Source: Bilabrum cf. latius
Lineage: Eukaryota
Reading direction: 5' to 3'
DNA: 64,000 bases
Assembly (NCBI GenBank): GCA_965178125.1
Contig: OZ237760.1
Location: 62,001 to 126,000 of the forward strand
Shown here: one piece after another, positions 1 through 64,000 of the stretch
Numbering within the stretch: the stretch's first letter is position 1
Layout of the letters: every line of letters starts with the position of its first letter
Notes under the pieces: model-generated
What the model was told of the DNA's origin: nothing
The model's input: the letters and a program-made list of their open reading frames with translations, nothing else
The model's database searches: none
Made by a program: the position numbers and the translations under genes

Positions 1-3000
1 CGTCCATGGCGCCCAGCATCTTGCCCTGCCCCGGCCCCAGGCGAGAAGACACCTCGGTGGCGCGCCGCTCGGCCTCCCGCAGCAGCTGGGACGGCCGCTT
101 GCCCACGGCGGCCACAGCCTGCAGCCGCAGCGGGCCCCCGAGGGTGGGCGTGTCGTCCGTGGTGCGAGCCACGCCGTCCGTCCCCAGCCCCATGCGCGTG
201 AGCATCTCCTCGTCCAGCAGCGCGGGATCGCTGGGCAGGTTCTCGTCCACCCGGTCCAGCCACTCGGCCTCCTCCAGGTCCTTCTCGGTGAGCTGCACGT
301 CGCCGGCGGCGGCCCCGCGGAGCCTCCTGGCCAGCGCAAGCTGCCTGGCGGCCACGACCTGCTGCCACTGCTCCCTCACCTGAGCCTCGACCTCGTCCTT
401 GGCCTCGGCCTCTTCCAACACGGACGTGTCCACCTCGGGGGGCGGCTGTCCCCTCCGGATGCGGTCCGCGTAGTCCTCCGCCCCGCCCGCGCCTCCGAGC
501 ATCTCCTCCCGGATGCCCGAGTCACCCGTTTGCTCGGCGAGCCCGCTGATGGCGTGCCACTCCCGCATCTGCCTAGTGGGGTCAAGCACCCAGTGGTACC
601 TCGCGCGCACCAGGTCGCCGAGGTCGCCCTCGCCCTCACCCCGCTGCAGACGCTGCCAAGACTCCTGACGGAACTTGCGCTCCACCGCACGCTCGGCCCT
701 CAGCTGCGGGATGTGTTCCCTGCGCCGGAGCACCAGCTCGTGGTCCGGGGCCAGAGGCCTGAGCAGCTAGTCTACCTCTTTGGCAGAAGCCCCCGGCAGC
801 CATGCCCTAGCCTTGGCTGCAGCAGCCTCCCTATAGGCCTCAACGCCACGCTCCGAGGCGTCCGCGGGCACGCGCTCCTCAGCGTCCTTCCGCCACAGCG
901 AGCCGCCAGAACCCAGCTGGTGCGCCGCTGCGGTGGGCCCTCCCTTCTGCATGAAATCGTCCCTGCCCATGAGACGGGCGTTAGCGCGGAACTCGGCCTG
1001 CATGGCTTCGCTGAGCGTGCGGGCCGAACCCTCGGCCACAAGCCGGTGGGTCACCTTGACCGCCACCTAGGGGTTGCTCTTGAGAGTCCGCAGCACGGAG
1101 CGCGCCCACGGTGTGTCCTCGGAGCGCAGTCGCTGGTGAATCTCATTAACGCTGCGGGCCTGCGGGACAGACACGCGCCACTTGTCCACGTCCGCGAATG
1201 ACTGGGTCACGCCGCGGGCCACCTGCAGCAGCGCGGGGTGCTCGGGCATCTTCAGGGCCTTGAGCAGCACCTCGGGATCGTGCACCAGGGCAGCCAGGTG
1301 CCCGTCCTGCAGGCCCTCGGCGCCCATCTCCAGCAGCTCCTCCGTAGCCTTGACGTGCCCCTCGAACGTCTCCGCCCCGGGGCCACGGAGGGCCCAGCGA
1401 ACGGGGTTTCTCGCCTCCGCCGAGCCCCCGGGGTCTACCTCGGGCTCGTCGGTGCCCGCGCCTCCCTCCCTCTGCTTCGCTCCTGCACGGCGCGCCCCCG
1501 CTCCGATGTCCGCAGGTGCAGGCGCAAAGCCCATCGCGGCCCGCTCTAGGTTTGCGTCGGAGCGGGAGGGCGTGAAGAGGTGCCCGGTGACGCGCTACAC
1601 GCCCAGCAGGGCCGCACCAGCCACAGGGTGCACGCCCATCGTGTTGGTGCCGATGCTGGCGTCGAAGCCGCGGTACCCGTGGGCACCGGCCGGCAGGGGC
1701 TCGGAGGGGTGCATGCCCAACCAGCCGCCCTCGTCAGGCCGCGCAGACGCCTTTGTGGACTCGAGCCCGAACAGAGTGGCGCTCGGGCCCCGCACCAGAG
1801 GTTTCTTTGCCCCCGACTGGCTCGTGCTGTACCAACCAGCGTCGAGGAGCAAGGGTGCCCTCCGGTTGTGCAGCGCGTCCAGAGCGTCCGCATACGCCCT
1901 CGCACGGGACCTCCGGGCCTCGTCGTGGACGTGGAGCTCGGGGTCCGTGTCCATGGCCGTGCTCAGCTGCGCGGCAGCCGGCATGTCCGCTGGAGCCTTC
2001 ACCACGAACTCGCCCGTGAATGCAAAGGAATCCTTTCCATTCGCTGCCATTGAACGCTACTTCGGCACGAACTTGCTCGTGCCGTCGCCCCCGCTACTGC
2101 CCTTGTGCGGCTCGTACTGGCCCGCAAGCGCCACGGCAGATTCGTGCGCGTCCTCCTGGGTGGCACCCTCGGCCGTGGTGGCCTCGTACTCGAGGCGCGC
2201 TGCCTCGGACACCGCATCCTGCACGGCTCCCTCCATGATCAACAGGGTTTCCCCCGCCGAGGCCGCAAGCTATGGATCCTCGATGCCCCAGGTGCTGACG
2301 GCCCCGTAGGGCGCGTGGAAACGGTCCGTGACGTTCTCAACCTGCGGGCCCTTGTATCCGTCCAACATCTGGCTGCGGGTCAGAGCGTCCATGAGCTCGC
2401 CCCGGCGCCAGCTCGAGTTGAGCCGGCCCGCTGGGTGCGTCATGTCGCCAGCCTCCTGCTCCACAGCGGGCAAGGCCATCTGGTCGTGGTCGTATGGCTC
2501 ATGCTTGAAGCGCGGTGTGGACGGCATGCCGGCGTGCAGCTCAGCCATCCTACCCGCGGGGGACAGCGTGAACGCACCCGGGCCCATCTGGCGCCCGCCC
2601 GTCTTGCGCGCCTCCTCCGCGCGCTTGGCGGCACCCATGCGGAACTCCTCGGCGTCCTCCAGCCGCACCCGCGTGCGCAGCTTCTCGGCCATGGACTCGC
2701 CCACGGCCAGGTCACCCTCCCCTGCATCGGAGTCTAGCACCTGCTGTGCACGGCCTTGCCTGACCAGCGCGGCCTGGTGCATGAGCTCCGAGTCGGGCAC
2801 CTCGGTGAGGCCCAGCTCCATGGTGCGGGCATCCCGTCCCTTGCGAGCCTTGGCCACCGCCCCCGCGTGCCTCCTGCGGAGAGTAGCCACCAGCGGGTCC
2901 TCCTTATGGTTCTTGGACCTGAACAGGCGCGGGTCCGAGCGGTCCCTGTGCGCCACCCCGTCCCAGCCCTCGTTGTCTCCCGAGAATCGGGCCGCAGCTT

Positions 3001-6000
3001 GCTCGAACGCCTACGGGCTGATGGACGCGGCCAGCTCCATCGCGGTCTGGCCGTGCTCCGAAAAGAGCTTCCGCTCCACCTCCCCCGAGAGCCCGTCCAT
3101 CAGCAAGGAGCTGTTTGCGTCCTCTACCTCCAGTGCACGAGCCGCCATCACGCGGGCCAGGGCGGCCTCAGACTGCGCACGCTCTTCCAAAACGGCAGCG
3201 GGAGCCTTGCCCTTCTTCTCGATGGCCGCGCCAGCCTCTGCCCGCGCCCTGCCCACCGCCTCCAGCGCTGACTTGGCATCGTCGTGGGACGAGTGCAGTC
3301 CACGCACTACCGCTGCGGATGCAGCCACGATCTTGCCCTCGCGGTACGCCTGCTTGGCCCGGGCAGCGGCCAGCACAGCGGCTTGTGCCTCGTCTGCCTC
3401 CGGGTGCTCCGGCTTGACGCCCGAGCCGGCTAGCACCTGCTCAAGGCTCTCGCGCATCTCACGGGCGCGCGTGGGGACCGCGCTTCCCTCCTCCTCCGCG
3501 GCCGACAGACCCAACTGCGACTGCACCAGCCACGTCTGCGCGCGCCGGAGCACCGTCTTGGGCAACCTCGTCCCCGGGGGAGCCGCCCCCAGCAGCACGC
3601 GCACGCCCTCCCGCGTCTCCTCGTCCCGCTTCACGGCGCGCTGGAGCCAGTGACCACGGCCGGCGTGCTCGGCAGACCGCGCCTCCTCTTCGGCGGCTGC
3701 CACTCGGAAGCAGTCCAGCATTGACAGGCCGTTGCTCGACAGCGCCCTCAATTCGGTGGCGCGGGCCCTCAGCCGCTCCTCAAGCAGCAGCACCACCTTC
3801 TTCGAATCTGTCAAGGACTTGCCGAGGACGGCTTCCCTTCGGCTGGCGGCTTCCTTGATCGACTGCTTCGCTTCTTCGCTCAAGCCCTCGCCCAGCATGT
3901 CCAGACGGGCCGCGGCCTCCCCGGGGCTGGACCCGGGCCCAACCTCGAGGTCAATCTGGCTGGGATCCTCAAGGGCTACCCGCCGGGCGACATCCAGCTC
4001 GGAGGGCTCATTGAGGCACAGCTCCAGGGCCGCGTCCACCTCTTGGACGCTCGGAGCGCCCCGGGCATCCAGGTGCGACAGCGTCTGCTGCGCCTTTGTT
4101 CCCTTGGGCACCAGCTCCAGCCCACTGGCCCTCTCCTGCTCCAAGGCCTCCCCCGCGCGCACCTCCGTCCGCATTGCGAGCTCCTCGGTCAGGCCCTCCC
4201 GCGAGTAAGCAGCCTCTATGGACGAGTCACGGGCTTTGTGGGGCGGGCGGCCCGCCACTGCGGCATCTACAGCACGCTTTCCGGCCTCCGCATCGCTGGG
4301 CTTGCTCTGTGAGGCAGCGTCAGCTACATTGCCCTTGGCACTGGAGAGCAGTTTCTTCTCGGCCTCCTCGGTCGCAGCCACCGCCGTTGCAGCCGCGATC
4401 TCATCCACAGTAGGGAGTCCCTCGGGCTCCTTGGCCAGCACCTCGGAGGCGTCGGGCAGGCCCACGATGCCCTCCTTGGCGGCGACTGCCTCCGATGTGG
4501 CGCTCTTGTGGAGAGCCCTCGCGGCGGGCTCTGGCTCCATGGGCTCCGGCCCGTCGCGCACCCCAAGGGGCTGCACGCCGCCGGGTCCCTGCGCGCGCTC
4601 CCTCTTGGCATCGGCCATAAGCACGTGCAGCGGCCTAGTCGCGTCTTTCTGCGCCACGATGCGCCGTAGCAGGTGGTACGCCCTCATCCTGGCCTGGTCC
4701 TTGGACAGGCGAGCCTCCACCGCCTCCATCGAGACGTCTTCGCTGGCGTCTGCCACGACGGACTTCTCCGATGCAAAGGCCTCCGTCGACTGGAGCAAGC
4801 TGCCCGTCAGCTCTTCGGTCGTCTCGGGCAGCAGGAGCCGTCCCGCTTCCAGGAGAGCCTGCCGCCTCGCAGATCCGCGCGGCACTCCCATCTGGTCCAA
4901 GGTGTGCTGCAACTGCTGCTCCTCGAAGCGATCCAGCGCATCGACGTCGGGGCCCCCCATTGACAAAGAGTTGTTGGCGGCCTTGGCCACGCTGCTAGGG
5001 AGCTCGGGGGCTTGCATTCCGTTGCTGAGGTCGGGCCGGCTGCCTCGTAGATGCGCGGTACACTCTTCCACTGCCTCTTGTTGCATGCGGCTGAGATATT
5101 CGTCCCATGCCGAGTTCGCCGCTTCCTCGGCCTCCTTCGCCTTGGCACTGGGGGATGCGCCCTGCTCGCTCTCCAGCACCGCCTTGCGGGCGACTTCCGC
5201 CGCCTCTTGCGCCCCAACGATCCACTCCTCGTACGACTCCACCACAGATCGGATGGAGATGTTGAGCGCACGCTGCACGTCGGAAGGAGTGGCAGCTCGC
5301 TGGATGGGCACGCCAAACCGAGTGGTCCACCCGAGCGGCCGCTTCCATGGGGACAGCATCTCAACCCGCTCAGGGCTCAGCTTAGAGCTAGCCTGTGCCC
5401 GAGCACCTGCTGCAGTGCTTGCGCTCTGCTCCGCCGCGGCACTTACCTCGGCTCGGAGCTCGGGTACAGCCGTCGAGTCGCCGTCGAGCACTCTTCGCAC
5501 TGCAGCACTGACGTGGCTCGAGTCCAGCACAGCCGAATCACCCACGTTCTGTGTCGGTAGCTTGCTGGTATTGCCACCGCGCTCATCGGCCAGCGCCGAC
5601 CCGTCCGATCTGTCCCCAGGCAGCACCCTGCGTACTACGGCCTGCGCCACCGCCCTAGGGTGGATGCCCAGGTGCTTGAGTAGGTGTGGCAGGTGACTGG
5701 ACTTGCTCATGGCCTCTGTCACGGTAGCCATGGCGCGAGCCCGTACCCAATCCTCCGTGGCGCGCGCCACGGCGGCAGCCGACAGGTGCGCCGCGGCGTC
5801 TTCGGCCCTACCCCGTGCCGCGCTCTCAGCCGCAGCTGCATCGGCCGCCACCTTAGCCACAGAGGCATAGTCGGCAGTCGCGTCAACGTCGCTGCCCCCC
5901 TGCCGGATCACCTCGGCGGCCTCCTTGATCCCCTCCGCCATCGAGGCAGCCGAAGGAGACTCGCCATGCTTCTCCGCGATCTTGCCCAACCGCTCCCGGA

Positions 6001-9000
6001 CCACCTCCCGCTTGGCCTCCTGCACCTTGACGAAGTCCGCGGCGGACTCGGGACTGGGCATGAGCCCTGTGGCGATGGCGGCCCCACGAGCCGCCTCACC
6101 TCCGTCTCCTGCCATCTCGAGCCTCTCCTCTGCTCGCAAGGCGGCATCCGCCCTCTTCTGCGCACGGGCGAGCGCCTCCAGCTCCTGCAAAGTGCCCATG
6201 GGCCCGCCCACGGCGCCGCCGCTCATCCACCAGTGCCTGCCCATCTGTGCCGACACGACGCCATCGCGGCCCTCGCTCACTCCGGCAGGCCGTGCCCCTA
6301 GCCCCCTAGAGATCTCGGCCATCTCGGTGCGGGCCGAGGGCACGGTCTCTCTGCCCCGCCGTGGGCCCAGGCCATCGGGCAGCTGCATGCCTCGGTCCAG
6401 GTCGGGCATGGCTTCAAAGAGAGGCACCTCGTCCACATCCTCGTCAAAGCCTTGGGTAGAGACCCAGCCAGGCTTACGGTAGGCACTAAGATCGATGGCA
6501 TGCAGCGAAGAGGGGTCGAGCTCCTTGAGCCTGTGCGGGTTGGGCACTTTGTCAAGCTGTTTCTCCTTACGGATCATTTTCCCTTGCCTTTGGGAAGAGA
6601 CCGCGCCGAGGAAATCCTACCCCACGGGCCTCTTTTCCTTCATGCTGGCTGCAAGGGTGCGGGCATCGTTGATGGCGATGTTCGCGAACGAGTCCCCAGC
6701 AGGCCCCACAGTCGCCAACACGGGCGAGGCTCCCGGGTGCACGGCATGCAGCAGCCGGCCCCCTCGATCCAGGCCTGACATGGCTCGTAGGGACTCCACA
6801 AGCTAAGCATACCCTCTCGCGGACTCGTGCGCGTTGAGAGCTGCCCGGGCCTCCACTCGGGCGGCGGCCTCCCCTTCCTGCCCCGCGATTGCCAGGGCCG
6901 CCTCCATTGCCTCCTCGGCAGTGCGAGCCATCTCCTCTGCCCTCTGAGCGACAGCGGCAACGGTGCTTGACCCGTTATCGCCAGGAGTCGTGAGTGAGGG
7001 GCCCAGCTCAGGCACATCCAGGCCCTTGGACTCGGCCTGTGCCGAAGCAGCCTTGGCCGAGCCTGCCACTGCCTCTCCCAGCCAGCTGGCGGCCGCATCC
7101 ACGACTCTCTCGAAGGCACTGACCTCTCGCTGCCCGCCCAGTATGATACGCCTGCGGAACTCGCTGGCCTTGCGCACGGAGTGCACCATAAGCTTCTGCA
7201 CCACGTCGTCCTCCCCCTTGAGCATGGCATTCTGCACGGCACCCTTGAGCGCGGGTTCACCCCTGAGTCGGGCCATCCTTAGCTTCTCCTGGACCTCTTC
7301 CTCGTCCTTCCCGCCCCGCGCATACCAAGATGGCTCTGATGGCACGAATGGGTCCATGTGACGCAGCCTCACCACGCCATCGTGCTTAATGCCGCCAGCT
7401 GCGCATTCGTACGACAGATCAGCTCCGCGAGCCTCCACACGTGCTGCCTACTCGCCGGGGGCCGCACCGCCTTCGGAAGCTCTGGCAGGCACGCTGCTGG
7501 CGAGCACTTCGTTCGCGATACCAGCCCCTCCCGAGGCAGTTGGCTCCACCAGCATAATGCCTCGTTTGGTAGCTCGTGTGTTCCTTGCCATGTGCTGCAG
7601 CGCGATGGGGCCTCTCCGCAAGCCGCCGCTCTTGGCCTCCATCGCTGCATCCGTGGATGCTGTCCTCAACGCGTTGATCTCATCAAGCATGCCCATTCTG
7701 TGCACCTCATTCCCAGGCTGCCTGCCCGACGGCAGCGTGATGTTCTGCTCCTTCATGGCGCGGGCCGTCCGATCGAATGCATCCACATCGTCGGCATATA
7801 CCTTGGCGATGGCCAGCCCGCGCGTCATGACGTCCTCCTGCTGGACGCTGTCGGGCACAGGCAGCGAGGGCGAGGCCACGGGGTCAACCATCGGGTCCAC
7901 TCCACCAGGCACCAGCATGGCGGCCATGCGGTCCGCATCCGACCTGTCCGCGAGGTAGTTCTCCTTTAGCACCGCCTCTGCCACCTCTGCGGCAGTGCGG
8001 TCGTGCAAAGAGGGAAGGTGGGCGGGGTGCAGCGTGACACCCTCGCGGTCCGCCTCCTCGAGCAGCTCACGAGCCTTCGTGCTAGCGGCCTTGGTATCGC
8101 TCTTGGCAAAAATCTGCGTGGCCTGCATGGACGGGAATCCGTTGGGACCAGGGGCGCCAATCCTTCCGCCGTCAAGTCGAGCGACGTGTCCCCGGGCGTC
8201 ACCGGCTAGGCCAGGGTCCATCCCACCGCGCTTCTCCACCTCGAGGGCTGTGAGACGCCTGGAGAGAGCGGCGCGCTGGGCAGTGCGCTTGGCTCGGTCC
8301 ATGAATCTCCTCCTCTTGGCGGCGTCGTAGTGGTTCCGCTTCTCGGTGGGTAGCGGCCGCAGGGGGGCGTGCAGCTTGTAGAACCAGAGCATGTCCGCCC
8401 TGTCGGACCAGCGGCCCTGCTCCACGAGGTAATCGATCGAGGCGAGCTCCTCTCGGCTGTCGGGGTCGAGAGACCTGGCCTTGAGCTTGTCGTAGTTGAG
8501 ACCAAGCGAGGTGCCGTACAGGCTGGCCTCCTTCTCGCCCAGCCCGGTCACTGCGTCGAGAGCGGTAGGACCGTCCACCGCGGCACCAAGGGCGGCCTTG
8601 TCGAGCTTGATGTTCTTCGTGGACACCATATCGTGGCCCGCCAGCTCCAACGGGTAGTCCGCAAACCTGTCCCGACCCATGGGGGGCGTCAGCCTGCCGA
8701 GCGCCGCCCTTTGTGGCACGCCGCTGACCTGCGCCCAGGCAGCGGGAAGCGCCACTAGGGTCTCCGGGTTGGGCCCGCCCCACTGGGCTTCTGTGCCGGG
8801 CAGGGTGTTGCCTCCGCCCTCGGGGCCCTGGATCAGGTTGAGACTCGCGAGGTACGGGGCATCGTCGGGCCCGCCCGTCGTCATTGCCTCGGCCGCCTGC
8901 AGCTGCTCAATGTCCACCCTCTGCCTCTTGTACCTCGCCTCGAGGTCTGCCTCGCCCAAGTCGTTGAACTCGCGGTGGTCAGCGGCCTCCAGGTCTGCAT

Positions 9001-12000
9001 CCACAGCGGGACCGCCCTCTAGAATGGAGCGCGCGGCGCCATCCCCGGGCAGCACCGGCGCATCAAACCCACCGGCCAGGTCGCCCTCCAGCACCGAGGC
9101 CAGCGCGGCCTTGTCAGCCGCCCCTTTCTCCACGGCAGCCTCGAGGGCCTCTTGCGCCGAAATGCGCCTAGCTGCGGCCCGGCGATGCGCCCACACCTCG
9201 TCCCTGCCAGTCTCCTGCCTCCAACGCGCCCGGAGCCACATTCGCAGGTAGCTAGAGGCACCTTCCGCCGTGAGGCCGTCAGGACCGGCGAGTGGCCCGC
9301 GAACGTTAGGCTGGCTGCCCACGCTTCCATCCTCTGCAACGTGCTCCGCCAGAGGGGTGCCCGCGAGCGTGCCGCCAGCCACCTCCACGGGCAGCCTGGC
9401 GAACGCGAGCAGCGCATCGTCCGGCGCGCCCGCCGCGGACTGGTTTGCAGATGCAGCGGCCTCTTCGGCTAGCTGCGGCGAGCCGAACGCCGAGGCAAGG
9501 CTGGCGTAGTCGGGGCGGGCCTGCCTGGCCTTGGCCTCAATCGTGGACTCTATCACGCCGTGGTCCGTCGGGTTGATCGTCTCTGAAGAGAGCCCGTCGC
9601 CCAGGAAGAGCTCGCCAAACCCAGGACGGACCCACCCGATGCCCGGGCCTCCCCACACCATCGGCAGGGTGGCAGCGTTCTTCGGATCCAGCACCACGTT
9701 GGACGTGTCCGGGGGCGGCACAGGCGCGGCAGCCTGCTGCACCTGGTGGTTCACCAGGTCAACCACAAGCCTCTGCCGCTCCTGCCCGTCCAAGGGGACG
9801 TGCTCGTCGATCGCTTCCTGCAGGTCTTCCTGCCCCTCCTCGCCGACCATCCGACTCCGGAGGCCGACCCCCTCCCCGCCCAGCAGTGACACCCCGTCCC
9901 CACCAGCCTCAGCCAGCGATGGACCCTCCGAGTCGGACAGGGCGGCCTCCTCCACGTCCGACTGCGAGACCGAGGACGCGCCAGACTCGGATGACGTCGC
10001 CTCGGCATCCACAGCTGCACTAGATGACTCGGCAGGCGCAGCCGCGGCATCGCCACTGCTCTCGCCCTCCCCAGCGACCACCTCGGCACTCTCACCGTCC
10101 ACCTCGGCTTTCTCTCCAGCCAGCTCGGGCGGCAGCTCCAGGGTGACGCTGGCGTCCTCCATGGCGGCAGCTCGCTTCTGGCCCGCCCCCGACTGCGGCA
10201 TGGCCGCCTTTACCTGCTCCCTGGGCACCTCACCTAGCTCAAACACGTGGTCCAAACCACCGGCGCTGTCCAATCCAGCGGGGCCCGCAAGGTCCGCAGC
10301 CTTCTGCAGCATGATGTCGATCCCCTCAAGCGCCTGGGCAGGCTCCTTGCCCTCTCTTGCGTACCGTTCGATGACCGCCGGGTCCTCAATGTCCGTTTTG
10401 ATGCCGTCCGGCATGCGGGCCATGCCCAGATTGAACACGGGGTCCACAGTGCCAGGCTGCCAGTACGGATTGTTGCTCTTGGCCGGCCCGTAGTGGGGGC
10501 GCGGGCCTGGCACGTTCTCGGCACCGCCGTTCCGCGTGTACGCCAGCCAGTCGCCCCACGCCGCTCCCGGGTTGTAGCCCGCAGGCTGGCCCATTTGGAA
10601 CTGGGAGTTGAGGTAGAAATCACCCATGCCGCCCATGGGTCCGTCCCCCCCGTCGCCCAAGGCATGCCCCGTCTGGATGGCACCGTAGAGGTCCTCAGAC
10701 ACGCCCATGATGGCCTGTCCCCATCCCGACTCGAACATGGCGTCCTCACTTCTGTCGGCCACCACGTCGCCGATCCATGTCGGCTGCAGGTGGGGCCTGT
10801 CCAGCATCTCCCCGGCAGTTTCGATCATTTCCGTTTCCAGTTCCATGTCAGCGGACCGCCCCGAAGCAACGGCCTCCTCATCGTGGGCTCCTGACAGCCG
10901 CACGAGCAGCTCGTCTGCCTCCTCCAGCAGCAGCTCCTGTGCCATCTCGGCGTCCTGCGCGCTCTGCACCGCCGCCTCCCGCTGCAGCCGCAGCTCCTCC
11001 GACAGCTCCACGTCTGCAGGGTCCATCGCAGCGTCGGGCTGTGTAGGTGTCTCTCCGTCCCTGACCCGAATCTCACGCATGGACTCCCCCAGAGGCAGCA
11101 GGTCCGCCTTGCCCCCGCTGAGGTTGAGGGCACGGAGGCGCTCCTTGGCTCGGCGAGTTGCCACGGCCTCCCTAGCCTCCAGATGCCTCCCAAGGGAGAT
11201 GTCCTTCAGCGCGCCCCTGGCCTTGGCAGACTTGCTCGCGAGGTCCTTGGCCATGCGCAGTGCGTCCGACTCGCTTAGCTCTTCGCCGGCACTCTTGAAG
11301 GCGGCGCGCAGGCGGGCGGCCTCTGCTTGCACCCGGTCCCCATTGAAGCCTACCGTGGCGTCGCCGGCGGCACCCTTCGCTGCCTCAGACCCGCTGGCAG
11401 AATCCGCTCCGAAATCCCTGCGCTCATCCGGTGCGTCCAGCTCGCTGTCTTCCACCCCAAGCTCCTCCTGTACCCTGGCCAGCTCCGCGTGCTCGTTGTC
11501 TCTCTCGATCCGCTCGAAGACGTTGTTGGGTCCGTCGTAGTTCTCATCGTCGTGCGGCACCCTGCCTTGCTCCACCAGCTCGTCAAACACGTCAAACTCC
11601 ACCAGCTCCTGCACCACGGCATCAGACAGCCTCGCTGCCTCCTCCACGGCGCGCTGCTGTGCCACGCTGCGCTGAGCCTGCAGAGCGAACGCGGGCACGC
11701 CATGCAGCCGCGCTACCGCCAGCAGCACGGCCCGCTGCACAATCTGCGCGACAAACACGGGGGCACCCACAGGAGAGTCCACGAGCTATTCGAACCTGCG
11801 GGGGGCGTTGGAGCGCTGGGCACAGTCGTCCGCCTCCGCCAGGGTCAGGCTGCCGTGCGGCCACGACTGCCGCACGCCCTGCCGCACCGCATCCGCCACC
11901 CGGGTGAGCGCAGGGGCACCGCCTTCCCGCGCCACCGGGTCCTTGGAGGCCCTCGGGGGCGCGATACCCAGCGTGTCGTAGGCCTCGAGCAGCACGCCCT

Positions 12001-14797
12001 CCGGCCCAAGGTCTGCCTTGCCCGTGAGCCCCTCCTCCGGACCAGGCGCGTCCCGCTGGCCGCGGCGAGCACGGAAGGCTGCTCCCGGCGCGTCAGGCGA
12101 GGTTAGGTCCTCCTGCATGCCACCGGCGGGGCCCCGCCCACGGATGGCGCGCCACCGGTTGTACGCGCACCGCCCGCCCTGGTCGCCGAGCCTGGCCTCC
12201 CAGTCCCTTGGCAGCGGCTACCTGAAGGCGCCCTGCTCTGCAAGCACGTCCCGCCAGTAGCGAGGGTCCCTCCGCCGGGCCGGGATGTCGATCCAGCGCC
12301 TGCGCACGGCAGCTGTCTCCCCGTGCGCCTCCCCCACGGGCTCACGCGGGGCCATGGGGTCTTCAGGATCGGTGGCCGGTTCAGCCGGCTTCTTGCCGGC
12401 CTTCTGAGCCTCGGCTGCGCGGGCCGTGCGCTCCCTCCAGTACGACTTGGCTTGCTGTACCGCGCTGGTGGGAGGCTTGAGCTCCGACCCTCCGCCCCTC
12501 TTCGGGATGTAGGCGTCCGACACGCGCAGCACGGGGTCGCCCTTGCCCGGGTTCCCGCCGAAGACTCGCTCGATGCTAGCCAGCTGCGCGACAGTTTCGT
12601 CGCTGGGCCGGGATGGGTGCGCCCCCTCTGTGCGCGCCATGCCGTGCGCGAGGGCGCCCAGCGCGTTGCCCAGCCAGTCACGGTCCACCGTGTGTGGCGG
12701 CACGTCGAGGTCCCTGCCCAGCACTGTCTCCTGCTCGTGGAAGTGCATGAAGTTGCCCGCGACCTCCGCGTGCTGGTCTTCGTTGTCCCACAGCTCCATG
12801 GACCCGAGAACGTCCTTGCCCTGCAGATGGTCGCCCGCGGCCTCCGCGTCCTCCACATCACTCTCAGCGCCCTCGTCCACAGCATCCTGCGAGGCGGACG
12901 GGGCCTCGGGGGCATCCGCGTCCATAGCCTCGGCGGCGATTGCGCTTGCCACGTCAGAGCCCTCGTGCTCGAACACCGGAGCAGGTACACCCTGTACCCC
13001 CGTCCCATGAAGCAGCACGCTACCGCCCTCAGACATGTGCACGCCCTCCCCGTCGGCCAGCCCGCCGCCCCCCGCAAGCGACTCGTTCGCCTGCAACTCG
13101 CGCGCGCGCATGACCCTCTCGTCCTCCGACTCGCCCTCCACCGAATCCATGGTGGCCTTGCCGGTGGCGATCAGGTTGGCAATGTCGGGGCGGCCTGCCT
13201 TGAGCACCCTGTAGAAGGCGTTCAGCTGCAGGTACCTCTCCGTCTGCCCCGCGTCTGCGTCTTCGGCCATGCGCTCGGCGTAGAAATGGTACTTCTCCGA
13301 GGGGTGCCTCTTGCGCATGCGGTCCAGCTCGGCCTAGTACACGGGGTCTGCCTCCATGGCATGGTGCAGCAGCGGCACGTTGGACCGCTCGCCCGCCATG
13401 CGCAGCAGGTCCTCCTCGACTAGCCGGTCAGACGTGCGGTACGGGGTCAGCCCGCCCCAGTACGCCACGTCGGGATCCACCACTCTACCAGTCAGCGCGG
13501 CGAACATGCCCACGCCCCCGCGCACCCTGCCCAGGTGGTACGAGTTGCCGCCCGTCAGGGTCAGCCCGGCCGTCACCTCGGGGTAGATCACCCGCGTGCT
13601 GTCCGTAGAGTACCCGAACCGCGCGTTCTGCATGAGGGCCGCCCCGCTGCCCGCGGTGATGCCGTGACCCACCACTGCCAGCGGCTTGGTGTACGTGTGC
13701 GCCAGCCAGTGGAGCTGGTACTCCTCCCTCAGCAGCTCCAGCGCCCTTGCCCTCCTCGTGGGGTTCCGGCGGGCGGTCTCCCACATGTGCGCGACGTCGC
13801 TGCCGCCGCAGAATTGCTTCAGGTCTCTGCCTCGCACCACGACTAGTTTGACGGCCTCATTGGCCTCCAGCTGCGAGAGGTCATGGGAAATTCGGAATGT
13901 GATTGGGGGGGGGGTGGGCAGGACAAGGACACAGAGGAGCAGGCGCGTCAATTGGAACCACTGTCAGCAGCAGTACTAGAGACAGCAGCATCAGCCACGG
14001 TTCATTCATGTATACGTGATCATCAGGCTAGGTTTGCTCCTTGTGTCAACCTCTCTCACCTCTAGCAGCTTTGCAATCAGGTTCCGCACGGTGCCGGCAT
14101 CCAGCACGCCGCGGCCCAGGGGGGAGCCGGATGCCTCCGTGCCCGTCAGGTGCACGATCCTGGCTCCCTACGCGGCCTCTGTGAAGATCCCGGTGGGAGT
14201 GCGCATGGGCTTGGCCCCAGCCCCGACCCTCTTGGTCTCTAGGACCCTGTCAAGCAACCTGCGGGCCTTGATCGAGGCCATGTCCGGGCGCACGAAGTCC
14301 TGCTTGGCGCCGCCGCCCATTCCTTGCGGGAAAAACATAGGGGGCTGTTTGCTACTGTGCGCCTTCCATACTCTGCTTGGGCTCGATGTGAAGCCGCTCT
14401 GCCACCGCCTAGCTTGTCCGTGGTACCCTGCCCGGAGGTGCTGCTGCGAGGCCACGCGCCTTACCGCACTCGCCCAGCGGCCGCTCGAAATGTGCATTCG
14501 GCGCTCGTTTGACGAAGAGGCGGTACTGGGCTAAGACTGCACGGCCTGCTGCCTTGTTCTCCCAATGGGGGCAGCTGGGGCTGCAACAGCAGGACCTGAC
14601 ATGGATGCTGATGCGCCTGCTCGAGTGCTGGAAGCGCGGACATTTGCGCTGTCCCTAGCCACAACTGGTGGAACTGGTATGAATTGGCCCGTCGGTCGAG
14701 AGCTCTTCCCTGCCTGCGTCCTAGATTTCACACGACTAGACAGGCGGTTCACCGTCAAGGCGGCCTGTCGCCTTGCAGCTCCAAACACCCTGTTCAT
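1..14797 (-). CDS. Giant mitochondrial 3-hydroxyisobutyryl-CoA hydrolase (HIBCH)/mitoribosomal mS47-like protein, >4,860 aa, 3' end outside window; exons 14060..14797 and <1..13870
   Basis: Fourteen ORF-track pieces lie in one frame, separated only by TAG (14531, 14168, 13334, 12218, 11786, 7448, 6803, 6617, 3011, 2270, 2057, 1595, 1067, 767) plus one intron. Arg/Ser-rich N-terminus (MNRVFGAARRQ) looks like a mitochondrial presequence. Crotonase motifs: VKLVVVRG..FCGGSD, EEYQLHWLAHTYTKP, YPEVTAG, GVGMFAALTG. HIBCH-like C-terminal helices SVNEIHQRL..VKVTHRLVAEG..TLSEAMQAEFR..DF lie at ~950-1200. Confidence 0.8.
13871..14059 (-). other. Spliceosomal intron (189 nt) in the HIBCH-like gene
   Basis: Donor GAG|GTGAGA, acceptor ctctcgcag|CTG. 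Contains an in-frame TGA. Splicing gives KLLE-LEANEAVK, continuous with the crotonase motif. Confidence 0.8.
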
Positions 14798-15269
14798 GAC
14801 AGTATGCTGAATTTACTGGTCACGTTGCACTTATTTTGAACTAAAATTGGCAGTAGTAGCGATGTATGCCCAAATGACTCCGTCTGTGGGATATACTGGC
14901 ACAGTTGAAGACGGGACGACAGCACGGCTTCTCCGTCGGCTCAGGGGCACAAATAAAACCAACTTTCTGGATATATGCACCAACTATAGGAATAAAAGCC
15001 ACTAATATGTAGCCTTATAACCAACAAAACTGGTTTCAAGGACCAGTATCACTGTGTTTGTACCGGGTTTGAGCGGATGGCCCATCCAATCATATTCTGA
15101 TATAAATTGTTTTGTACAGTGTCAAATCTGGTTCCATGAAGCCGGCACAGCTACGAACGCAAATCGTGAAGTCACACGATCCTTGAGCATCCTATCATAG
15201 CGACACGTCTTGAACCTTGACAACTAAAATTATTTTGACCCTTTAACGCCGTATTGGTGCCGTTTGATC
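14798..15269. promoter_or_regulatory. AT-rich divergent intergenic region (putative bidirectional promoter)
   Basis: Sharp GC drop between two divergently oriented ATGs (14797 minus, 15270 plus). No specific motif identified. Confidence 0.45.
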
Positions 15270-16652
15270 ATGTAGAATAGGTGGTGGACCCTTGGAGCTG
15301 CACTCGTAGCTTGCGGGACCAGTTTAGCAGCCTGTCCGAAAACTTCGAGCTGCAGAACGTGTCTTGCAGACCCCGAGTGTGGCATGTGCCGCATGCCAAC
15401 TTCTAAGGCGGTTGAGGTGGGCTTACTTGGGCCGCTAGACTCGGCCGGGCTTTCAGACGATGCGCACGGCTCCAATATTCTCGGTATCGAGTGGACGGAC
15501 GGCTTATTTCGTTTCCGTTCCAAGCGCCGTGGGTCTGTTTTCACGGAGGAGGGAGATACGAGCAGCCGCAGCGACCTGGGTCGACGTCGCGCTGTGCAGG
15601 CAGGTGCCATCCTGCTTGATTCAGTTGCTCATGATGAGGTATCAAAAAGCAGCACCCCAGCAGCGTCTTTCTTGCAAACTAGTGGGTCTGATGTTCCGTG
15701 GGATGATAAAACCAAGTAGGCCGCAGTATGCATGTCGCTTTCTCAGGCAATGGATGAGGAATTATGCGCAGATGCTCGCACTAGCGTAGAAGACTGTGAG
15801 GCCCTTCCGGCTGCGGACTCGCTCAGGGGCTCGGCTCGCCTGATCATGCTGGTCGTATGGCTCTTGATCTCCAGTATGGTTGGAGTAGCGGCATTGGTTG
15901 GAATCGGCGCGGCGTGCTTGTAGCCCAAGGCCGCGGCAGCGAGCGAGCAGCGCGTCGAGCAGCTGCCCACAAGCGAGCATGCGTCCCAGGGACCGCTCGT
16001 TTCGCAGCACGGGCCCGTTGCGGCCGGATCGGATCCGCCCAGCAAGCCTCCGAGAGGCTCTGGCTGGAACAGCTTCGCCCCACCGTGTCTGTGCGTGTTC
16101 TGCTGGCAGGACTCAGGACTCGCCAGCAGTCCAGTGCAGCAGCCTGGGGAAGGGGCAGCGGCAGGGGCAGGGGAGGTCAGCGCGGGGGATGGGGCGGACT
16201 CGCTCGGCAGGAGGCACAGGGCCGACCACGAAGGCACGCCTGGCTGTTTGGGCGGGTGCCTAGCGGACGGATCGGACGCGGATTCGCAGGCGGGCGCTGA
16301 GGCATGGGTGGCTGCTCGCGGGGCGGCCGGGCTGCGGCGGCGGGCCATGGATGCTGCCGGTGGAGGTGATGCTAGGGCGGCTGGCGAGCACGGCACGGAG
16401 CCCGCATCTGCGCCCAGTAGCGGTGCGTCTTCGAGGCATGGCGAGTGGCACCCGGCCCCGGGGAGGGGGTCCAGGGCCGTGTGGGAGCAGGCGGCGGCGA
16501 CAGTGTACGGCCCGGGAGAAGAGGAGCCGCACCGCCAGACCTAGCAGCCACAGCGGTTGGGCAGGCGCACCGGTCGAGCGACAGGGGGGCAGTTGCCGGG
16601 CAGGAGACGAAGGCAGAGGAGAGGGTGGGGATCGGAGGTCGTGTCTGGGTGA
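15270..16652 (+). CDS. Hypothetical type I membrane protein with N-terminal PSI-like Cys motif (460 aa with TAG=Gln)
   Basis: ATG-TAG start, then signal-like NRWWTLGAALVACGTSLAA and a PSI-like C..SCRTCLADPECGMC. TM segment LIMLVVWLLISSMVGVAALVGIGAACL. TAGs at 15273, 15717, 15921, 16542 join ORFs 15384, 15732 and 16095. Ends TGA 16650-16652. Confidence 0.6.
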
Positions 16653-16773
16653 TTGATATGCGCAACATGGTGTTCATGCTCATGCTTTGCACGTAATACT
16701 ACCTGTTGTTGCATCCGGATCGTGTGCGTCTAGCAATCATAGATCCACCACAAGTGGTAAATTGCTCGCAGCA

Positions 16774-18207
16774 TTAAGGCTCCTCCCGCTCTGTGCCTCC
16801 GCCTGATCCAGACCCAGCACCAGAGCCAGGTGCAGACTCCTGCCTCGGTCTCACTTCCCACACCCGAATCACGCCATCGTCCCCTGCAGATGCGATCTGC
16901 ATGGCATGCGGGCCACTCGGCCCATCACCCTCTCCGTCCCCGCCCACAGCCGCGCCCGCCGCAGAGGACCTCCCTGGCCTCCACCTCACGCAGTTCACGT
17001 CGCCGGCATGCGCGTCCTCCACCACCGCCAGGGACACAAATCCGATCGAGCTGCTGTCCGCACCACTCCCTGCCTCCTCGTCCTCTGCCTTCCTGTCCGT
17101 GTCGCGCTTGGGCACCGACCTGGCGCTCCCCTCCGCAGCCGGTGAGGGCACCACCTAGACCAGCCGGATCGAGTCGGAGTCATCACCCAGCGCCAGCACA
17201 TCCATCCCGCCGGGTCGGGCCCAGTCTGCAGAGTACACCACGTCCACATCGGCCTGGACCCACCTGCCCGCCCTCGACCAGCCCCTCGCACGGGCCCCGG
17301 GCTCGCTGGACCGGACCACTTGCTTCTCTTTCTCTTTTGAGAGGGTAGAATCCTGCCCGCCATCAGGGCCGCCCCTTTGTTGCAGCACAGAAACGCCCCC
17401 GGCCCCGTCGCACACGGCAAGCCGCTGACCCAGTGCCCCAGGCGCCCTCCCCAGCGAGCCTGGCCCCCCACCCTCCGACCCATCCCGTCTGGGCTCCACG
17501 GCGCATTCCCACGCCGTGCTGGGTGTCCCGATCGTTTCGACGTGCATCCAGTCGTCCATCCGCTCCGCCCACACCATGGCACTGTCGTCATATCCGCAGC
17601 TCACGACGTACTCATCGTCCTCCCCACTCCCCACCCAAGCCACGCTCTTCACGTCGCCCGTGTGCTTCGGGAGGACGGAGATGCACTCGAACTCGCCCTC
17701 GGCCTCGCCCTCCCAGATCCAGACCGTCTTGTCTCTGCCTGAAGTCGCCAGGTACCGGCCGGAGGGGCTGAAGGCCACGCCTTTCACCTCGTTCTCGTGC
17801 CCCTCCAGCTGGGAGAGCATCTCGAAATCCAAGGAGGTTCCGGAAGAGCGGCGCTCCCATACGACAGCCGATCCATCAAATGAAGACCCCGCGAGCAATT
17901 TCCCGCATGGCGACCAAGCAACTCGTCTCACGGTGCGCGTAGGGCCGTCATCCAGGCTGCACACTAGCTTCCACGCCGGTTGGGCGCTGCCCCCAGATTG
18001 ATCCCGGTCCCCGGGCTACGGTCCCTACCAAATTCGAACAACCTTGTCCTAACCGCACGATGCCAACAATTGCCCATCCGGCGACCATGCGACGCACCAC
18101 GCGCGGTCACCGTGACCATCCAATGTGGCCACCTCCTTCGCCTCCCAAGGCAATGCTGCCGGTGTCTCCGGCGTGCTGAGACCAGGCTCTGACACTGCAG
18201 CACACAT
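16774..18207 (-). CDS. CIAO1: Cytosolic Fe-S assembly WD40 protein CIAO1/Cia1 (477 aa)
   Basis: Motifs GHGDRAWCVAWSPDG, RTVRRVAWSPCG..SFD, LEGHENEVKGVAFS..RDKTVWIWE, FECISVL..HTGDVK, AHAGDVNCVRW. In-frame TAGs at 18049, 18025, 18016, 17155. Ends TAA. Confidence 0.92.
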
Positions 18208-18365
18208 TTCTCTGTTGGTAGAGCCAAGATTTTGTGTGAGCGAGCAATTTCGCGTCCACGTGCCGCTCGTCGTCACACGACCGCAGCCAACACGAACAGC
18301 AACTGCGCAAGCATTCCTCTAGCTGGCGCATCACAACCAGTGAACTGCCAGCAAACCAGTCCTGG

Positions 18366-20972
18366 ATGTAGTTATTTTCAAGTCGTCCCTCGGGAGTCAA
18401 TGCTGGCAGGAAGCGGCCCAGAGAACCAGAAGAGGAGGATGGACGGAGAACAGCCATGCGAACCTAGTCTCGTGGAGACGCCTTGCAGAGCCAGTCCATG
18501 GATGCAGCGGAAGCAGGGCGCTTGGAGCATGCAATGAAGCATGCGACATCATTTGAGTAGCTGTAGCTAGTTCCTTAGCTGGTGCATGCGTGCAGGAAAC
18601 TCGGGATTTCGAAGCCGACAGAGGTGCAGCGGCAGTGCATTCCGGCTGCACTTCAGCGCTGCCATGTAGTAGCAGGAGCTCCCACTGGCTCGGGCAAGAC
18701 CGCATCATTTGCTCTCCCAATCTTGCAAGGCCTCTCGCGAGAGCCCTGTCCCGGGTATGCCCTGATCCTCGAGCCGGGCCGCGAGCTGGCGAGGCAGGTG
18801 GGCGAGCAGTTCACCGCACTCGGCGCCTCCATCGGAATCCGAGTCTGCGTCGTGGTAGGGGGTGGAGACATGACCAAGCAAGCAGCCGAGCTGGGCCGCC
18901 GCCCGCACGTGATCGTGGCCACGCCCGGCCGGCTCGCCGACCTCCTAGGCACGAGCGGCAGCGTCAAGGGCTCCCGCATCCTGGGCCGGGCCAAGTTCCT
19001 CGTCCTCGACGAGGCCGATCGGCTGCTGACCCCGTCCTTCGCCGCCGACGTGCGGCCCATTCTGGAGGCCCTCCCCAGCGCAGCCACGGACCAGGACCCG
19101 GAATCGGAAGGCCTCCAGACGATGCTGTACACGGCCACGCTCACGAGGGGCATGAAGGCGGCGCTCAGGGCGGCGGCGCTGGCACCCGAGGCAGTGGAGG
19201 AGCAGGCAAGGAAAGCGGCGGCGGCATCGGCAGCCGGGCGGCTGGCCCAGGCCCAGGCCGAGGCCCAGGGGCAGACGGGGGAGGGTATCGAGGGAGATGT
19301 GGTCCCACCTGCCCTGCCTTCTGCTGCTGGCTCAGAGACCGGGGGCACTGCAGCATCATCTTCCTCGGCCTCATCCTCCTCCTCCTCCTCATCCTCGTCC
19401 TCCGCGGCTGCCTCCAGTGGCCTTACCCAGCGGGCAGCCTCTCGACTGGCGTCTCTCCAGTCCGCCGCTGCCCTCCTCCGCAGAGTGGGACTGGGGTGGG
19501 CCCCGGAGAGGAGGTGGAAGGGGCCCCTCCTGGGCACGGGGTCGGGATCGGGCGGGGGAACAGGGGTGGGCAGTCGCGCGTCAGAATCCTCTGCCAGCAG
19601 CGCGGTGGGTGGCCTCCCCGTGTACACGTACGTGCATTAGGGCATCAAAGATGGCAGGCTGGTGCTGCCGTGGGAGGACGGGGCCGGGGCTGCCGGAGCT
19701 GTGGCAGGGGGTGCATCGTCATCGAGCGGGGCGCAGGAGGGAGGTGGCGACGGGGCGCTCTGGTCCATGCTCTCGGGCGAGACCTCGGGGGATGATCGCG
19801 CCAGTGGGGACCTGCTCGCCTCCAGGTCGCTGACACAGTGCTACCACCTGACCCCCTCCGCTGCCAAGCTCTCCGCGCTGGTGCTGCTGCTGCAGGTGGC
19901 GGGACCCGTGCCGGTCGACGATCGACTGAAAGAGGAGGCGGGGCAATCTGCCGTGGCGGCCGGCAAGGCAAGGGCGAGGCGGAGGCGGGAGCAGGATGAC
20001 GACGCGTAGAGCGAAAGCGATAGTGAGAGTGAGAGTGGGAGTGGGAGCGGTGAAGGCAGTGATAGCGACAGCAACAGTGATAACGATAGCGAGGATGACA
20101 GCGACTCAGAAGGGGATGAAGAGTAGCCAAGCTAGTCGCGAGCATCGTCTGGGCCTGCAACAAAGGCTGAATCTGAAGAGGAATCCGATGGAGGCAGCAG
20201 TGACGATGACGGAAGCAGCAGCGATGAAAACGAAGACAAAGAAGACGATGACGGCGAAAGCAACAGCGACAGCGACTCTGACCGAGACGATCCCCAGCCC
20301 GGGGGTGCCGGGGAGGCCCCCGTGGCTCGCACCATCCGACCTGCAGACCAGGCCTCGGCCGACTCGCTCTCCTGCTGGACGGAGGAGGGGCTGCCCATCC
20401 GGAGTCGCTCCTGCCTCGTGTTCTGCGCCACTGTGGAGCAGTGCCAGCTGGTGGCCGAGACACTGGCCGAGCTGGGCTGGCTGGCGCTGCCGCTGCACTC
20501 GGCCCTCCCCCAGTTCCGCAGGGATCAGGCCCTGGTGCGGTTCCGGTCTGGCAGGGTGCCCATCTTGGTCGCAACTGACGTGGCGGCCCGCGGTTTGGAC
20601 ATCCCGGAGGTGGACCTGGTGGTCAATGTGGACTGTCCCCGGAACCCCGCCGACTATGTGCACCGGGTGGGCCGAACGGCCAGGGCGGGCCGCGGCGGGT
20701 GCGCGGTGACTCTGGTGACGGAGCGGGACGTGTCTCTGGTGCATGCAGTGGAGGAGGCGCTGGGCCACCGCCTTGCCAAGTGCATGTGGACGGACGGCGA
20801 ATGGGCCGAGTCCGCGGTGGCCGCTCGCATGAGCAAGGTGTCCAAGGCCAGTAGGGTGGCCCGGCTGCGCATCGCGGAGCACGGCTTCGAGGACAGGCTG
20901 AACCGGCACACGAGGAGGAAGCACGGGGCCAAGGGCAGGACAAAGCGCGCCATGGCGGCCGTCGGCAAGTGA
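18366..20972 (+). CDS. DDX49: DEAD-box RNA helicase DDX49/Dbp8 (868 aa) with long low-complexity insertions
   Basis: Q motif F..L.L...LVHAC..LG..KPTEVQ, APTGSGKT, PGRELA, TPGR, DEAD, TAT, ARGLD, HRVGRTAR; C-terminus resembles DDX49. Nine in-frame TAGs (18369, 18465, 18558, 18564, 18576, 19638, 20007, 20124, 20133). Ends TGA. Alternative start ATG 18498. Confidence 0.88.
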
Positions 20973-21146
20973 CCACCCATCTTGATGCTTGGCTTCCGGG
21001 GTTTTCGTAGTCTGCAAATCTACATGCCGTGGCGGATAAAGACCCAACTTTGTTGCGCCTGATATTTGATTCGGAGCCAGATGCCACGCTGATGCGCCAC
21101 GTCACGCCCACTCACACGACACTAGCTACGCATGCACAGGGTAAGA

Positions 21147-22387
21147 ATGGTTCGCAGCCAAGTAAACCGAGCCCGCGGACTATTGGTAGGGCATTCTGCG
21201 GTGTGGCTTGCAACTATCGGGGCGTATGCCACCGCCGTGGGAGCAAGTCCGACAAAGCAGTCGAAGATTTAGGGTGCGGTCGTTGGTGCAGTGCTATCCG
21301 ACTCTATGTCTCTCGGAGTCCACTATGAGTATGATGCATAGAAAATTTACGATGCGATGCAAGAGAAGGGCGAGAATCGAATCGAGACGCTGCAATCCCC
21401 TGGCGAGCTGTTTGGCGGTGAGACTTCTGGCGTGGGATGGGGACAACGGAGGTATCATCCTGGTGCCGGCGCTGGCCACGTTACTGACTATGGTCTCGGT
21501 AACGTCATGCTTCTTGAGTACTGCGCCGCGGCGTACAAGTCTAGCAGCAAACCGCAGTTCAATCTGGAAGACTACGCCCGCGGACACGGCAGTACGAAGG
21601 CTGGCAACAGGGCCAATGCAGGGCATGTGGAAACTGGCTGGACACAATGACTCGAACAGCGCTCTAGAATATCGATCAGGGCGTCGATCCAATCCGGGCA
21701 GGCGGCCATTCGAATGCAATGGTGCTCCGCTGGGCGCCGCTGCTGGGAGTGCTGGAGGACGAAGAGGAGCTGGTCCAGGCCGCGAGGGCGCTCACCATCT
21801 TCACGAATCGCAACCAAGAGCCCGTGGATGCCAGTGAGTTCTGGGCCCGTGCCTCTTGGCGTGTGCTGCACGAGGCGCAGACCCCCTTGGAGGCGATCCA
21901 GGAGGCCGTCCGAGTGGTGGGCGAGCACTCCCCTTTCATACGAGAGAAGGTCAGCCAGGGCCTCGCCAAGGCGAAAGAGGCCCAGGACCCCAGCCGTCCC
22001 CTGTTCCAGCAGCCGGCCCACCTCGTTGACGACATCGCGCTCACGAGCATGGCCCGGCTGTGGGACGTGGGCAAGAGCGAGCCCATCAAGGTGGGCAAGG
22101 CATCGCCCACCGAGGGGACACTACCTGGGGCCGTATACTTCTTGGCCAAGTACGGCAGCGACTTCCATGCCGCAGCCAGTGCCAACGCTTTGGTGGGCGG
22201 AGACAACGCCTCCCGGTCCATCCCGATCGGGCTCATGCTGGGGCTGCACCTCGGGCTGGAGGGGCTGCCGGAAAGGCTCGTGGACCAGCTCAAGGACGAC
22301 TACGCGAGGGATAGGCTGGTGAGGCTGGTGAACAAACTGCCTCTTGTTCGAGGCATCAGCGGTGGGACGGGCGGGGAGGAGCTGTGA
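21147..22387 (+). CDS. ADP-ribosylglycohydrolase/crystallin J1-like protein with an apparent 1-nt deletion frameshift near 21588
   Basis: N-half: KI*GAVVGAVLSDSMSLGVHYEYD, YHPG..AG.VTDYG. C-half: LPGAVYFLAKY..DF..A..ANALVGGDNASRSIPIGLMLG. The halves are in different frames. TAGs at 21270, 21339, 21665. Ends ..GGEEL TGA. Confidence 0.75.
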
Positions 22388-22657
22388 CGCTACAGGCGCT
22401 GGCTACGTCGAGGTGTGCGTGCATTCATGGCGCGGGCTCCAGCGCGAGTGTGACTGCGGGGCTAGGGTGCCTGTCGGGGCGGCTGACATCTGTTGTTTAG
22501 AGACAGCAAGGCATATTTATTTTTCAATTTACTTCGGCGGCTATCTTTCGTAGGCATGCCACTTGCGTAGCAGGCCCCGATTCGAGTGCCACAACATGCA
22601 CTGGACCGAAGTAACACTCAGCCGGGCATGAGACGCCTGAGCACGGGCCTTGTACCC

Positions 22658-25600
22658 TCACACCCTCGCCCCAGCTGTGCCCCGGCTCACCCCCCTGCTC
22701 CGGCTCATACTCCTCCTGATTCCAGAGCTAGACCTCTGCATCACGCTCTTTCGGCGGCCCTGCGCCTCGTGCATCGGGTTGGTCTACAGTATATCGGATG
22801 CCACACTGAGCGCTCTTTCCGCGAGGCCTTTCCCGCGATGATCGCCCTTCAGCAATTGGCGCATGGATCGAGTGGACTAGCGGCCGCTCGACCCTGCAGG
22901 CACAGCGTCTCCGCGGCGGCCTCGCGCCGGCTCTGGGCGATCGACCTGAGTGTCGCGGGCAACCTCCTCCGCTCGCTCTCTTGTTCGCCGAGATGCCACA
23001 GCGGGGTCGTCCGGGTCATCCTGTAGCAGTGTCCACCAGAACAGCACAAATAGCAGGCATACACAGGATATGCTGCATATGCCCACGACCCACGTCAGCC
23101 CGATGGTGGCTCGGTGCAGCCCGTCACTGTCAGCACCAAGCAGCTCGGGAGTCTGTTGCAAGGTGGCCAGCGTGTTGAGAGTTACTGCCATGGAAGACAG
23201 CACCAGCACGCCAATCTTGCCAGCCCTTCTCCACGCAAATTCGGGCAGAAAGGGTGCTTGCCATTCGAACACCCATAGGGCACCCAGCAGTACTGCCACC
23301 TGCGCAATCCCAGACACGAGCACCCGGCCGGTTTCGATGGGCACCCAGAACCGCTCCAGCACAGCCAGTAGCAGCAGCACCAGCCAGTCCATCAGCCTCA
23401 CCCACGCTTTGGATGCTCGGTAGTCACCATCTGCAAAGTATGCAAGCCGGTGAGTTTGCCGCAGGATCAGCGACCGGTCCCGCACCGTCTCAAGCAGCTC
23501 CAGTGCCACGGCACGTGACACCTGCACTCCGCGCGCCTCTGCAAGGTCGTTCAACGAGACCAACGCCGGTGACGGCGATTGTTTCTTTGATCCACTTCCG
23601 AATCGCCGCTGCCAATGCGCAGGAAACTCCTTTTGCTCACTGCTAGCACCTGCTACGGTATCCCCATGCAGACTGGCACATTCAATGGAGCTAGCCCCGC
23701 TAACTGATCCTTGCCCGCAGTCAGGTGTCTGCCCTGCATCCATTCCAGCTGCGACCCGCCCAGGTGGACCTGTTAAGCCTCCAAGCGCTGCTGTCCCAGT
23801 TTCGAGCAGATAGCGCTGCAGCTCCTGCCTATGAAGCTCCTCCTGTTCTTGCTAGTAGGCGCGCCGCAAGTGCCCGATGGACGCAGTTGCATGCCGACCC
23901 TTTGAGGCTTTCGAGAACGGGCCGGAGGTCGCAATAGGACTAGGACTAGGACCAGATCGACTGCATGAGAACCGCCCAGAACATGTGTCGCTAGCCGGTA
24001 GAGCGGTCGTTGCAGCCTTGAGCAATCGAGATGCTGATGCTAGCCAAGGGGCAGATGGCGAGCTTGATACAGTCCGATCAATCTCCGGCAACACGACCAG
24101 GACAAGCACAGCTGGCAGACCCACGATCACCACCAAGATACACGCAATGGCCAGTCCCATGACTGCCTGGTGCGATTCAGTCGAAAAACACACGATGCTG
24201 GGATCGGACAGGAGCAGCAACACCCCATCGTCGCTTGGATTGTGGCCGTAGGTGACCAGCACCTGTGCGATAGCCTTTTGACCATTGTCCCCGGCACCGC
24301 CCACGGTGCTGTTTGTATTCAAGATATTTGAGGTGTTATGCTGCTGTACCAACGCCTCCTGCGGCAGCACCAGCTCACTGTCGGCCTGCTCCGCCAGCAG
24401 CACGAGTGACTCAGGGCTCCTGCAGTCCAGAACCTGCACCACGGTGGAGCAAGCGATGGCGTACAGGAGGGAGGATGCGGTAAGCAGGGCGCGAGCGGCC
24501 ATGCCAGCCCACCATACCCCATCGCCACGAAGACGATACCTTGGTTGTTGACCCCTGTTCCCTAGATCTGCCTCCAGTCCCGGGTCCAACCCAACCTAGG
24601 GCGGCGGTGTCGTGAGAGTACCCTGCTGGACAACCTTGGGCGATCTCCTTCGGATCGGATTTACTTGATTGATCGACGCAAACGCATTCTCCGCCGTGTT
24701 TCTCTCTTTCCGAGAACCTGCTGGTGTGTCGCCGACCTACTGCATTGAGCCCTGGCCGTGGACTTCCTCCTGGACTGGACTGGACAGCCACAGGGCAGCA
24801 AAGCCCAGCAGCGCGGTGGTCAGGATCACCGAGAGAACAACGATCTCCTGGCCCAGCTTGATCGCACCCAGACACTCGGGGTGTACCAGGGTGGAGCTCT
24901 CAAACCGGAACACGTCCAGCATACGCACCACCGTGTAGTACCACTGGGGCAGGCCCGGCTGTACCGCCCTGCCAGCCTGCGCGATTGTCTGCAGCAGGAT
25001 CCCCATGAACAGTGAGAACTGCACGGTCCGCTTGCCAGCAAGGGCAAAGGGAATGCCTCTGGCCCAAGCTACCAAACTAACTGCGGCAAGCATCACCAGG
25101 GCAGCGCCCGCCACACCACCCAGGTACACCGCAGCTGGCTGAATCAGGAGCCACGACGAGGGCGAATCCGGACACATCTGACAGCTTCCATCTGTGTCTG
25201 GAAACCGGTCCTACTCGCACCTGGAACACCCGGCGGACCCCTGCAGGTACCCCTAACCGCACTTGGCCTGCCCTGAGGTACCGTCCCAACCCAGGCATCG
25301 CTCGGTGGATGGAGGGCTGCAGCGCACAACGACTCCGGATTCATCCGACTCGGTCCAGTAGCCCGGGAGCGGACGGGCCGAATAACCACCGGGGCAGATA
25401 GCACCGGCGGGGCAAGGCCTGCACTCGTCACCCGCCCCAAAGGCGCACACCAGGCCGGCCTCCACGGCCTCTCTGTCCGCACACAGGGCCCCCGGCTCGG
25501 GGTAGCCCACGCACTGCTCCACGTACTCTATGCCCCCGCGCAATACGAGAGCAGACCACTGGGAGTCCGTTTCCACCAAAGTGGGCCCCGCCAGCTGTAG

Positions 25601-28600
25601 AGGGAGCAATGTGCCCGTGCTGGTGACAGGCTGCTGAACGCCCACATCAGGGCTTGCATCTGGCGCAATCAGAACACACCCTGACAGCATGGTGCCATTC
25701 ATGTCTGATGGGCTTGTTTGTGACCATGCCGCGCTCCTGCTGGCTCGGATGCAGAGATGCTGCAACGCAAGCAGCGTGGCGCTGTCGACGGCCACCTGGC
25801 TGATGCCACTAGCCTGCAATCTGCGACGTGCAGTCGCACCTGCACCTGCCGTTTGATGCTCCCAGCTCGTGTTCCAGGAAGTAGCGACGGGGTGTATCGC
25901 TCCAGATGTCTGCAGCACGGGAGGATTAGCGATGAGAACTGCGAGCTGCGGGCATTGCAGCCTGCTACTTGTCCCGCTGCACACGTCCGAAAACTGTGGA
26001 AGCGCAACCACTGCGGATTCGCCGGACGAAGACACAGCAAGCACCAAACTGCTGATACCACCAACCAGAACAATCGATGCTTCAGACATGCATGGCACCC
26101 TTGTTGCCCCATCTGTCGACATCGGACAGACGATGACGACTTCTGCTGCGCCGCTCACCGTCAGCTGCGGCCCGGTTCCTGCATCGACTCCGGACGACGA
26201 ACCCGAGGGTCTACCCGCTCGCGCTGCAGCATTTGACAGCTCCAGCAGCGCATTTGCGTCAGCATGTGCACCCATGAGCCCACGTGTCCCAGTCAGCCGA
26301 TTTCGTTCGACACCATGCAGCAATCGGCGCTGCGACCCATCACTGGAGCCCGCAAACGCAGACAGCAGCCGAGACTTCCTGCCCAGTAGAGCTGCGGCAG
26401 ACCCAGGGGCGGGCGAATCTTCCGTCGCACCGTCCGCCTCTGTGCCCCAGACCGCTTCCGGCAGGCTGGTCATAATGTCCGCGGGCTCGGGCCAGCGGAT
26501 TGCACGAACCTTCAGCGGAATTCCCACGGCCAGCGGTTGGCTGTAGACCGCTCCGGAGACTGGGCCTGGTAGAGCTTCCACGGCACTAGGGTCCAGTGCC
26601 TCCCCGACTGGTGCATTGGCGAGGCTGTCCACGAGCTGCTGGGCCGACTGGACGTCTGTGCTGCCCATCAGGCAAACAAGCCAGAGCGACACGCTCTCTC
26701 GTCCCCTGGGCGCGATATCTAGCTGCAGAGATGACGAGGCAGACACGTGCACGGTGCTAGTGACGCTCCCATTCGTCCATCCATCGTCCGATCGCCGCAC
26801 CATCGACACCGCAGGAGATACCTAGATCCCAGTGACGACTGTCCCCGTGTCATCCACGGGTCTGCATGCCAACAACACAGCCTCTCCCGGTGCTGGCCGC
26901 ACGGGCACGGTCACTTGATACCCGGCAGCTGCCATTGCAGAGCCCAGCACAGTGCTAGCACCGCGCTGCTACCCCTCTAGGCTGGCTTGCAGGATGGCTC
27001 CGGCCTGCACTGACACCACGTGGTGGCCCGTGCTTGCAGCCTTCCTCCGCGCCTCATCGTCGCTCAGGGGCGGCTCCACTGGAGCGAGGTCAACCTCAAC
27101 TGCCTCCCCCACTGGAGCCACGAGGCCAGTCATGGACGCACAAGCTCCAATGGACAGGTCCTCGGGAACACCAACACGCACATACACGCTCTGCCGCGCA
27201 ACGTGCGACGAGTCTTGGGCTCGACTCGTAGCAGCAGCCCGCGCAGAAACGTACCGCAGGTCACCCTGTCCCACCTAGTGCCCGTGCCGAGCCACCACCG
27301 TCATGCGCAGCGTGACTTCCACGCACACACCCCCGAGACCGCCCTCTGCGGCAGCATCCGCGGCCTGCAGAGCAGCAAGCCCTGAAAGTGGCCTGCGTGC
27401 ACCGGCCTCTCCGTCGCCCATGGCCGCTTTAGCTGCATCCAGCGCGGTCCAGCCCTCCTCCGATGCTGCATACCTGGGCACGAACCTATCCAGCCCAAGA
27501 CTGGGAGTGGTGCTCGCCCAATGCCTCCCAAGCGCTTCGGCACTGACACGAACGACCTGACCTCTGGCTGACGCACTCAGGAACGCCCCGGGGTCAGCCT
27601 GCACCCATGCCCCTACCTGGCGGCCGGACTGGAGCTGTGGGGCGAGGGCATCGCTACCCAAGGGGTCCAGCTCGACTAGCACGCTGGACCGGGGCACCTG
27701 TCCGATCTGACCTGGACCGGGCCCGAACTGCATCGTAACATTCACTGCGGGTGGTAGCCAAGCCAGCGCTGTCTTTGCACCGGTTTCATCGGAGGGTGAA
27801 GCGACGGTGCCTACCGTGGCAGATGCCATCGAGGGGGACGACAGTCCGGTACGAACCACCGCTCCTGAGCACAGGCTCAGCTTGATCGTCACGCGCGGAC
27901 CACACGTAGTGACACCTCCCTCGGTTGGTGGTAGCATGTCCACTGCAGGGCACTGCAGCGCGGCCCCAGCCCCAGGTCGAGGAGAAGCCGGCTTGGACCC
28001 CGCACGCGGCCACAGGCACACGTCTTCCATGGGTCGGTACACGGCCAGGCTGGCAGGCTGTCCATCGAACGACGTGACCGACAGCTACAATTGGTCCAAG
28101 CCACTCGTAATTTGATCGTGCCTGTCTTCCATTGAAAACATGCCAACGTTCATGTAGACTGGCGCAGAGACTCGCATCCAGCGCTCCTCGCCATCCCCCC
28201 TTTGCTGCTCAGCCAAGGCAGCCCTTAGATCTGCTAGCGGATCTGCGGGGGAGGCCTCGCTGTATAGCACGAGGCTGCCGTTTTCACTGGCATGCGAATG
28301 AAAGCTAGCTTCCACTGGCCCCACTCTCGCTACGAGGATGTCTGAATCAGCCGGGATCACCAGACGGGGCCAACCCAACTCCATTTGGAACTGCAAGCCC
28401 TGCTTCCCATCTGCCTGAGCTATCGCACCCAATCCACGGTCTAGATGTATCAATGCCTTGTGCATCTATCGGTCAGATATCATGGGGTCGAACAGCATCG
28501 ATGCGTTGGATGACTTGGGGAACACCAAGCCTGGAGCCCCGGCCATGGGCCGCCAGTTAGTTCTCTACAACGGCACCAGCTGGTCTGTTGGGGACGGGAT

Positions 28601-31600
28601 CTGCACAAGGAGCTGACCGCTAGGTGCTTCCGACCAGCTCGAGTGTCCTGCATCACTTGTATTTGCCGCTCCTCTCAGGGGGGATGTCCCAGTGCGCAGC
28701 TCGTACACTATGGGCACTCGAATGCCGACCGTGCTGTCCTGGCTCACCACGGCTCCCCCCGCTGCAATGGCTGCTAATCGAGCAGCCCATGTCCACTTTG
28801 GTGCGCCATGGACTGAATTGCCCATGCCTGCCCACACTTGCCGCCTGCCGTCTATCGCGAGATCCGTAGCCTAAGCCTGTACTGCCCGCAGACCCACATT
28901 GCACGCCACCTGGATCGCGAGCGCAGTCAGCCGTACCACACCTGACACAGAGCACGGCTCTGACCCAAGGAACACGAAGGATTGGCGGCGAATCAAAGAA
29001 GAATTCAGACCACTGAATCCGTCCGATGACACATTCAACACCACCTCCGCACTGCTGCTCCCATGATCGGGCCAGCCATCCGACCACGCCAAGCGGTCTG
29101 TCCGTGACACATTCGCACCTTCTGACGTCGGTGCTATGTCCACCACCACGCTGCTATTCACCAAAACCATGGGCGCTAAACCAGCAGGCATTGAGGATGG
29201 GCTGGGACTAGCACTGGGCGATGGGCTGGGCGTACTGCTAGGCGAGCTACTGGGTGATGGGCTCTGCCACGGGCCGGGAGACGGCACCGTGAGGTCCAGG
29301 AAGGCAATGAGGACGCCACCCTCTTCCTTGCTGCTGCCGCGATCTAGCTCGGGCAGCCCCATGGCCATGACAGCCAGCCCGTTCCCGCCCACGTCACCCA
29401 GCATAGGCCCACCCATCATCTCGACAGGCCCTGGCAGCGCCGCGGCCACTACCGGATCCAGGGGCGTGATCTTGCGGAAGCTCTCCACGGTTCTCACGCC
29501 CGAGCTGTTGCTCATGAACAGAAGGTAGACTGCACCGCCGCCCGCAACTCCCGATGCTCCCACTGCCATGTCTGCCGCTCCGTTCATGTCCACGTCGCCC
29601 AGGCTCCCGATGCGGTACCCAAAGAACGACTCATCCGGCAGCTCGCCTGGTGGCATTCCTCCTGATGCGTTGCTAATTACGGACACGGAGTCCGTCACTA
29701 CTGTTGCATTGGACCATAATTCTGTGACAACGACTGCGCCAGATCGAACTGCCCCCATGACTAGAGCCCATCTGGGGTTGTGCACCGTGGGTTGGAGGGC
29801 CGCCACAGACCAACCAATGCTCCATACGCTTGACGGAATGGCGGCTAGTCCGCCTCCTGCTGCGGCGCTCAGGCGCTGCACTGCCCTAACAGAGTCGTTC
29901 CCGTGGAGGAACAGGACACTGACGTAGCCACGGTGAGGGCCTGCTCTGACGCTCTGGGGAGCACCCACCGCAACATCAACAAGTCCGTCTCCATCAATGT
30001 CGCCGATGGAACCAGTGCAACCGGCACCGAACTCGTCACCCGCCCTGACGTAGTCCCGTGGAATCGCTCCAATCTCGTTACCAATGATGGAGTGGTGTGT
30101 CACGGTGCCGTTTGCCAGCATCCTTACGATATAGGCGAGCCCTGCGTCACTTCCGTGCCGAGCAGCGTGCTGGTGCCCTACGATGAGCCTCGGCACGCGA
30201 GGCTGCTCGCCGTTCGGCTAGTCGAATCGAGCGGCACAAGAACCGAACTGCCCGCTAGCGTAGGACGTGAGCCCTACATCAGCGGATAAGGTCCACACAT
30301 CCTTGGCTGTCCCATTTCTGTGCAGCAACACGATGAATAGTGCGCCGTCATTCGACACCAGCACTGTCCTGGACATCGCAAACACCGCCAGGTCAGGCAC
30401 GCCGTCCATGTCTATGTCGCCAACGGCCGACACGTCTCTGCCGAAGAAATCGTCTTGCTGAAGTGCGACATCCTCCATTCCGGGCGAGCCGCCGGCAATC
30501 AGTGTGGCGTTGCGGACGATACCTGGCACGATTGGAATGCCAGAAGGGGACGGCGATGATGTCGGCGTCGGCGTCGGCGACGGGCTTGGTGTCAAGCTCG
30601 GTTGCGCGGCCGCCCCACCCATCTCTAGTACGACCACGGACCCACGGTCTACTCCACCCGTGGAGTCGCTGGGGATGCCAACCACAATCCGCGAGGCGTG
30701 TGAGCCAGATGTGTCTCTGAATGCTGCGACGCCACGAAGCATGCCACCCACGGGGATGGCTGCAGCCAGTCGCGGATGGACTCGGGTCAGTTTCACGAGT
30801 CGATCCACCAGGTCAAGGTCTGCCAGCGAGGGGTTGAGGAAAACTATATAGACCGCACCGGAGTCCGTACCGCCCTCATCGTCCATTGGGGCACTCACAA
30901 TCAAATCTTCAAATCCGTTTCCATCCTGATCCCCCGCAGCAGCAACCTGGGTACCGAACTGGGAGCTCGGTGCGATGGTGTCGGGCCCCACCACACCGCC
31001 GAAACCATTACTGATGCGCTGGACGCTGTCAGAGAAAGTGCTCCCATTGGATGCCATTCGAATCAAAAACACTGTGTCCATATTGGGAAGACCCAAGACG
31101 AGATCGACTGGGTTGTTCGCAGCCTGCACCCTCGGCGGTAGAGCGGCAATGGCACTCCCCACCACCGGTGGCATTCCAATAGAAGCCGGTCGCAGCAGTT
31201 TGAACGAATGCACTCTATCGCTCGGACTCATAAATAGCACGAACAGACTCGCGCACTCCGTGCACACCCCTGGCGACAACTGCGGGGCCCCAACGATCAA
31301 ATCGTTCAGGCCATCGCTGTTCAGGTCGCCCACACCCGTGGCTATCCCGGTCCCAAATGCATTTGGCCGAGGAATCGCCCCGACAGGCAGACCCCCCTTC
31401 CCGTTTCCTATTTCGGTGCGGTTAACAACAGAGCCGTTGCTCGGACTAAGCCTGAACACAAACACCCGTCCCACCCCGTCAGCTTGGAACCGGGCCGCCC
31501 CATGACCCGCCACCAATCGAGGCAGCTGTGGCTAGTGCCCCAACGGTTGGTCAAGCCGGCCCAGTCCTGATCCAAATGGGAAAGATGCAGCAGTTGCATT

Positions 31601-34600
31601 ATTCGCCATGTGGGCGTCTACCTCTAGATCAATCTTGCTGTGCGTCAGTACCGTGCTACCAGGCCCCATCAGCAGGACAAACACGGCCCCGACATTGCGG
31701 TTGCTTGGCTGTGACTAGTAGGCCCCAGCCTGGATAGCAATGTCCTCGTGCAAATCGCCGTTGATGTCTCCAATCCCTGCTACTGAATACCCCAGTTTGC
31801 CATTGGTAGGCAGGGCAACCTGAGGCAGGCCCGGCCCACCGTCAGTGATCCTGACCGCCCCGAGCACCACACCGGCGGGCATGGGGACTGGCGATGGAGA
31901 CGGCGATGGCACCGGCCCGCCCATGGATAGAAGCAGCACAGCTCCACGATTCGCACCTCCCGTGTCGTCGGTGGGCAGGCCAATGGCCAGGTCCACCCGC
32001 GAGTCGCCGCCTAGGTCGCCGAGAACTGCAGCGGACTGGATGCAGCTCGGGGGCGTGATCATCGAACCACCGATGCCAGCCTTCCTGCTGGTGATCAGGT
32101 CAAATGACAGCACGGCGGAGGGACTCGCTTCACTGGGCTGCAAGTAGAGCACAAATATGGCCCCAGATCGCTCTCCGTCTGGGTGCGCGTAGGCTGCATC
32201 CGGTACTAGGAGATCACCTGCCCCGTTCAGGTCCAGGTCCCCAGCACTGGCTATTTGACTTCCAAACTAGCTAGAACCATCGAACGTTCCAACTGGAATG
32301 CCGTTAAGACCGTCTGCAATCAGTACGACGCTGCCTGCAAGGACACTTCCGTTCGATTGGATCCCGCACAGCACCACGCAAGGCGGGTGCTGTCGAGACA
32401 GAGCCAGGTCCACCCGCCTGCCCGGCCCTCGTGGGGCTATGGCAGCCACGTCCATGGCTACACGGAAACTATCTGCGATGCCATCGAGACCCTCGCCTGC
32501 CTCCTGGCTGATGCGATGCACGGCCTTCACCGTGTCGTTGGCCCGCATGCACAGCACGTAGACCGCGCCCTGACGATCGCTGAAACCGGGCGATGCCACT
32601 GCGATATCGTTGACGCCATCGTAGTCAATGTCGCCGATGTCCCCTGTCACCCCCATACCAAATACGCCGTCCTCTCCGATCATTGCAGCGGGCACTCCCC
32701 CAGTGCCGCTGGCCAGCACGGTCACACCGGCCGGCTCACCGCTGTCAAGCACTCGGAACACGAGCACCCTCCCACCCATGGGCACCCCCTCGCTGGACCA
32801 GGGCTCCCCCACTAGGATACGGCCCACGTGCCCGTCCTCGCCAAACGGCTGGTCTAGCCTGGAGACGCTGGCCCCAAAGCGGACTGCAGGGGCCAAGTCT
32901 GTCTCAACACCACCAGATAAAGCCCCGATGACACTGGTTCTACTTACGGTTCCGTTCCTGTGCAGAAACAGCAGCGCGACCCCGCCCACTCTATCTGTCT
33001 CACCCTCATCTACAAAGTGCGTGGCCAGGTCAGGTACGCCATCCTTGTCCCAGTCGCCGATGCTTGCCACCCTCATCCCAAATGCTGCTTCGTTAGATAA
33101 CACTTCCTCAGAGAACCCGCTCAGCCCATGGGCGATCTTGCTGCTCCGTGCGACTTGTCCCAGCGCCATGGGGCTGGGCGATGGTGATACGAAGACCCCT
33201 GGCGTGGGCGAAGGTGTGGGGGATGGCACAGCACCGCCCAGGGGCACCACCACGATGGAGCCAGTCTGCTGGCCGTCGGGCGTTGCATTGGGCAGACCGA
33301 GCACCAGATCGACCCTGCCATCACCGTTCAGGTCTGAAACAGCGGCAACGCTTTGGATCGTAGCCCCAGTTGGGACAATGCCAGCAAGGACAGGGTGCAG
33401 TGCGGTCAGCTTGGTGTGTCCAGTCAGGATACCATCCGCCCAATTGGCATGGAAGTACACGATGAACACCGCACCCGCCCCCGCGCCTGCCTCATCGTCG
33501 CCTGGTGCCCCCACCACCAGGTCCTCCCCGCCGTCGCCATCAATATCCCCGGCACTGCAGATCGATGCCCCAAAGTTGCTGCTCGCTGCCATCTCGCTGG
33601 AGTCTATGCCGCCACTCCCTCGGCCAATGCGGCGATAGGAACCACTGCCAGATACGGCACGACCATTGGCTCCCAGTCGGTGGATGTGCACCTGGTTTGC
33701 ACTCACCATTGCGATCGCAATATCAAGCGGATTGCCAGCTGCCCGAGGCCTCATGGGCGTCAAGTACCTCCCGATAGTGCCTGTGAAAGAATTCGGGATC
33801 TCAGAGAATCCGCTGGACCGAACGTTCAGCCTAGCGCTCCTGACCGTGTCGTCGCTCTTCAAGAACAAAACAAACACCTTGCCGCCACGAAGCACGTCAT
33901 CTGGTCCTGGGGCTCCCACGATCAGATCCACCATCCCATCTCCATCAATGTCACCTCCGGCAGACACAGCGGATCCAAACTAGTCGCCAGCATCGAGCAG
34001 ACCCGAGGGCATACCCGCTTCCCCGCCGGCGATGATCGTATAGCTGGCCACTGAGCTGTTCTCTGGGTGTAGCCGCATCACGATCACCCTGCCGACACTG
34101 TCCCCGGAACCCGCGGACCAGTCCGGTTGGCCCACTGCCAACCTCGGCATGCGCGGCTGCTTCCCTCCCCACTGCCAGAATCCGGTGGGCGACTAGCCAA
34201 ACCCTGATGCAGATGAGCTGAGCTGGTCTAGAGCCCCCGACCCCGGCCGCATCTCCGTCGCTCGAGCCACGGCCCCGTCTCGTCGCATAGAGAGCACCAT
34301 TGAGCTACTTTGCCCTGTCGACCGAGGGGCGTACACTGCAACGTCGTGCACCCCGTCCCTCCCCATGTCGGGCAGGGCCACAACCTGCATCCCGAACATG
34401 TCTCCGGCCTGCAGCGTGTCGAGCTACAGCCCTCCCCATCCGTTCGCGATGGTCAGTCCGCCCGCCACCGGTGCCCCTGGCGCTCCCGGTGACGGGCTGG
34501 GCGACGGCCTTGCGGGGGTGCCTCCCACCGCGGCCAATACCAGCGCACCCGCGTTGTGGCCGTTCGAGTCGTCAAGTGGGAGACCCAGCGCAATGACAGC

Positions 34601-37354
34601 CCTGCCACCGCCGTCCTCGATGCCTAGCACAACGCCAAGCCCACGCAATCCCGACGACCCACTTACGACACCGCCCAAGAAAGCTGCGCTGGAAGGCTCG
34701 ATCACCTCGAAGTCTTTGAGGGGGTCACTCGACTATGCCGATGCCAAGTAGAGCACATGCACCGTGCTGTGGTCCTCGTCTCCCACCAGTAAATCAGCGA
34801 TCATATCCCCGTCCAAGTCTCCCGCAAGAGCCACCGACGAGCCCCAGCGGCCCGACCCGGACACCCCCTCCACTGGCATGCCCCCCTGGCCTGGCCAAAC
34901 CGCGTCAATCTGATCGACCTGACCGTTCCTGGCGAGGGCAATCAGATAAACCACGCGCCGATTGGGCACACCCATGACAATGTCCACGGGGTTGCTCAGT
35001 TCATGGTCCCGTGGGGGCATCGCAGCGAGTGCTTCGCCGACCTTCGCCGTTTGGTGCCCAACCAGAGCACTCAGCTGGCCCCCCAGCGCCTGGTGCAGCT
35101 TGAACGTGCTCCCGATCGTATCATTGGCGCGCATCAGCAGCACGTGAAGCGCACCGGAGTCTGATCCTCCCTGGTCATCGCCCGGCGCACCAACAATCAA
35201 ATCGTTCAGTCCATCCCCGTCAACGTCACCCGGCAATGCGAGGCACTCGCCGAACCTGTCCCCAGCGGATGTGACACCCACTTGCAGACTGTCCTGGCCG
35301 TTGCGGATCCAGCGATGGCTAACCACGGATCCGTTTCCAGGCACCAGTCGAAGGAAGATCACAGCCCCGGCCTGCTCCCCGCCGCTCACCTCATCGCCGG
35401 GCGCGCCCACCACAAGCCGCGGCAGGTGCGGCTGCTGCCCCGCCGGCTGCTGCAGGAGCACCGGACTGGCCCCGAACTCCCTGTCCTAAACAGCCCCAAA
35501 GTCTCCGCCACCATTCCCCATTCCATCTATGACTCGATCTATGCCCACCGTCCCGTTGGACCGCAAGAACATCAGGTGCAATACCCCGGCCCCGGTCACC
35601 TCCCCCGCGCTCTCCCTCTGTGCATGCACCGCCAAGTCACCCACCCCGTCTCCGTTCACGTCGCCCAGTGAGCCCACACTGTATCCGTAGAGGGCCCCGG
35701 TGGAACCGCCGCTCCCGACCCGTGTGGCGCTGAGCACGTGACCCGCAGTTGGGGGCGGAGGGCTGGGCGAAGGGCTGGGCGAGGGGGCAGCGGCAACGGC
35801 GCGTATCTTGATGACGTGGATGTGCCCCTGCCTTCCGTTTGCCTCTCGCGCGCCCACCAGGAGATTTCTCGCGAGACTACCCGGAGCGGCAGGAAACGCG
35901 TATCCCAGGGATCTTGCGAATGCGTCGTTAGCCTGCACTGTTCCTACTGGCAGCCCATTGGTGCCGTCCTCGACGGTGAAGCAGGACCCTGCAGACGGGG
36001 AAGGCAAGCTATGCAGCGTGCAGATGAGCACCAGTGCTTTCGCGGTCAAATGAGTGGTCATATATCCCATGGCTAAATCCATGGGCGGCTAGCCGTCAAT
36101 GTCGATGGGAGTCAAGCCAGAGGCCAGCTTGAGCAAAGGCAGAATGGCAGGCAGCGGCCCAACCCCAGGTGCCAGCTCCAGCACCCATGCAACGGATGAG
36201 TTCCGGCGGATTCCAAGAACGATGACCCTGCCGTCTCCCGCAATATTTTCCTCCGCTGCCACCGCCAGAGCCCCCACTCCGTCTTCAGGCTCGCCCCATG
36301 GACCCAGCCAGCAAGGCGATCTGCCGAAGCCGTGCCTGTCCTGCAGCTGGCTGGCTACTAGCCCGCCCTGGCCCTGAGAAACCTACGTCAGGCCGGTCAC
36401 CGATCCGCTATTGTTCCTGGAGATGAGAAACACGGCCCCCGTGTCGTGGCCAGTCCCACTCGCCCCCTCGACCCTGTCAGCCCCCACGATCAAATCCACC
36501 ACACCGTCGCCGCTGATGTCGGCAGCCTCTACGCCGATCCCGAAGCGGATCTCGCCGCTTGGGAGGGCCGAGAGACCAGCGGTGCTATGACTGTACTGCA
36601 TGGTAGTGCCAGGCTCAAATGTGCTATCCATGCGGACAGTCACGTCTGTCACAGCCTGTGGCGCGAGCTGGCCGACCAGGAGCCGAAGGCCCCTGGTCCC
36701 ATTCTCGAGTGCGCGGTAGCCTACAAACGCAACATCATGGCCCCACCATGCGTTACCACTGAAATCTCCGAGTATGCTCGAGGCCGGGCGGCTTGCAGGC
36801 GGGAACCCTTGCGACGTTGGCGATACTGTCACTACCTGGCGCACCTGCTCGTTTGCCCGCATTAGGAACACATGCAGCTTGTGCTGCAATGGAGCAGTCG
36901 CAGCAAAATCTGCCACTCCGTCTCTATCCCAGTCTCCTATGCCTTGAAGCCCTACGCTTAATTGGGCATTCGTCCCAGTAAAACCGGCAGGCAGGCCACC
37001 GAGACCGCTGCCAAGCGTAGTTGCATTCAACACACGATTCAGCGGTGCCGGGCTTGCGCTCGGCCACGGCGGGAAGATATTCTTAGCTGTGACATGACCA
37101 AACAGCACGAATACGAGCAAGGCCAACGAGTGGAACCGAAGGCAGGAGCCACGATTGCCCCGCCAGCGTCGAGAATCTAGAATCTGCTTGCACGGTTTGC
37201 GCGGTGCCAAACACCAGGCGTGTGCTACCTTTGCTTTCAACAGGCTCAAATTCGCATCGCCACATGTATGCTGCGATTGGAGATATCCAAAGAGCAAGCA
37301 AGGAGGGAAAAAGGCAATCAGCAACCGCCGCACTGGAAAACGCGTTGCACCCAA
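22658..37354 (-). CDS. Giant cell-surface protein (~4,900 aa): six tandem FG-GAP (integrin-alpha-like) propeller modules, stalk, Cys-rich repeats, multi-pass TM domain; exact start uncertain
   Basis: About 20 ORF-track pieces share one frame, joined by 25 TAGs with no TAA/TGA until TGA 22658. Many FG..V...GD.DGDG..DL.VGAP repeats and (SP/TP)n linkers. CRPCPAGAICPGG..PGYW..C..RC motif. Several hydrophobic helices at 22990-25130. Signal-like SLALLVFVLFGHVTA near 37090-37135, but no in-frame ATG before the upstream TGA at 37433, so a small 5' exon is likely. Confidence 0.85.
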
Positions 37355-37798
37355 GATCAGTTTGCTACTGCTGACAAAGCGGCATGCAACAGTGGCTATA
37401 TTGACAAAAAGAAAGGCTATCGGTTCTGGGGCTCAAGAGGTGATCAGAACGACGGCAGTAGCGTGATGAATCCGCAAGATGCGTGCCTGCGCCAGCGATG
37501 CCTTCCGCGTGATCTTCTCACACACTTTGACATTGAGTGATAGCCTTGGTCAGCGCATTAATATCCCAAATTGTGCTAGTGCCGGTTTGAACAGTTGCCT
37601 GCGGGGAAGCCTCACGTTGTGTGCTTCCCAACCTGATGCTTCGGTCGCAAAGCCACACGGTGATGCATGTCGCAGGCCAACAAGTCCGAGGTCGCAGCTG
37701 TGCTGCCAAATGAATGCACAAGTTTGAACACGTACTCCCATTATTAATATATGTATCCTGCCATGCAATTGACGCACCAGCATCACCCGCATTCTTCA

Positions 37799-40700
37799 TC
37801 AGAACCCGCCCTCGCTCGGATACTTGGGCCCACCGAACCCGCCGCCGGCCCTGGACCCGCTCGTCCCGCCGGCACTGGCGCTGGCACTCCCGCTGGCCGA
37901 AGACCCGCGGAAATGCCTTCCGCTGAAGTGGCCAGGCCCCGCATCGGAGTCCCTGGGCAGCCCGCTGGCCCGCGTCGCCGCGCTACCGGTGCTGGCCCCG
38001 CTCGCGCCCAGCCCCCGGCCTCCAGCCCCGCTGCTGCTGCTACTAGCAGAGCCCCGCCCCCCCGAGGCCCCCATGAGCCCGAGGGCCACCCCAGGGGTCA
38101 TAGCCCCGGATCCATCCCCCCCGGCCTGGCTCCTTGCACCTGCACCCATCCCTTTCTGGGCCCCGTCCTGCACCCCCTCCCCCTCTCCCTCTCCATCCGC
38201 AGCACCTTCCGTCTCCCCGTGCCTGCGCCCCGCTCTCTGGATCAGCTGCGACAGAAGGTCCCGCGTGTACCTCAGTCTCCTCGCGATGTCGTCCCTGTCA
38301 GCGTACAGACTCTCCCCCAGGAGATGCGCCGACACGGCCCCGTCCTTGCCCACGTAGGTCATGGCCCCCGACTCGGAGGCGAGGACCACAGAGGTGCGAT
38401 CCGTGAAGAGCACCTGTACCACGTGGCTCGACAGCCGGAACAAGAGAGCGTGCTTGGTCCGCATCCACTTCTTCACGTACAGCAGCCAGCCCAGTGAGTC
38501 CCGCACCTCGCTGGTAGGGGGCACGCACAGCCCCTGTCCCTGCCCCTGTCCCGGCGATGCTGCTGCTGCCCCCTCCGACTCGCCCATCGCCGCCTGCCCT
38601 CCGCTGGCCGCCGAGGCCTGGGACCGGGCCATCGCCGCCCTGGCCGCCACCGAGGGCGCCGTCTTGCTCCTCTCGGCGTCCTCCCTCCTCCTCTGCTCGG
38701 CGAGGTAGGCCCTGAAGTGCCGCAGCAGGAGCACCTTCTTCCTCATCCACGCCGGGAAATCGCCCAGCGTGGCCTCGTGCCACTTGTACTGCCCGTGAGC
38801 CTGCGTCCCCTCGGCTCCCTCATCCCCTGCCTGCGTGCGCTCCACGTACTGAAACCTCCTGCCCGCATCACCCGGCAGATCCAGCTGGCCGTCCACCGCC
38901 TTTGCCTCTGCCTCCTTCGCCTCTGGGGTTGGGGGCGGCTCGAGCACGATCTTGGAGGCATCGTTGAAGTACACGCCCACAGTGCCGCTGGACAGTTGAA
39001 AGCCCAGGCCGTACTTGGTCGTGTAGTCCACGAAGCACGTGACGTACGTCCCGGGAGCCTGAGGCAGCACATGCGGCCCTGCCCCTGCCACTGCCCCTGC
39101 CCCTGCCGAGGACGACGCCCCGAGCACAGGGGGGGGCACGGACGCTGCGGCCCTCCCGTCCGCTGGGCCGCCCTCCCTGCCCGCCATGGCCAGGTGCCTG
39201 TGCGCCTTGACCACCGTGGGGGGCAGCCTCGGCGCGATGGCCTGGGCCAGCCTGAGGGCCTTGCCCGTCGGTGTGCCCGGCTGCATGCGGGCCTGGGCAG
39301 AGGCGCCAGAGGATGCGGCGCCGTACGAGTGCCCCGATGCGGAAGCAGAGGAGTGCCTCGACCGACCCTAGCCCTGTCCCTACCCCTGGACCCCACCGTG
39401 GGGAGCAGGGGGCGCCACCCCCCTCTTCTCCATCGAGAACCCCGTGCTCGCGGTCCCAGTCAGCGAGGAGCTCGGCCGGCCAGACCCGGTCCTGGACCTC
39501 GAAGCCGAGCCAGCCTCGCTGAACCTAGAAGAAAATGCGAGCCCCACAGCATCTGCTGCACCTGCACCTGCGCCCGCCCCCCGGACTGCCGAGCTGTACC
39601 TCGGTCTGCTCGATGGGGGCTCCTGGGCAGAGGCTGTGGACGCGGGGGATGCACCCAGCGCCTGGCGCCTGCTGCTGCCACTACCGCTGGTAGGTGCCTG
39701 CCCCCCGTTCCCGTTCCTGCTGCCACCTGCTGCTCCCCATGGCTAAGCAGGATCATTTCCGCCCTGTTCTTGGCTCCGGCGGTGCCTGTGCCCCCTGCCA
39801 TCGCCAGTCCCTGTGCCCTCCATCCGAGCGGCGCCCGAGCCCGAGCCAGACCCGGCAGCCTCCCACTCGCGGCTGCGCCGAGTGCCTGCCTCCACGCCTG
39901 CGCCCACCCGTCTTTGCCTGCCTAGTCTAGTGGAAGCTGGGTACTCATCGGCATCTCCGTCTCCGTCCCCATCCGCCATGGGGGGCTGCCGCAGCGCTCG
40001 GCCGCCTGGCGCAGAGGCAGAGGCAGCGGCAGATGAGGATGGCGCCGAAGATCTGCTCCTTGTCGCCAGCCGGCCCAGCGACCCCAGCCCGGTGGCCGCG
40101 GCTGTCCCAACCACCTGCTCCTCGGGATCAGTGGGGGCTCCAGACGACGCAGTGCCCATGTCTCGCCGGCTGTTCCTCCTCGAACCGGATGCAGTAGCAT
40201 AGTCCGCGCTCGAGGACGCGGCAGCAGCTGCCTGCGCCTTGGCCGCAGCAGCCGCGGCCTGTCTCGCCGCGTTGCCCACGAGCCTGAGGTCGCCCACCCT
40301 GCGGGCCCACATGGCCTCCACCACCGCCTTGCTGCGGACGTGCTGCCTGACCTCGCTGTCCAGAGGGGCCTCCCGCTGGTGGGCGGGGTGCATGGCCGGG
40401 GGCACCCGCGCCCCCGGGGCCGTGAAGAAAGGATGCATGCAGATCTCCCGCAGCGTGAGCCTCTCCCTCGGGTTGGACGCCAGCATGCCCGCCACGAGGT
40501 GCCTGGCATCCCTGGAGCCGAATCCCTCGGGCCACTCGTACTGGTTCTTCCGGATGCGGCTGTACGTGGACTTGACGTCCTTGGTCTGGAACGGGGGCTT
40601 GCCCGCGATCAGAGTGAATAGGATCACGCCGAGGGCCCACACATCCACCTCGAACGAGTGGCCGTCGGGGCTGTTGTCCAGCACCTCGGGCGCGATGTAG

Positions 40701-41816
40701 TTGGGTGTCCCGCACACCGTCCTCTTCCTCTCCCCCGAGTGCGCCAGCTGCGCCGCGAGACCGAAATCGCCGAGCTTCACGTGCATTCCGTGGTCAAGGA
40801 ACACGTTGCCCAGCTTCAGGTCCCTGTGGATGACGTTGTTGGCGTGCAGGTAGCGCACCCCCTCGACCATCTCCAGCATCAAGAGGCGGGCCTCGTCCTC
40901 CAGCAGGTGCTTGCGGCGGTGCATCAGGTCCATCAGGCTCTCATTAGTGCACAGCTCTAGCATTAGATAGACGTTCTCGTCGTCCTCGAAGAATGTGTCA
41001 AAGCCCACAACGCGAGGGTGTCTCAGCTGGCGGTGGATCTGAATCTCTGCCAGCAGCTGCAGTGGGATTGAATCGACAGCGCGTGCAGAAAGCAAGGCGG
41101 CTTGGATCATGGGGAAATATTCAGTAGCACAACGGTGGCCCGTATAGGCTTGACCTCGGTTGAGAGCCGAGTCAGTGCTGCTAAAAATGGGGTGCTTCCA
41201 ACGGGTGTCGCCCGGGACAAGAGCACCGAGTCTCATTCTATGACCACGGGCAAACCAGCATTGTTGGCAATGTAAGTTACTCTGAAATGAAGACTTGACT
41301 ACCTGGGGGCTGTCTCACCTTTTCTTTGTGGCGTTTCTTGACTAAACTGGACTTTGCTACAACCTTCCCTGCCACCACCTTGTCCTTGTCGAGTCGGCTG
41401 AACCTGTAGCAAAACGCAAATCCCCCCTGCGATTGGGAGCCAGCATATGTATATTTACCCTCTAATTTAAGAGCATTGCTGAAACTAAGTCTAACCTTTT
41501 GTCAGATTGACGAGCGTGGCGTTGCGCGCGGTCTCACCTTGCCCAACATTTTCTCCTTTCTGTACCTCCTCGTGATAACCTACCCATCCGGATGGGTTCT
41601 AGTGTCTATAAGTTCGGATGGAACTTTAGGTTCTTGGCGTTTCTTGCGCTGTGTGGTCTGTTGCTACCTCTGTGGCTGCGGCCTCCTATCCCTGTCTGCT
41701 CGTTTCACTGCCCTGTCATCGGCCCGGCGTGCTGGGGCTGCTGAGGTCCCTGCAAGCATATCCCCATGTCTAATAGCACGTCGACCATGTCCTGCGTCGG
41801 GTGCAACGTTTTCCAT
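37799..41816 (-). CDS. PLK: Polo-like kinase (1,214 aa); exons 41538..41816, 41319..41426, 37799..41056
   Basis: LGK|GGFA, AGKVVAK, EIQIHR.L.H, HRDLKLGN, DFGLA, RKRTVCGTPNYIAPE, GHSFEVDVW. Two polo boxes (VDYTTKYGLGFQL..GVYFND; VKKWMRTKHALLFRLS). TAGs at 41664, 41580, 39743, 39380, 39368. Ends TGA. Confidence 0.92.
41057..41318 (-). other. Spliceosomal intron 2 of PLK (262 nt)
   Basis: AAG|GTGAGA ... cactgcag|CTG. Splicing restores KEK-LLAEIQIH. Confidence 0.85.
41427..41537 (-). other. Spliceosomal intron 1 of PLK (111 nt)
   Basis: AAG|GTGAGA ... atcgcag|GGG. Splicing restores the Gly-rich loop LGK-GGFA. Confidence 0.88.
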
Positions 41817-42010
41817 GCTGTTGTTTGGGCTCGCCGAAAGGTAGTTGCAGCAACAACGGTAGGCAAGCAAAAAATGAAACTCTGCTCGACGCCGCGCAAG
41901 TCTCTCTGCGGAACCACAATAGTGCCGGCCAGGAATCCAGGATCCTAACGACGCACCTGGGCCTCGTACTTGAGGACCCGTGAGGCTTAAGTGTTGACTA
42001 CAGCGTCATC

Positions 42011-44041
42011 ATGTTAGTTCTGACCACGGTCCTAGCATCGCTAGCGCTGCGAGTGGCGGTCGCGCAGCAGATGTCGGCTTGCGACCCGCTCGACCCTGCA
42101 GCGTGCTATCTTCCATTCCCAAATAACTTTTGGCTGCGCAAGAATTCAGACGGTGTGCGTGTCACTGCATTTGCCAACACCACATTTCCTGCTGACAATG
42201 AGGGGAACAAGATCGATGTTGACGAAGAGGACGGGTGGAACGGCCTGCACGGCTTCGCCCCAATGGCTCCTTTCATCACGTACTTTCCCAACGCTTCGAT
42301 TGAGAATTGCGCCAGGCTTTGGGACATGGGGCCATCGCTGGACGATAGCTCTCCCACAGTGCTGCTGGACATGACCACCGGAAAACGCGTGAGGCATTGG
42401 GTTGAACTCGACCACAGCTCGGACGAGTGGTTCGGCGGCGAGTCGGAGCGCATGTTCATGGTGTGGCCCGCCACGTCCATGATCAACGGACACGACTATG
42501 CCATGGCAATCCGCAACGTCCACGACACGAGCGGGAAGCCCGTGCAGTCCTCCAATGCCTTTCTGGCCCTGCGGGACGGGACCAAGACGAGCAACCCCGA
42601 CATCGAGGAGCGCAGGGCAGAGTTCGAGGCCATGTTCCAGGCCCTCTCCGCCGCGGGAGTGCAGCGGGACGACCTGCAGATCGCGTGGCCCATGCGCGTG
42701 GGCACTCAGGAGGACTTCACCGCCTCCATGGTCAGCATGCGTGACCAGGGGCTCAAGGCAGTGGACGCGGGCAGCGTGGGCTTCGCCATCGACTCGGTGC
42801 AGGAGCGGCCCAGGGAGGGCACGAGGAGGGAGGTGCACGGCCACATGACGAACGTTCCTTGGTACCTGAACTTGGATGACGCTGACCTCAAGGCCAGGCT
42901 GGTGCGGGACCCCAGCTCGGGGATGCCCGTGAGTACCAGGACCAGGAACGTCACATTCACCGTGGTGGTGCCGGACTCGCTGGCCACGGGCGGAGCCGGC
43001 GGGAGTCCCGTCCCCGGGCGGGTGGTGCAGATCGGACACGGCCTCTTCGGCTCTCAGAGCGAGGTGACGCAGCAGTACCTGAGCGATGAGGCGAACGAGT
43101 ACGGCTACGTGATGGGCGGCGTGAACTGGCTGGGTCTGTGCGATGAAGACATCGTGGCGGATGCTCTCATGGTCGGCACCGACCTCAGCGATTTCCCAAT
43201 GATCCCCGACCGGCTGCACCAGGGTATGCTCAACGCGCTGCTGCTCATGCGGGTCATGACCTCGGACGCGTTCGTCAGCAGTGACGTCATGACGGACTTC
43301 TCCACGCAGACCCCCGGGCAGCTCACCGGAGCACGCAACCCCTCCGCCGCCGCCGCCAGCGTGATCGATCCGAGCAAGCGCAACTACTACGGTTCCTCCC
43401 TGGGTGGGATCATGGGCAGCGTGTACATGACTCTCTCCACGGACGTGTCCCACGGGACGCTGGGCGTCCCCGGGGGCCCCTTCTCCCTGCTGCTTCCCCG
43501 GTCCAGCGACTTTGCCGCCCTGTTCGACGTGATCCGGCTGCGATACGACTCGTCCCTGGACCGCATCGCGCTCATGTCGGGCCTGCAGCAGCGCTGGGCG
43601 CAGCTGGAGCCCTCCGGGTACGCGCAGTTCCTCTCGCCCAGCCAGCAGCTGCCGGGCGTGGACGGGCCCAGGCGAGTGCTGCTGCACTACGGGATCGGCG
43701 ATGCTCAGGTCTCGTGGGTGGCGGCGCACGCGCTCGGGCGGTCGGCAGAAGCGAGCATGTACAAGAGCAACCTGCCTGTGCGCAACCAGACCATTGATCC
43801 CGGACTCGGCTTCCCGCTGGTGGACGACTCTGACGTGCTGTCCTCGGGCAGCCTGATTCAGAGCTACGGCTTCGGCGTGCCGGACCAGAACATCCCCCTG
43901 GTCAACCTCCCGTGCGCTGGCAGCACGGACGTGCACCCCAAGGTGAGGCGCACCAAGCACGCGATGGAGCAGATGCACCAGTTCTTTGTGAACGGCACCA
44001 TCTACAACTCGTGCGGGGGTCCGTGCAACGAGTCTGGGTGA
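42011..44041 (+). CDS. Secreted alpha/beta-hydrolase-like protein (676 aa)
   Basis: Signal peptide MLVLTTVLASLALRVAVA; CDPLDPAACYLPFPNN; oxyanion-like GHGLFGS; nucleophile motif YYGSSLGG; candidate Asp (GDAQV) and His (DVHPK). No internal TAG. Ends TGA. Confidence 0.7.
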   Translation: MLVLTTVLASLALRVAVAQQMSACDPLDPAACYLPFPNNFWLRKNSDGVRVTAFANTTFPADNEGNKIDVDEEDGWNGLHGFAPMAPFITYFPNASIENCARLWDMGPSLDDSSPTVLLDMTTGKRVRHWVELDHSSDEWFGGESERMFMVWPATSMINGHDYAMAIRNVHDTSGKPVQSSNAFLALRDGTKTSNPDIEERRAEFEAMFQALSAAGVQRDDLQIAWPMRVGTQEDFTASMVSMRDQGLKAVDAGSVGFAIDSVQERPREGTRREVHGHMTNVPWYLNLDDADLKARLVRDPSSGMPVSTRTRNVTFTVVVPDSLATGGAGGSPVPGRVVQIGHGLFGSQSEVTQQYLSDEANEYGYVMGGVNWLGLCDEDIVADALMVGTDLSDFPMIPDRLHQGMLNALLLMRVMTSDAFVSSDVMTDFSTQTPGQLTGARNPSAAAASVIDPSKRNYYGSSLGGIMGSVYMTLSTDVSHGTLGVPGGPFSLLLPRSSDFAALFDVIRLRYDSSLDRIALMSGLQQRWAQLEPSGYAQFLSPSQQLPGVDGPRRVLLHYGIGDAQVSWVAAHALGRSAEASMYKSNLPVRNQTIDPGLGFPLVDDSDVLSSGSLIQSYGFGVPDQNIPLVNLPCAGSTDVHPKVRRTKHAMEQMHQFFVNGTIYNSCGGPCNESG

Positions 44042-44303
44042 ACAAGCGTGCGTTATTGGGGGGGGAAAGCGTCGAGTCGATCGACTCGCTCCACCTGATA
44101 AGTGGCGAGGCACCCCGGCCAGAGGCATCAATGCATTCTTGCCGGGCTTGTAGCGGCTCGATTGCCAACACAACCTTGCTAGCCTAGTGTGCTTAAATGT
44201 GCGTTTGTCATGCTTTGAGCTGGTTAAGCACCAACACTCTATTACTTGTGTCGGAAAATCTGCAGTCTCTATGCATCTTGTGCCAAGCCCCAAGCAGCAG
44301 CCC

Positions 44304-46217
44304 TCACAAGTACGACTGCACCACCCTAAAACTCGGCGTGATCCAGGCTCCCCTCCCGAGCCAATCCTTTCCCCCGGTCACTGCATCCCACACAGTCTCC
44401 CTCCAGCTCATCACTGCACCACGGCCCGAAGGATGTGCCCGTGCCTCCCGCACTGCGCTGGCCTGGAAGAGCCGGTCCCGGTCATGAAGCAGCCGCCACC
44501 CGAGCGGCGCAACCTGTCCTCCGTCGCTCTCGTCCTATGCCGCCCCCGTCCACTTCTCCCGGCCAGAAGGCACGGCGCACTCCACCAGCGCTGACAGCTC
44601 CATGTCCCTAAACTCTGACCTCTGTCCGAGGTTCGAGCTGCCCACCAGCGCGGACAGGTACAGCCCGCCTCGCGCCCCCTTCAAAGAGGAGGGTGAGGAC
44701 GATACAGCCGACGAGTACCCGTTGCTCTTACCGATCTCTACCCGCGCTGCACTCGAGTCCCTGTCTTTCCCGTTAGACTCCCTCCCCACTGGCGAAAACT
44801 CGATCCAAAGACCCTTGGCATGGAACTCCTGTCCCTGCCCGCCCTCGTCTGCGCTGGTTTTAGGGGCTGTCTCGCTGCCAGTCTCGCGCCCCCACTCCCA
44901 CAGGTGCACTCCCGGCGCATCCCGCAGCACCTCACCCCCCTCCACCAGCACGCCAGCCTCCATGGCCAGCCGGCGGAACTACTCAAGGGCCACGGCATAG
45001 GCAGTCGGCACTGCCGCCTTAATGCCACCCGCGCCCGCGAAGCCGCTCGTCTCGGGGGCGGGCACGAGGATGTGCACAGCAGCGCCACGCCGGGCCGCTT
45101 CCAGCAGCGCAGTGCCCTGCATCCGAGACGGGTTGAAGTACCCGGACGCGAGGCTGATCCGATCTCCAGCCCCCGCCTTGGACACCACTTCGCTCCACAC
45201 CGCGCTCTCCTGCAGCAGAGCCAGAGGCGCGCACTGCGCCAGTAGGGCGACCCGCGCCACGTCAGCCACGTCAGCCGAATCGCCAGCAAGGCCCGCCCCG
45301 GCCGATTCCATGTCACCCGACAGACCCTCGTTCTGCATGGCCTCCCTGAGTCCCAAGGCATCCACGGGGGTGGCCCCGGGCACCGCCCACTTCCCCCCCC
45401 CCGCCTCCAGCTGCCCCTGCAGGTCGCCCGCACTGCGCTCGCCCGCCGCTGCTCCGAGTGCTCGCACCCACGCATGAGCAGCGGCTGCCAGCCCCGCGTG
45501 CCTCAGCATGACCCAGCGGTCGACTCGTTTCCTAAAGTACACGTCGCTCAAGTTCGCCCCGCTGAGCAGCATGGCATCGTCGGCGGCGTAGACCTTGCTG
45601 TGCTGCACGCCCCCGCTCTCGAGCAGCTGCGCAGGGGGGAGCGAGCCGGGCCGCCGAAGCAAACTGCCGAGCAGTGACAGCCACTGCCATCCATGATGAG
45701 GCAAACAGAACCTGCCAAGGGATAGACGCTGCATTCCTTGCCTCGTGGACTTGGAACATTCGCTTCCAGTAGCGCTCATCCGGACTAGCATCTGCTCTGC
45801 GGATTCTGGCAAGCCCCGTCTGCATCTTGCACCATCGACTATCAATCTTGTAGAATTCGCGTCCAATCGATACGCGGCTATGACTATACTGTCCGCCACG
45901 GTTTGCTCCAATTCCTCGCTTCCGAGATACAAGGTCGAGATTGACAGCCGTTCCTTGGCTCCATTTGCCAATTTTATAATTTCCTGATAGAACTACGCAG
46001 GAGAATCCAAGAATTCGAACGATGCCTCAGGAACCTAGCTAGCAACAAACATGCATTTCTCTCTTGGAATCGGGTACGGGTGGCGCACCGCATCTGAAGA
46101 TGCAGCCACGTACTAGCGCACGCTTGATGCTCTTATCGGCCTTCCCTGGCCCCATCGCGACGAAACTGTCAGCCAAGCAGCACCCGCTGCGCTTGCTACG
46201 CAGCGGGCAGCACGCAT
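44304..46217 (-). CDS. PGS1: Mitochondrial phosphatidylglycerophosphate synthase (PLD family), 637 aa
   Basis: SPA*FY..AKERLSISTLYLG; HSKVYAADD..LSGANLSD.YF..R.DR; SGYFN; FHAKGLW; VGSSNLGQRS..RD.E. Presequence-like N-terminus. TAGs at 46113, 46035, 45993, 44979, 44535. Ends ..VQSYL TGA. Confidence 0.88.
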
Positions 46218-46346
46218 GCGTTTCCATCAATTGTACCGAAGCTTGCTGCAAATGGAGTGGCGCCGCCGCGTGTGACGATGTGGCAGTCTGATGACCGATC
46301 CGCAGCCAGCTTGCAGCTTGCTACGGTGGCATATTAGCGCCGTGCC

Positions 46347-47471
46347 ATGGCAGCGATCTCGGGAGAAGTGAAAGCATCTTCAAAGAGTGCAGGCTGGGCA
46401 GCGGATGGAAAGAACGGACTCGAACGGTTGGTGATAAAGGATTCAAAGAGCGGATCTTGCGTAGAGATCTACCGTGTTGGTGCTACGATCACATCGTGTC
46501 GGCTAGGGGGAAAAGAAGAAATGCTTTTTGTAAGCAAAGAGGCAGTGTATGACGGACATAAGGCAATCAGGGGAGGAATTCCGGTAGTCTTCCCGCAATT
46601 CGGGCCAGGCGCTCTACCCAACCACGGCTTCGCTCGCACGTCCAAGTGGGAATTGCGATCAGCATCAGACGATGGGCTGGCCGAGTTTGAGTTGAATCCC
46701 ACCGAGGAATCGCTGAAGATGTGGCCTCACCAGTTTCGACTAGTGTACAGGGTCGCGGTGGATGCCACGTCTCTCCGCACCACCCTGCGCGTCGAAAACA
46801 CCAGCAAGAGCGCTTTCCCCTTCTACGCCCTCCTTCACACGTACCATCAAGTACCTCGGGAGCACTTCAAGAAGCTCCGCGTGCAGGGCCTCTTGGGCTC
46901 ATACTCGGACAAGACGCGCGACATGGCCACACTGGAGCACCCCGCCGGGAGTGGGGGCGAGGCTGCCAGCGGGGGAAAGGGCGAGGGGTTCGGAGCCGAT
47001 TTGGTGCTAGAAGAGGAGACGGACTGTGTGTACGGGCAGTTCTGGAGCAAGGCTCGGAAGGCCATGGGAGGGCAGGAGACGCGAGGGGAGGGGGAGGGGG
47101 AAGGGGGTGCCACTCCCTCGCTGGTTGTGGCTCCCGTGGGGCGAGAGGGCGACAGCCTGAGGCAGGCGCGGGTGAGCGCGGTGGGAAGGGTGCTTCCACC
47201 CGCAGGGGCAGCGACGGGAAGTGCCACTGCCACTGCCAGTGCCAGTGGGGGCGATTCGAAGATGGGGGCTGCTGCTGCTGCTGTGGACGAGGGGCTGGAT
47301 GTGGTGGTGTGGAACCCTTGGATCGAGAAGGGGAAGCGCATGGACGATTTCGGGGACGATGAATATCAGGAGATGGTCTGCGTGGAGCCTGGGAGGGTGA
47401 GCGAGCCGTTCGAGCTGGAGGCAGGGGCCTCGTACGAGCTGGAGCAGGTGATCGAGTGGAGCGAGCTGTGA
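46347..47471 (+). CDS. Glucose-6-phosphate 1-epimerase (D-hexose-6-phosphate mutarotase), 374 aa
   Basis: GATITS, KAIRGGIPVVFPQFG, HGFAR, LHTY, DVVVWNPW, MVCVEPG. Ends TGA. Confidence 0.92.
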   Translation: MAAISGEVKASSKSAGWAADGKNGLERLVIKDSKSGSCVEIYRVGATITSCRLGGKEEMLFVSKEAVYDGHKAIRGGIPVVFPQFGPGALPNHGFARTSKWELRSASDDGLAEFELNPTEESLKMWPHQFRLVYRVAVDATSLRTTLRVENTSKSAFPFYALLHTYHQVPREHFKKLRVQGLLGSYSDKTRDMATLEHPAGSGGEAASGGKGEGFGADLVLEEETDCVYGQFWSKARKAMGGQETRGEGEGEGGATPSLVVAPVGREGDSLRQARVSAVGRVLPPAGAATGSATATASASGGDSKMGAAAAAVDEGLDVVVWNPWIEKGKRMDDFGDDEYQEMVCVEPGRVSEPFELEAGASYELEQVIEWSEL

Positions 47472-47692
47472 GCATGGTTCCTCGCCGCAGATTGCCCCAG
47501 GGGCCATGCAACCGGGCGTACCGCAGGTTGTCACCGCCTTCGCCTGCTCGGCAGTCTTTCCGATCATCGTGCGAGCACGTCCTCTCCGACACGAACTTCA
47601 TTGTGCGAGCACGCAGCTCGATCAGCGCGAAATATGACCTGCTCGCAGCCAGCAGGATGCGTGATGCAACAAGTGAGCGTCTTCTACTTTGG

Positions 47693-48162
47693 TCATCTCT
47701 ATTTCCTGGAAACCAGTCTTGTCCCAAGAGCAACCACCGCCGCGAGACAAGTGCCCATGGCTCCGCTGGCCCTTTGAGCGCCCGATTTCGGCTGGCAGCT
47801 CTCACCAGGACATCGCTGCTAGCACTAGCCTAGCCAGCCAACCGGAAAATCCCTACAGTCTCTGTAGCACACATACGACTGGGTCCAGCAGTTGCAGGAA
47901 GCTGCCTCGTCGAATCGCGACAAGCTGGCCTCGTTGCACGCCTAAAAATCCTCTCTGCACTGCTCCACGTACTCTTCAGAGCACTCGAACTATCCATACT
48001 TATTTGCTAAAGCTGCAACGCGTAGAAAGCTACAAGTGATGCCGATATTCGAGGTGTTGAATAGCCGTTTGACTCCGTGACAGCAGAGCTGTTGGTCGTG
48101 CCGCTGGTCTCACACTGAGAAATAATGCAGCAGACTACCACTAAAATGATGTGTATATTCAT
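47693..48162 (-). CDS. Small secreted Cys-rich protein with hydrophobic C-tail (122 aa); exons 48114..48162 and 47693..48012
   Basis: Signal MNIHIILVVVCCIISQS. Intron T|GTGAGA..ttgcag|CT (48013..48113). Exon 2 reads LANKYG*FECSEEYVEQCREDF*ACNEA..SCNCW..VCYRDC..G*C*QRCPGESC..CLAAVVALG with 5 TAGs and ends TGA. Confidence 0.65.
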
Positions 48163-48279
48163 CTTGGAGCTGCCCGACTTCAAAGCCGAGTAGAGGTTGC
48201 GCAACATTGGAAAAGAGGCGAGCGCTATCGAAGGTTCCTTCATCTAATGTCGAAACAGGCGGCCACTCCGGCCCGTGGG

Positions 48280-49641
48280 TTAGCACCACCCGTGGTTGAT
48301 GCCGTACTGGCATGTCGGGTTCCCCGGCCAGGGCCCGTCCACCTTAAACCACTGGCTGCTACCGCCGGTGGTAACCCCCTCCCCTTTCGCCTCCAGGCCG
48401 TCACGGCCCTCCTCCCTTTCTGCGAGCAAGTGCTTCCGGCTGCTCCTGGCTCCCGGGCCGTCCAGCAGGTACGCCTCGAAGTTGGCCGCATCCGTGGTAC
48501 CCTGCACCTTCACTTCGGCCCAGTCCGCGTCCCTGCAGGACTCCTCGTGCTGGAAACACGCCGTCAGCCAGCCACCGTCGCCCTCCCCCAGCAGCTCGCT
48601 CAGGTTGCCCTTGAGGAACTCGTGGTGCTGCTGGAAGAAGGCCACCTCGGCGGGGGAACAGTCGCCCGGGGTGTTGTTCACCGGCTGGCAGGGAAGGTCC
48701 ATGAAAATGCCACCGAACTGAGCCTTGTCGTACATGCTCTGAATGGCATAGATCCTGCTCTTGACATAGGGCACCACGTACTGCGGCATGATGCACTTCC
48801 ACTGCTCGCTTAGGCTCAGGGCGGCCTCGCACTCGTCATTCGTGGTGCCCCTGGACCCCCACAGGGAGTAGTACCCGAAGCTGAACTCCTCCCGGCCCCG
48901 CGGCACACCGGCCTTGTAGGTGAGCACATCGAGAAACATGCCCGCATCGGGGGCCGCCACGAAGTTGGTCTCCTCGTGCAGCAGTGATGCCACGAAATCC
49001 GCGTTTACGTACGTGCCCAGCCCCCCTGCCGAGGTCCCCGTGAGCACCACGTAGGTTGTGTCCCCGGAAAACAGGCCCCAGCGCTCGTCCATGTCGTCCA
49101 GCACGGCCCGCAGGTTGGCACGGCCCCGGAACCAGAGCTAGGTGCCGTTGTATACCAGCGGGTCGGTCTAGTTCGAGGTCCAGGACGCGCCGTTGCAGTA
49201 CATGACGTAGATATCGGTCCAGTCGTGCGTCCTTGGGTTGATGGCCGGGTCGTTGGACAGAAGCCCTTGGGTGGCGAGCGCCGTACCGTTCGACACGGGC
49301 AACCAGAACGACGAATCGCCTAGCGCCTACTGCGAGCGCCAGTAGCAGTCTTGCGCGGAGAAGCACCACCCTCCGCCCTGTAGATGAATCTTGAACGCCG
49401 TCTTGTTGGTGCCCTCCCTGTAGTAATACCCCGGCGGTGAGCCGGCGAGGCAAGCGGCGCCTTTGGCTTTCGCTACTGACGCATCCAGCAGGCGGAGTGT
49501 CATGTCACCTTCGTAGGCCGATACTGATTGGCACATTACAACGAAAATAGCCAGTGCTATCGGCAAATCAACGTGGTGTCGCTCATGTGAGCGCTTGCGG
49601 CATCCGCTCCAAAAAGATCGAAATGCGCAATAATGGCGCAT
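48280..49641 (-). CDS. Pectin acetylesterase/Notum family secreted hydrolase (~453 aa)
   Basis: GAACLAGSPPGYY, IHLQGGGWC, MYCNGAS, LWFRG, LTGTSAGGLG, PDAG.FLD, QSMYD, AC..H, WP.NPTC. TAGs at 49327, 49168, 49138. Ends TAA. Start approximate. Confidence 0.9.
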
Positions 49642-49709
49642 CACAAACGCTCGCAAAATTGACGGAAAGTGCAGGCCGACCAGCGGCGGTGTACAACCAA
49701 CCTCTTTGT

Positions 49710-49739
49710 ATACGTTATAGCACAGATACGTTATAGCAC
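49710..49739. repeat. 14-bp direct repeat ATACGTTATAGCAC x2 (2-bp spacer) in divergent intergenic region
   Basis: Seen directly at 49710-49723 and 49726-49739. Confidence 0.7.
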
Positions 49740-49969
49740 GGCCTCTTGAGTAGGCTCCTTCACGATCTGCCAGGTTTGTGGCCGGTCGCAACCCCGTTTC
49801 CACGATGTCTCCGGATCAGCCTCCCATTTTTCTCACAGCTGAACAAACCCACAAGCCGCAACATCTATCAATCTATAACACCACCCAGCTACTGTCCTGT
49901 CGGGATTCATATCCCCGCTTGTATTGAGCCCAACGGACTCTTGTTCCGACGCTTCGTGTTGCCGTCGCC

Positions 49970-52204
49970 ATGACATTTCTTCGTGTAGCACACGCGCTCC
50001 AGATGCTGGGGCTCGCGCTTGGTGCTCATATCATGCGCCTTGATGTGAAAAGGACCAAGCTCGGCGCGTCGGACGACGTTTCTGCCGGCTTTGGGGGGGC
50101 GGCTCGGGCGCTCCTCGAAGCAGCGGGCGCACCAACCATGCGCATGACGAACCTTTACAACGTACAGTACATAATGTGGGCTGGGATCGGATCTCCTCCG
50201 CAGGAATTCCAGGTGCAGCTAGACACGGGCTCCAGCGATTTCTGGGTGCCGTCCCAGGCAGTTGCCACCGCCTGGAACCGGGACCGGGAGCCCCCTCAGT
50301 TCTTCCACCGGGGCTTCGACCAGGACGAGTCCAGCACGTTCACTACGAATGGAGGCGCCGCTGTTGTGCGGTACGGGGACGGCTCGAACGAGATCGACCT
50401 GCTCATCGGGAACGACCAGGTGTGGTTCGGCGCCGAGCTGAGCGCAGCCTTCACCGTCGGCATCGCCACCTCAGAGGAGCCGGGGAGAGGAACCCCATGG
50501 CAGATGTACAAATACGACGGCATCATGGGGGTGGCCTTTCCGGGGATCAGCCAGACGTTGGGCGCGGCGGGGGCAGGGGGCAGCCCCACGGCCCCCTTCG
50601 CCGTGGCAAGGAAGAAAGGCCTCCCCGAGGTGCTGACGGTGGTGCTGTCCCGGGTGAGCGACCCGCAGGCCACCACAGACGACGACCAGTGGAATCCCTC
50701 CCCCGGTAACGTGCCCGCGCCCGGCACCCGGACGGGCTCCGTGGCCGTGGTGGGGGGGGGAGACCTGAGGGCGCTCGTGGCGGAGAGGTGGCCCTACTGG
50801 CCCCTGCCTCCAGGGAACAAATCCACGCACCCCTTCCCCGTGCCCAGGGACCCGCGAGTCACGGGAGATGACGATGATACGACTGCCGCCGCCGAGGGCG
50901 AGCGGGAATCGTGGGAGGAAGAACTGACCCAGCTCCCCGCCCCGCTGCCCGAGCGCCTGCTTCACCGCGCCATGGAGTCGGCCAGGGGCAAGGGGGGATC
51001 CAGCGGCGCGGGACTGGCTCCCTCTCGGGAGGGTCTTGCTTCGTTGGGGCTTATCTCCGAGGATGATGCAGCCCCCAGTGCCTCTGACGGGACTCTCAGG
51101 GGCCCATCCAGCGGTGGTACACACAGGCGACTCCCCCCTTCCCTGCCGTACGTGTCCCAGCCAGTCCTGCCCAACCAGACGGACGCGAGCTGGGTGAGGA
51201 TCAAACCCACATCGGAGGTGGGGTATGGCTACTGGCAGGCGGACGTTGCCCACGCGTGGGTGACGTCAGGTGTGACGAGCGAAGAGGGGGCGCAGCCGGA
51301 CACGTCGGCGGACCGTTGCGGGGGCGGCAAGCGGCAGGTGGAGCCCTCGTGCACGGGCATCTTCGATACTGGCACCTCCCTGCTCCTGCTGCCTGGGGCA
51401 CTGCTGACAGACCTGCAGGACGAGGTGCAGGCTGCTGTAAAGAAAGCCGGCTTCGAGCCGTGCCCCACGGTGTACGGCCGGCTCGAGTGCCCGGAGGACG
51501 CGCTTGTGGCCGCGGTGCAGGACCTGCCCGCTTTGTGGATCACGGTGCCGGCGAGGAGAGGACCAGGGGCCAGCGGATACGGGGCGGGCACCGGCCTGGT
51601 GGACATCGGCGTGCACGGGATCGACCTGTTCAACTGCGACATCCAGGGGGTGCCCCCCCGCTGCCAGTTCATGGTGACGGGAGGCAGCAACGTGATCGAC
51701 GACCACACACTGCTGCTGGGCGACACGTTCCTCCGGGCGTACGGGCAGGTGTACGCCTACGGGAACGCGTCCATGGGGCTGATGCCCGCTGTTCCCTGGG
51801 CGAAGACCCGGCCCTCGTGGTATGAGCCCTTGCCAGTGGTGCCTTGGTACAAGCTGTGGTACGTGTGGGTCGCCGTGGTGCTGGGGATCGCAGCCCTGAC
51901 CGGATTCGCGGCGTGCTGCTACCTACAGGCCGTGAAGAAGGGCGGCGATGGGTGGGATGGCGACGGCGGTGGAGGGTATGAGATGGGCATGGGCGAGGAG
52001 GGGGACACGTACGCGGCTCTGCAGGGGGATGACGACGGGGTGACGTTCGGAGGGGGCATCAACAATGGGGGGCCCGTGTACGCAGGTGGCAGCGGAGGCG
52101 GCGGCGGCTTCGGGGGTCCTGTGGATGCCGCGGAGCAAGGGGGTTACCTGATGCCGGGGCAGAACTCTGTCATGGTGGACGGGCAGCAGGTGAGGGTCAC
52201 GTGA
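49970..52204 (+). CDS. Type I membrane pepsin-like (A1) aspartic protease (744 aa)
   Basis: Signal peptide; GIGSPPQEF.VQLDTGSSDFWV; flap YGDGS; DGIMG; IFDTGTS; LLGDTFLRAY. C-terminal TM VWVAVVLGIAALTGFAACCYL. Ends TGA. Confidence 0.92.
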   Translation: MTFLRVAHALQMLGLALGAHIMRLDVKRTKLGASDDVSAGFGGAARALLEAAGAPTMRMTNLYNVQYIMWAGIGSPPQEFQVQLDTGSSDFWVPSQAVATAWNRDREPPQFFHRGFDQDESSTFTTNGGAAVVRYGDGSNEIDLLIGNDQVWFGAELSAAFTVGIATSEEPGRGTPWQMYKYDGIMGVAFPGISQTLGAAGAGGSPTAPFAVARKKGLPEVLTVVLSRVSDPQATTDDDQWNPSPGNVPAPGTRTGSVAVVGGGDLRALVAERWPYWPLPPGNKSTHPFPVPRDPRVTGDDDDTTAAAEGERESWEEELTQLPAPLPERLLHRAMESARGKGGSSGAGLAPSREGLASLGLISEDDAAPSASDGTLRGPSSGGTHRRLPPSLPYVSQPVLPNQTDASWVRIKPTSEVGYGYWQADVAHAWVTSGVTSEEGAQPDTSADRCGGGKRQVEPSCTGIFDTGTSLLLLPGALLTDLQDEVQAAVKKAGFEPCPTVYGRLECPEDALVAAVQDLPALWITVPARRGPGASGYGAGTGLVDIGVHGIDLFNCDIQGVPPRCQFMVTGGSNVIDDHTLLLGDTFLRAYGQVYAYGNASMGLMPAVPWAKTRPSWYEPLPVVPWYKLWYVWVAVVLGIAALTGFAACCYLQAVKKGGDGWDGDGGGGYEMGMGEEGDTYAALQGDDDGVTFGGGINNGGPVYAGGSGGGGGFGGPVDAAEQGGYLMPGQNSVMVDGQQVRVT

Positions 52205-52377
52205 CGTGCTTGTGGTGGGGCGGGGGTTGCGGTTCCGGACCTAGATCAGATCTGCAGCGCAGGTCTGGGTTTCTGGACCCGGTTTTGTTTCGGGATAGTG
52301 TGTGCCGGCGGCTCTTCGCATACGGTTGGCTGTTTCTGTATCTGTATCGCGACGTGCTTTCAAGACGCCTTTCCATT

Positions 52378-53805
52378 TCATGCTTCGAACGTAAAGTTCA
52401 CTCCGACCACGTACCGCCCATCTCGAAAAAAGTTGGGGGTGTTCTGCACGTACAGGAGCGTGGCATCCGCCCCGATGGACTAGTAGTTGTTGTCTCCCCG
52501 CTCGGGCGCGCCCGCATCCACGAGCATGGGGTAGAACGCGTTCTGGATGTGAGGCAGACCCGATTCGGTGTACGGGTCGTACAGCAGCTGCGGGGGGCTC
52601 CAATGCAGCAGGTCGCGCGAGGATGAAACCATTAAGTTGGTCCTGGGCAGGCCCACCGACTCGGAGCCAAAACGGCCCGGTGAAAATCGCCCGCCAGAAG
52701 GCCGTGGCGAGCTGCCCCGATCCACCGCAGCAGGGCCGTTTTCTCCTAGCCCTTGCCTTGGTCCCGCCGACACCAAGCCGCACTGCATGGTCGCAAGGAA
52801 CTACCCCAGCGACCCGCTGTACGTGAGTCCGAGCACGTTGCAGTCGGCGGGCAGCGTGTCCAGCACGGTGCACGCGTGCCCAGCCCTGTCCCCGGGAGGC
52901 ATGCCGTACGGGCTCGCGAACGGAACGCTGAAGGAGGAGGAGGTGCCGTTCCACCCGCGCCAGGAGTCGGGTTCCAAGAGCCACCGCGTCCGCATGAGGC
53001 ACGTCCCGTGGGACTGGGGCCCCGCCCGGTTCCTGTTGTACGCCATGAGATAGAAATGCCCGTCCGTCGGGTGCTTGACGATCCCAGAGGTGTCGCCCCA
53101 GCCAAATGCCATCTGCTGCCCGGTGGGGTCGTACGGAAAGGGCACTGCCGCCACGAGATGCCCGGGTGGCGGCCTGGCGTGCTCCCACGAGTAGCCCCAG
53201 TCGTGGGACACAAAGAGGCCGAGCGTCACCGTCCAGCAATTCGGGTACGTGTGTCCCGGGGCGCAGTTGTTGTAGTTCATGCCAGGGTACTCCGTGTGCG
53301 CGATCGCAACAACTGTTCCATTTCCGAACGAGTACGTTGCGTCGCCCACAAATTCGTTCGCTGCGAACTGGCTCGGGTCTGGATCCGCCGTTGCGTTGTG
53401 AGCTATCGTGCAGTTCCTCTCGACATCCTAAAGCAACGATCCATGCGACCCGTACGCTATCCATAGGCTTGGATCTGTTGTGAAGATGTGAACTCGATTG
53501 CTAGTGTCTAAATAAGCTCTTACGGGCGTCTGCGAGGGAGTTGCAGTTGAGAGGATCCAATGATTGTTCTCGACACTGCCAATGGTGGCACAAAGGTCAG
53601 GTTCCCGGAGGTACGGAGAGCAAGGAAGGCACGACACAATATTTCTCACATCAGGAACGTCAAGTCCAAGGCCCTGTTTTTGCCCACACATGGAAGTGGT
53701 CGAATTCCACACTACGAACGCCGAGCTCGTATTCTTGAAGTGCAGCCCGTGACACCAAGAGGCAATGCCACTAGCAAAGGCAAGCTGAATGATTGATTGT
53801 CGCAT
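52378..53805 (-). CDS. Secreted hypothetical beta-propeller / glycoside-hydrolase-like protein (~435 aa); probable intron 53530..53649
   Basis: Signal peptide; DVPD|TPVRA; AIAHTEYPG; Asp-box-like SHDWGYSW and S.DLLHWS; CLMRT..L.P.SWRGWNG; YPMLVD. TAGs at 53428, 52801, 52480 join three same-frame ORFs. Ends TGA. Confidence 0.65.
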
Positions 53806-53928
53806 TCAGACTCGCTTTGGAGGGCGCAATTCACCGGGGATATGCTCCTTCCATCTGGATACTTGTTGCGCACTCGGAGCCACATCATCGCTGCCATCGC
53901 GGTATCCCCATGCTGCTCCATCCCCCCC

Positions 53929-55407
53929 TCAGCTCCTGAAGGCCCTCGCAGCCTGCCCTTTCAGCAGCCCCGCGTGCACCGCCAGCACCACCCTCTCCGC
54001 CCCGGTGTGTGCCCTCACATCCCTCTCCACACCCTTGGCAAGCGCCCGAAGAGGACCCTTCCCGCGCCCCTTGAGCAGCCGCAGCTCGGAGGCGCTGGGC
54101 ACCAGCACGTCCAGCTCCACCCGCAGCACCTGGCCCCCCTGCTGGCCCTCGCTGGCGCGCACCCCCCTCAGCCGCTGCACGCACCTGCGCCCCACGTCCC
54201 CGTGCATGATCTTTAGCAGCTTCTCCCTCGCCGATTCGGCGATCACCTCCTCAAGGGTCATGGAGGAACCCCCACCGCGGGGGGGGTAAGCCCAGGGGAG
54301 GCGCCTCGAGCACGCCGCGATCCGATCCCAGAGCCCCCGCATGCCCCACCCGTGCCTCGCCGATACCCCCACCACGGACCTGGCCAGCCACTCGTCCTGC
54401 GCCACCACGGACCCCTCTGCCTCCTCAGAGGCTATGGCCGCCCGCCTGGCGCGGATCTCCTCCGCGGCCCGCAGCACGTGTTCTGGGAGCAGTGGGGTCG
54501 CGGACGGAGGCGCCAGCGGGGAGCCTCCGTCGGCAGCCGACTCCGACTCCGACTCCGACTCGAAGCTGTCCACCAGGACGTAGCCCGCGTCGACCGGACC
54601 CGCCTCCTCCCCTGCTTCATCGTGCAATGCACCAAGAGCGGGCGCGCCCTCCCCATCCGCCGCGGGGAGCCCCGCCAACACCGCCGCCGCCTCCCACCCC
54701 TCTGCAAAGTAAGCCAGCGCCTGCCTCTCCCTCGCCGCCCTCGCCGCCCCTTTACCCAGCGCGTCCACTTTGTTCACAGCCAGCAGCACCCTAGGCGTGG
54801 CGTGCTCCAGACCGTCGTCCCGCCGCACACGCCCCAGCGCGCTCTCTCGCAGCAGCCCCCGCGCCGCCCGCAGCAGCGGGACCATCCGCTCCCACTCCTC
54901 CGGCTGCACTCGGCGGGTCGCGTCCATCACCACGACAGCCACATCGGCCCCCGCAGCGGCCTCGAGGACGGCGTGCCGCGCGCCCGGCTGGTCTTCCCTG
55001 ATGCGGGGCGGGCGCTCAGGAAACCAGCCGGGACCGTCCTGCAGGACGGCCTGCGTGTCATCAACCGTTTGAATGGCCTCTGCGGCCAGCTCTGTGGTGG
55101 TGTTGCGGCGCTGGGACTCTGCAGAGACCCGCAAGCCGACCAGGGTATTCACCAACGACGACTTTCCGGCGTTTGTCGGGCCTATGAGCGCGACTCTAAC
55201 CGTGCGCTGGAACTTATAATCGAGATCGATCTATGGAGCCTTCAAACCAAGGTTAATTCCAGGGAACGATGCGGCATGCGCCGCATTCTGTGAGCAAGAG
55301 CGTGCGGTCTAGTCGAGCAGCAGGTGTCTGAACCGTAAATACCCTTGATTTTGCTAGAATAAAGATATGGCCGCCCCCAATCGGAACCGAGAAATTATTG
55401 TGCGCAT
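53929..55407 (-). CDS. ERAL1: Mitochondrial Era-like GTPase (492 aa)
   Basis: VALIGPTNAGKSSLVN (G1), NTT (G2), DGPG (G3 variant), NKVD (G4), VSA (G5), E..REKLL and a KH-like tail. Presequence MRTIISRFRL. TAGs at 55354, 55309, 55231. Ends TGA. Confidence 0.8.
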
Positions 55408-55578
55408 TAATCTTCTCTGTATCGCATACCGTGATGGTGCAATGCGGCAGATTGTCCTTCCTACGGTGTATCGAACGTTCGGTAGCGGAACCAACTTGCA
55501 GTAGAACTGCGCGGCGCCAGAATTTTTTGGATCGAGCAGAATCGGCCACAGTATCGCGCTCAGTGCATTCTAATCGAC

Positions 55579-57514
55579 ATGCACCGAATTGCAATGAGGC
55601 GCTTAGCTTCCCGATAGCTTTCGATGGCGTGCCGCGCCTGTGGGGGGAGAATATTGGGTAGCAATTCGACACCAAAGGCGGCCTTGAATCGATACCAATC
55701 CTCCGGCTTGGCTGAACAGCCAGTCCGAGGATCAGTGCCCCAACTCGTAGCATAGCTGATGTTTGCAGCCTCAGACGACAAAGATGTGGATTCAAGCGGT
55801 GGAGACGATGCAAGCGAAGTCGGTGACGGGGGCAGCCAGGATGGCGCAGACGCATCTCCAAGTGCGAGCAGCGCAGACTCTGCTACCGCATCTGCCTCTG
55901 CTGCAGAAGAAGACTCAGATATTCCTGATTTAAAGCCAAGGGAAGTGAGTTCAATGACCGCGGAACTAGTCCGGCGGTTCGAAGTCGAGAGGTGGCCACG
56001 CACGTGGCACACTGCTCGAGGCTCGAAATACCGCGGGGACGACGGCCGCCAAGCGACTCCTGCGCTAGGAGACATCCGTATATAATGCATCGCTTCCTTG
56101 CGGCATTTGCCATCATGGACCACCTCTTCAGTCCCACATCGCCACGCCACCCATGTGTCCCCACACCACGCCCGTCTCATGCTCCTTGTCCCCGCAGATC
56201 GTTTCTCGGCTGGACCAGTACATCATCGGGCAGCACGACGCCAAGCGCGCCATCGCTGTAGCGCTGCGGAACCGCTGGCGCCGCATGCGCGTCACGGAGG
56301 AGCTCCGCCCCGAGATCATGCCCAAGAACATCCTCATGGTGGGCCCCACGGGAGTGGGCAAGACGGAGATCGCCCGCCGGCTGGCCAAGCTGGCGAGGGC
56401 TCCCTTCGTGAAGGTGGAGGCCACCAAGTTCACCGAGGTGGGCTTCCACGGCCGCGACGTGGACACGATCATCCGGGACCTGGTGGAGGCCTCCATGACG
56501 CTGATCAAGGAGCTGAGGACGGAGCAGATCAGGAGGAGGGTCGCGCCCAAGGTGGAGGACATGATCCTGGAGAAACTGGTGGGCCCGGGGGCTCCAGAGC
56601 AGGAAGAGTTCCGGTCTTTGCTGAGGATGGGGGGCTTGGAGGAGCGCTCGATCGAGGTGGACGTGCCGCTGGACGGGGGCGCGGGCGGGGGCGGAGGCCC
56701 GGGGGGGGAGGACATCGAGCTGTCGTTCGGCGCGGGGCAGACAGCCTCGGTGAACCCCGCCGACTTGTTCCGGTCTTTGGGAGGGGGCCGCCGACGGGCC
56801 CCCACGGAGTCGAAGCGCATGCCCATCCGGGAGGCCAGGCCGGTGCTGGAGAACGCGGAGATCGAGGAGCAGATGGCCCGGCTGGACCTAAAGAAGGAAG
56901 CCGTGCACCTTGCCGAGCAGCACGGGATCGTATTCATCGACGAGATCGACAAGATCGTCTCGGACAAGAGCAGGTACAAGGGCGGGGACGCGTCCGCGGA
57001 GGGGGTGCAGCGTGACCTGCTGCCACTGATCGAGGGGAGCAACGTGGAGGTGCGGCGCTTCGGGACTGTCAAGACGGACCACATGCTCTTCGTGTGCTCG
57101 GGTGCCTTCCACGAGGCCAAGCCCTCGGACATGCTGGCAGAGCTGCAGGGCCGGCTCCCCATCCGAGTGGAGCTCAAGGGGCTCACAAGAGAGGACATGC
57201 TGAGGATCCTCACGGAGCCAAAGGCCAACCTGATCCGGCAGCAGAAGGCGCTCATCGAGGCGGAGGGGGTGGAGCTGGTGTTCGAGGATGACGCGGTCAA
57301 GCTCATGGCAGAGCGGGCGGCGGACATCAACAAGACCGTGGAGAACATCGGGGCCCGGAGGCTGCACACGGTGGTGGAGCGGGTGATGGAGGACATCTCC
57401 TTCGATGCCTCCGAGGCCGAGCAGGGCAGCTCAATGAAGGTGGACACCAAGCTGGTCGAGGACAAGCTGGCTCCTGTGCTCAAGACCAAGGACCTGAAGA
57501 AATTCATCCTCTGA
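55579..57514 (+). CDS. hslU: Mitochondrial HslU/ClpY ATPase (560 aa); exons 55579..55944 and 56198..57514
   Basis: LKPRE|IVSRLDQYIIGQ, PKNILMVGPTGVGKTEIARRLA, VEATKFTEVG, FIDEIDK, GVQRDLLP, LQGRLPIRVEL, ENIGARRLHT, C-terminal KFIL TGA. Intron GTGAGT..cgcag. TAGs at 55615 and 55753 in the presequence. Confidence 0.95.
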
Positions 57515-57721
57515 GCCCGAGCTCACAGTCCATGGGACCGGGGATGAAGGTGGGATGGGGGGTGACCGGAGCGCAGTCGGGGATGCGCACGATACCTCGT
57601 TTGTCTCCGGAACAATTCGTCTGATAGCAGCGCGATGCATTTACAATAGTCTACTAGATGCGAAGCCATGGGCAAGACGCCTAGAATCACACCCAAATCC
57701 AAGTACCCATCGACTGCGATA

Positions 57722-58909
57722 TTACCCGGAAAAAGTTTTATCGCCAATCCCCGTGCCCGTCCCATCGCCAATCCCCGTGCCCGTCCCATCGCCAATCCCC
57801 GTGCCCGTCCCATCGCCAATCCCCGTGCCCGTCCCATCGCCAATCCCCGCGCCCGTCCCATCGCCAATCCCCGTGCCCGTCCCATCGCCAATCCCCGTGC
57901 CCGTCCCATCGCCAATCCCCGTGCCCTTGCCCGTGCCCACTGCAGAGCAGGGAGCTGCCCCCCTCCCGGCACCCCCGCCACCTTCGCCCCTTCGTGTGCC
58001 TGCCAGTGCCAGCGATGGCTTCAACCCGCCTCCAGTCAGAGGGCAGTGCTCACCAGCCGCCGGGACGTATGGCAGCGCGATTGCTTCGGCTGCACCACTT
58101 AAATCCTTGGGCCGCCCCATTTCATCGCCGCACGCCGCGCCACCCCTGTCCACTGCCCCTGCCTCTCTGCCAAGCAACCCCCCTGCCTCCTTTCCTGCAG
58201 CCCACCTGACCACGGCAGGCACGGCCCTCCCCAGCAAAACACACTCCACCGTGACACCCTCCAGCAGCGAGGACAGCCTGCTCCTTTCAATCGTATCGCC
58301 GGGCCGGCACGAAAACGGCGTTTCGGTCGACACTTTCAGCAGGAGAAGGGATTTACGAGCGTGGTGTGCGGCTCGCAGGCGAGCCTGCAGCGATCGCGTT
58401 CGGATGCTCGCTCTGCACCGGTCGTTTGTTCCTCCGTCTGGCCACACGAGCACGCCGAGATCTGCGTGCTGCCGCGGTTTTGGGCGAGCAGCGGCGGCAG
58501 CTGGCGATCCGTCCTCCGAAGATTCTTGTCGTCTGTACGCCACCATATCGCATCCAATTCGGCTGCCACATCCAACGAGCCAGCCTCTGGCGGTGAGGAA
58601 AGCAGCTGCTGCGAACACCAGCAGGCCCTCTGGGTCGACGGGGGGCTCGAGGGCGATATCTACCAGCGTGGGGGCTTGCCGCAATGACCACCCGTTAAAA
58701 ACTAGAAGATATACCATCCATGCCTAAATTGGGACCACACACGATTCAGTTGCCCATTCGTTCGGGTTGAGCGGGGTTGTCGATACAAGTCCCGCTACTT
58801 CGGTATGCATGCCTGTTTTACGGTGGTGCCGGAGCCAAAACTGGAAACATCTCTGTCGCCCACGGATAATGACTGAGTAGGAAACGCTCAGTTCGCCACG
58901 ATGTGCCAT
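57722..58909 (-). CDS. SEN2: tRNA-splicing endonuclease catalytic subunit, Sen2-like (395 aa)
   Basis: [22 protein letters not shown]....[20 protein letters not shown] matches the Sen2/Sen34 nuclease domain with a Tyr-His-Lys triad. TAG at 58724 joins the upstream ORF. Ends TAA. Confidence 0.7.
57740..57937. repeat. 24-bp minisatellite, ~8 copies (unit TCGCCAATCCCCGTGCCCGTCCCA), encoding (GTGTGIGD)n in the SEN2 tail
   Basis: Near-perfect tandem copies seen directly; one internal copy has a T>C variant. Confidence 0.95.
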
Positions 58910-59334
58910 TCATGGGAGTCGCAAGCTGCGCCAATTACCAAGTGCAACTTGTCGATAGTGGTGTGACGATGGCCGAAACCGCTGGCGGTGCATGCATCGT
59001 GGCTGGATCGCCGTCGCTGCGGTGTATTCCATGTGACTAAAACTGTAGGAGTTAGTCGAATGCATGAGCGCCTAGCATAATGGTAATCGAACTCTGGTGT
59101 TGCGCATAGGGCTGCGGTGTGGGGCAGAGAAACGTCTCGCCCGGTGCGGTGCGCAGCGCCGCAGGCCTACCCAAATTGTTGCGTGCACATTGAAACCAAC
59201 GTGGCTTTTGCAGCCTCGTGCCAGCCAGGCCCCATCAGAGCAGTTTCGCAGTAGATCGCGCGCGTCTACGGCTGTACTATACCACAGTATAGTTCATTTT
59301 TGTATCTTATTGCACATACCAGGTAGATTGTGCG

Positions 59335-61509
59335 ATGCCGGGCAAGAAATCGTCGAAGAAAGCCGGCGAAGCCGGAGGGACAGGGGCAGCAGCCGCAGCT
59401 GAGTCTGCGGCTGCCGCGCCCGCGAAAGCGCCCGCAAAGGAAATCACCAAGGAAGACGTGGATGCCAAGGAAGCCGAATTCAACCGCCGAAAGGACGAGC
59501 TGCAGAAGCGCCGTGAGACGCTTCGCGCGCAGATCGAGCTCAAGTCCTCCGAGCTGCAGGTCGCGCGCGCCAAGTTTCAGGGCGCAAAGGACGTGCAGCA
59601 GGCGCTCCGTGAAGATTTGAAAGCAGCGAAAGCAAGAAAAGATGCGGTACTCGAAGGCGTCAAGGGCCATCGCTCCAAGATGAAGAGCCTGATCGAAGAC
59701 ATGAAGAGCACAACTGCAGGCATGAGGTACCGGTCCGTCGAGGCCATCGACCGCAGGCTTGAGGAGCTCGAGGACCAGGAACGCTTTGGATCTATGTCAG
59801 CTAGGGAAGAAACAGCGGTTCTAAAGGAGCGCACCGAGCTCAAGGTCCAGCGCATGGCGCTGGAGCGGGTCTCGAGCAAGCAGAAGCGCCTCGACACGCT
59901 CAAGGCGCAGATCGACGACAAGAGCAAGGCGGCGAGCGAGCAGCTCGACGGCATGCGCGAAGAGATGCAGGCAAAATACGAGAAAGTGGAACAGCAAAGT
60001 AAGGTAGTGGACGGCCACCGCGCCGCCATGGACGAGATCTATCACGCGCGCAAGGCCCTCGAAGCCAAGAGGGACGCCGTCCGCAAGGAGCTCGACACCG
60101 TCTACCAGGAAAACAGAGCCTTCAAGGACACGTACCACCAGGCCGTCCGCGACTCGTAGCACGCCAAGTGGCTCGTGCGCCAGGCCGAGCGCGACGAGCA
60201 GAACCGCAAGCGCCGCGCCGAGGACGAGCGCTACAGGCTGCAGGAGAAGCGCAGGTACGAGGAGGACGCGCACAGGCAGGCCGCATACGACCCCGCCGCG
60301 GCCCGCGTGGCGGCCGTCGAGGCGCTTATCGACGAGATCAGGCAGCTGGCGCCCGAGGCGGCCCGCGCCCACGACGAGGAGCGCGGGATCAAGACCGAGG
60401 AGTCCGTCCCGTTCGCCCTCCGCAAGCACGCCTCCGCCACGGGCTCCCAGGCATCCGGCGGAGCCGGCATGTCCTCCGTGCCCCTCCCCGAGGGGACCTC
60501 CAGGGCCAAGGCCGTGGAGCGCACGCAGGACGCGGGGCTCTTCGGGGCTCTGGCGGGCGCGGCGGGCGCGGGATCCAAGGGCAAGAAGGGCAAGGCCGCC
60601 CGCAAGGCAGCCAAGGCCGCGCGCAAGGCAGCCAAGGGAGGCCCGGCGTCGAGCGGTCTGATCCTGCCCAGCGTCATGTCCTTGAGCGAGGAGTCGAGGG
60701 AGCAGCTGACCCGCCTCAAGGTGGATCCCCCCATGTCCACCACCAAGGAGGACGCACTCCCCGTGCTCAAGCAGCTGGAGGACGCGCTCGAGGAGGTCAA
60801 GAAGCAGCCCAGCGAGAGCTACGCGTCCAGGTTCGCCCGCGCGCTGGGGCTCAAGCCCGGGTCCAAGTTGACCACGGTCTTCGGGCCCGGCAAGATCCGG
60901 TCCGTCCGCACGTCCGACGGCATGCTCGAGGTGGAGCTGCAGGGCTTCACGGCGACTCTCTTCTGCACCACGGAGGAGGCCTCCGAGGTGATGTCCAAGG
61001 CCAGGTTCGCGGAGAGGCAGCGGAGGAGGCGGGCCGAGAGGGAGGCCAGGGGGGAGGGCCTGCCCAGGGGGAGGGGGAGGGGGAGGGGCCGCCGCGGGGA
61101 CGGGGAGGGGGGTGAGGGGGGTGCTCCCAGGGGCCGGGGGAGGGGCCGCGGGAGGCGCGGGGACAGGGACGACGAGGGCAAGGGCAGGGGCGCGAGCGGG
61201 GGTGCTCCCCGAGGAGGAGGCAGAGGAGGCGCCGCTGCCGCCGCCACCGGGGGTGCGGGCAAGAAGGCCGTGAGGCCTCCCCCCGGGCTGGGGGCCCCCA
61301 CGGCGGGGGCGCAGGAGAGCAAGGAGGCGGATCCAGGTGCGGAGGGCGAGGCCGCCGCTGCCGAGGAGGAGGAGAAGGTGGGCATCACCGATTCCAAGGT
61401 CGTGCGGGCCGGCAAGGTGGCCGGGGACATCTCCCCGGCGGCCTTCCCCACGCTGGGAGGCACCGGCGGGAAGCGCGCGGGCGGCGCCTGGGCTGCGGGA
61501 GGCCAGTAA
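59335..61509 (+). CDS. Bfr1/proton-pump-interactor-like coiled-coil protein with RGG-rich tail (724 aa)
   Basis: Long coiled coil; YRSVEAIDRRLEELE...GSMS..EE..VLKE..EL and L..LKVDPPMS resemble Bfr1/PPI. Single TAG at 60157 joins two same-frame ORFs. RGRG repeats. Ends TAA. Confidence 0.65.
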
Positions 61510-61908
61510 GTCTTGCAGTGGTTCGGCGCACTCTCGGGGTGCACAGCAGGGTGGAGTTGTGGGTGGGGCAGCCACACCGGATCGCAGAATGGAGGATTGC
61601 GTTGGCCTCCTTTGGATTGACATGGCGTCGGCAGGCGGCAAGTCGCCCCTGTCGCTTGTCGCCATCCGGTCTAGGAGCAGACGCAGTCGCTTGCCGTGGT
61701 GATATGGCAGCTCGTGGCTGGATGCTTGCCAAAACAGAGGGCATTGCTTGTACGCGCATGCAATTCCCCTGGTGGAGAGCAATGGTGATCCAGCTATATG
61801 AAGGTGCCGCAGAGTGGTGGTGCGTCGCTTGCATTTATAATCGATAGCAATATGGTTGTTACTTCTGTGCTGCGTACTTTCTCTAGGATCGTGGCTCTTT
61901 CTGGCAGA

Positions 61909-64000
61909 TCAAAGCTTGAACGAACCAGCAGTGCCGCCAGAGCCACCATTTCTCTTGGACGGCTTTCTGGAGCGCGACCGGCCCGTCGTTCGCAAACCGC
62001 CCCCATTGCTCTGCATGCTAGCGCTACCATCCGATGCGAGCGCCTTGCGGCGAATCTGGTCGGCCTCCTGCCGCGCGACGTCCTGCATATGCTTGAAGAA
62101 CTGCGACGAGCTTCCGTACTTGCTCGGCGCGCTCTCCAGGCTGCCGGCCGCATCCGACGCGCGGCCCGCGCCCTCCCCCCCGGCCTGTTGCTGCCCACCC
62201 GCAGTAGTCCTCGCCCGCTTGCTCGGCCTCCCTCCTGCCCCCGCCACACCGGCTTCTCTGGCCATGGATGCCGCCGCGTGCGGGTTGCCCAGCCCCCCGC
62301 TGGCCCTGCCTGCCGCCTCCTGCACCATGGCGTCCAGCTTCCTCTTCCTCCTCGCGACACGCTTCTTGGCGCGGCGATCCGCCTTCTTCTCCCCCGCAGA
62401 CATCTCCTCCCGGGACCGAACCACACCCCGCACGGGCGCCGCCACCTCCTCCGGCGCTGCGGCACTCCCAATGGAGGCTGCCGCTGCCCCCATGCCCTTG
62501 CCCTTGCGCCGAGTGCCGGCCGCCAGCCCCGCACCCCCGCCCACACCGGCCATGGCAGACGCCCCCGCGCCCACCGCCGCGGATGATCCGATCCCAGGAG
62601 TGGCCTCCTCCAGCGCGACGGCCGCCACTCCTTGGGCCCTGGACCGAACGGACATCTCTGGGGCCCTTGCTCTGGGCGTGAACGCGAAGTTGGAAAGAGC
62701 GTCCAGTCGGTGGAAGAGCTTCCCCATCAGCAGCCTGATCTCGTCCTCGAGCTGCCCGTGCCTGCCCCCTTTGCCCTCCCCATCGCCGTCCTCCCCTTCT
62801 TCCCTCTCCTTTGCAGCCGCCCACTCGGCCTCGTACACCTCGGCCAGCCCCTGCCGCTTGCCCTCGTCCCGCCGAATCAGCTCCTCCGCCTCCGCGAGCT
62901 CTTGTTCCCTGCGAGCCGCCTTGGCCGCCGCGTCCCTGGGCGCCTCATCCACGGGCACCGGATCGTCAAAGGCCCCGTCCATGATCCGCTGGCGAATGAG
63001 AGCCTCGAGCGCAGAGGTGCCGGTCCCGATCCCGTCCCTGCTCAACAGGGCTCCTTCACGCAGACCGCCTGAGCCTGACCCTGCCCCAGCTCCCTCGTCC
63101 CCATCGTCGCTGTCCTCGGCGAGACCAGCCCCAGGCGCGTCTCTGACCACCCTCTCGACGTCCACCACGGCCCCCAGCAAAGAGTCCTGGGGCCGCTGGG
63201 CTGCCCTCACCTCACCGGCGAGCTGCCACTCCCTCCCATGCCTCAGCTAGTGCGCCAGCTTGCTCTCCATCTCCTGGATCTCCTTCTGCTTTGCGCGCAT
63301 GCGCAGTTGGTGAGACGTGAGCCCATCCTCATCCTCATCCTCATCCTCGTCGTCCTCCTCCCCCCCGTCCATGCCTTCATCCCCAGCGGACATGCCCTTC
63401 TGCCGCCCACCCTCCTCATTCTCGTCATCGTCATCATCGTCGTCCGAAGAGGAAGATGCCTCGCCCAGCAGATCCACCTTGCTGCCCTCGATCCCCGCCA
63501 AACGACTTCCATGCTTACCGTCGTCCTCGCTATCGCTCTCGCTCTCACTATCGCTCTCACTATCGCTATCGCTATTACTATCACTGCCCCCCGCCCCATC
63601 GTCCTCATCGCCATCCTCGCTATCACTCCCGCTGCCCTCCTCCTCCTGCTGCTCCTGCAGGAACTCCTCATCGGGCTCGTAGTCCCCCTCGTCACCCAAC
63701 CCCTCGGCCTCCAGCTCCAGCATGCGGTCCAGAGCTGCCTCGGCCTCCTCGTCCTCTTCGTCCTCATCAACATCGGTACCGCCCTTGCTGGAGGTGGAGG
63801 ATGGCTTGCCCTGCTCACGGTCCCCAAAGAAATCGTCCTCGGCACGGGCTGCCCTCCGGATCGCCTCCAGCTTTTCCGCCGCGGTCATGGGTGCTGCCCC
63901 ACCACCCGATTGCTGCTGCTATTGTTCCTCCTCCTCTGGCTACCCGAGGGCAGCACCACCCCCATACAGCACGCGCTCCATCTCAATGTCCTCCTCGTCC
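61909..64000 (-). CDS. MPP10: U3 snoRNP protein Mpp10, 5' end outside window
   Basis: Acidic tract; LTSHQLR..QKEIQEME; WQLAGEVRAAQRPQDSLL; LEALIRQRI....FDD; GLAEVYE; LDALSNFAFTP; APEEV; SSQFF. TAGs at 63940, 63919, 63247. Ends TGA. Confidence 0.92.

Follow-up and report, generated by a model that had tools for sequence, protein, structure and literature searches.

Probable reassignment of UAG alone to glutamine in a GC-rich eukaryotic chromosome segment

Results and discussion

In-frame TAG codons

The window, the 64,000-nucleotide stretch of DNA analysed here (64% GC; its compact genes lie on both strands), contains TAG within its coding frames frequently and to the exclusion of the other stop triplets. 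Sixteen frames with homology support, which from their first ATG comprise 17,955 codons, hold 73 TAG versus 0 TAA and 0 TGA, the zero for TAA and TGA being partly by construction since the frames are delimited by these triplets. Very probably, cytosolic translation in this organism reads UAG as glutamine and uses UAA and UGA as its sole terminators, as in NCBI table 15.

The 16 frames were chosen by Pfam domains or by a match to relatives' proteins, and each was started at its first ATG; a stop-to-stop count on the same frames gives 78 TAG. In-frame TAGs are present in 13 of the 16 genes, some of them within Pfam domains, and the three supported genes without TAG serve as controls. The sequence-only reading, which had about 90 TAGs interrupting 16 genes, was right that they are many and too high in both figures. 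The features are as follows.

2..13786, minus strand: giant protein gene, enoyl-CoA hydratase-like at the N-terminus (Pfam ECH_2, E=5e-39); 4,595 codons within the window, with the 3' end beyond the window start; 12 TAG (first base of the codon, minus strand) at 13336, 12220, 11788, 7450, 6805, 6619, 3013, 2272, 2059, 1597, 1069, and 769
16774..18207, minus strand: CIAO1-like WD40 protein (Pfam WD40, E=6e-41; human CIAO1 structure 3fm0, E=8e-65); 4 TAG at 18051, 18027, 18018, and 17157; TAA end at 16774-16776
18366..20972, plus strand: DDX49/DDX47-like DEAD-box helicase with a long low-complexity insert (Pfam DEAD, 1.3e-39; Helicase_C, 2.8e-28; DDX47 structure 3ber, 4e-45); 9 TAG at 18369, 18465, 18558, 18564, 18576, 19638, 20007, 20124, and 20133; TGA end
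22658..36862, minus strand: giant FG-GAP-repeat (integrin-alpha-like) membrane protein of six ~430-residue modules (Pfam FG-GAP, 1.2e-63), its start uncertain because FG-GAP sequence extends upstream of the first ATG; 25 TAG; TGA end
37799..41426, minus strand: Polo-like kinase (PLK; Pfam Pkinase, 1.9e-61, from profile position 43; POLO_box, 2.7e-23)
37799 to ~41061, minus strand: PLK exon 2; 3 TAG at 39745, 39382, and 39370; TGA end
~41062-41316, minus strand: PLK GT-AG intron, from frame analysis and splice sites
41316-41426, minus strand: PLK upstream exon in another frame, kinase N-lobe
42011..44041, plus strand: TAG-free control, secreted hydrolase-like, family unrecognised; 0 TAG against 28 Gln codons; GC3 0.85; TGA end
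44304..46217, minus strand: PGS1-like PLD-type phosphatidylglycerophosphate synthase (Pfam PLDc_2); 5 TAG at 46115, 46037, 45995, 44981, and 44537; TGA end
46278..47471, plus strand: aldose 1-epimerase-like (Pfam Aldose_epim, 3.6e-38); start codon ambiguous, with 1 TAG (46335) only if an upstream ATG is used; TGA end
48280..49641, minus strand: pectin acetylesterase/Notum family (Pfam PAE, 4.4e-62); 3 TAG at 49329, 49170, and 49140, within the domain; TAA end at 48280-48282
49970..52204, plus strand: TAG-free control, membrane-anchored pepsin-type aspartyl protease (Pfam Asp, 2.2e-29); TGA end
52378..53805, minus strand: gene of no recognised family, a long open frame with coding-type GC3 (0.73); 3 TAG at 53430, 52803, and 52482; TGA end
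53929..55407, minus strand: Era/MMR_HSR1-type GTPase (Pfam MMR_HSR1, 2.4e-13); 3 TAG at 55356, 55311, and 55233, all in the N-terminal leader; TGA end
56153..57514, plus strand: TAG-free control, HslU-type AAA+ ATPase (Pfam AAA_2, 1.1e-27); GC3 0.91, the highest of the 16 genes; TGA end
57722..58909, minus strand: possible tRNA-splicing endonuclease subunit with a C-terminal GDGTGTGI tandem repeat; TAG at 58726; TAA end at 57722-57724
59335..61509, plus strand: coiled-coil RGG-rich protein; 1 TAG at 60157; TAA end at 61507-61509
61909..63981, minus strand: MPP10 (U3 snoRNP; Pfam Mpp10, 4.1e-41), whose 5' end may extend beyond the window; 3 TAG at 63942, 63921, and 63249; TGA end

Pfam or PDB matches bear out the names given earlier to MPP10, the DDX49-like DEAD-box helicase, CIAO1, PLK, the PLD-type PGS1, and the pectin acetylesterase. 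For PGS1, 385 library proteins match at E<=1e-10, and those that are named are CDP-diacylglycerol-glycerol-3-phosphate 3-phosphatidyltransferases. Two labels fared worse: "SEN2" has one weak match, to tRNA_int_endo (E=0.034, below the cut-off), and "Bfr1-like" is without family support, as the family search of the coiled-coil protein returned nothing at threshold. A Pfam search of the gene at 52378..53805 likewise found no family. Among named homologues of the window proteins, the best belong to choanoflagellates, an ichthyosporean, and an oomycete. The closest Atlas clusters of the hydrolase-like control are bacterial, with Actinomycetota the commonest phylum.

Read off frame, the same DNA (35,878 codons) contains 208 TAG, 73 TAA, and 581 TGA; TAA and TGA together make up 654 of these codons (1.8%). 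Non-circular support for in-frame TAG comes from long frames that stay open, from homology across the TAGs, and from the non-coding appearance of the sequence after each TAA. Open frames of 4,595 and 4,734 codons require TAG read-through, and the standard code splits the TAG-bearing genes into fragments while homology spans the TAGs. The in-frame frequency is approximately 4 TAG per 1,000 codons, roughly one tenth of the glutamine codons, and is lower in genes of the highest GC3.

Glutamine at TAG sites

That UAG would be decoded as glutamine is well supported by the comparison of relatives and of paralogue columns. At 19 TAG sites aligned with relatives from public assemblies that are 86-95% identical, the residues are Q (13), E (3), S (2), and Y (1). 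With substitution frequencies tabulated empirically from 6,109 aligned positions without TAG, Q leads the next residue (E) by 37.1 natural-log units over 18 of the 19 sites taken together. Twelve of the sites lie in the giant ECH_2 gene (Q7, E2, S2, and Y1 in 94-95% identical relatives); Q is also found at all three FG-GAP-gene sites in relative P0021 and at PGS1 site 413 in P0028, and Q, Q, and E occupy three acetylesterase sites in P0001. CAG is the main exchange partner of TAG among close relatives, and each of the non-Q residues (Glu, Ser, and Tyr) has a codon one base away from TAG. Close relatives are non-Q at 6 of the 19 sites versus ~7% change elsewhere, and at lower identity (54-77%) the relatives have Q at only 1 of 10 TAG sites; most TAGs therefore occupy positions under weak constraint.

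The paralogous FG-GAP repeats offer a comparison internal to the window. Two otherwise conserved columns of the module alignment have Q where one copy has TAG, reading I, Q, Q, Q, Q, TAG and gap, Q, Q, D, TAG, Q. Deep homologues are barely discriminating: summing the log-odds over 17 columns gives 1.01 for Q, -0.01 for S, -1.25 for A, and -3.3 for E. The earlier argument for glutamine from conserved contexts in DDX49 and in the acetylesterase (N*TDP) is weak, as deep homologues at these sites do not indicate Gln. The DDX49 sites have D/E, G/S, and V/H/E/P in solved homologues, and the acetylesterase sites have G/S/T, R/V, and Q in 5 of 18.

The least probable of the alternatives weighed here is that UAG specifies a different amino acid (Glu, Ser, Tyr, Leu, Lys, or Trp) or that assembly errors or lesions in pseudogenes account for the TAGs. 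Ser and Ala do rank near Gln in the deep-homologue columns, and E, S, and Y occur at some close-relative sites; in the close-relative likelihood, however, Q leads every other residue by 37 natural-log units or more. Errors are excluded by four sequencing runs from three studies, which agree in having no alternative letter at any covered TAG, so that we see no sequencing or base-call artefact, and by the proteins of relatives, which break at the same sites. Pseudogene decay would also produce TGA and TAA, neither of which is found in frame.

In-frame TAG in relatives and the sequencing runs

The predicted proteins of relatives P0021, P0022, and P0028 terminate immediately before window TAGs (for P0021 and P0022, TAGs of the FG-GAP gene; for P0028, just ahead of the PGS1 TAG at site 561), and P0024 and P0025 terminate at window CAG codons. 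P0193 and P0030/P0195 terminate at window Q residues, the codons there being unchecked. After each such break the following fragment of the same gene continues in the relatives' predictions, indicating that the relatives, too, have stop codons in frame at positions equivalent to Gln. A syntenic metagenome contig (L001), whose esterase is 77% identical to that of the window, reads TAG in frame 37 codons ahead of the conserved esterase C-terminus, and its protease has TAG where the window protease has CAG, in the motif LYNVQYIMWAG. On these sequences, in-frame TAG is common to several related organisms in public assemblies.

Among the pieces listed with zero differences, the DNA run X1 covers 38 of the 38 in-frame TAGs of 16500-36499, and X5, X6, and X7, which we guess to be RNA, cover 36, 15, and 10. 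There are weak hints that X5-X7 are RNA. Their contigs (two studies) all have their starting point within 22533-22541, immediately beyond the FG-GAP stop, where the DNA run continues, and they leave the gene-free stretch 21169-22502 almost without cover. These runs bear on U-to-C editing of UAG to CAG in the message under a standard code, which would equally yield Gln and would explain the TAG/CAG exchange in relatives. We consider editing very improbable, since no C appears at any TAG covered by X5-X7, a result whose weight depends on the guessed RNA nature of these runs. Nuclear U-to-C editing at ~4 sites per 1,000 codons and confined to in-frame TAG has no known precedent.

TAA and TGA as terminators

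Fifteen complete 3' ends are supported, 11 with TGA and 4 with TAA. The sequence-only reading had listed 18 (14 TGA and 4 TAA); its restriction to TGA and TAA holds, while the number falls to 15. The four TAA stops lie where it had placed them (16774, 48280, 57722, and 61507-61509), and past each the frame is non-coding in appearance. UGA, which is absent in frame versus 581 occurrences off frame and ends 11 of the 15 genes, appears still to terminate translation.

The window also argues that UAA still terminates. If TAA were to TAG as CAA is to CAG (ratio 0.171), ~12.5 in-frame TAA would be expected, and none is observed (P(0)=4e-6). This bears directly on the common code in which both UAA and UAG specify glutamine (NCBI table 6), with TAA merely scarce in a GC-rich genome. 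TAA is indeed the rarest of the three triplets in the window DNA (127 on the plus strand), and UAA and UAG usually change together (PMC5304391; PMC11687900). However, beside the missing in-frame TAA, there are the four genes that end in TAA. The esterase ends in ...HGWC followed by TAA, which coincides with the C-terminus of every homologue aligned and with a TGA in the L001 orthologue. The shared reassignment of both codons is therefore rated even lower than editing. The core of the sequence-only reading, UAG as glutamine with UAA and UGA as stops, is supported by Q at 13 of 19 sites, by the 37.1 log units, and by the 0 of 12.5 expected TAA.

The alternative with the most room, though still an unlikely one, is a dual UAG, read as glutamine inside genes and as terminator at some gene ends by context, as in Condylostoma, karyorelicts, or Blastocrithidia. 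The sample holds 15 gene ends, and the gene models read through every TAG by assumption and would miss an occasional gene that terminates there. Some TAGs lie 35-80 codons before the assigned stop, e.g., 22786 in the FG-GAP gene and 52482 in the gene of no recognised family. On the other side, none of the 15 ends needs TAG as its stop, all being TGA or TAA. Where the tail beyond a last TAG could be compared, it is conserved: the C-terminal 95 residues of PGS1 match P0060, and the L001 esterase reads through its TAG up to the conserved ...HGWC end.

Predicted decoding and known codes

Glutamine at UAG with UAA retained as a stop would involve a tRNA-Gln with anticodon CUA, pairing with UAG and not with UAA and presumably aminoacylated by the usual glutaminyl-tRNA synthetase, together with an eRF1 blind to UAG that still recognises UAA and UGA. 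The low frequency of TAG at the highest GC3 would suit a minor codon whose decoding tRNA is scarce. A tRNA gene search of the window and L001 found none, and eRF1 is not among the genes of the window. According to PMC5304391, CUA is the only anticodon that reads UAG yet ignores UAA, and a tRNA-Gln(CUA) is predicted for Iotanema.

The table 15 type of code is already known, and this occurrence of it is new; our literature search found no published report of a UAG=Gln code of this organism. A change of UAG alone is a rare kind of genetic-code alteration, and here it is common to the organism's wild relatives. Iotanema, a metamonad with an anaerobic way of life, is known from transcriptome data. 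In this fornicate (I. spirale), PMC5304391 and PMC11687900 report UAG=Gln with UAA kept as terminator. The window organism resembles it as an apparently non-ciliate eukaryote with nuclear UAG=Gln, a UAA terminator, and the same predicted tRNA. Unlike Iotanema, the window has a mitochondrial-type HslU and an Era-like GTPase, 64% GC, and compact genes on both strands, and within the window nothing ties the lineage to Iotanema.

Protocruzia tuzeti and two phyllopharyngean ciliate lineages are described in PMC11687900 as having UAG=Gln. Their codon table is identical to that of the window (UAG Gln; UAA and UGA stops). In contrast to those ciliates, the window is part of a GC-rich chromosome of ordinary appearance that carries giant genes and extends over at least 64 kb, and no ciliate mark was seen in it. 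The table 6 code, reported for ulvophytes, oxymonads, and many ciliates, has both UAA and UAG in frame as sense codons and was rejected as a match to the window, where TAA is never in frame. Amoeboaphelidium parasitises algae and has hybrid genomes. For A. protococcarum, an aphelid with the table 6 code, TAG and TAA are both reported to encode Gln (Karpov et al. 2013, as cited in PMC5304391 and PMC6299283); this is likewise a stop-to-Gln change in a non-ciliate, but TAA is Gln there and a stop in the window. A small part of the window's words recurs in two runs whose labels name algae and protist metagenomes, which is no evidence of kinship.

Split codes are known as well: the rhizarian exLh has UAG=Leu and Scotinosphaera UAG=Ser (PMC11687900), and Oligohymenophorea sp. 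PL0344 has UAA=Lys and UAG=Glu (PMC11687900; PMC10553269). As in the window, UAG and UAA differ in meaning in these organisms, breaking the usual coupling, but the residues that UAG takes in them (Leu, Ser, and Glu) all trail Gln by 37 natural-log units or more in the window's comparison with close relatives.

In-frame TAG codons in the genes of the window

The GC content of the window is 64% overall and stays at 60-70% along the whole 64 kb, in which eukaryotic nuclear genes are tightly packed on both strands. Under the standard code these genes fall into pieces, while reading through TAG yields single frames of 4,595 and 4,734 codons. A Pfam search of the frames, with TAG masked as X, identified the following genes; those marked with PDB are also supported by an agreeing PDB sequence search.

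Genes identified in the window
22658-36862 (-), giant FG-GAP-repeat protein with six modules
48280-49641 (-), pectin acetylesterase, Notum family (PDB)
49970-52204 (+), pepsin-type aspartyl protease
CIAO1-type WD40 protein (PDB)
DDX49/DDX47-type DEAD-box helicase (PDB)
Giant protein with an ECH_2 domain
Polo-like kinase (PLK)
PLD-type PGS1
MPP10
Aldose epimerase
Era-like GTPase
HslU

Two gene names proposed in the sequence-only reading fared less well: SEN2 has a sub-threshold match only, and "Bfr1-like" has no family support.

Codons were counted in 16 supported frames, each from its first ATG. Among the 17,955 codons examined, TAG occurs in frame 73 times and TAA and TGA not once, a zero that is partly by construction, since TAA and TGA served to delimit the frames, and is still meaningful, because the frames are long, homology continues across the TAGs, and the sequence past each TAA is non-coding in appearance. 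The TAGs are spread over 13 of the 16 genes, including ordinary housekeeping genes such as MPP10, CIAO1, the DEAD-box helicase, PLK, and PGS1. Complete 3' ends number 15 (11 TGA and 4 TAA). Off frame, 35,878 triplets contain 208 TAG, 73 TAA, and 581 TGA; TAA and TGA together make up 1.8% of these triplets, so a frame of 4,700 codons lacking both cannot be due to chance. In-frame TAG is confirmed as an observation. Where the initial tally gave about 90 TAGs, 16 genes with TAG, and 18 complete genes, the counts that could be supported are 73 (78 when counted stop to stop), 13, and 15, respectively.

Retention of TAA and TGA as stop codons

The sequence-only reading had placed TAA at the ends of four genes, and all four sit where it put them. 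In the esterase, TAA comes directly after ...HGWC, where most aligned homologues also end, and the same place is occupied by TGA in L001, a metagenome contig syntenic with the esterase-protease pair of the window. If TAA were used like TAG, scaled by the ratio of CAA to CAG (94/549), about 12.5 in-frame occurrences would be expected, and none is observed (P=4e-6). The four ends, this deficit, and the aligned esterase terminus bear out the claim that UAA is kept as a stop. TGA closes 11 genes and is absent in frame. Of the table 15 pattern (UAG as Gln, UAA and UGA as stops), the window shows all four features that are open to testing, and it lacks the defining feature of table 6 (UAA and UAG both as Gln).

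The residue encoded by TAG

The motifs originally put forward for glutamine do not carry the argument. At the TAG sites of the helicase, solved homologues have D/E, G/S, and V/H/E/P, and at those of the esterase, deep homologues have G/S/T, R/V, and Q in 5 of 18. Deep homologues were set aside as evidence on the residue, since in alignments with PDB sequences the TAG sites of the esterase, CIAO1, and the helicase fall on variable residues. A Codetta-like sum of log-odds over 17 deep or paralogous columns places Q first by a narrow margin (Q 1.01, S -0.01, A -1.25).

Close relatives in public assemblies, with proteins 86-95% identical to those of the window, are more informative. At 19 window TAG sites they have Q 13 times, E three times, S twice, and Y once, and each of the non-Q residues (Glu, Ser, and Tyr) has a codon one base away from TAG. 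Using a substitution table built from 6,109 other aligned positions (92.9% identity), the likelihood over 18 sites favors Q over E by 37.1 natural-log units and over all other residues by more. Alignment of the six FG-GAP modules points the same way, with two otherwise conserved columns reading I,Q,Q,Q,Q,TAG and gap,Q,Q,D,TAG,Q. The column of PGS1 that holds the TAG in SPA-TAG-FY (n=140; E 74, D 24, Q 14, A 14) is compatible with Q. Relatives that are 54-77% identical have Q at 1 of 10 TAG sites, and even in close relatives 6 of 19 are not Q, so TAG lies mainly at weakly constrained positions. Together, the residues of close relatives, the likelihood, and the paralogous FG-GAP columns uphold glutamine, and on these sequence comparisons we consider it highly probable that UAG is read as Gln with UAA and UGA as stops.

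Sequencing error and RNA editing

Four sequencing runs from three studies (X1 and X5-X7) were compared with positions 16500-36499. They differ from the window at one position in total (25454 G>T, in X6) and at none of the TAGs.

In-frame TAGs covered by zero-difference pieces of each run
X1, 38/38
X5, 36/38
X6, 15/38
X7, 10/38

Since no other letter appears at the TAGs in any of the four runs, base-calling or assembly error is excluded. U-to-C editing of the message, by which UAG would become CAG in the RNA, is unlikely. X5-X7 would speak to it directly if they derive from RNA, a status that is a guess: none of the runs is recorded as RNA, and X5 is marked "probably DNA". Two weak hints suggest RNA, namely that the contigs of X5-X7 all start at 22533-22541, just past the FG-GAP stop, where the DNA run goes on, and that 21169-22502, which is without a supported gene (region 21100-22600), has little or no cover. 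Splicing provides no proof of RNA for these runs because 16500-36499 is without an intron. Three further runs (X8-X10) contain only a small share of the window's words.

In-frame TAG in relatives

Genes of relatives are present in public collections as fragments, in the form of predicted protein sequences. In three of these (P0021, P0022, and P0028), the last residue aligns immediately before a TAG of the window. Two others (P0024 and P0025) break off at CAG codons of the window, and P0193 and P0030/P0195 at its Q residues, matched by residue rather than by codon. For P0024, P0025, and P0030/P0195, the gene is continued in a following fragment. P0192 ends at a window Ser. The 4.4-kb contig L001 carries the same pair of genes, with identities to the window of 77% (esterase) and 60% (protease). 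Its esterase has a TAG 37 codons upstream of the conserved ...HGWC end, and its protease has a TAG opposite the window CAG in LYNVQYIMWAG. A third in-frame TAG, also in the protease, corresponds to a GAT of the window at a site with little conservation. Relatives with proteins 63-95% identical to those of the window appear from these comparisons to share in-frame TAG, with L001 as the single DNA-level proof. The end of P0027, at a window GAA, was not counted among the stop-equivalent sites; it falls where two contigs join and probably reflects the end of a contig.

Run X1 is DNA-like and is labeled with the same organism as the window. Of its 29 contigs compared at 16500-36499, 11 are only 95-99% alike, and some gene copies in public collections match the window at about 95% identity. 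Such variation may come from a second haplotype, a homeologue, or a sister strain.

Predicted decoding and observed usage of TAG

Reading of UAG would be carried out by a tRNA-Gln with anticodon CUA, described in a passage of PMC5304391 as the sole anticodon that reads UAG yet ignores UAA, and its partner would be an eRF1 without recognition of UAG. ARAGORN found no tRNA genes in the window or in L001, and Rfam gave no matches at gathering thresholds. TAG accounts for 73 of 716 Gln codons in the 16 genes, and its share drops with rising GC3 (Spearman -0.58, p=0.019, n=16). It is absent from three genes with the highest bias or a foreign look (HslU, the aspartyl protease, and a bacterial-like hydrolase). 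This pattern would fit a minor codon.

Comparison with known codes

In nuclear genomes, UAA and UAG are nearly always reassigned jointly, and passages of PMC11687900 and PMC5304391 describe a split in a handful of lineages. The code that the window most probably uses, UAG as Gln with UAA retained, is reported for Iotanema spirale (PMC5304391; PMC11687900), Protocruzia tuzeti, and two phyllopharyngean ciliate lineages (PMC11687900). Other splits reported are UAG as Leu in a rhizarian, UAG as Ser in Scotinosphaera, and UAA as Lys with UAG as Glu in one ciliate (PMC11687900). Amoeboaphelidium, as cited in PMC5304391 and PMC6299283, is reported to read TAG and also TAA, a stop here, as Gln. The code of the window is a further case of a rare, already known type.

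For the esterase and PGS1, homologues with names come from scattered lineages, namely the choanoflagellates Mylnosiga and Stephanoeca, the ichthyosporean Amoebidium, the oomycete Saprolegnia, and the nematode Aphelenchoides (31-37% identity where listed), and a protein-atlas look-up of the protease returned uninformative taxa. The poly(A) motif TGTAA is a mark of green algae; it occurs in 1 of 15 3' flanks. Searches of the openly available full-text literature found no report of a GC-rich UAG-only lineage. Whether the window represents an unreported, independent origin of a UAG-only Gln code is in our judgment evenly balanced. The clade would consist of GC-rich, intron-poor, aerobic, non-ciliate eukaryotes, with at least four sampled members (protein identities to the window of about 95%, 86-92%, 77%, and 63-68%) that all apparently have in-frame TAG, which is established in DNA for the 77% member alone.

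Stop-codon capture is usually linked to AT-rich genomes, where the codon first turns rare. Each further split case tests how a release factor can cease to recognize one codon of a near-identical pair, and how a newly arisen tRNA becomes established. If the origin is independent, it would offer a case at 64% GC, a composition under which TAG would not be expected to disappear, and relatives at graded distances would date the change, so that the order of tRNA gain and eRF1 change could be reconstructed; it would also name a type of host able to express giant viruses that use TAG as Gln. Timing and mechanism are approachable by comparison because the genome is GC-rich, housekeeping genes are affected, and relatives 63-95% identical apparently share the trait. 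Since standard gene callers fragment the genes of these relatives, annotation and phylogenomic use of such assemblies requires table 15.

Additional gene features

15270-16652 (+), ORF with a signal peptide, a weak PSI-domain match (E=0.054), a transmembrane segment, and 4 TAG
19400-20300 (+), low-complexity insert (poly-Ser and Asp/Ser/Glu), several hundred residues long, that separates the two domains of the DDX49-like helicase
36862-37432 (-), FG-GAP repeat and signal-peptide-like stretch preceding the first in-frame ATG of the FG-GAP giant
About 41062-41316 (-), canonical GT-AG intron of about 250 nt in PLK (region 41062-41426)
42011-44041 (+), secreted hydrolase-like protein of 676 residues
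57722-58000 (-), GDGTGTGI tandem repeat at the C-terminus of the SEN2-like gene

The intron in PLK is the single spliceosomal GT-AG intron detected in the window, which makes the genome intron-poor rather than intron-less, and it is the sole spot in the window where spliced reads could identify a run as RNA. The N-lobe of the kinase is encoded by the upstream exon, which is in a different frame and for which no ATG was detected. The FG-GAP giant has no earlier ATG in its upstream stretch; an upstream exon or a non-ATG start may account for its beginning. The contigs of every run break in the helicase insert (repeats skipped at 19237-19411). The ORF at 15270-16652 may be a further gene. The hydrolase matches no Pfam family and has a GC3 of 0.85 and no TAG among 28 Gln codons. 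Its closest protein-atlas clusters are all bacterial, with Actinomycetota as the commonest phylum and one cluster named as tannase/feruloyl esterase family, and the gene may have been acquired horizontally.

Follow-up and report, generated by a model that had tools for sequence, protein, structure and literature searches.

The left end of the window (by which we mean the whole 64,000-nucleotide stretch of Bilabrum cf. latius DNA that was analysed, contig OZ237760.1, positions 62,001 to 126,000) is occupied by a giant gene on the minus strand. Its reading frame runs from an ATG at 14797, past an intron of 189 nt (14059-13871), to the first bases of the window and comprises 4,869 codons with no TGA, no TAA and 14 in-frame TAG, which confirms the single coding frame of more than 4,860 amino acids claimed in a preliminary description of this DNA. 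Read straight through the DNA, the minus-strand frame whose codons start at coordinates equal to 1 mod 3 stays open over 4,654 codons, from 13963 down to 2 (0 TGA, 0 TAA, 12 TAG); each of the five remaining frames carries 11–83 TGA over the same stretch. GC content by codon position is ~0.74/0.50/0.80 throughout the gene, and coding periodicity extends along its full length. The reading as one very long gene rather than an artefact is supported. The predicted protein is at least 4,869 residues long, with a mass of at least 518 kDa (both lower bounds, the C-terminus lying beyond the window), and is rich in Ala (15.9%), Gly (9.5%) and Glu (8.9%).

The gene starts with a 5′ untranslated leader (14798-15056), in which RNA-like contigs of two runs reach 15036 (X1) and 15056 (X2); no ATG occurs within it, so that the one at 14797 comes first in the transcript. 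Exon 1 (14060-14797) contains the start codon and 246 codons, with TAG at 14533 and 14170. Its N-terminus is basic, rich in Arg, Ser and Ala, presequence-like and poorly conserved, residues ~120-210 form a conserved N-terminal extension, and the last 36 residues correspond, as judged by eye, to the initial strand and helix of a crotonase fold. Exon 1 alone gave no Pfam match and no match among PDB sequences at E up to 1. The 189-nt intron has GT..AG ends, lies in phase 0 and is the only one seen in the gene. Exon 2 runs on the same minus strand from 13870 to 2 and continues past the window edge. It encodes the N half of an ECH_2 domain, i.e., a HIBCH-type crotonase (13400-13870, profile ~22-186), an insertion of ~4,077 codons (1169-13399) without Pfam family, PDB sequence match or internal repeat, and the C half of the domain, its helical lid (947-1168, profile 225-303, with a TAG at 1069 inside). 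The insertion contains ten in-frame TAG (13336, 12220, 11788, 7450, 6805, 6619, 3013, 2272, 2059 and 1597) and its best-conserved block, protein residues 601-1000, lies at 11609-12808, with 72–88% identity to a relative per 60-residue window. The remainder of the frame (2-946, TAG at 769) comprises, by eye, the last part of ECH_2 and then a C-terminal extension that leaves the window and has no match among PDB sequences at E up to 1.

The RNA-like contigs join each ECH_2 half to kilobases of the middle of the gene and remove only the 189-nt intron. Positions 1-9884 lie unbroken in one X1 contig (record 1); a second X1 contig (record 2) fuses 9890-13870 directly to 14060-15036, and an X2 contig (record 7) spans 1-7740. 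In both runs the contigs continue for a further 1,881 nt past the left edge of the window. The intron is the sole joint within the gene that combines GT..AG ends with the support of two runs (X1 and X2), and it is retained in a DNA contig of X4 (62.8 kb). The preliminary description had named splicing-out of the middle as a finding that would speak against its reading; the RNA-like contigs, including the two abutting X1 contigs, retain the insertion. Between these two contigs lie 5 uncovered bases (9885-9889), no contig spans the whole gene, and the runs are labelled only 'RNA?', X1 'probably DNA'. Stretches lacking RNA-like cover (9885-9889, 15037-15157, 16683-16842 and others) were left out as evidence. 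The gene sequence is identical in contigs of three studies. The data point to a single nuclear gene with one intron and an mRNA of ~16.7 kb, read with UAG as Gln and UGA as stop. Separately, a single contig of X4 jumps from 9158 to 17353 (side 24, ends GA..TC).

Under the standard code the frame falls into 15 pieces at its 14 in-frame TAG, one more than the 14 fragments previously counted, a fragmentation that would arise because TAG encodes an amino acid here. TAG is a sense codon in this DNA, most likely for Gln, with TGA as the stop. Nine of the 14 well-aligned TAG columns (those with at least 12 of 20 flanking positions identical) pair with Gln in relatives, and the TAG at 1069 aligns to Gln in the relative P0010. 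The usage extends to other genes: a second giant ORF in the window (FG-GAP, 4,924 codons) contains 25 in-frame TAG, kinase, helicase and Mpp10 ORFs of the window carry TAG in frame too, and all seven domain-bearing, supported ORFs of the window end in TGA. At the two of 25 FG-GAP TAG positions with consistent self-BLAST matches, 6 of 7 aligned residues are Gln. The RNA-like contigs show the TAGs unchanged, with no other letters at these positions, and there are no tRNA genes, hence no suppressor, within the window. Nuclear codes in which UAG encodes Gln are NCBI tables 15 and 6, UAA being also reassigned in 6 and not in 15. Many genes with in-frame TAG, Gln in orthologues and a TGA stop are features common to both tables and to this GC-rich eukaryote, and the window data, in which the two giant ORFs contain no in-frame TAA in 9,578 codons, fit either.

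HIBCH is a protein of ~400 aa (350–400 residues) with one contiguous domain, and its homologues serve as the mitoribosomal protein mS47 in several eukaryotes. In the giant protein the domain is split. The ECH_2 profile (PF16113, ~335 positions, curated cut-off 27.2 bits) matched the N half, scanned alone as the piece 13897-13337, with 110.2 bits (E 2e-31, profile 23-176) and the C half alone, at 1168-947, with 38.1 bits (E 1.6e-9, profile 225-303); the whole ORF scored 135.2 bits. Within the whole ORF the N match covers profile 22-186 (~13897-13400), its ~8 N-terminal residues being translated intron. Both halves thus exceed the cut-off separately and are colinear, with profile 187-224 unmatched and ~4,077 codons between them in place of one contiguous domain, so that the earlier claim of a HIBCH-type domain cut by a ~4,000-residue insertion, and the proposal that a profile search would find it at both ends, are borne out. 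Alignment to PDB sequences places the break after the crotonase core and ahead of the helical lid at the C-terminal end: the N half aligns up to residue 204 of the 3bpt chain (E 1.8e-17) and the C half from residue 242 (E 2.6e-4), a gap equivalent to human HIBCH residues ~234 to 272.

The two halves are nevertheless predicted to fit together. A complex prediction of the N half with the orthologous C half of P0010 scored 0.80 against 0.01 for the best of three controls, passing a mark that 51 of 78 solved complexes attain, as do 2 of 108 mismatched pairs, although the partner chain is that of the relative and the pass may reflect memory of solved HIBCH structures. The runs share at least 63% of contacts, and the pLDDT of the partner is at least 57. 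Both halves would then still close into one HIBCH-like fold, from which the insertion would depart as a giant excursion of a surface linker. In relation to human HIBCH (3BPT), the crotonase core and C-terminal lid are recognisable and the model seats the lid on the core, whereas here ~4,077 residues lie inside the domain, extensions are present at both ends and part of the active site differs. The key residues of HIBCH are Glu120, Gly146, Glu169 and Asp177, according to PMC7982470. In the alignment to 3bpt (chain index +30) the giant protein has Glu, Ser, Glu and Thr at these positions, and an orthologue from a relative, L001, has the same four residues. Two of the four key residues of the active enzyme are thus replaced (Gly146 by Ser, Asp177 by Thr) in both taxa, because of which hydrolase function is inferred to be lost; the domain looks non-catalytic, in keeping with the structural role suggested in the preliminary description. 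Having given up its hydrolase work, it would act structurally, as a clasp or an anchor. Both glutamates, Glu120 and Glu169, persist, and residual catalysis may be possible.

The architecture is shared with relatives. The L001 orthologue, recovered in a metagenome scan with P0006 as query, has 61% identity across an alignment of 1,774 residues and shares the start, the N junction and the intron position, with an intron of 198 nt at the same codon. The P0010 fragment (74% identity) is one ORF that includes both the tail of the insertion and the C half, and so spans the C junction. The search of relatives for the insertion, proposed earlier, therefore succeeded at both junctions, and conservation of the split architecture is supported by these alignments. 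Together the fragments of relatives cover residues 1-2874 and 3907-4588 of the protein encoded in the window. A metagenome scan with the whole of exon 2 gave 13 pattern matches, none of them confirmed.

Within the insertion, conserved blocks (70–88% identity) alternate with acidic variable linkers (13–45%); the blocks are near neutral in charge, not basic. Block 601-1000 has dN 0.158 and dS 1.38, the ECH N half dN 0.13 and dS 1.76, and the linkers dN 0.44–0.59. By these rates the insertion blocks are as conserved as the enzyme-like half and are under purifying selection. Self-BLAST found no internal repeats in the protein, the insertion is not simple low-complexity sequence, and no cleavage motif was found. 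Neither two insertion ORFs nor the block alignment A1 matched any PDB sequence, all mitoribosome entries included, at E up to 1, and the TAG-free ORF at 7451-11785 gave no usable match in the ESM Atlas, where another ORF of the window, 41984-44038, drew bacterial clusters only. Word-index protein searches, which are weak evidence, returned nothing for the N half among longer proteins or for exon 2 among proteins of 2,542–8,091 residues. A HMMER search of window 7451-11050 against 1.84 billion representatives found only four proteins, all fragments of the same gene from relatives; the ~4,077 residues thus appear, from the databases searched, to be found only in this lineage. Structure models of the insertion had low confidence, showed nothing but helix and coil, and were too poor for a fold search (AlphaFold2 of residues 590-1010 with a two-sequence alignment, mean pLDDT 36.4, pTM 0.20; AlphaFold of window 3017-6616 with a single sequence, mean pLDDT 42.2, pTM 0.26). 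The conserved blocks would be working parts of a large scaffold, with the acidic variable linkers between them. One segment, residues 947-965, was considered as a membrane span; its mean hydropathy of 1.78 is borderline, it is the sole such segment, and it was not accepted.

The protein is probably mitochondrial, an assignment based on N-terminal composition and the habit of the family. Its first 100 residues include 16 Arg+Lys, 2 Asp+Glu, 22 Ser+Thr and 18 Ala, and the N-terminus of L001 is alike in make-up with poorly conserved sequence. Taken as a whole, the explanation we favour, with modest but better than even confidence, is a giant gene read with UAG as Gln, encoding a split HIBCH-like clasp that is not a hydrolase and a conserved scaffold insertion, and probably acting in the mitochondrion, with the small subunit of the mitoribosome as the leading candidate address for this large scaffold. 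What the preliminary description observed, a split domain in one gene, accordingly stands, while its interpretation as a hugely expanded structural mitoribosome or scaffold protein is supported in part.

A more specific proposal is that the protein is the organism's mS47, with the clasp docked on the small subunit and the ~4,000-residue insertion adding a novel appendage that weighs about half a megadalton; we regard this as a tentative possibility, rather less than even. HIBCH paralogues of yeast, Neurospora, Arabidopsis and other mitoribosomes (6yw5, 6xyw, 9evs, 5mrc, 9fia) match the N half, with E of 1e-16 to 2.5e-11 for the mS47 chains 6yw5_88, 6xyw_BE, 9evs_f, 5mrc_88 and 8d8l_8, but such scores fail to tell mS47 apart from genuine HIBCH (1.1e-16 for 6yw5, 1.8e-17 for 3bpt). 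With mS47 (5MRC, 6YW5, 6XYW) the giant protein shares the family and a presequence-like N-terminus, and its loss of key substrate residues recalls Arabidopsis and Trypanosoma mS47, which are described in PMC7947838 as HIBCH-like and without the substrate-binding site. The known forms listed are contiguous proteins of 409–508 residues. Enlarged forms do exist (1,451 and 716 residues), and among PDB sequences the C half matches best to the larger of these, the Tetrahymena mitoribosomal ECH protein 6z1p_BI (E 4e-6), which belongs to a protein-rich ribosomal protuberance (PMC8998825). There the ECH_2 parts (residues 81-215 and 374-439) form a contiguous domain with the extra mass outside; in the giant protein the extra mass, about four times larger, lies inside. 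Against membership of the mitoribosome, the protein is acidic overall (pI 5.31, net charge −157) and therefore lends it no support, its conserved blocks being near neutral rather than basic, and four pieces compared with PDB sequences, all mitoribosome entries included, gave no match at E up to 1. In the mS47 literature surveyed, as far as it was accessible, no intradomain insertion in a HIBCH or mS47 protein is described; the main text of the Polytomella mitoribosome paper contains no enoyl, hydrolase or crotonase term, and a search of the partly accessible literature on mS47 and Chlamydomonas found no structure paper on a green-algal mitoribosome.

The remaining explanations differ from the favoured scaffold in what they make of the insertion. 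It could be a tolerated, largely disordered expansion of a kind common in the genome, carried by a still-active 3-hydroxyisobutyryl-CoA hydrolase: the two glutamates are kept, the halves are predicted to pack, the insertion models are poor in the way noted above, and a DEAD-box helicase in the window carries a low-complexity spacer of ~416 residues between its two domains. We think this unlikely, as both taxa carry the Thr and Ser replacements as fixed changes, the rate of evolution in much of the insertion is as low as in the enzyme-like half (dN 0.16 vs 0.13), and the insertion is neither repetitive nor simple in composition. The alternation of blocks and linkers, and the predicted association of the halves as separate chains, would also be expected of a polyprotein precursor from which cleavage in the variable acidic linkers would release several mature proteins, with the ECH_2 halves reassembling; fragmented mitoribosomal proteins are described for green algae (PMC9576764). 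With neither cleavage motif nor repeat found, we hold such processing to be distinctly improbable. That there is no single product at all, the TAGs terminating or the locus being a misassembly or decayed gene with ECH_2 pieces as unrelated remnants, is scarcely credible: the standard code does break the frame and the window offers no suppressor tRNA, but 4,654 codons without TGA or TAA, in-frame TAG in other expressed genes whose supported stops are TGA, Gln opposite TAG in orthologues, identical sequence in three studies, and both junctions and purifying selection seen in relatives all stand against it.

The favoured clasp-and-scaffold reading bears on how proteins and their assemblies grow. 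Usual domain insertions consist of one small domain or a disordered loop, and here a 350-residue enzyme fold apparently tolerates ~4,000 inserted residues on which purifying selection acts in two taxa or more. Nature thus offers an extreme case for asking how widely a fold may be parted and yet close. Docking of the clasp on the mitoribosome, where its relatives dock, would represent a new route by which mitoribosomes gain mass; were the protein indeed mS47, the ribosome would have grown via an insertion inside a recruited enzyme fold, and no other ribosomal protein known to us would come near it in size. Docking elsewhere would mark a mitochondrial megastructure new to knowledge. In practical terms, such proteins come into view only when UAG is read as Gln, and the entries of the relatives in public protein collections are unnamed fragments.

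The minus-strand frame with codon starts at 1 mod 3 holds 4,654 codons between 13963 and position 2 of the window, uninterrupted by TGA or TAA but with 12 TAG. The remaining five frames carry 11–83 TGA apiece over the same stretch, and G+C by codon position holds at ~0.74/0.50/0.80 in each 400-codon slice of the long frame (window G+C, 59–71%), so all of it is coding. In the upstream direction the frame extends, with 2 further TAG, to an ATG at 14797; RNA-like contigs have their 5′ ends at 15036–15056, with no earlier ATG in between. The resulting minus-strand gene is composed of exon 1 (14797–14060; 246 codons), a 189-nt GT..AG intron (14059–13871) and exon 2 (from 13870; 4,623 codons within the window), in total 4,869 in-window codons with 14 TAG and a computed product of 518 kDa and pI 5.3.

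TAG is a sense codon in this nuclear genome, most likely for Gln. In-frame TAG also occurs in the FG-GAP giant, polo-like kinase, DEAD-box helicase, Mpp10 (61912–63999, minus strand) and PLD-like (44307–46226, minus strand) ORFs of the window, and the stop codon is TGA in all seven domain-bearing (supported) ORFs; an eighth ends at a TAA inside GTAAGT, a splice-donor-like string. In orthologue alignments Gln stands opposite TAG in 9 of 14 columns (counted where at least 12 of 20 flanking residues are identical), the other five being Ser, Glu, Lys, Asp and Arg. Self-BLAST of the FG-GAP protein gave Gln as 6 of the 7 residues aligned to TAG, from the 2 of 25 TAG positions with consistent matches. 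The long frame has 188 Gln codons, 12 of them TAG, and the orthologue on the metagenome contig L001 has the same usage (14 in-frame TAG in 1,963 codons of exon 2). RNA editing was considered as an account of the in-frame TAGs and is ruled out, because they stand unaltered in the RNA-like contigs. The two giant ORFs (9,578 codons) contain no in-frame TAA, so UAA may not be reassigned. No tRNA genes were found within the window.

The sole Pfam family detected in the 4,654-residue ORF is ECH_2 (PF16113; cut-off 27.2 bits), and it is divided. The N half matches profile positions 22–186, ending near 13400, and scores 110.2 bits (E 2e-31) when scanned alone; the piece 1594–770, likewise scanned alone, matches positions 225–303 at 1168–947 (38.1 bits, E 1.6e-9); the split at both gene ends proposed in the preliminary description is thus borne out by two separate matches ~4,077 codons apart. 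In PDB sequence searches the N half matched human HIBCH (3bpt) up to chain residue 204 and also several mitoribosomal mS47 chains, and the C-half alignment with 3bpt begins at residue 242; the insertion therefore lies in the linker between crotonase core and helical lid. By eye only, with no HMMER match, the 36 C-terminal residues of exon 1 correspond to the fold's first strand and helix, and a short stretch near 800–750 to its last helix. The top PDB match of the C half (E 4e-6) is a Tetrahymena mitoribosomal enoyl-CoA hydratase protein, 6z1p_BI, which at 1,451 residues is the largest relative seen and differs in carrying its added mass outside the domain. Literature searches turned up no account of an insertion inside the domain of an HIBCH or mS47 protein.

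At E up to 1 the insertion has no Pfam match and, for the four pieces searched, no PDB sequence match; no internal repeats were found, and the Atlas yielded nothing usable. It contains just one, borderline, hydrophobic segment; its conserved blocks are near neutral and its linkers strongly acidic. AlphaFold models of two pieces gave helix and coil at mean pLDDT 36–42, uninformative on fold. A full HMMER search of 1,200 insertion residues against 1.84 billion representative proteins returned only four matches, all unnamed fragments 60–96% identical. The orthologue on L001 (9,946 nt, 62% G+C) has its own start codon and a basic N-terminus of poor conservation, followed by a conserved N-extension; its 198-nt intron shares both codon position and GTGAGAGAG start with the window's, and its exon 2 runs past the contig end. 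Over 1,774 aligned residues it matches the window protein at 61% identity; values per 100 residues are 0.80–0.81 in the ECH N half and 0.73–0.84 in insertion residues 601–1000, and drop to 0.28–0.45 in the acidic linkers (501–600, 1001–1300, 1501–1600). Rough Nei-Gojobori estimates, with synonymous sites near saturation, give dN 0.13 and dS 1.76 for the N half, dN 0.158 and dS 1.38 for block 601–1000, dN 0.23–0.27 and dS 1.6–1.9 for other insertion blocks, and dN 0.44–0.59 for linkers. P0010, a 325-residue fragment from a relative (74% identical), runs unbroken from the insertion tail across the C half, with Gln at both window TAG positions it covers. The search of relatives proposed earlier thus finds the architecture conserved, with the insertion next to the N half in L001 and next to the C half in P0010, and the relatives' fragments jointly span residues 1–2874 and 3907–4588.

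We compared contigs of four sequencing runs over 1–20000. X4 behaves like DNA, with a single 62.8-kb contig through everything, and also has one contig that jumps from 9158 to 17353 (side 24, ends GA..TC). X1 and X2, from two studies, are classed only as "RNA?" (X1 "probably DNA"), and both include contigs that lack exactly 13871–14059, a gap bounded on the coding strand by GT..AG. On the minus strand, X1 record 2 joins 15036–14060 to 13870–9890 (4,958 nt), X1 record 1 covers 9884–1 plus 1,881 nt beyond the window (11,765 nt), and X2 record 7 covers 7740–1 plus the same 1,881 nt (9,621 nt). In these contigs either ECH_2 half is thus physically continuous with 3.5–8.7 kb of insertion. The 189-nt intron is the only in-gene joint with GT..AG ends and two-run support. 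The continuous middle that had been claimed is accordingly retained in these RNA-like contigs, with no single contig spanning the whole gene.

The four key residues of human HIBCH are Glu120, Gly146, Glu169 and Asp177 (PMC7982470); an ungapped 3bpt alignment gives Glu, Ser, Glu and Thr in the window protein, and the identical four in L001, so that both glutamates are kept. That Asp177 is missing from both taxa speaks for a domain without catalytic function, as is likewise described for plant and trypanosome mS47 (PMC7947838). A three-chain complex prediction (exon 1 tail, N half, and P0010 residues 165–325 as partner) scored 0.80, 0.81 and 0.80, the best of three controls scoring 0.01; 51 of 78 solved complexes reached the score mark, as did 2 of 108 mismatched pairs. 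Runs shared at least 63% of contacts, with partner pLDDT of at least 57, and the predicted interface sets N-half residues 98–138, around the former active site, against the lid helices. The joined halves envisaged in the preliminary description are thus predicted to pack, which supports, but does not show, reassembly into one fold, as the model uses a relative's lid and its score may reflect memory of solved HIBCH. It is well supported that a single gene, reading UAG as Gln, encodes a divided domain whose active site is degraded and whose insertion is conserved. We infer that its product is a structural scaffold, probably mitochondrial, anchored by a HIBCH-like clasp. The analogy with mS47 makes the mitoribosome the leading, if doubtful, candidate address, to which the acidic composition lends no support. 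Less likely alternatives are an active enzyme bearing a decorative insertion, a processed polyprotein, and separate products rather than one protein.

Among neighbouring genes, the helicase (18240–20969, plus strand) is a further conserved protein lengthened by an insertion, on a smaller scale: DEAD and Helicase_C lie ~416 residues apart, separated by Ser/Ala/Gly/Asp-rich low-complexity sequence, and 3 TAG fall in a ten-codon span immediately before the Q-motif region. The polo-like kinase (37802–41314, minus strand) has a ~470-residue Ala/Ser/Gly-rich spacer, containing all 3 of its TAG, between Pkinase and POLO boxes. The FG-GAP giant (22661–37432, minus strand; 4,924 codons, 25 TAG) has many FG-GAP repeats with (Ser-Pro)n linkers between them, and, judging by its Cys-rich and hydrophobic C-terminal part, it may be a surface or membrane protein. 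A WD40 protein (16777–18330, minus strand) and an aspartyl protease (49928–52201, plus strand) are also encoded. The ORF at 41984–44038 (plus strand; 685 codons, without TAG or Pfam family) may be of bacterial origin; its nearest Atlas clusters (0.98, protein-language-model features) are all bacterial, mostly Actinomycetota, one named tannase/feruloyl esterase-like. X1, X2 and X3 contigs all start exactly at 15158, with adapter letters there in X1, and neither long ORF of 15158–16682 has a Pfam family; this interval may be an unannotated short transcript adjoining the giant gene. An odd junction, 7795/17667, common to X1 and X3 contigs with 34 foreign letters between, and G>A changes in X3 at 9272 and 12948, each in one low-depth contig, may reflect noise in the assemblies or differences between alleles.
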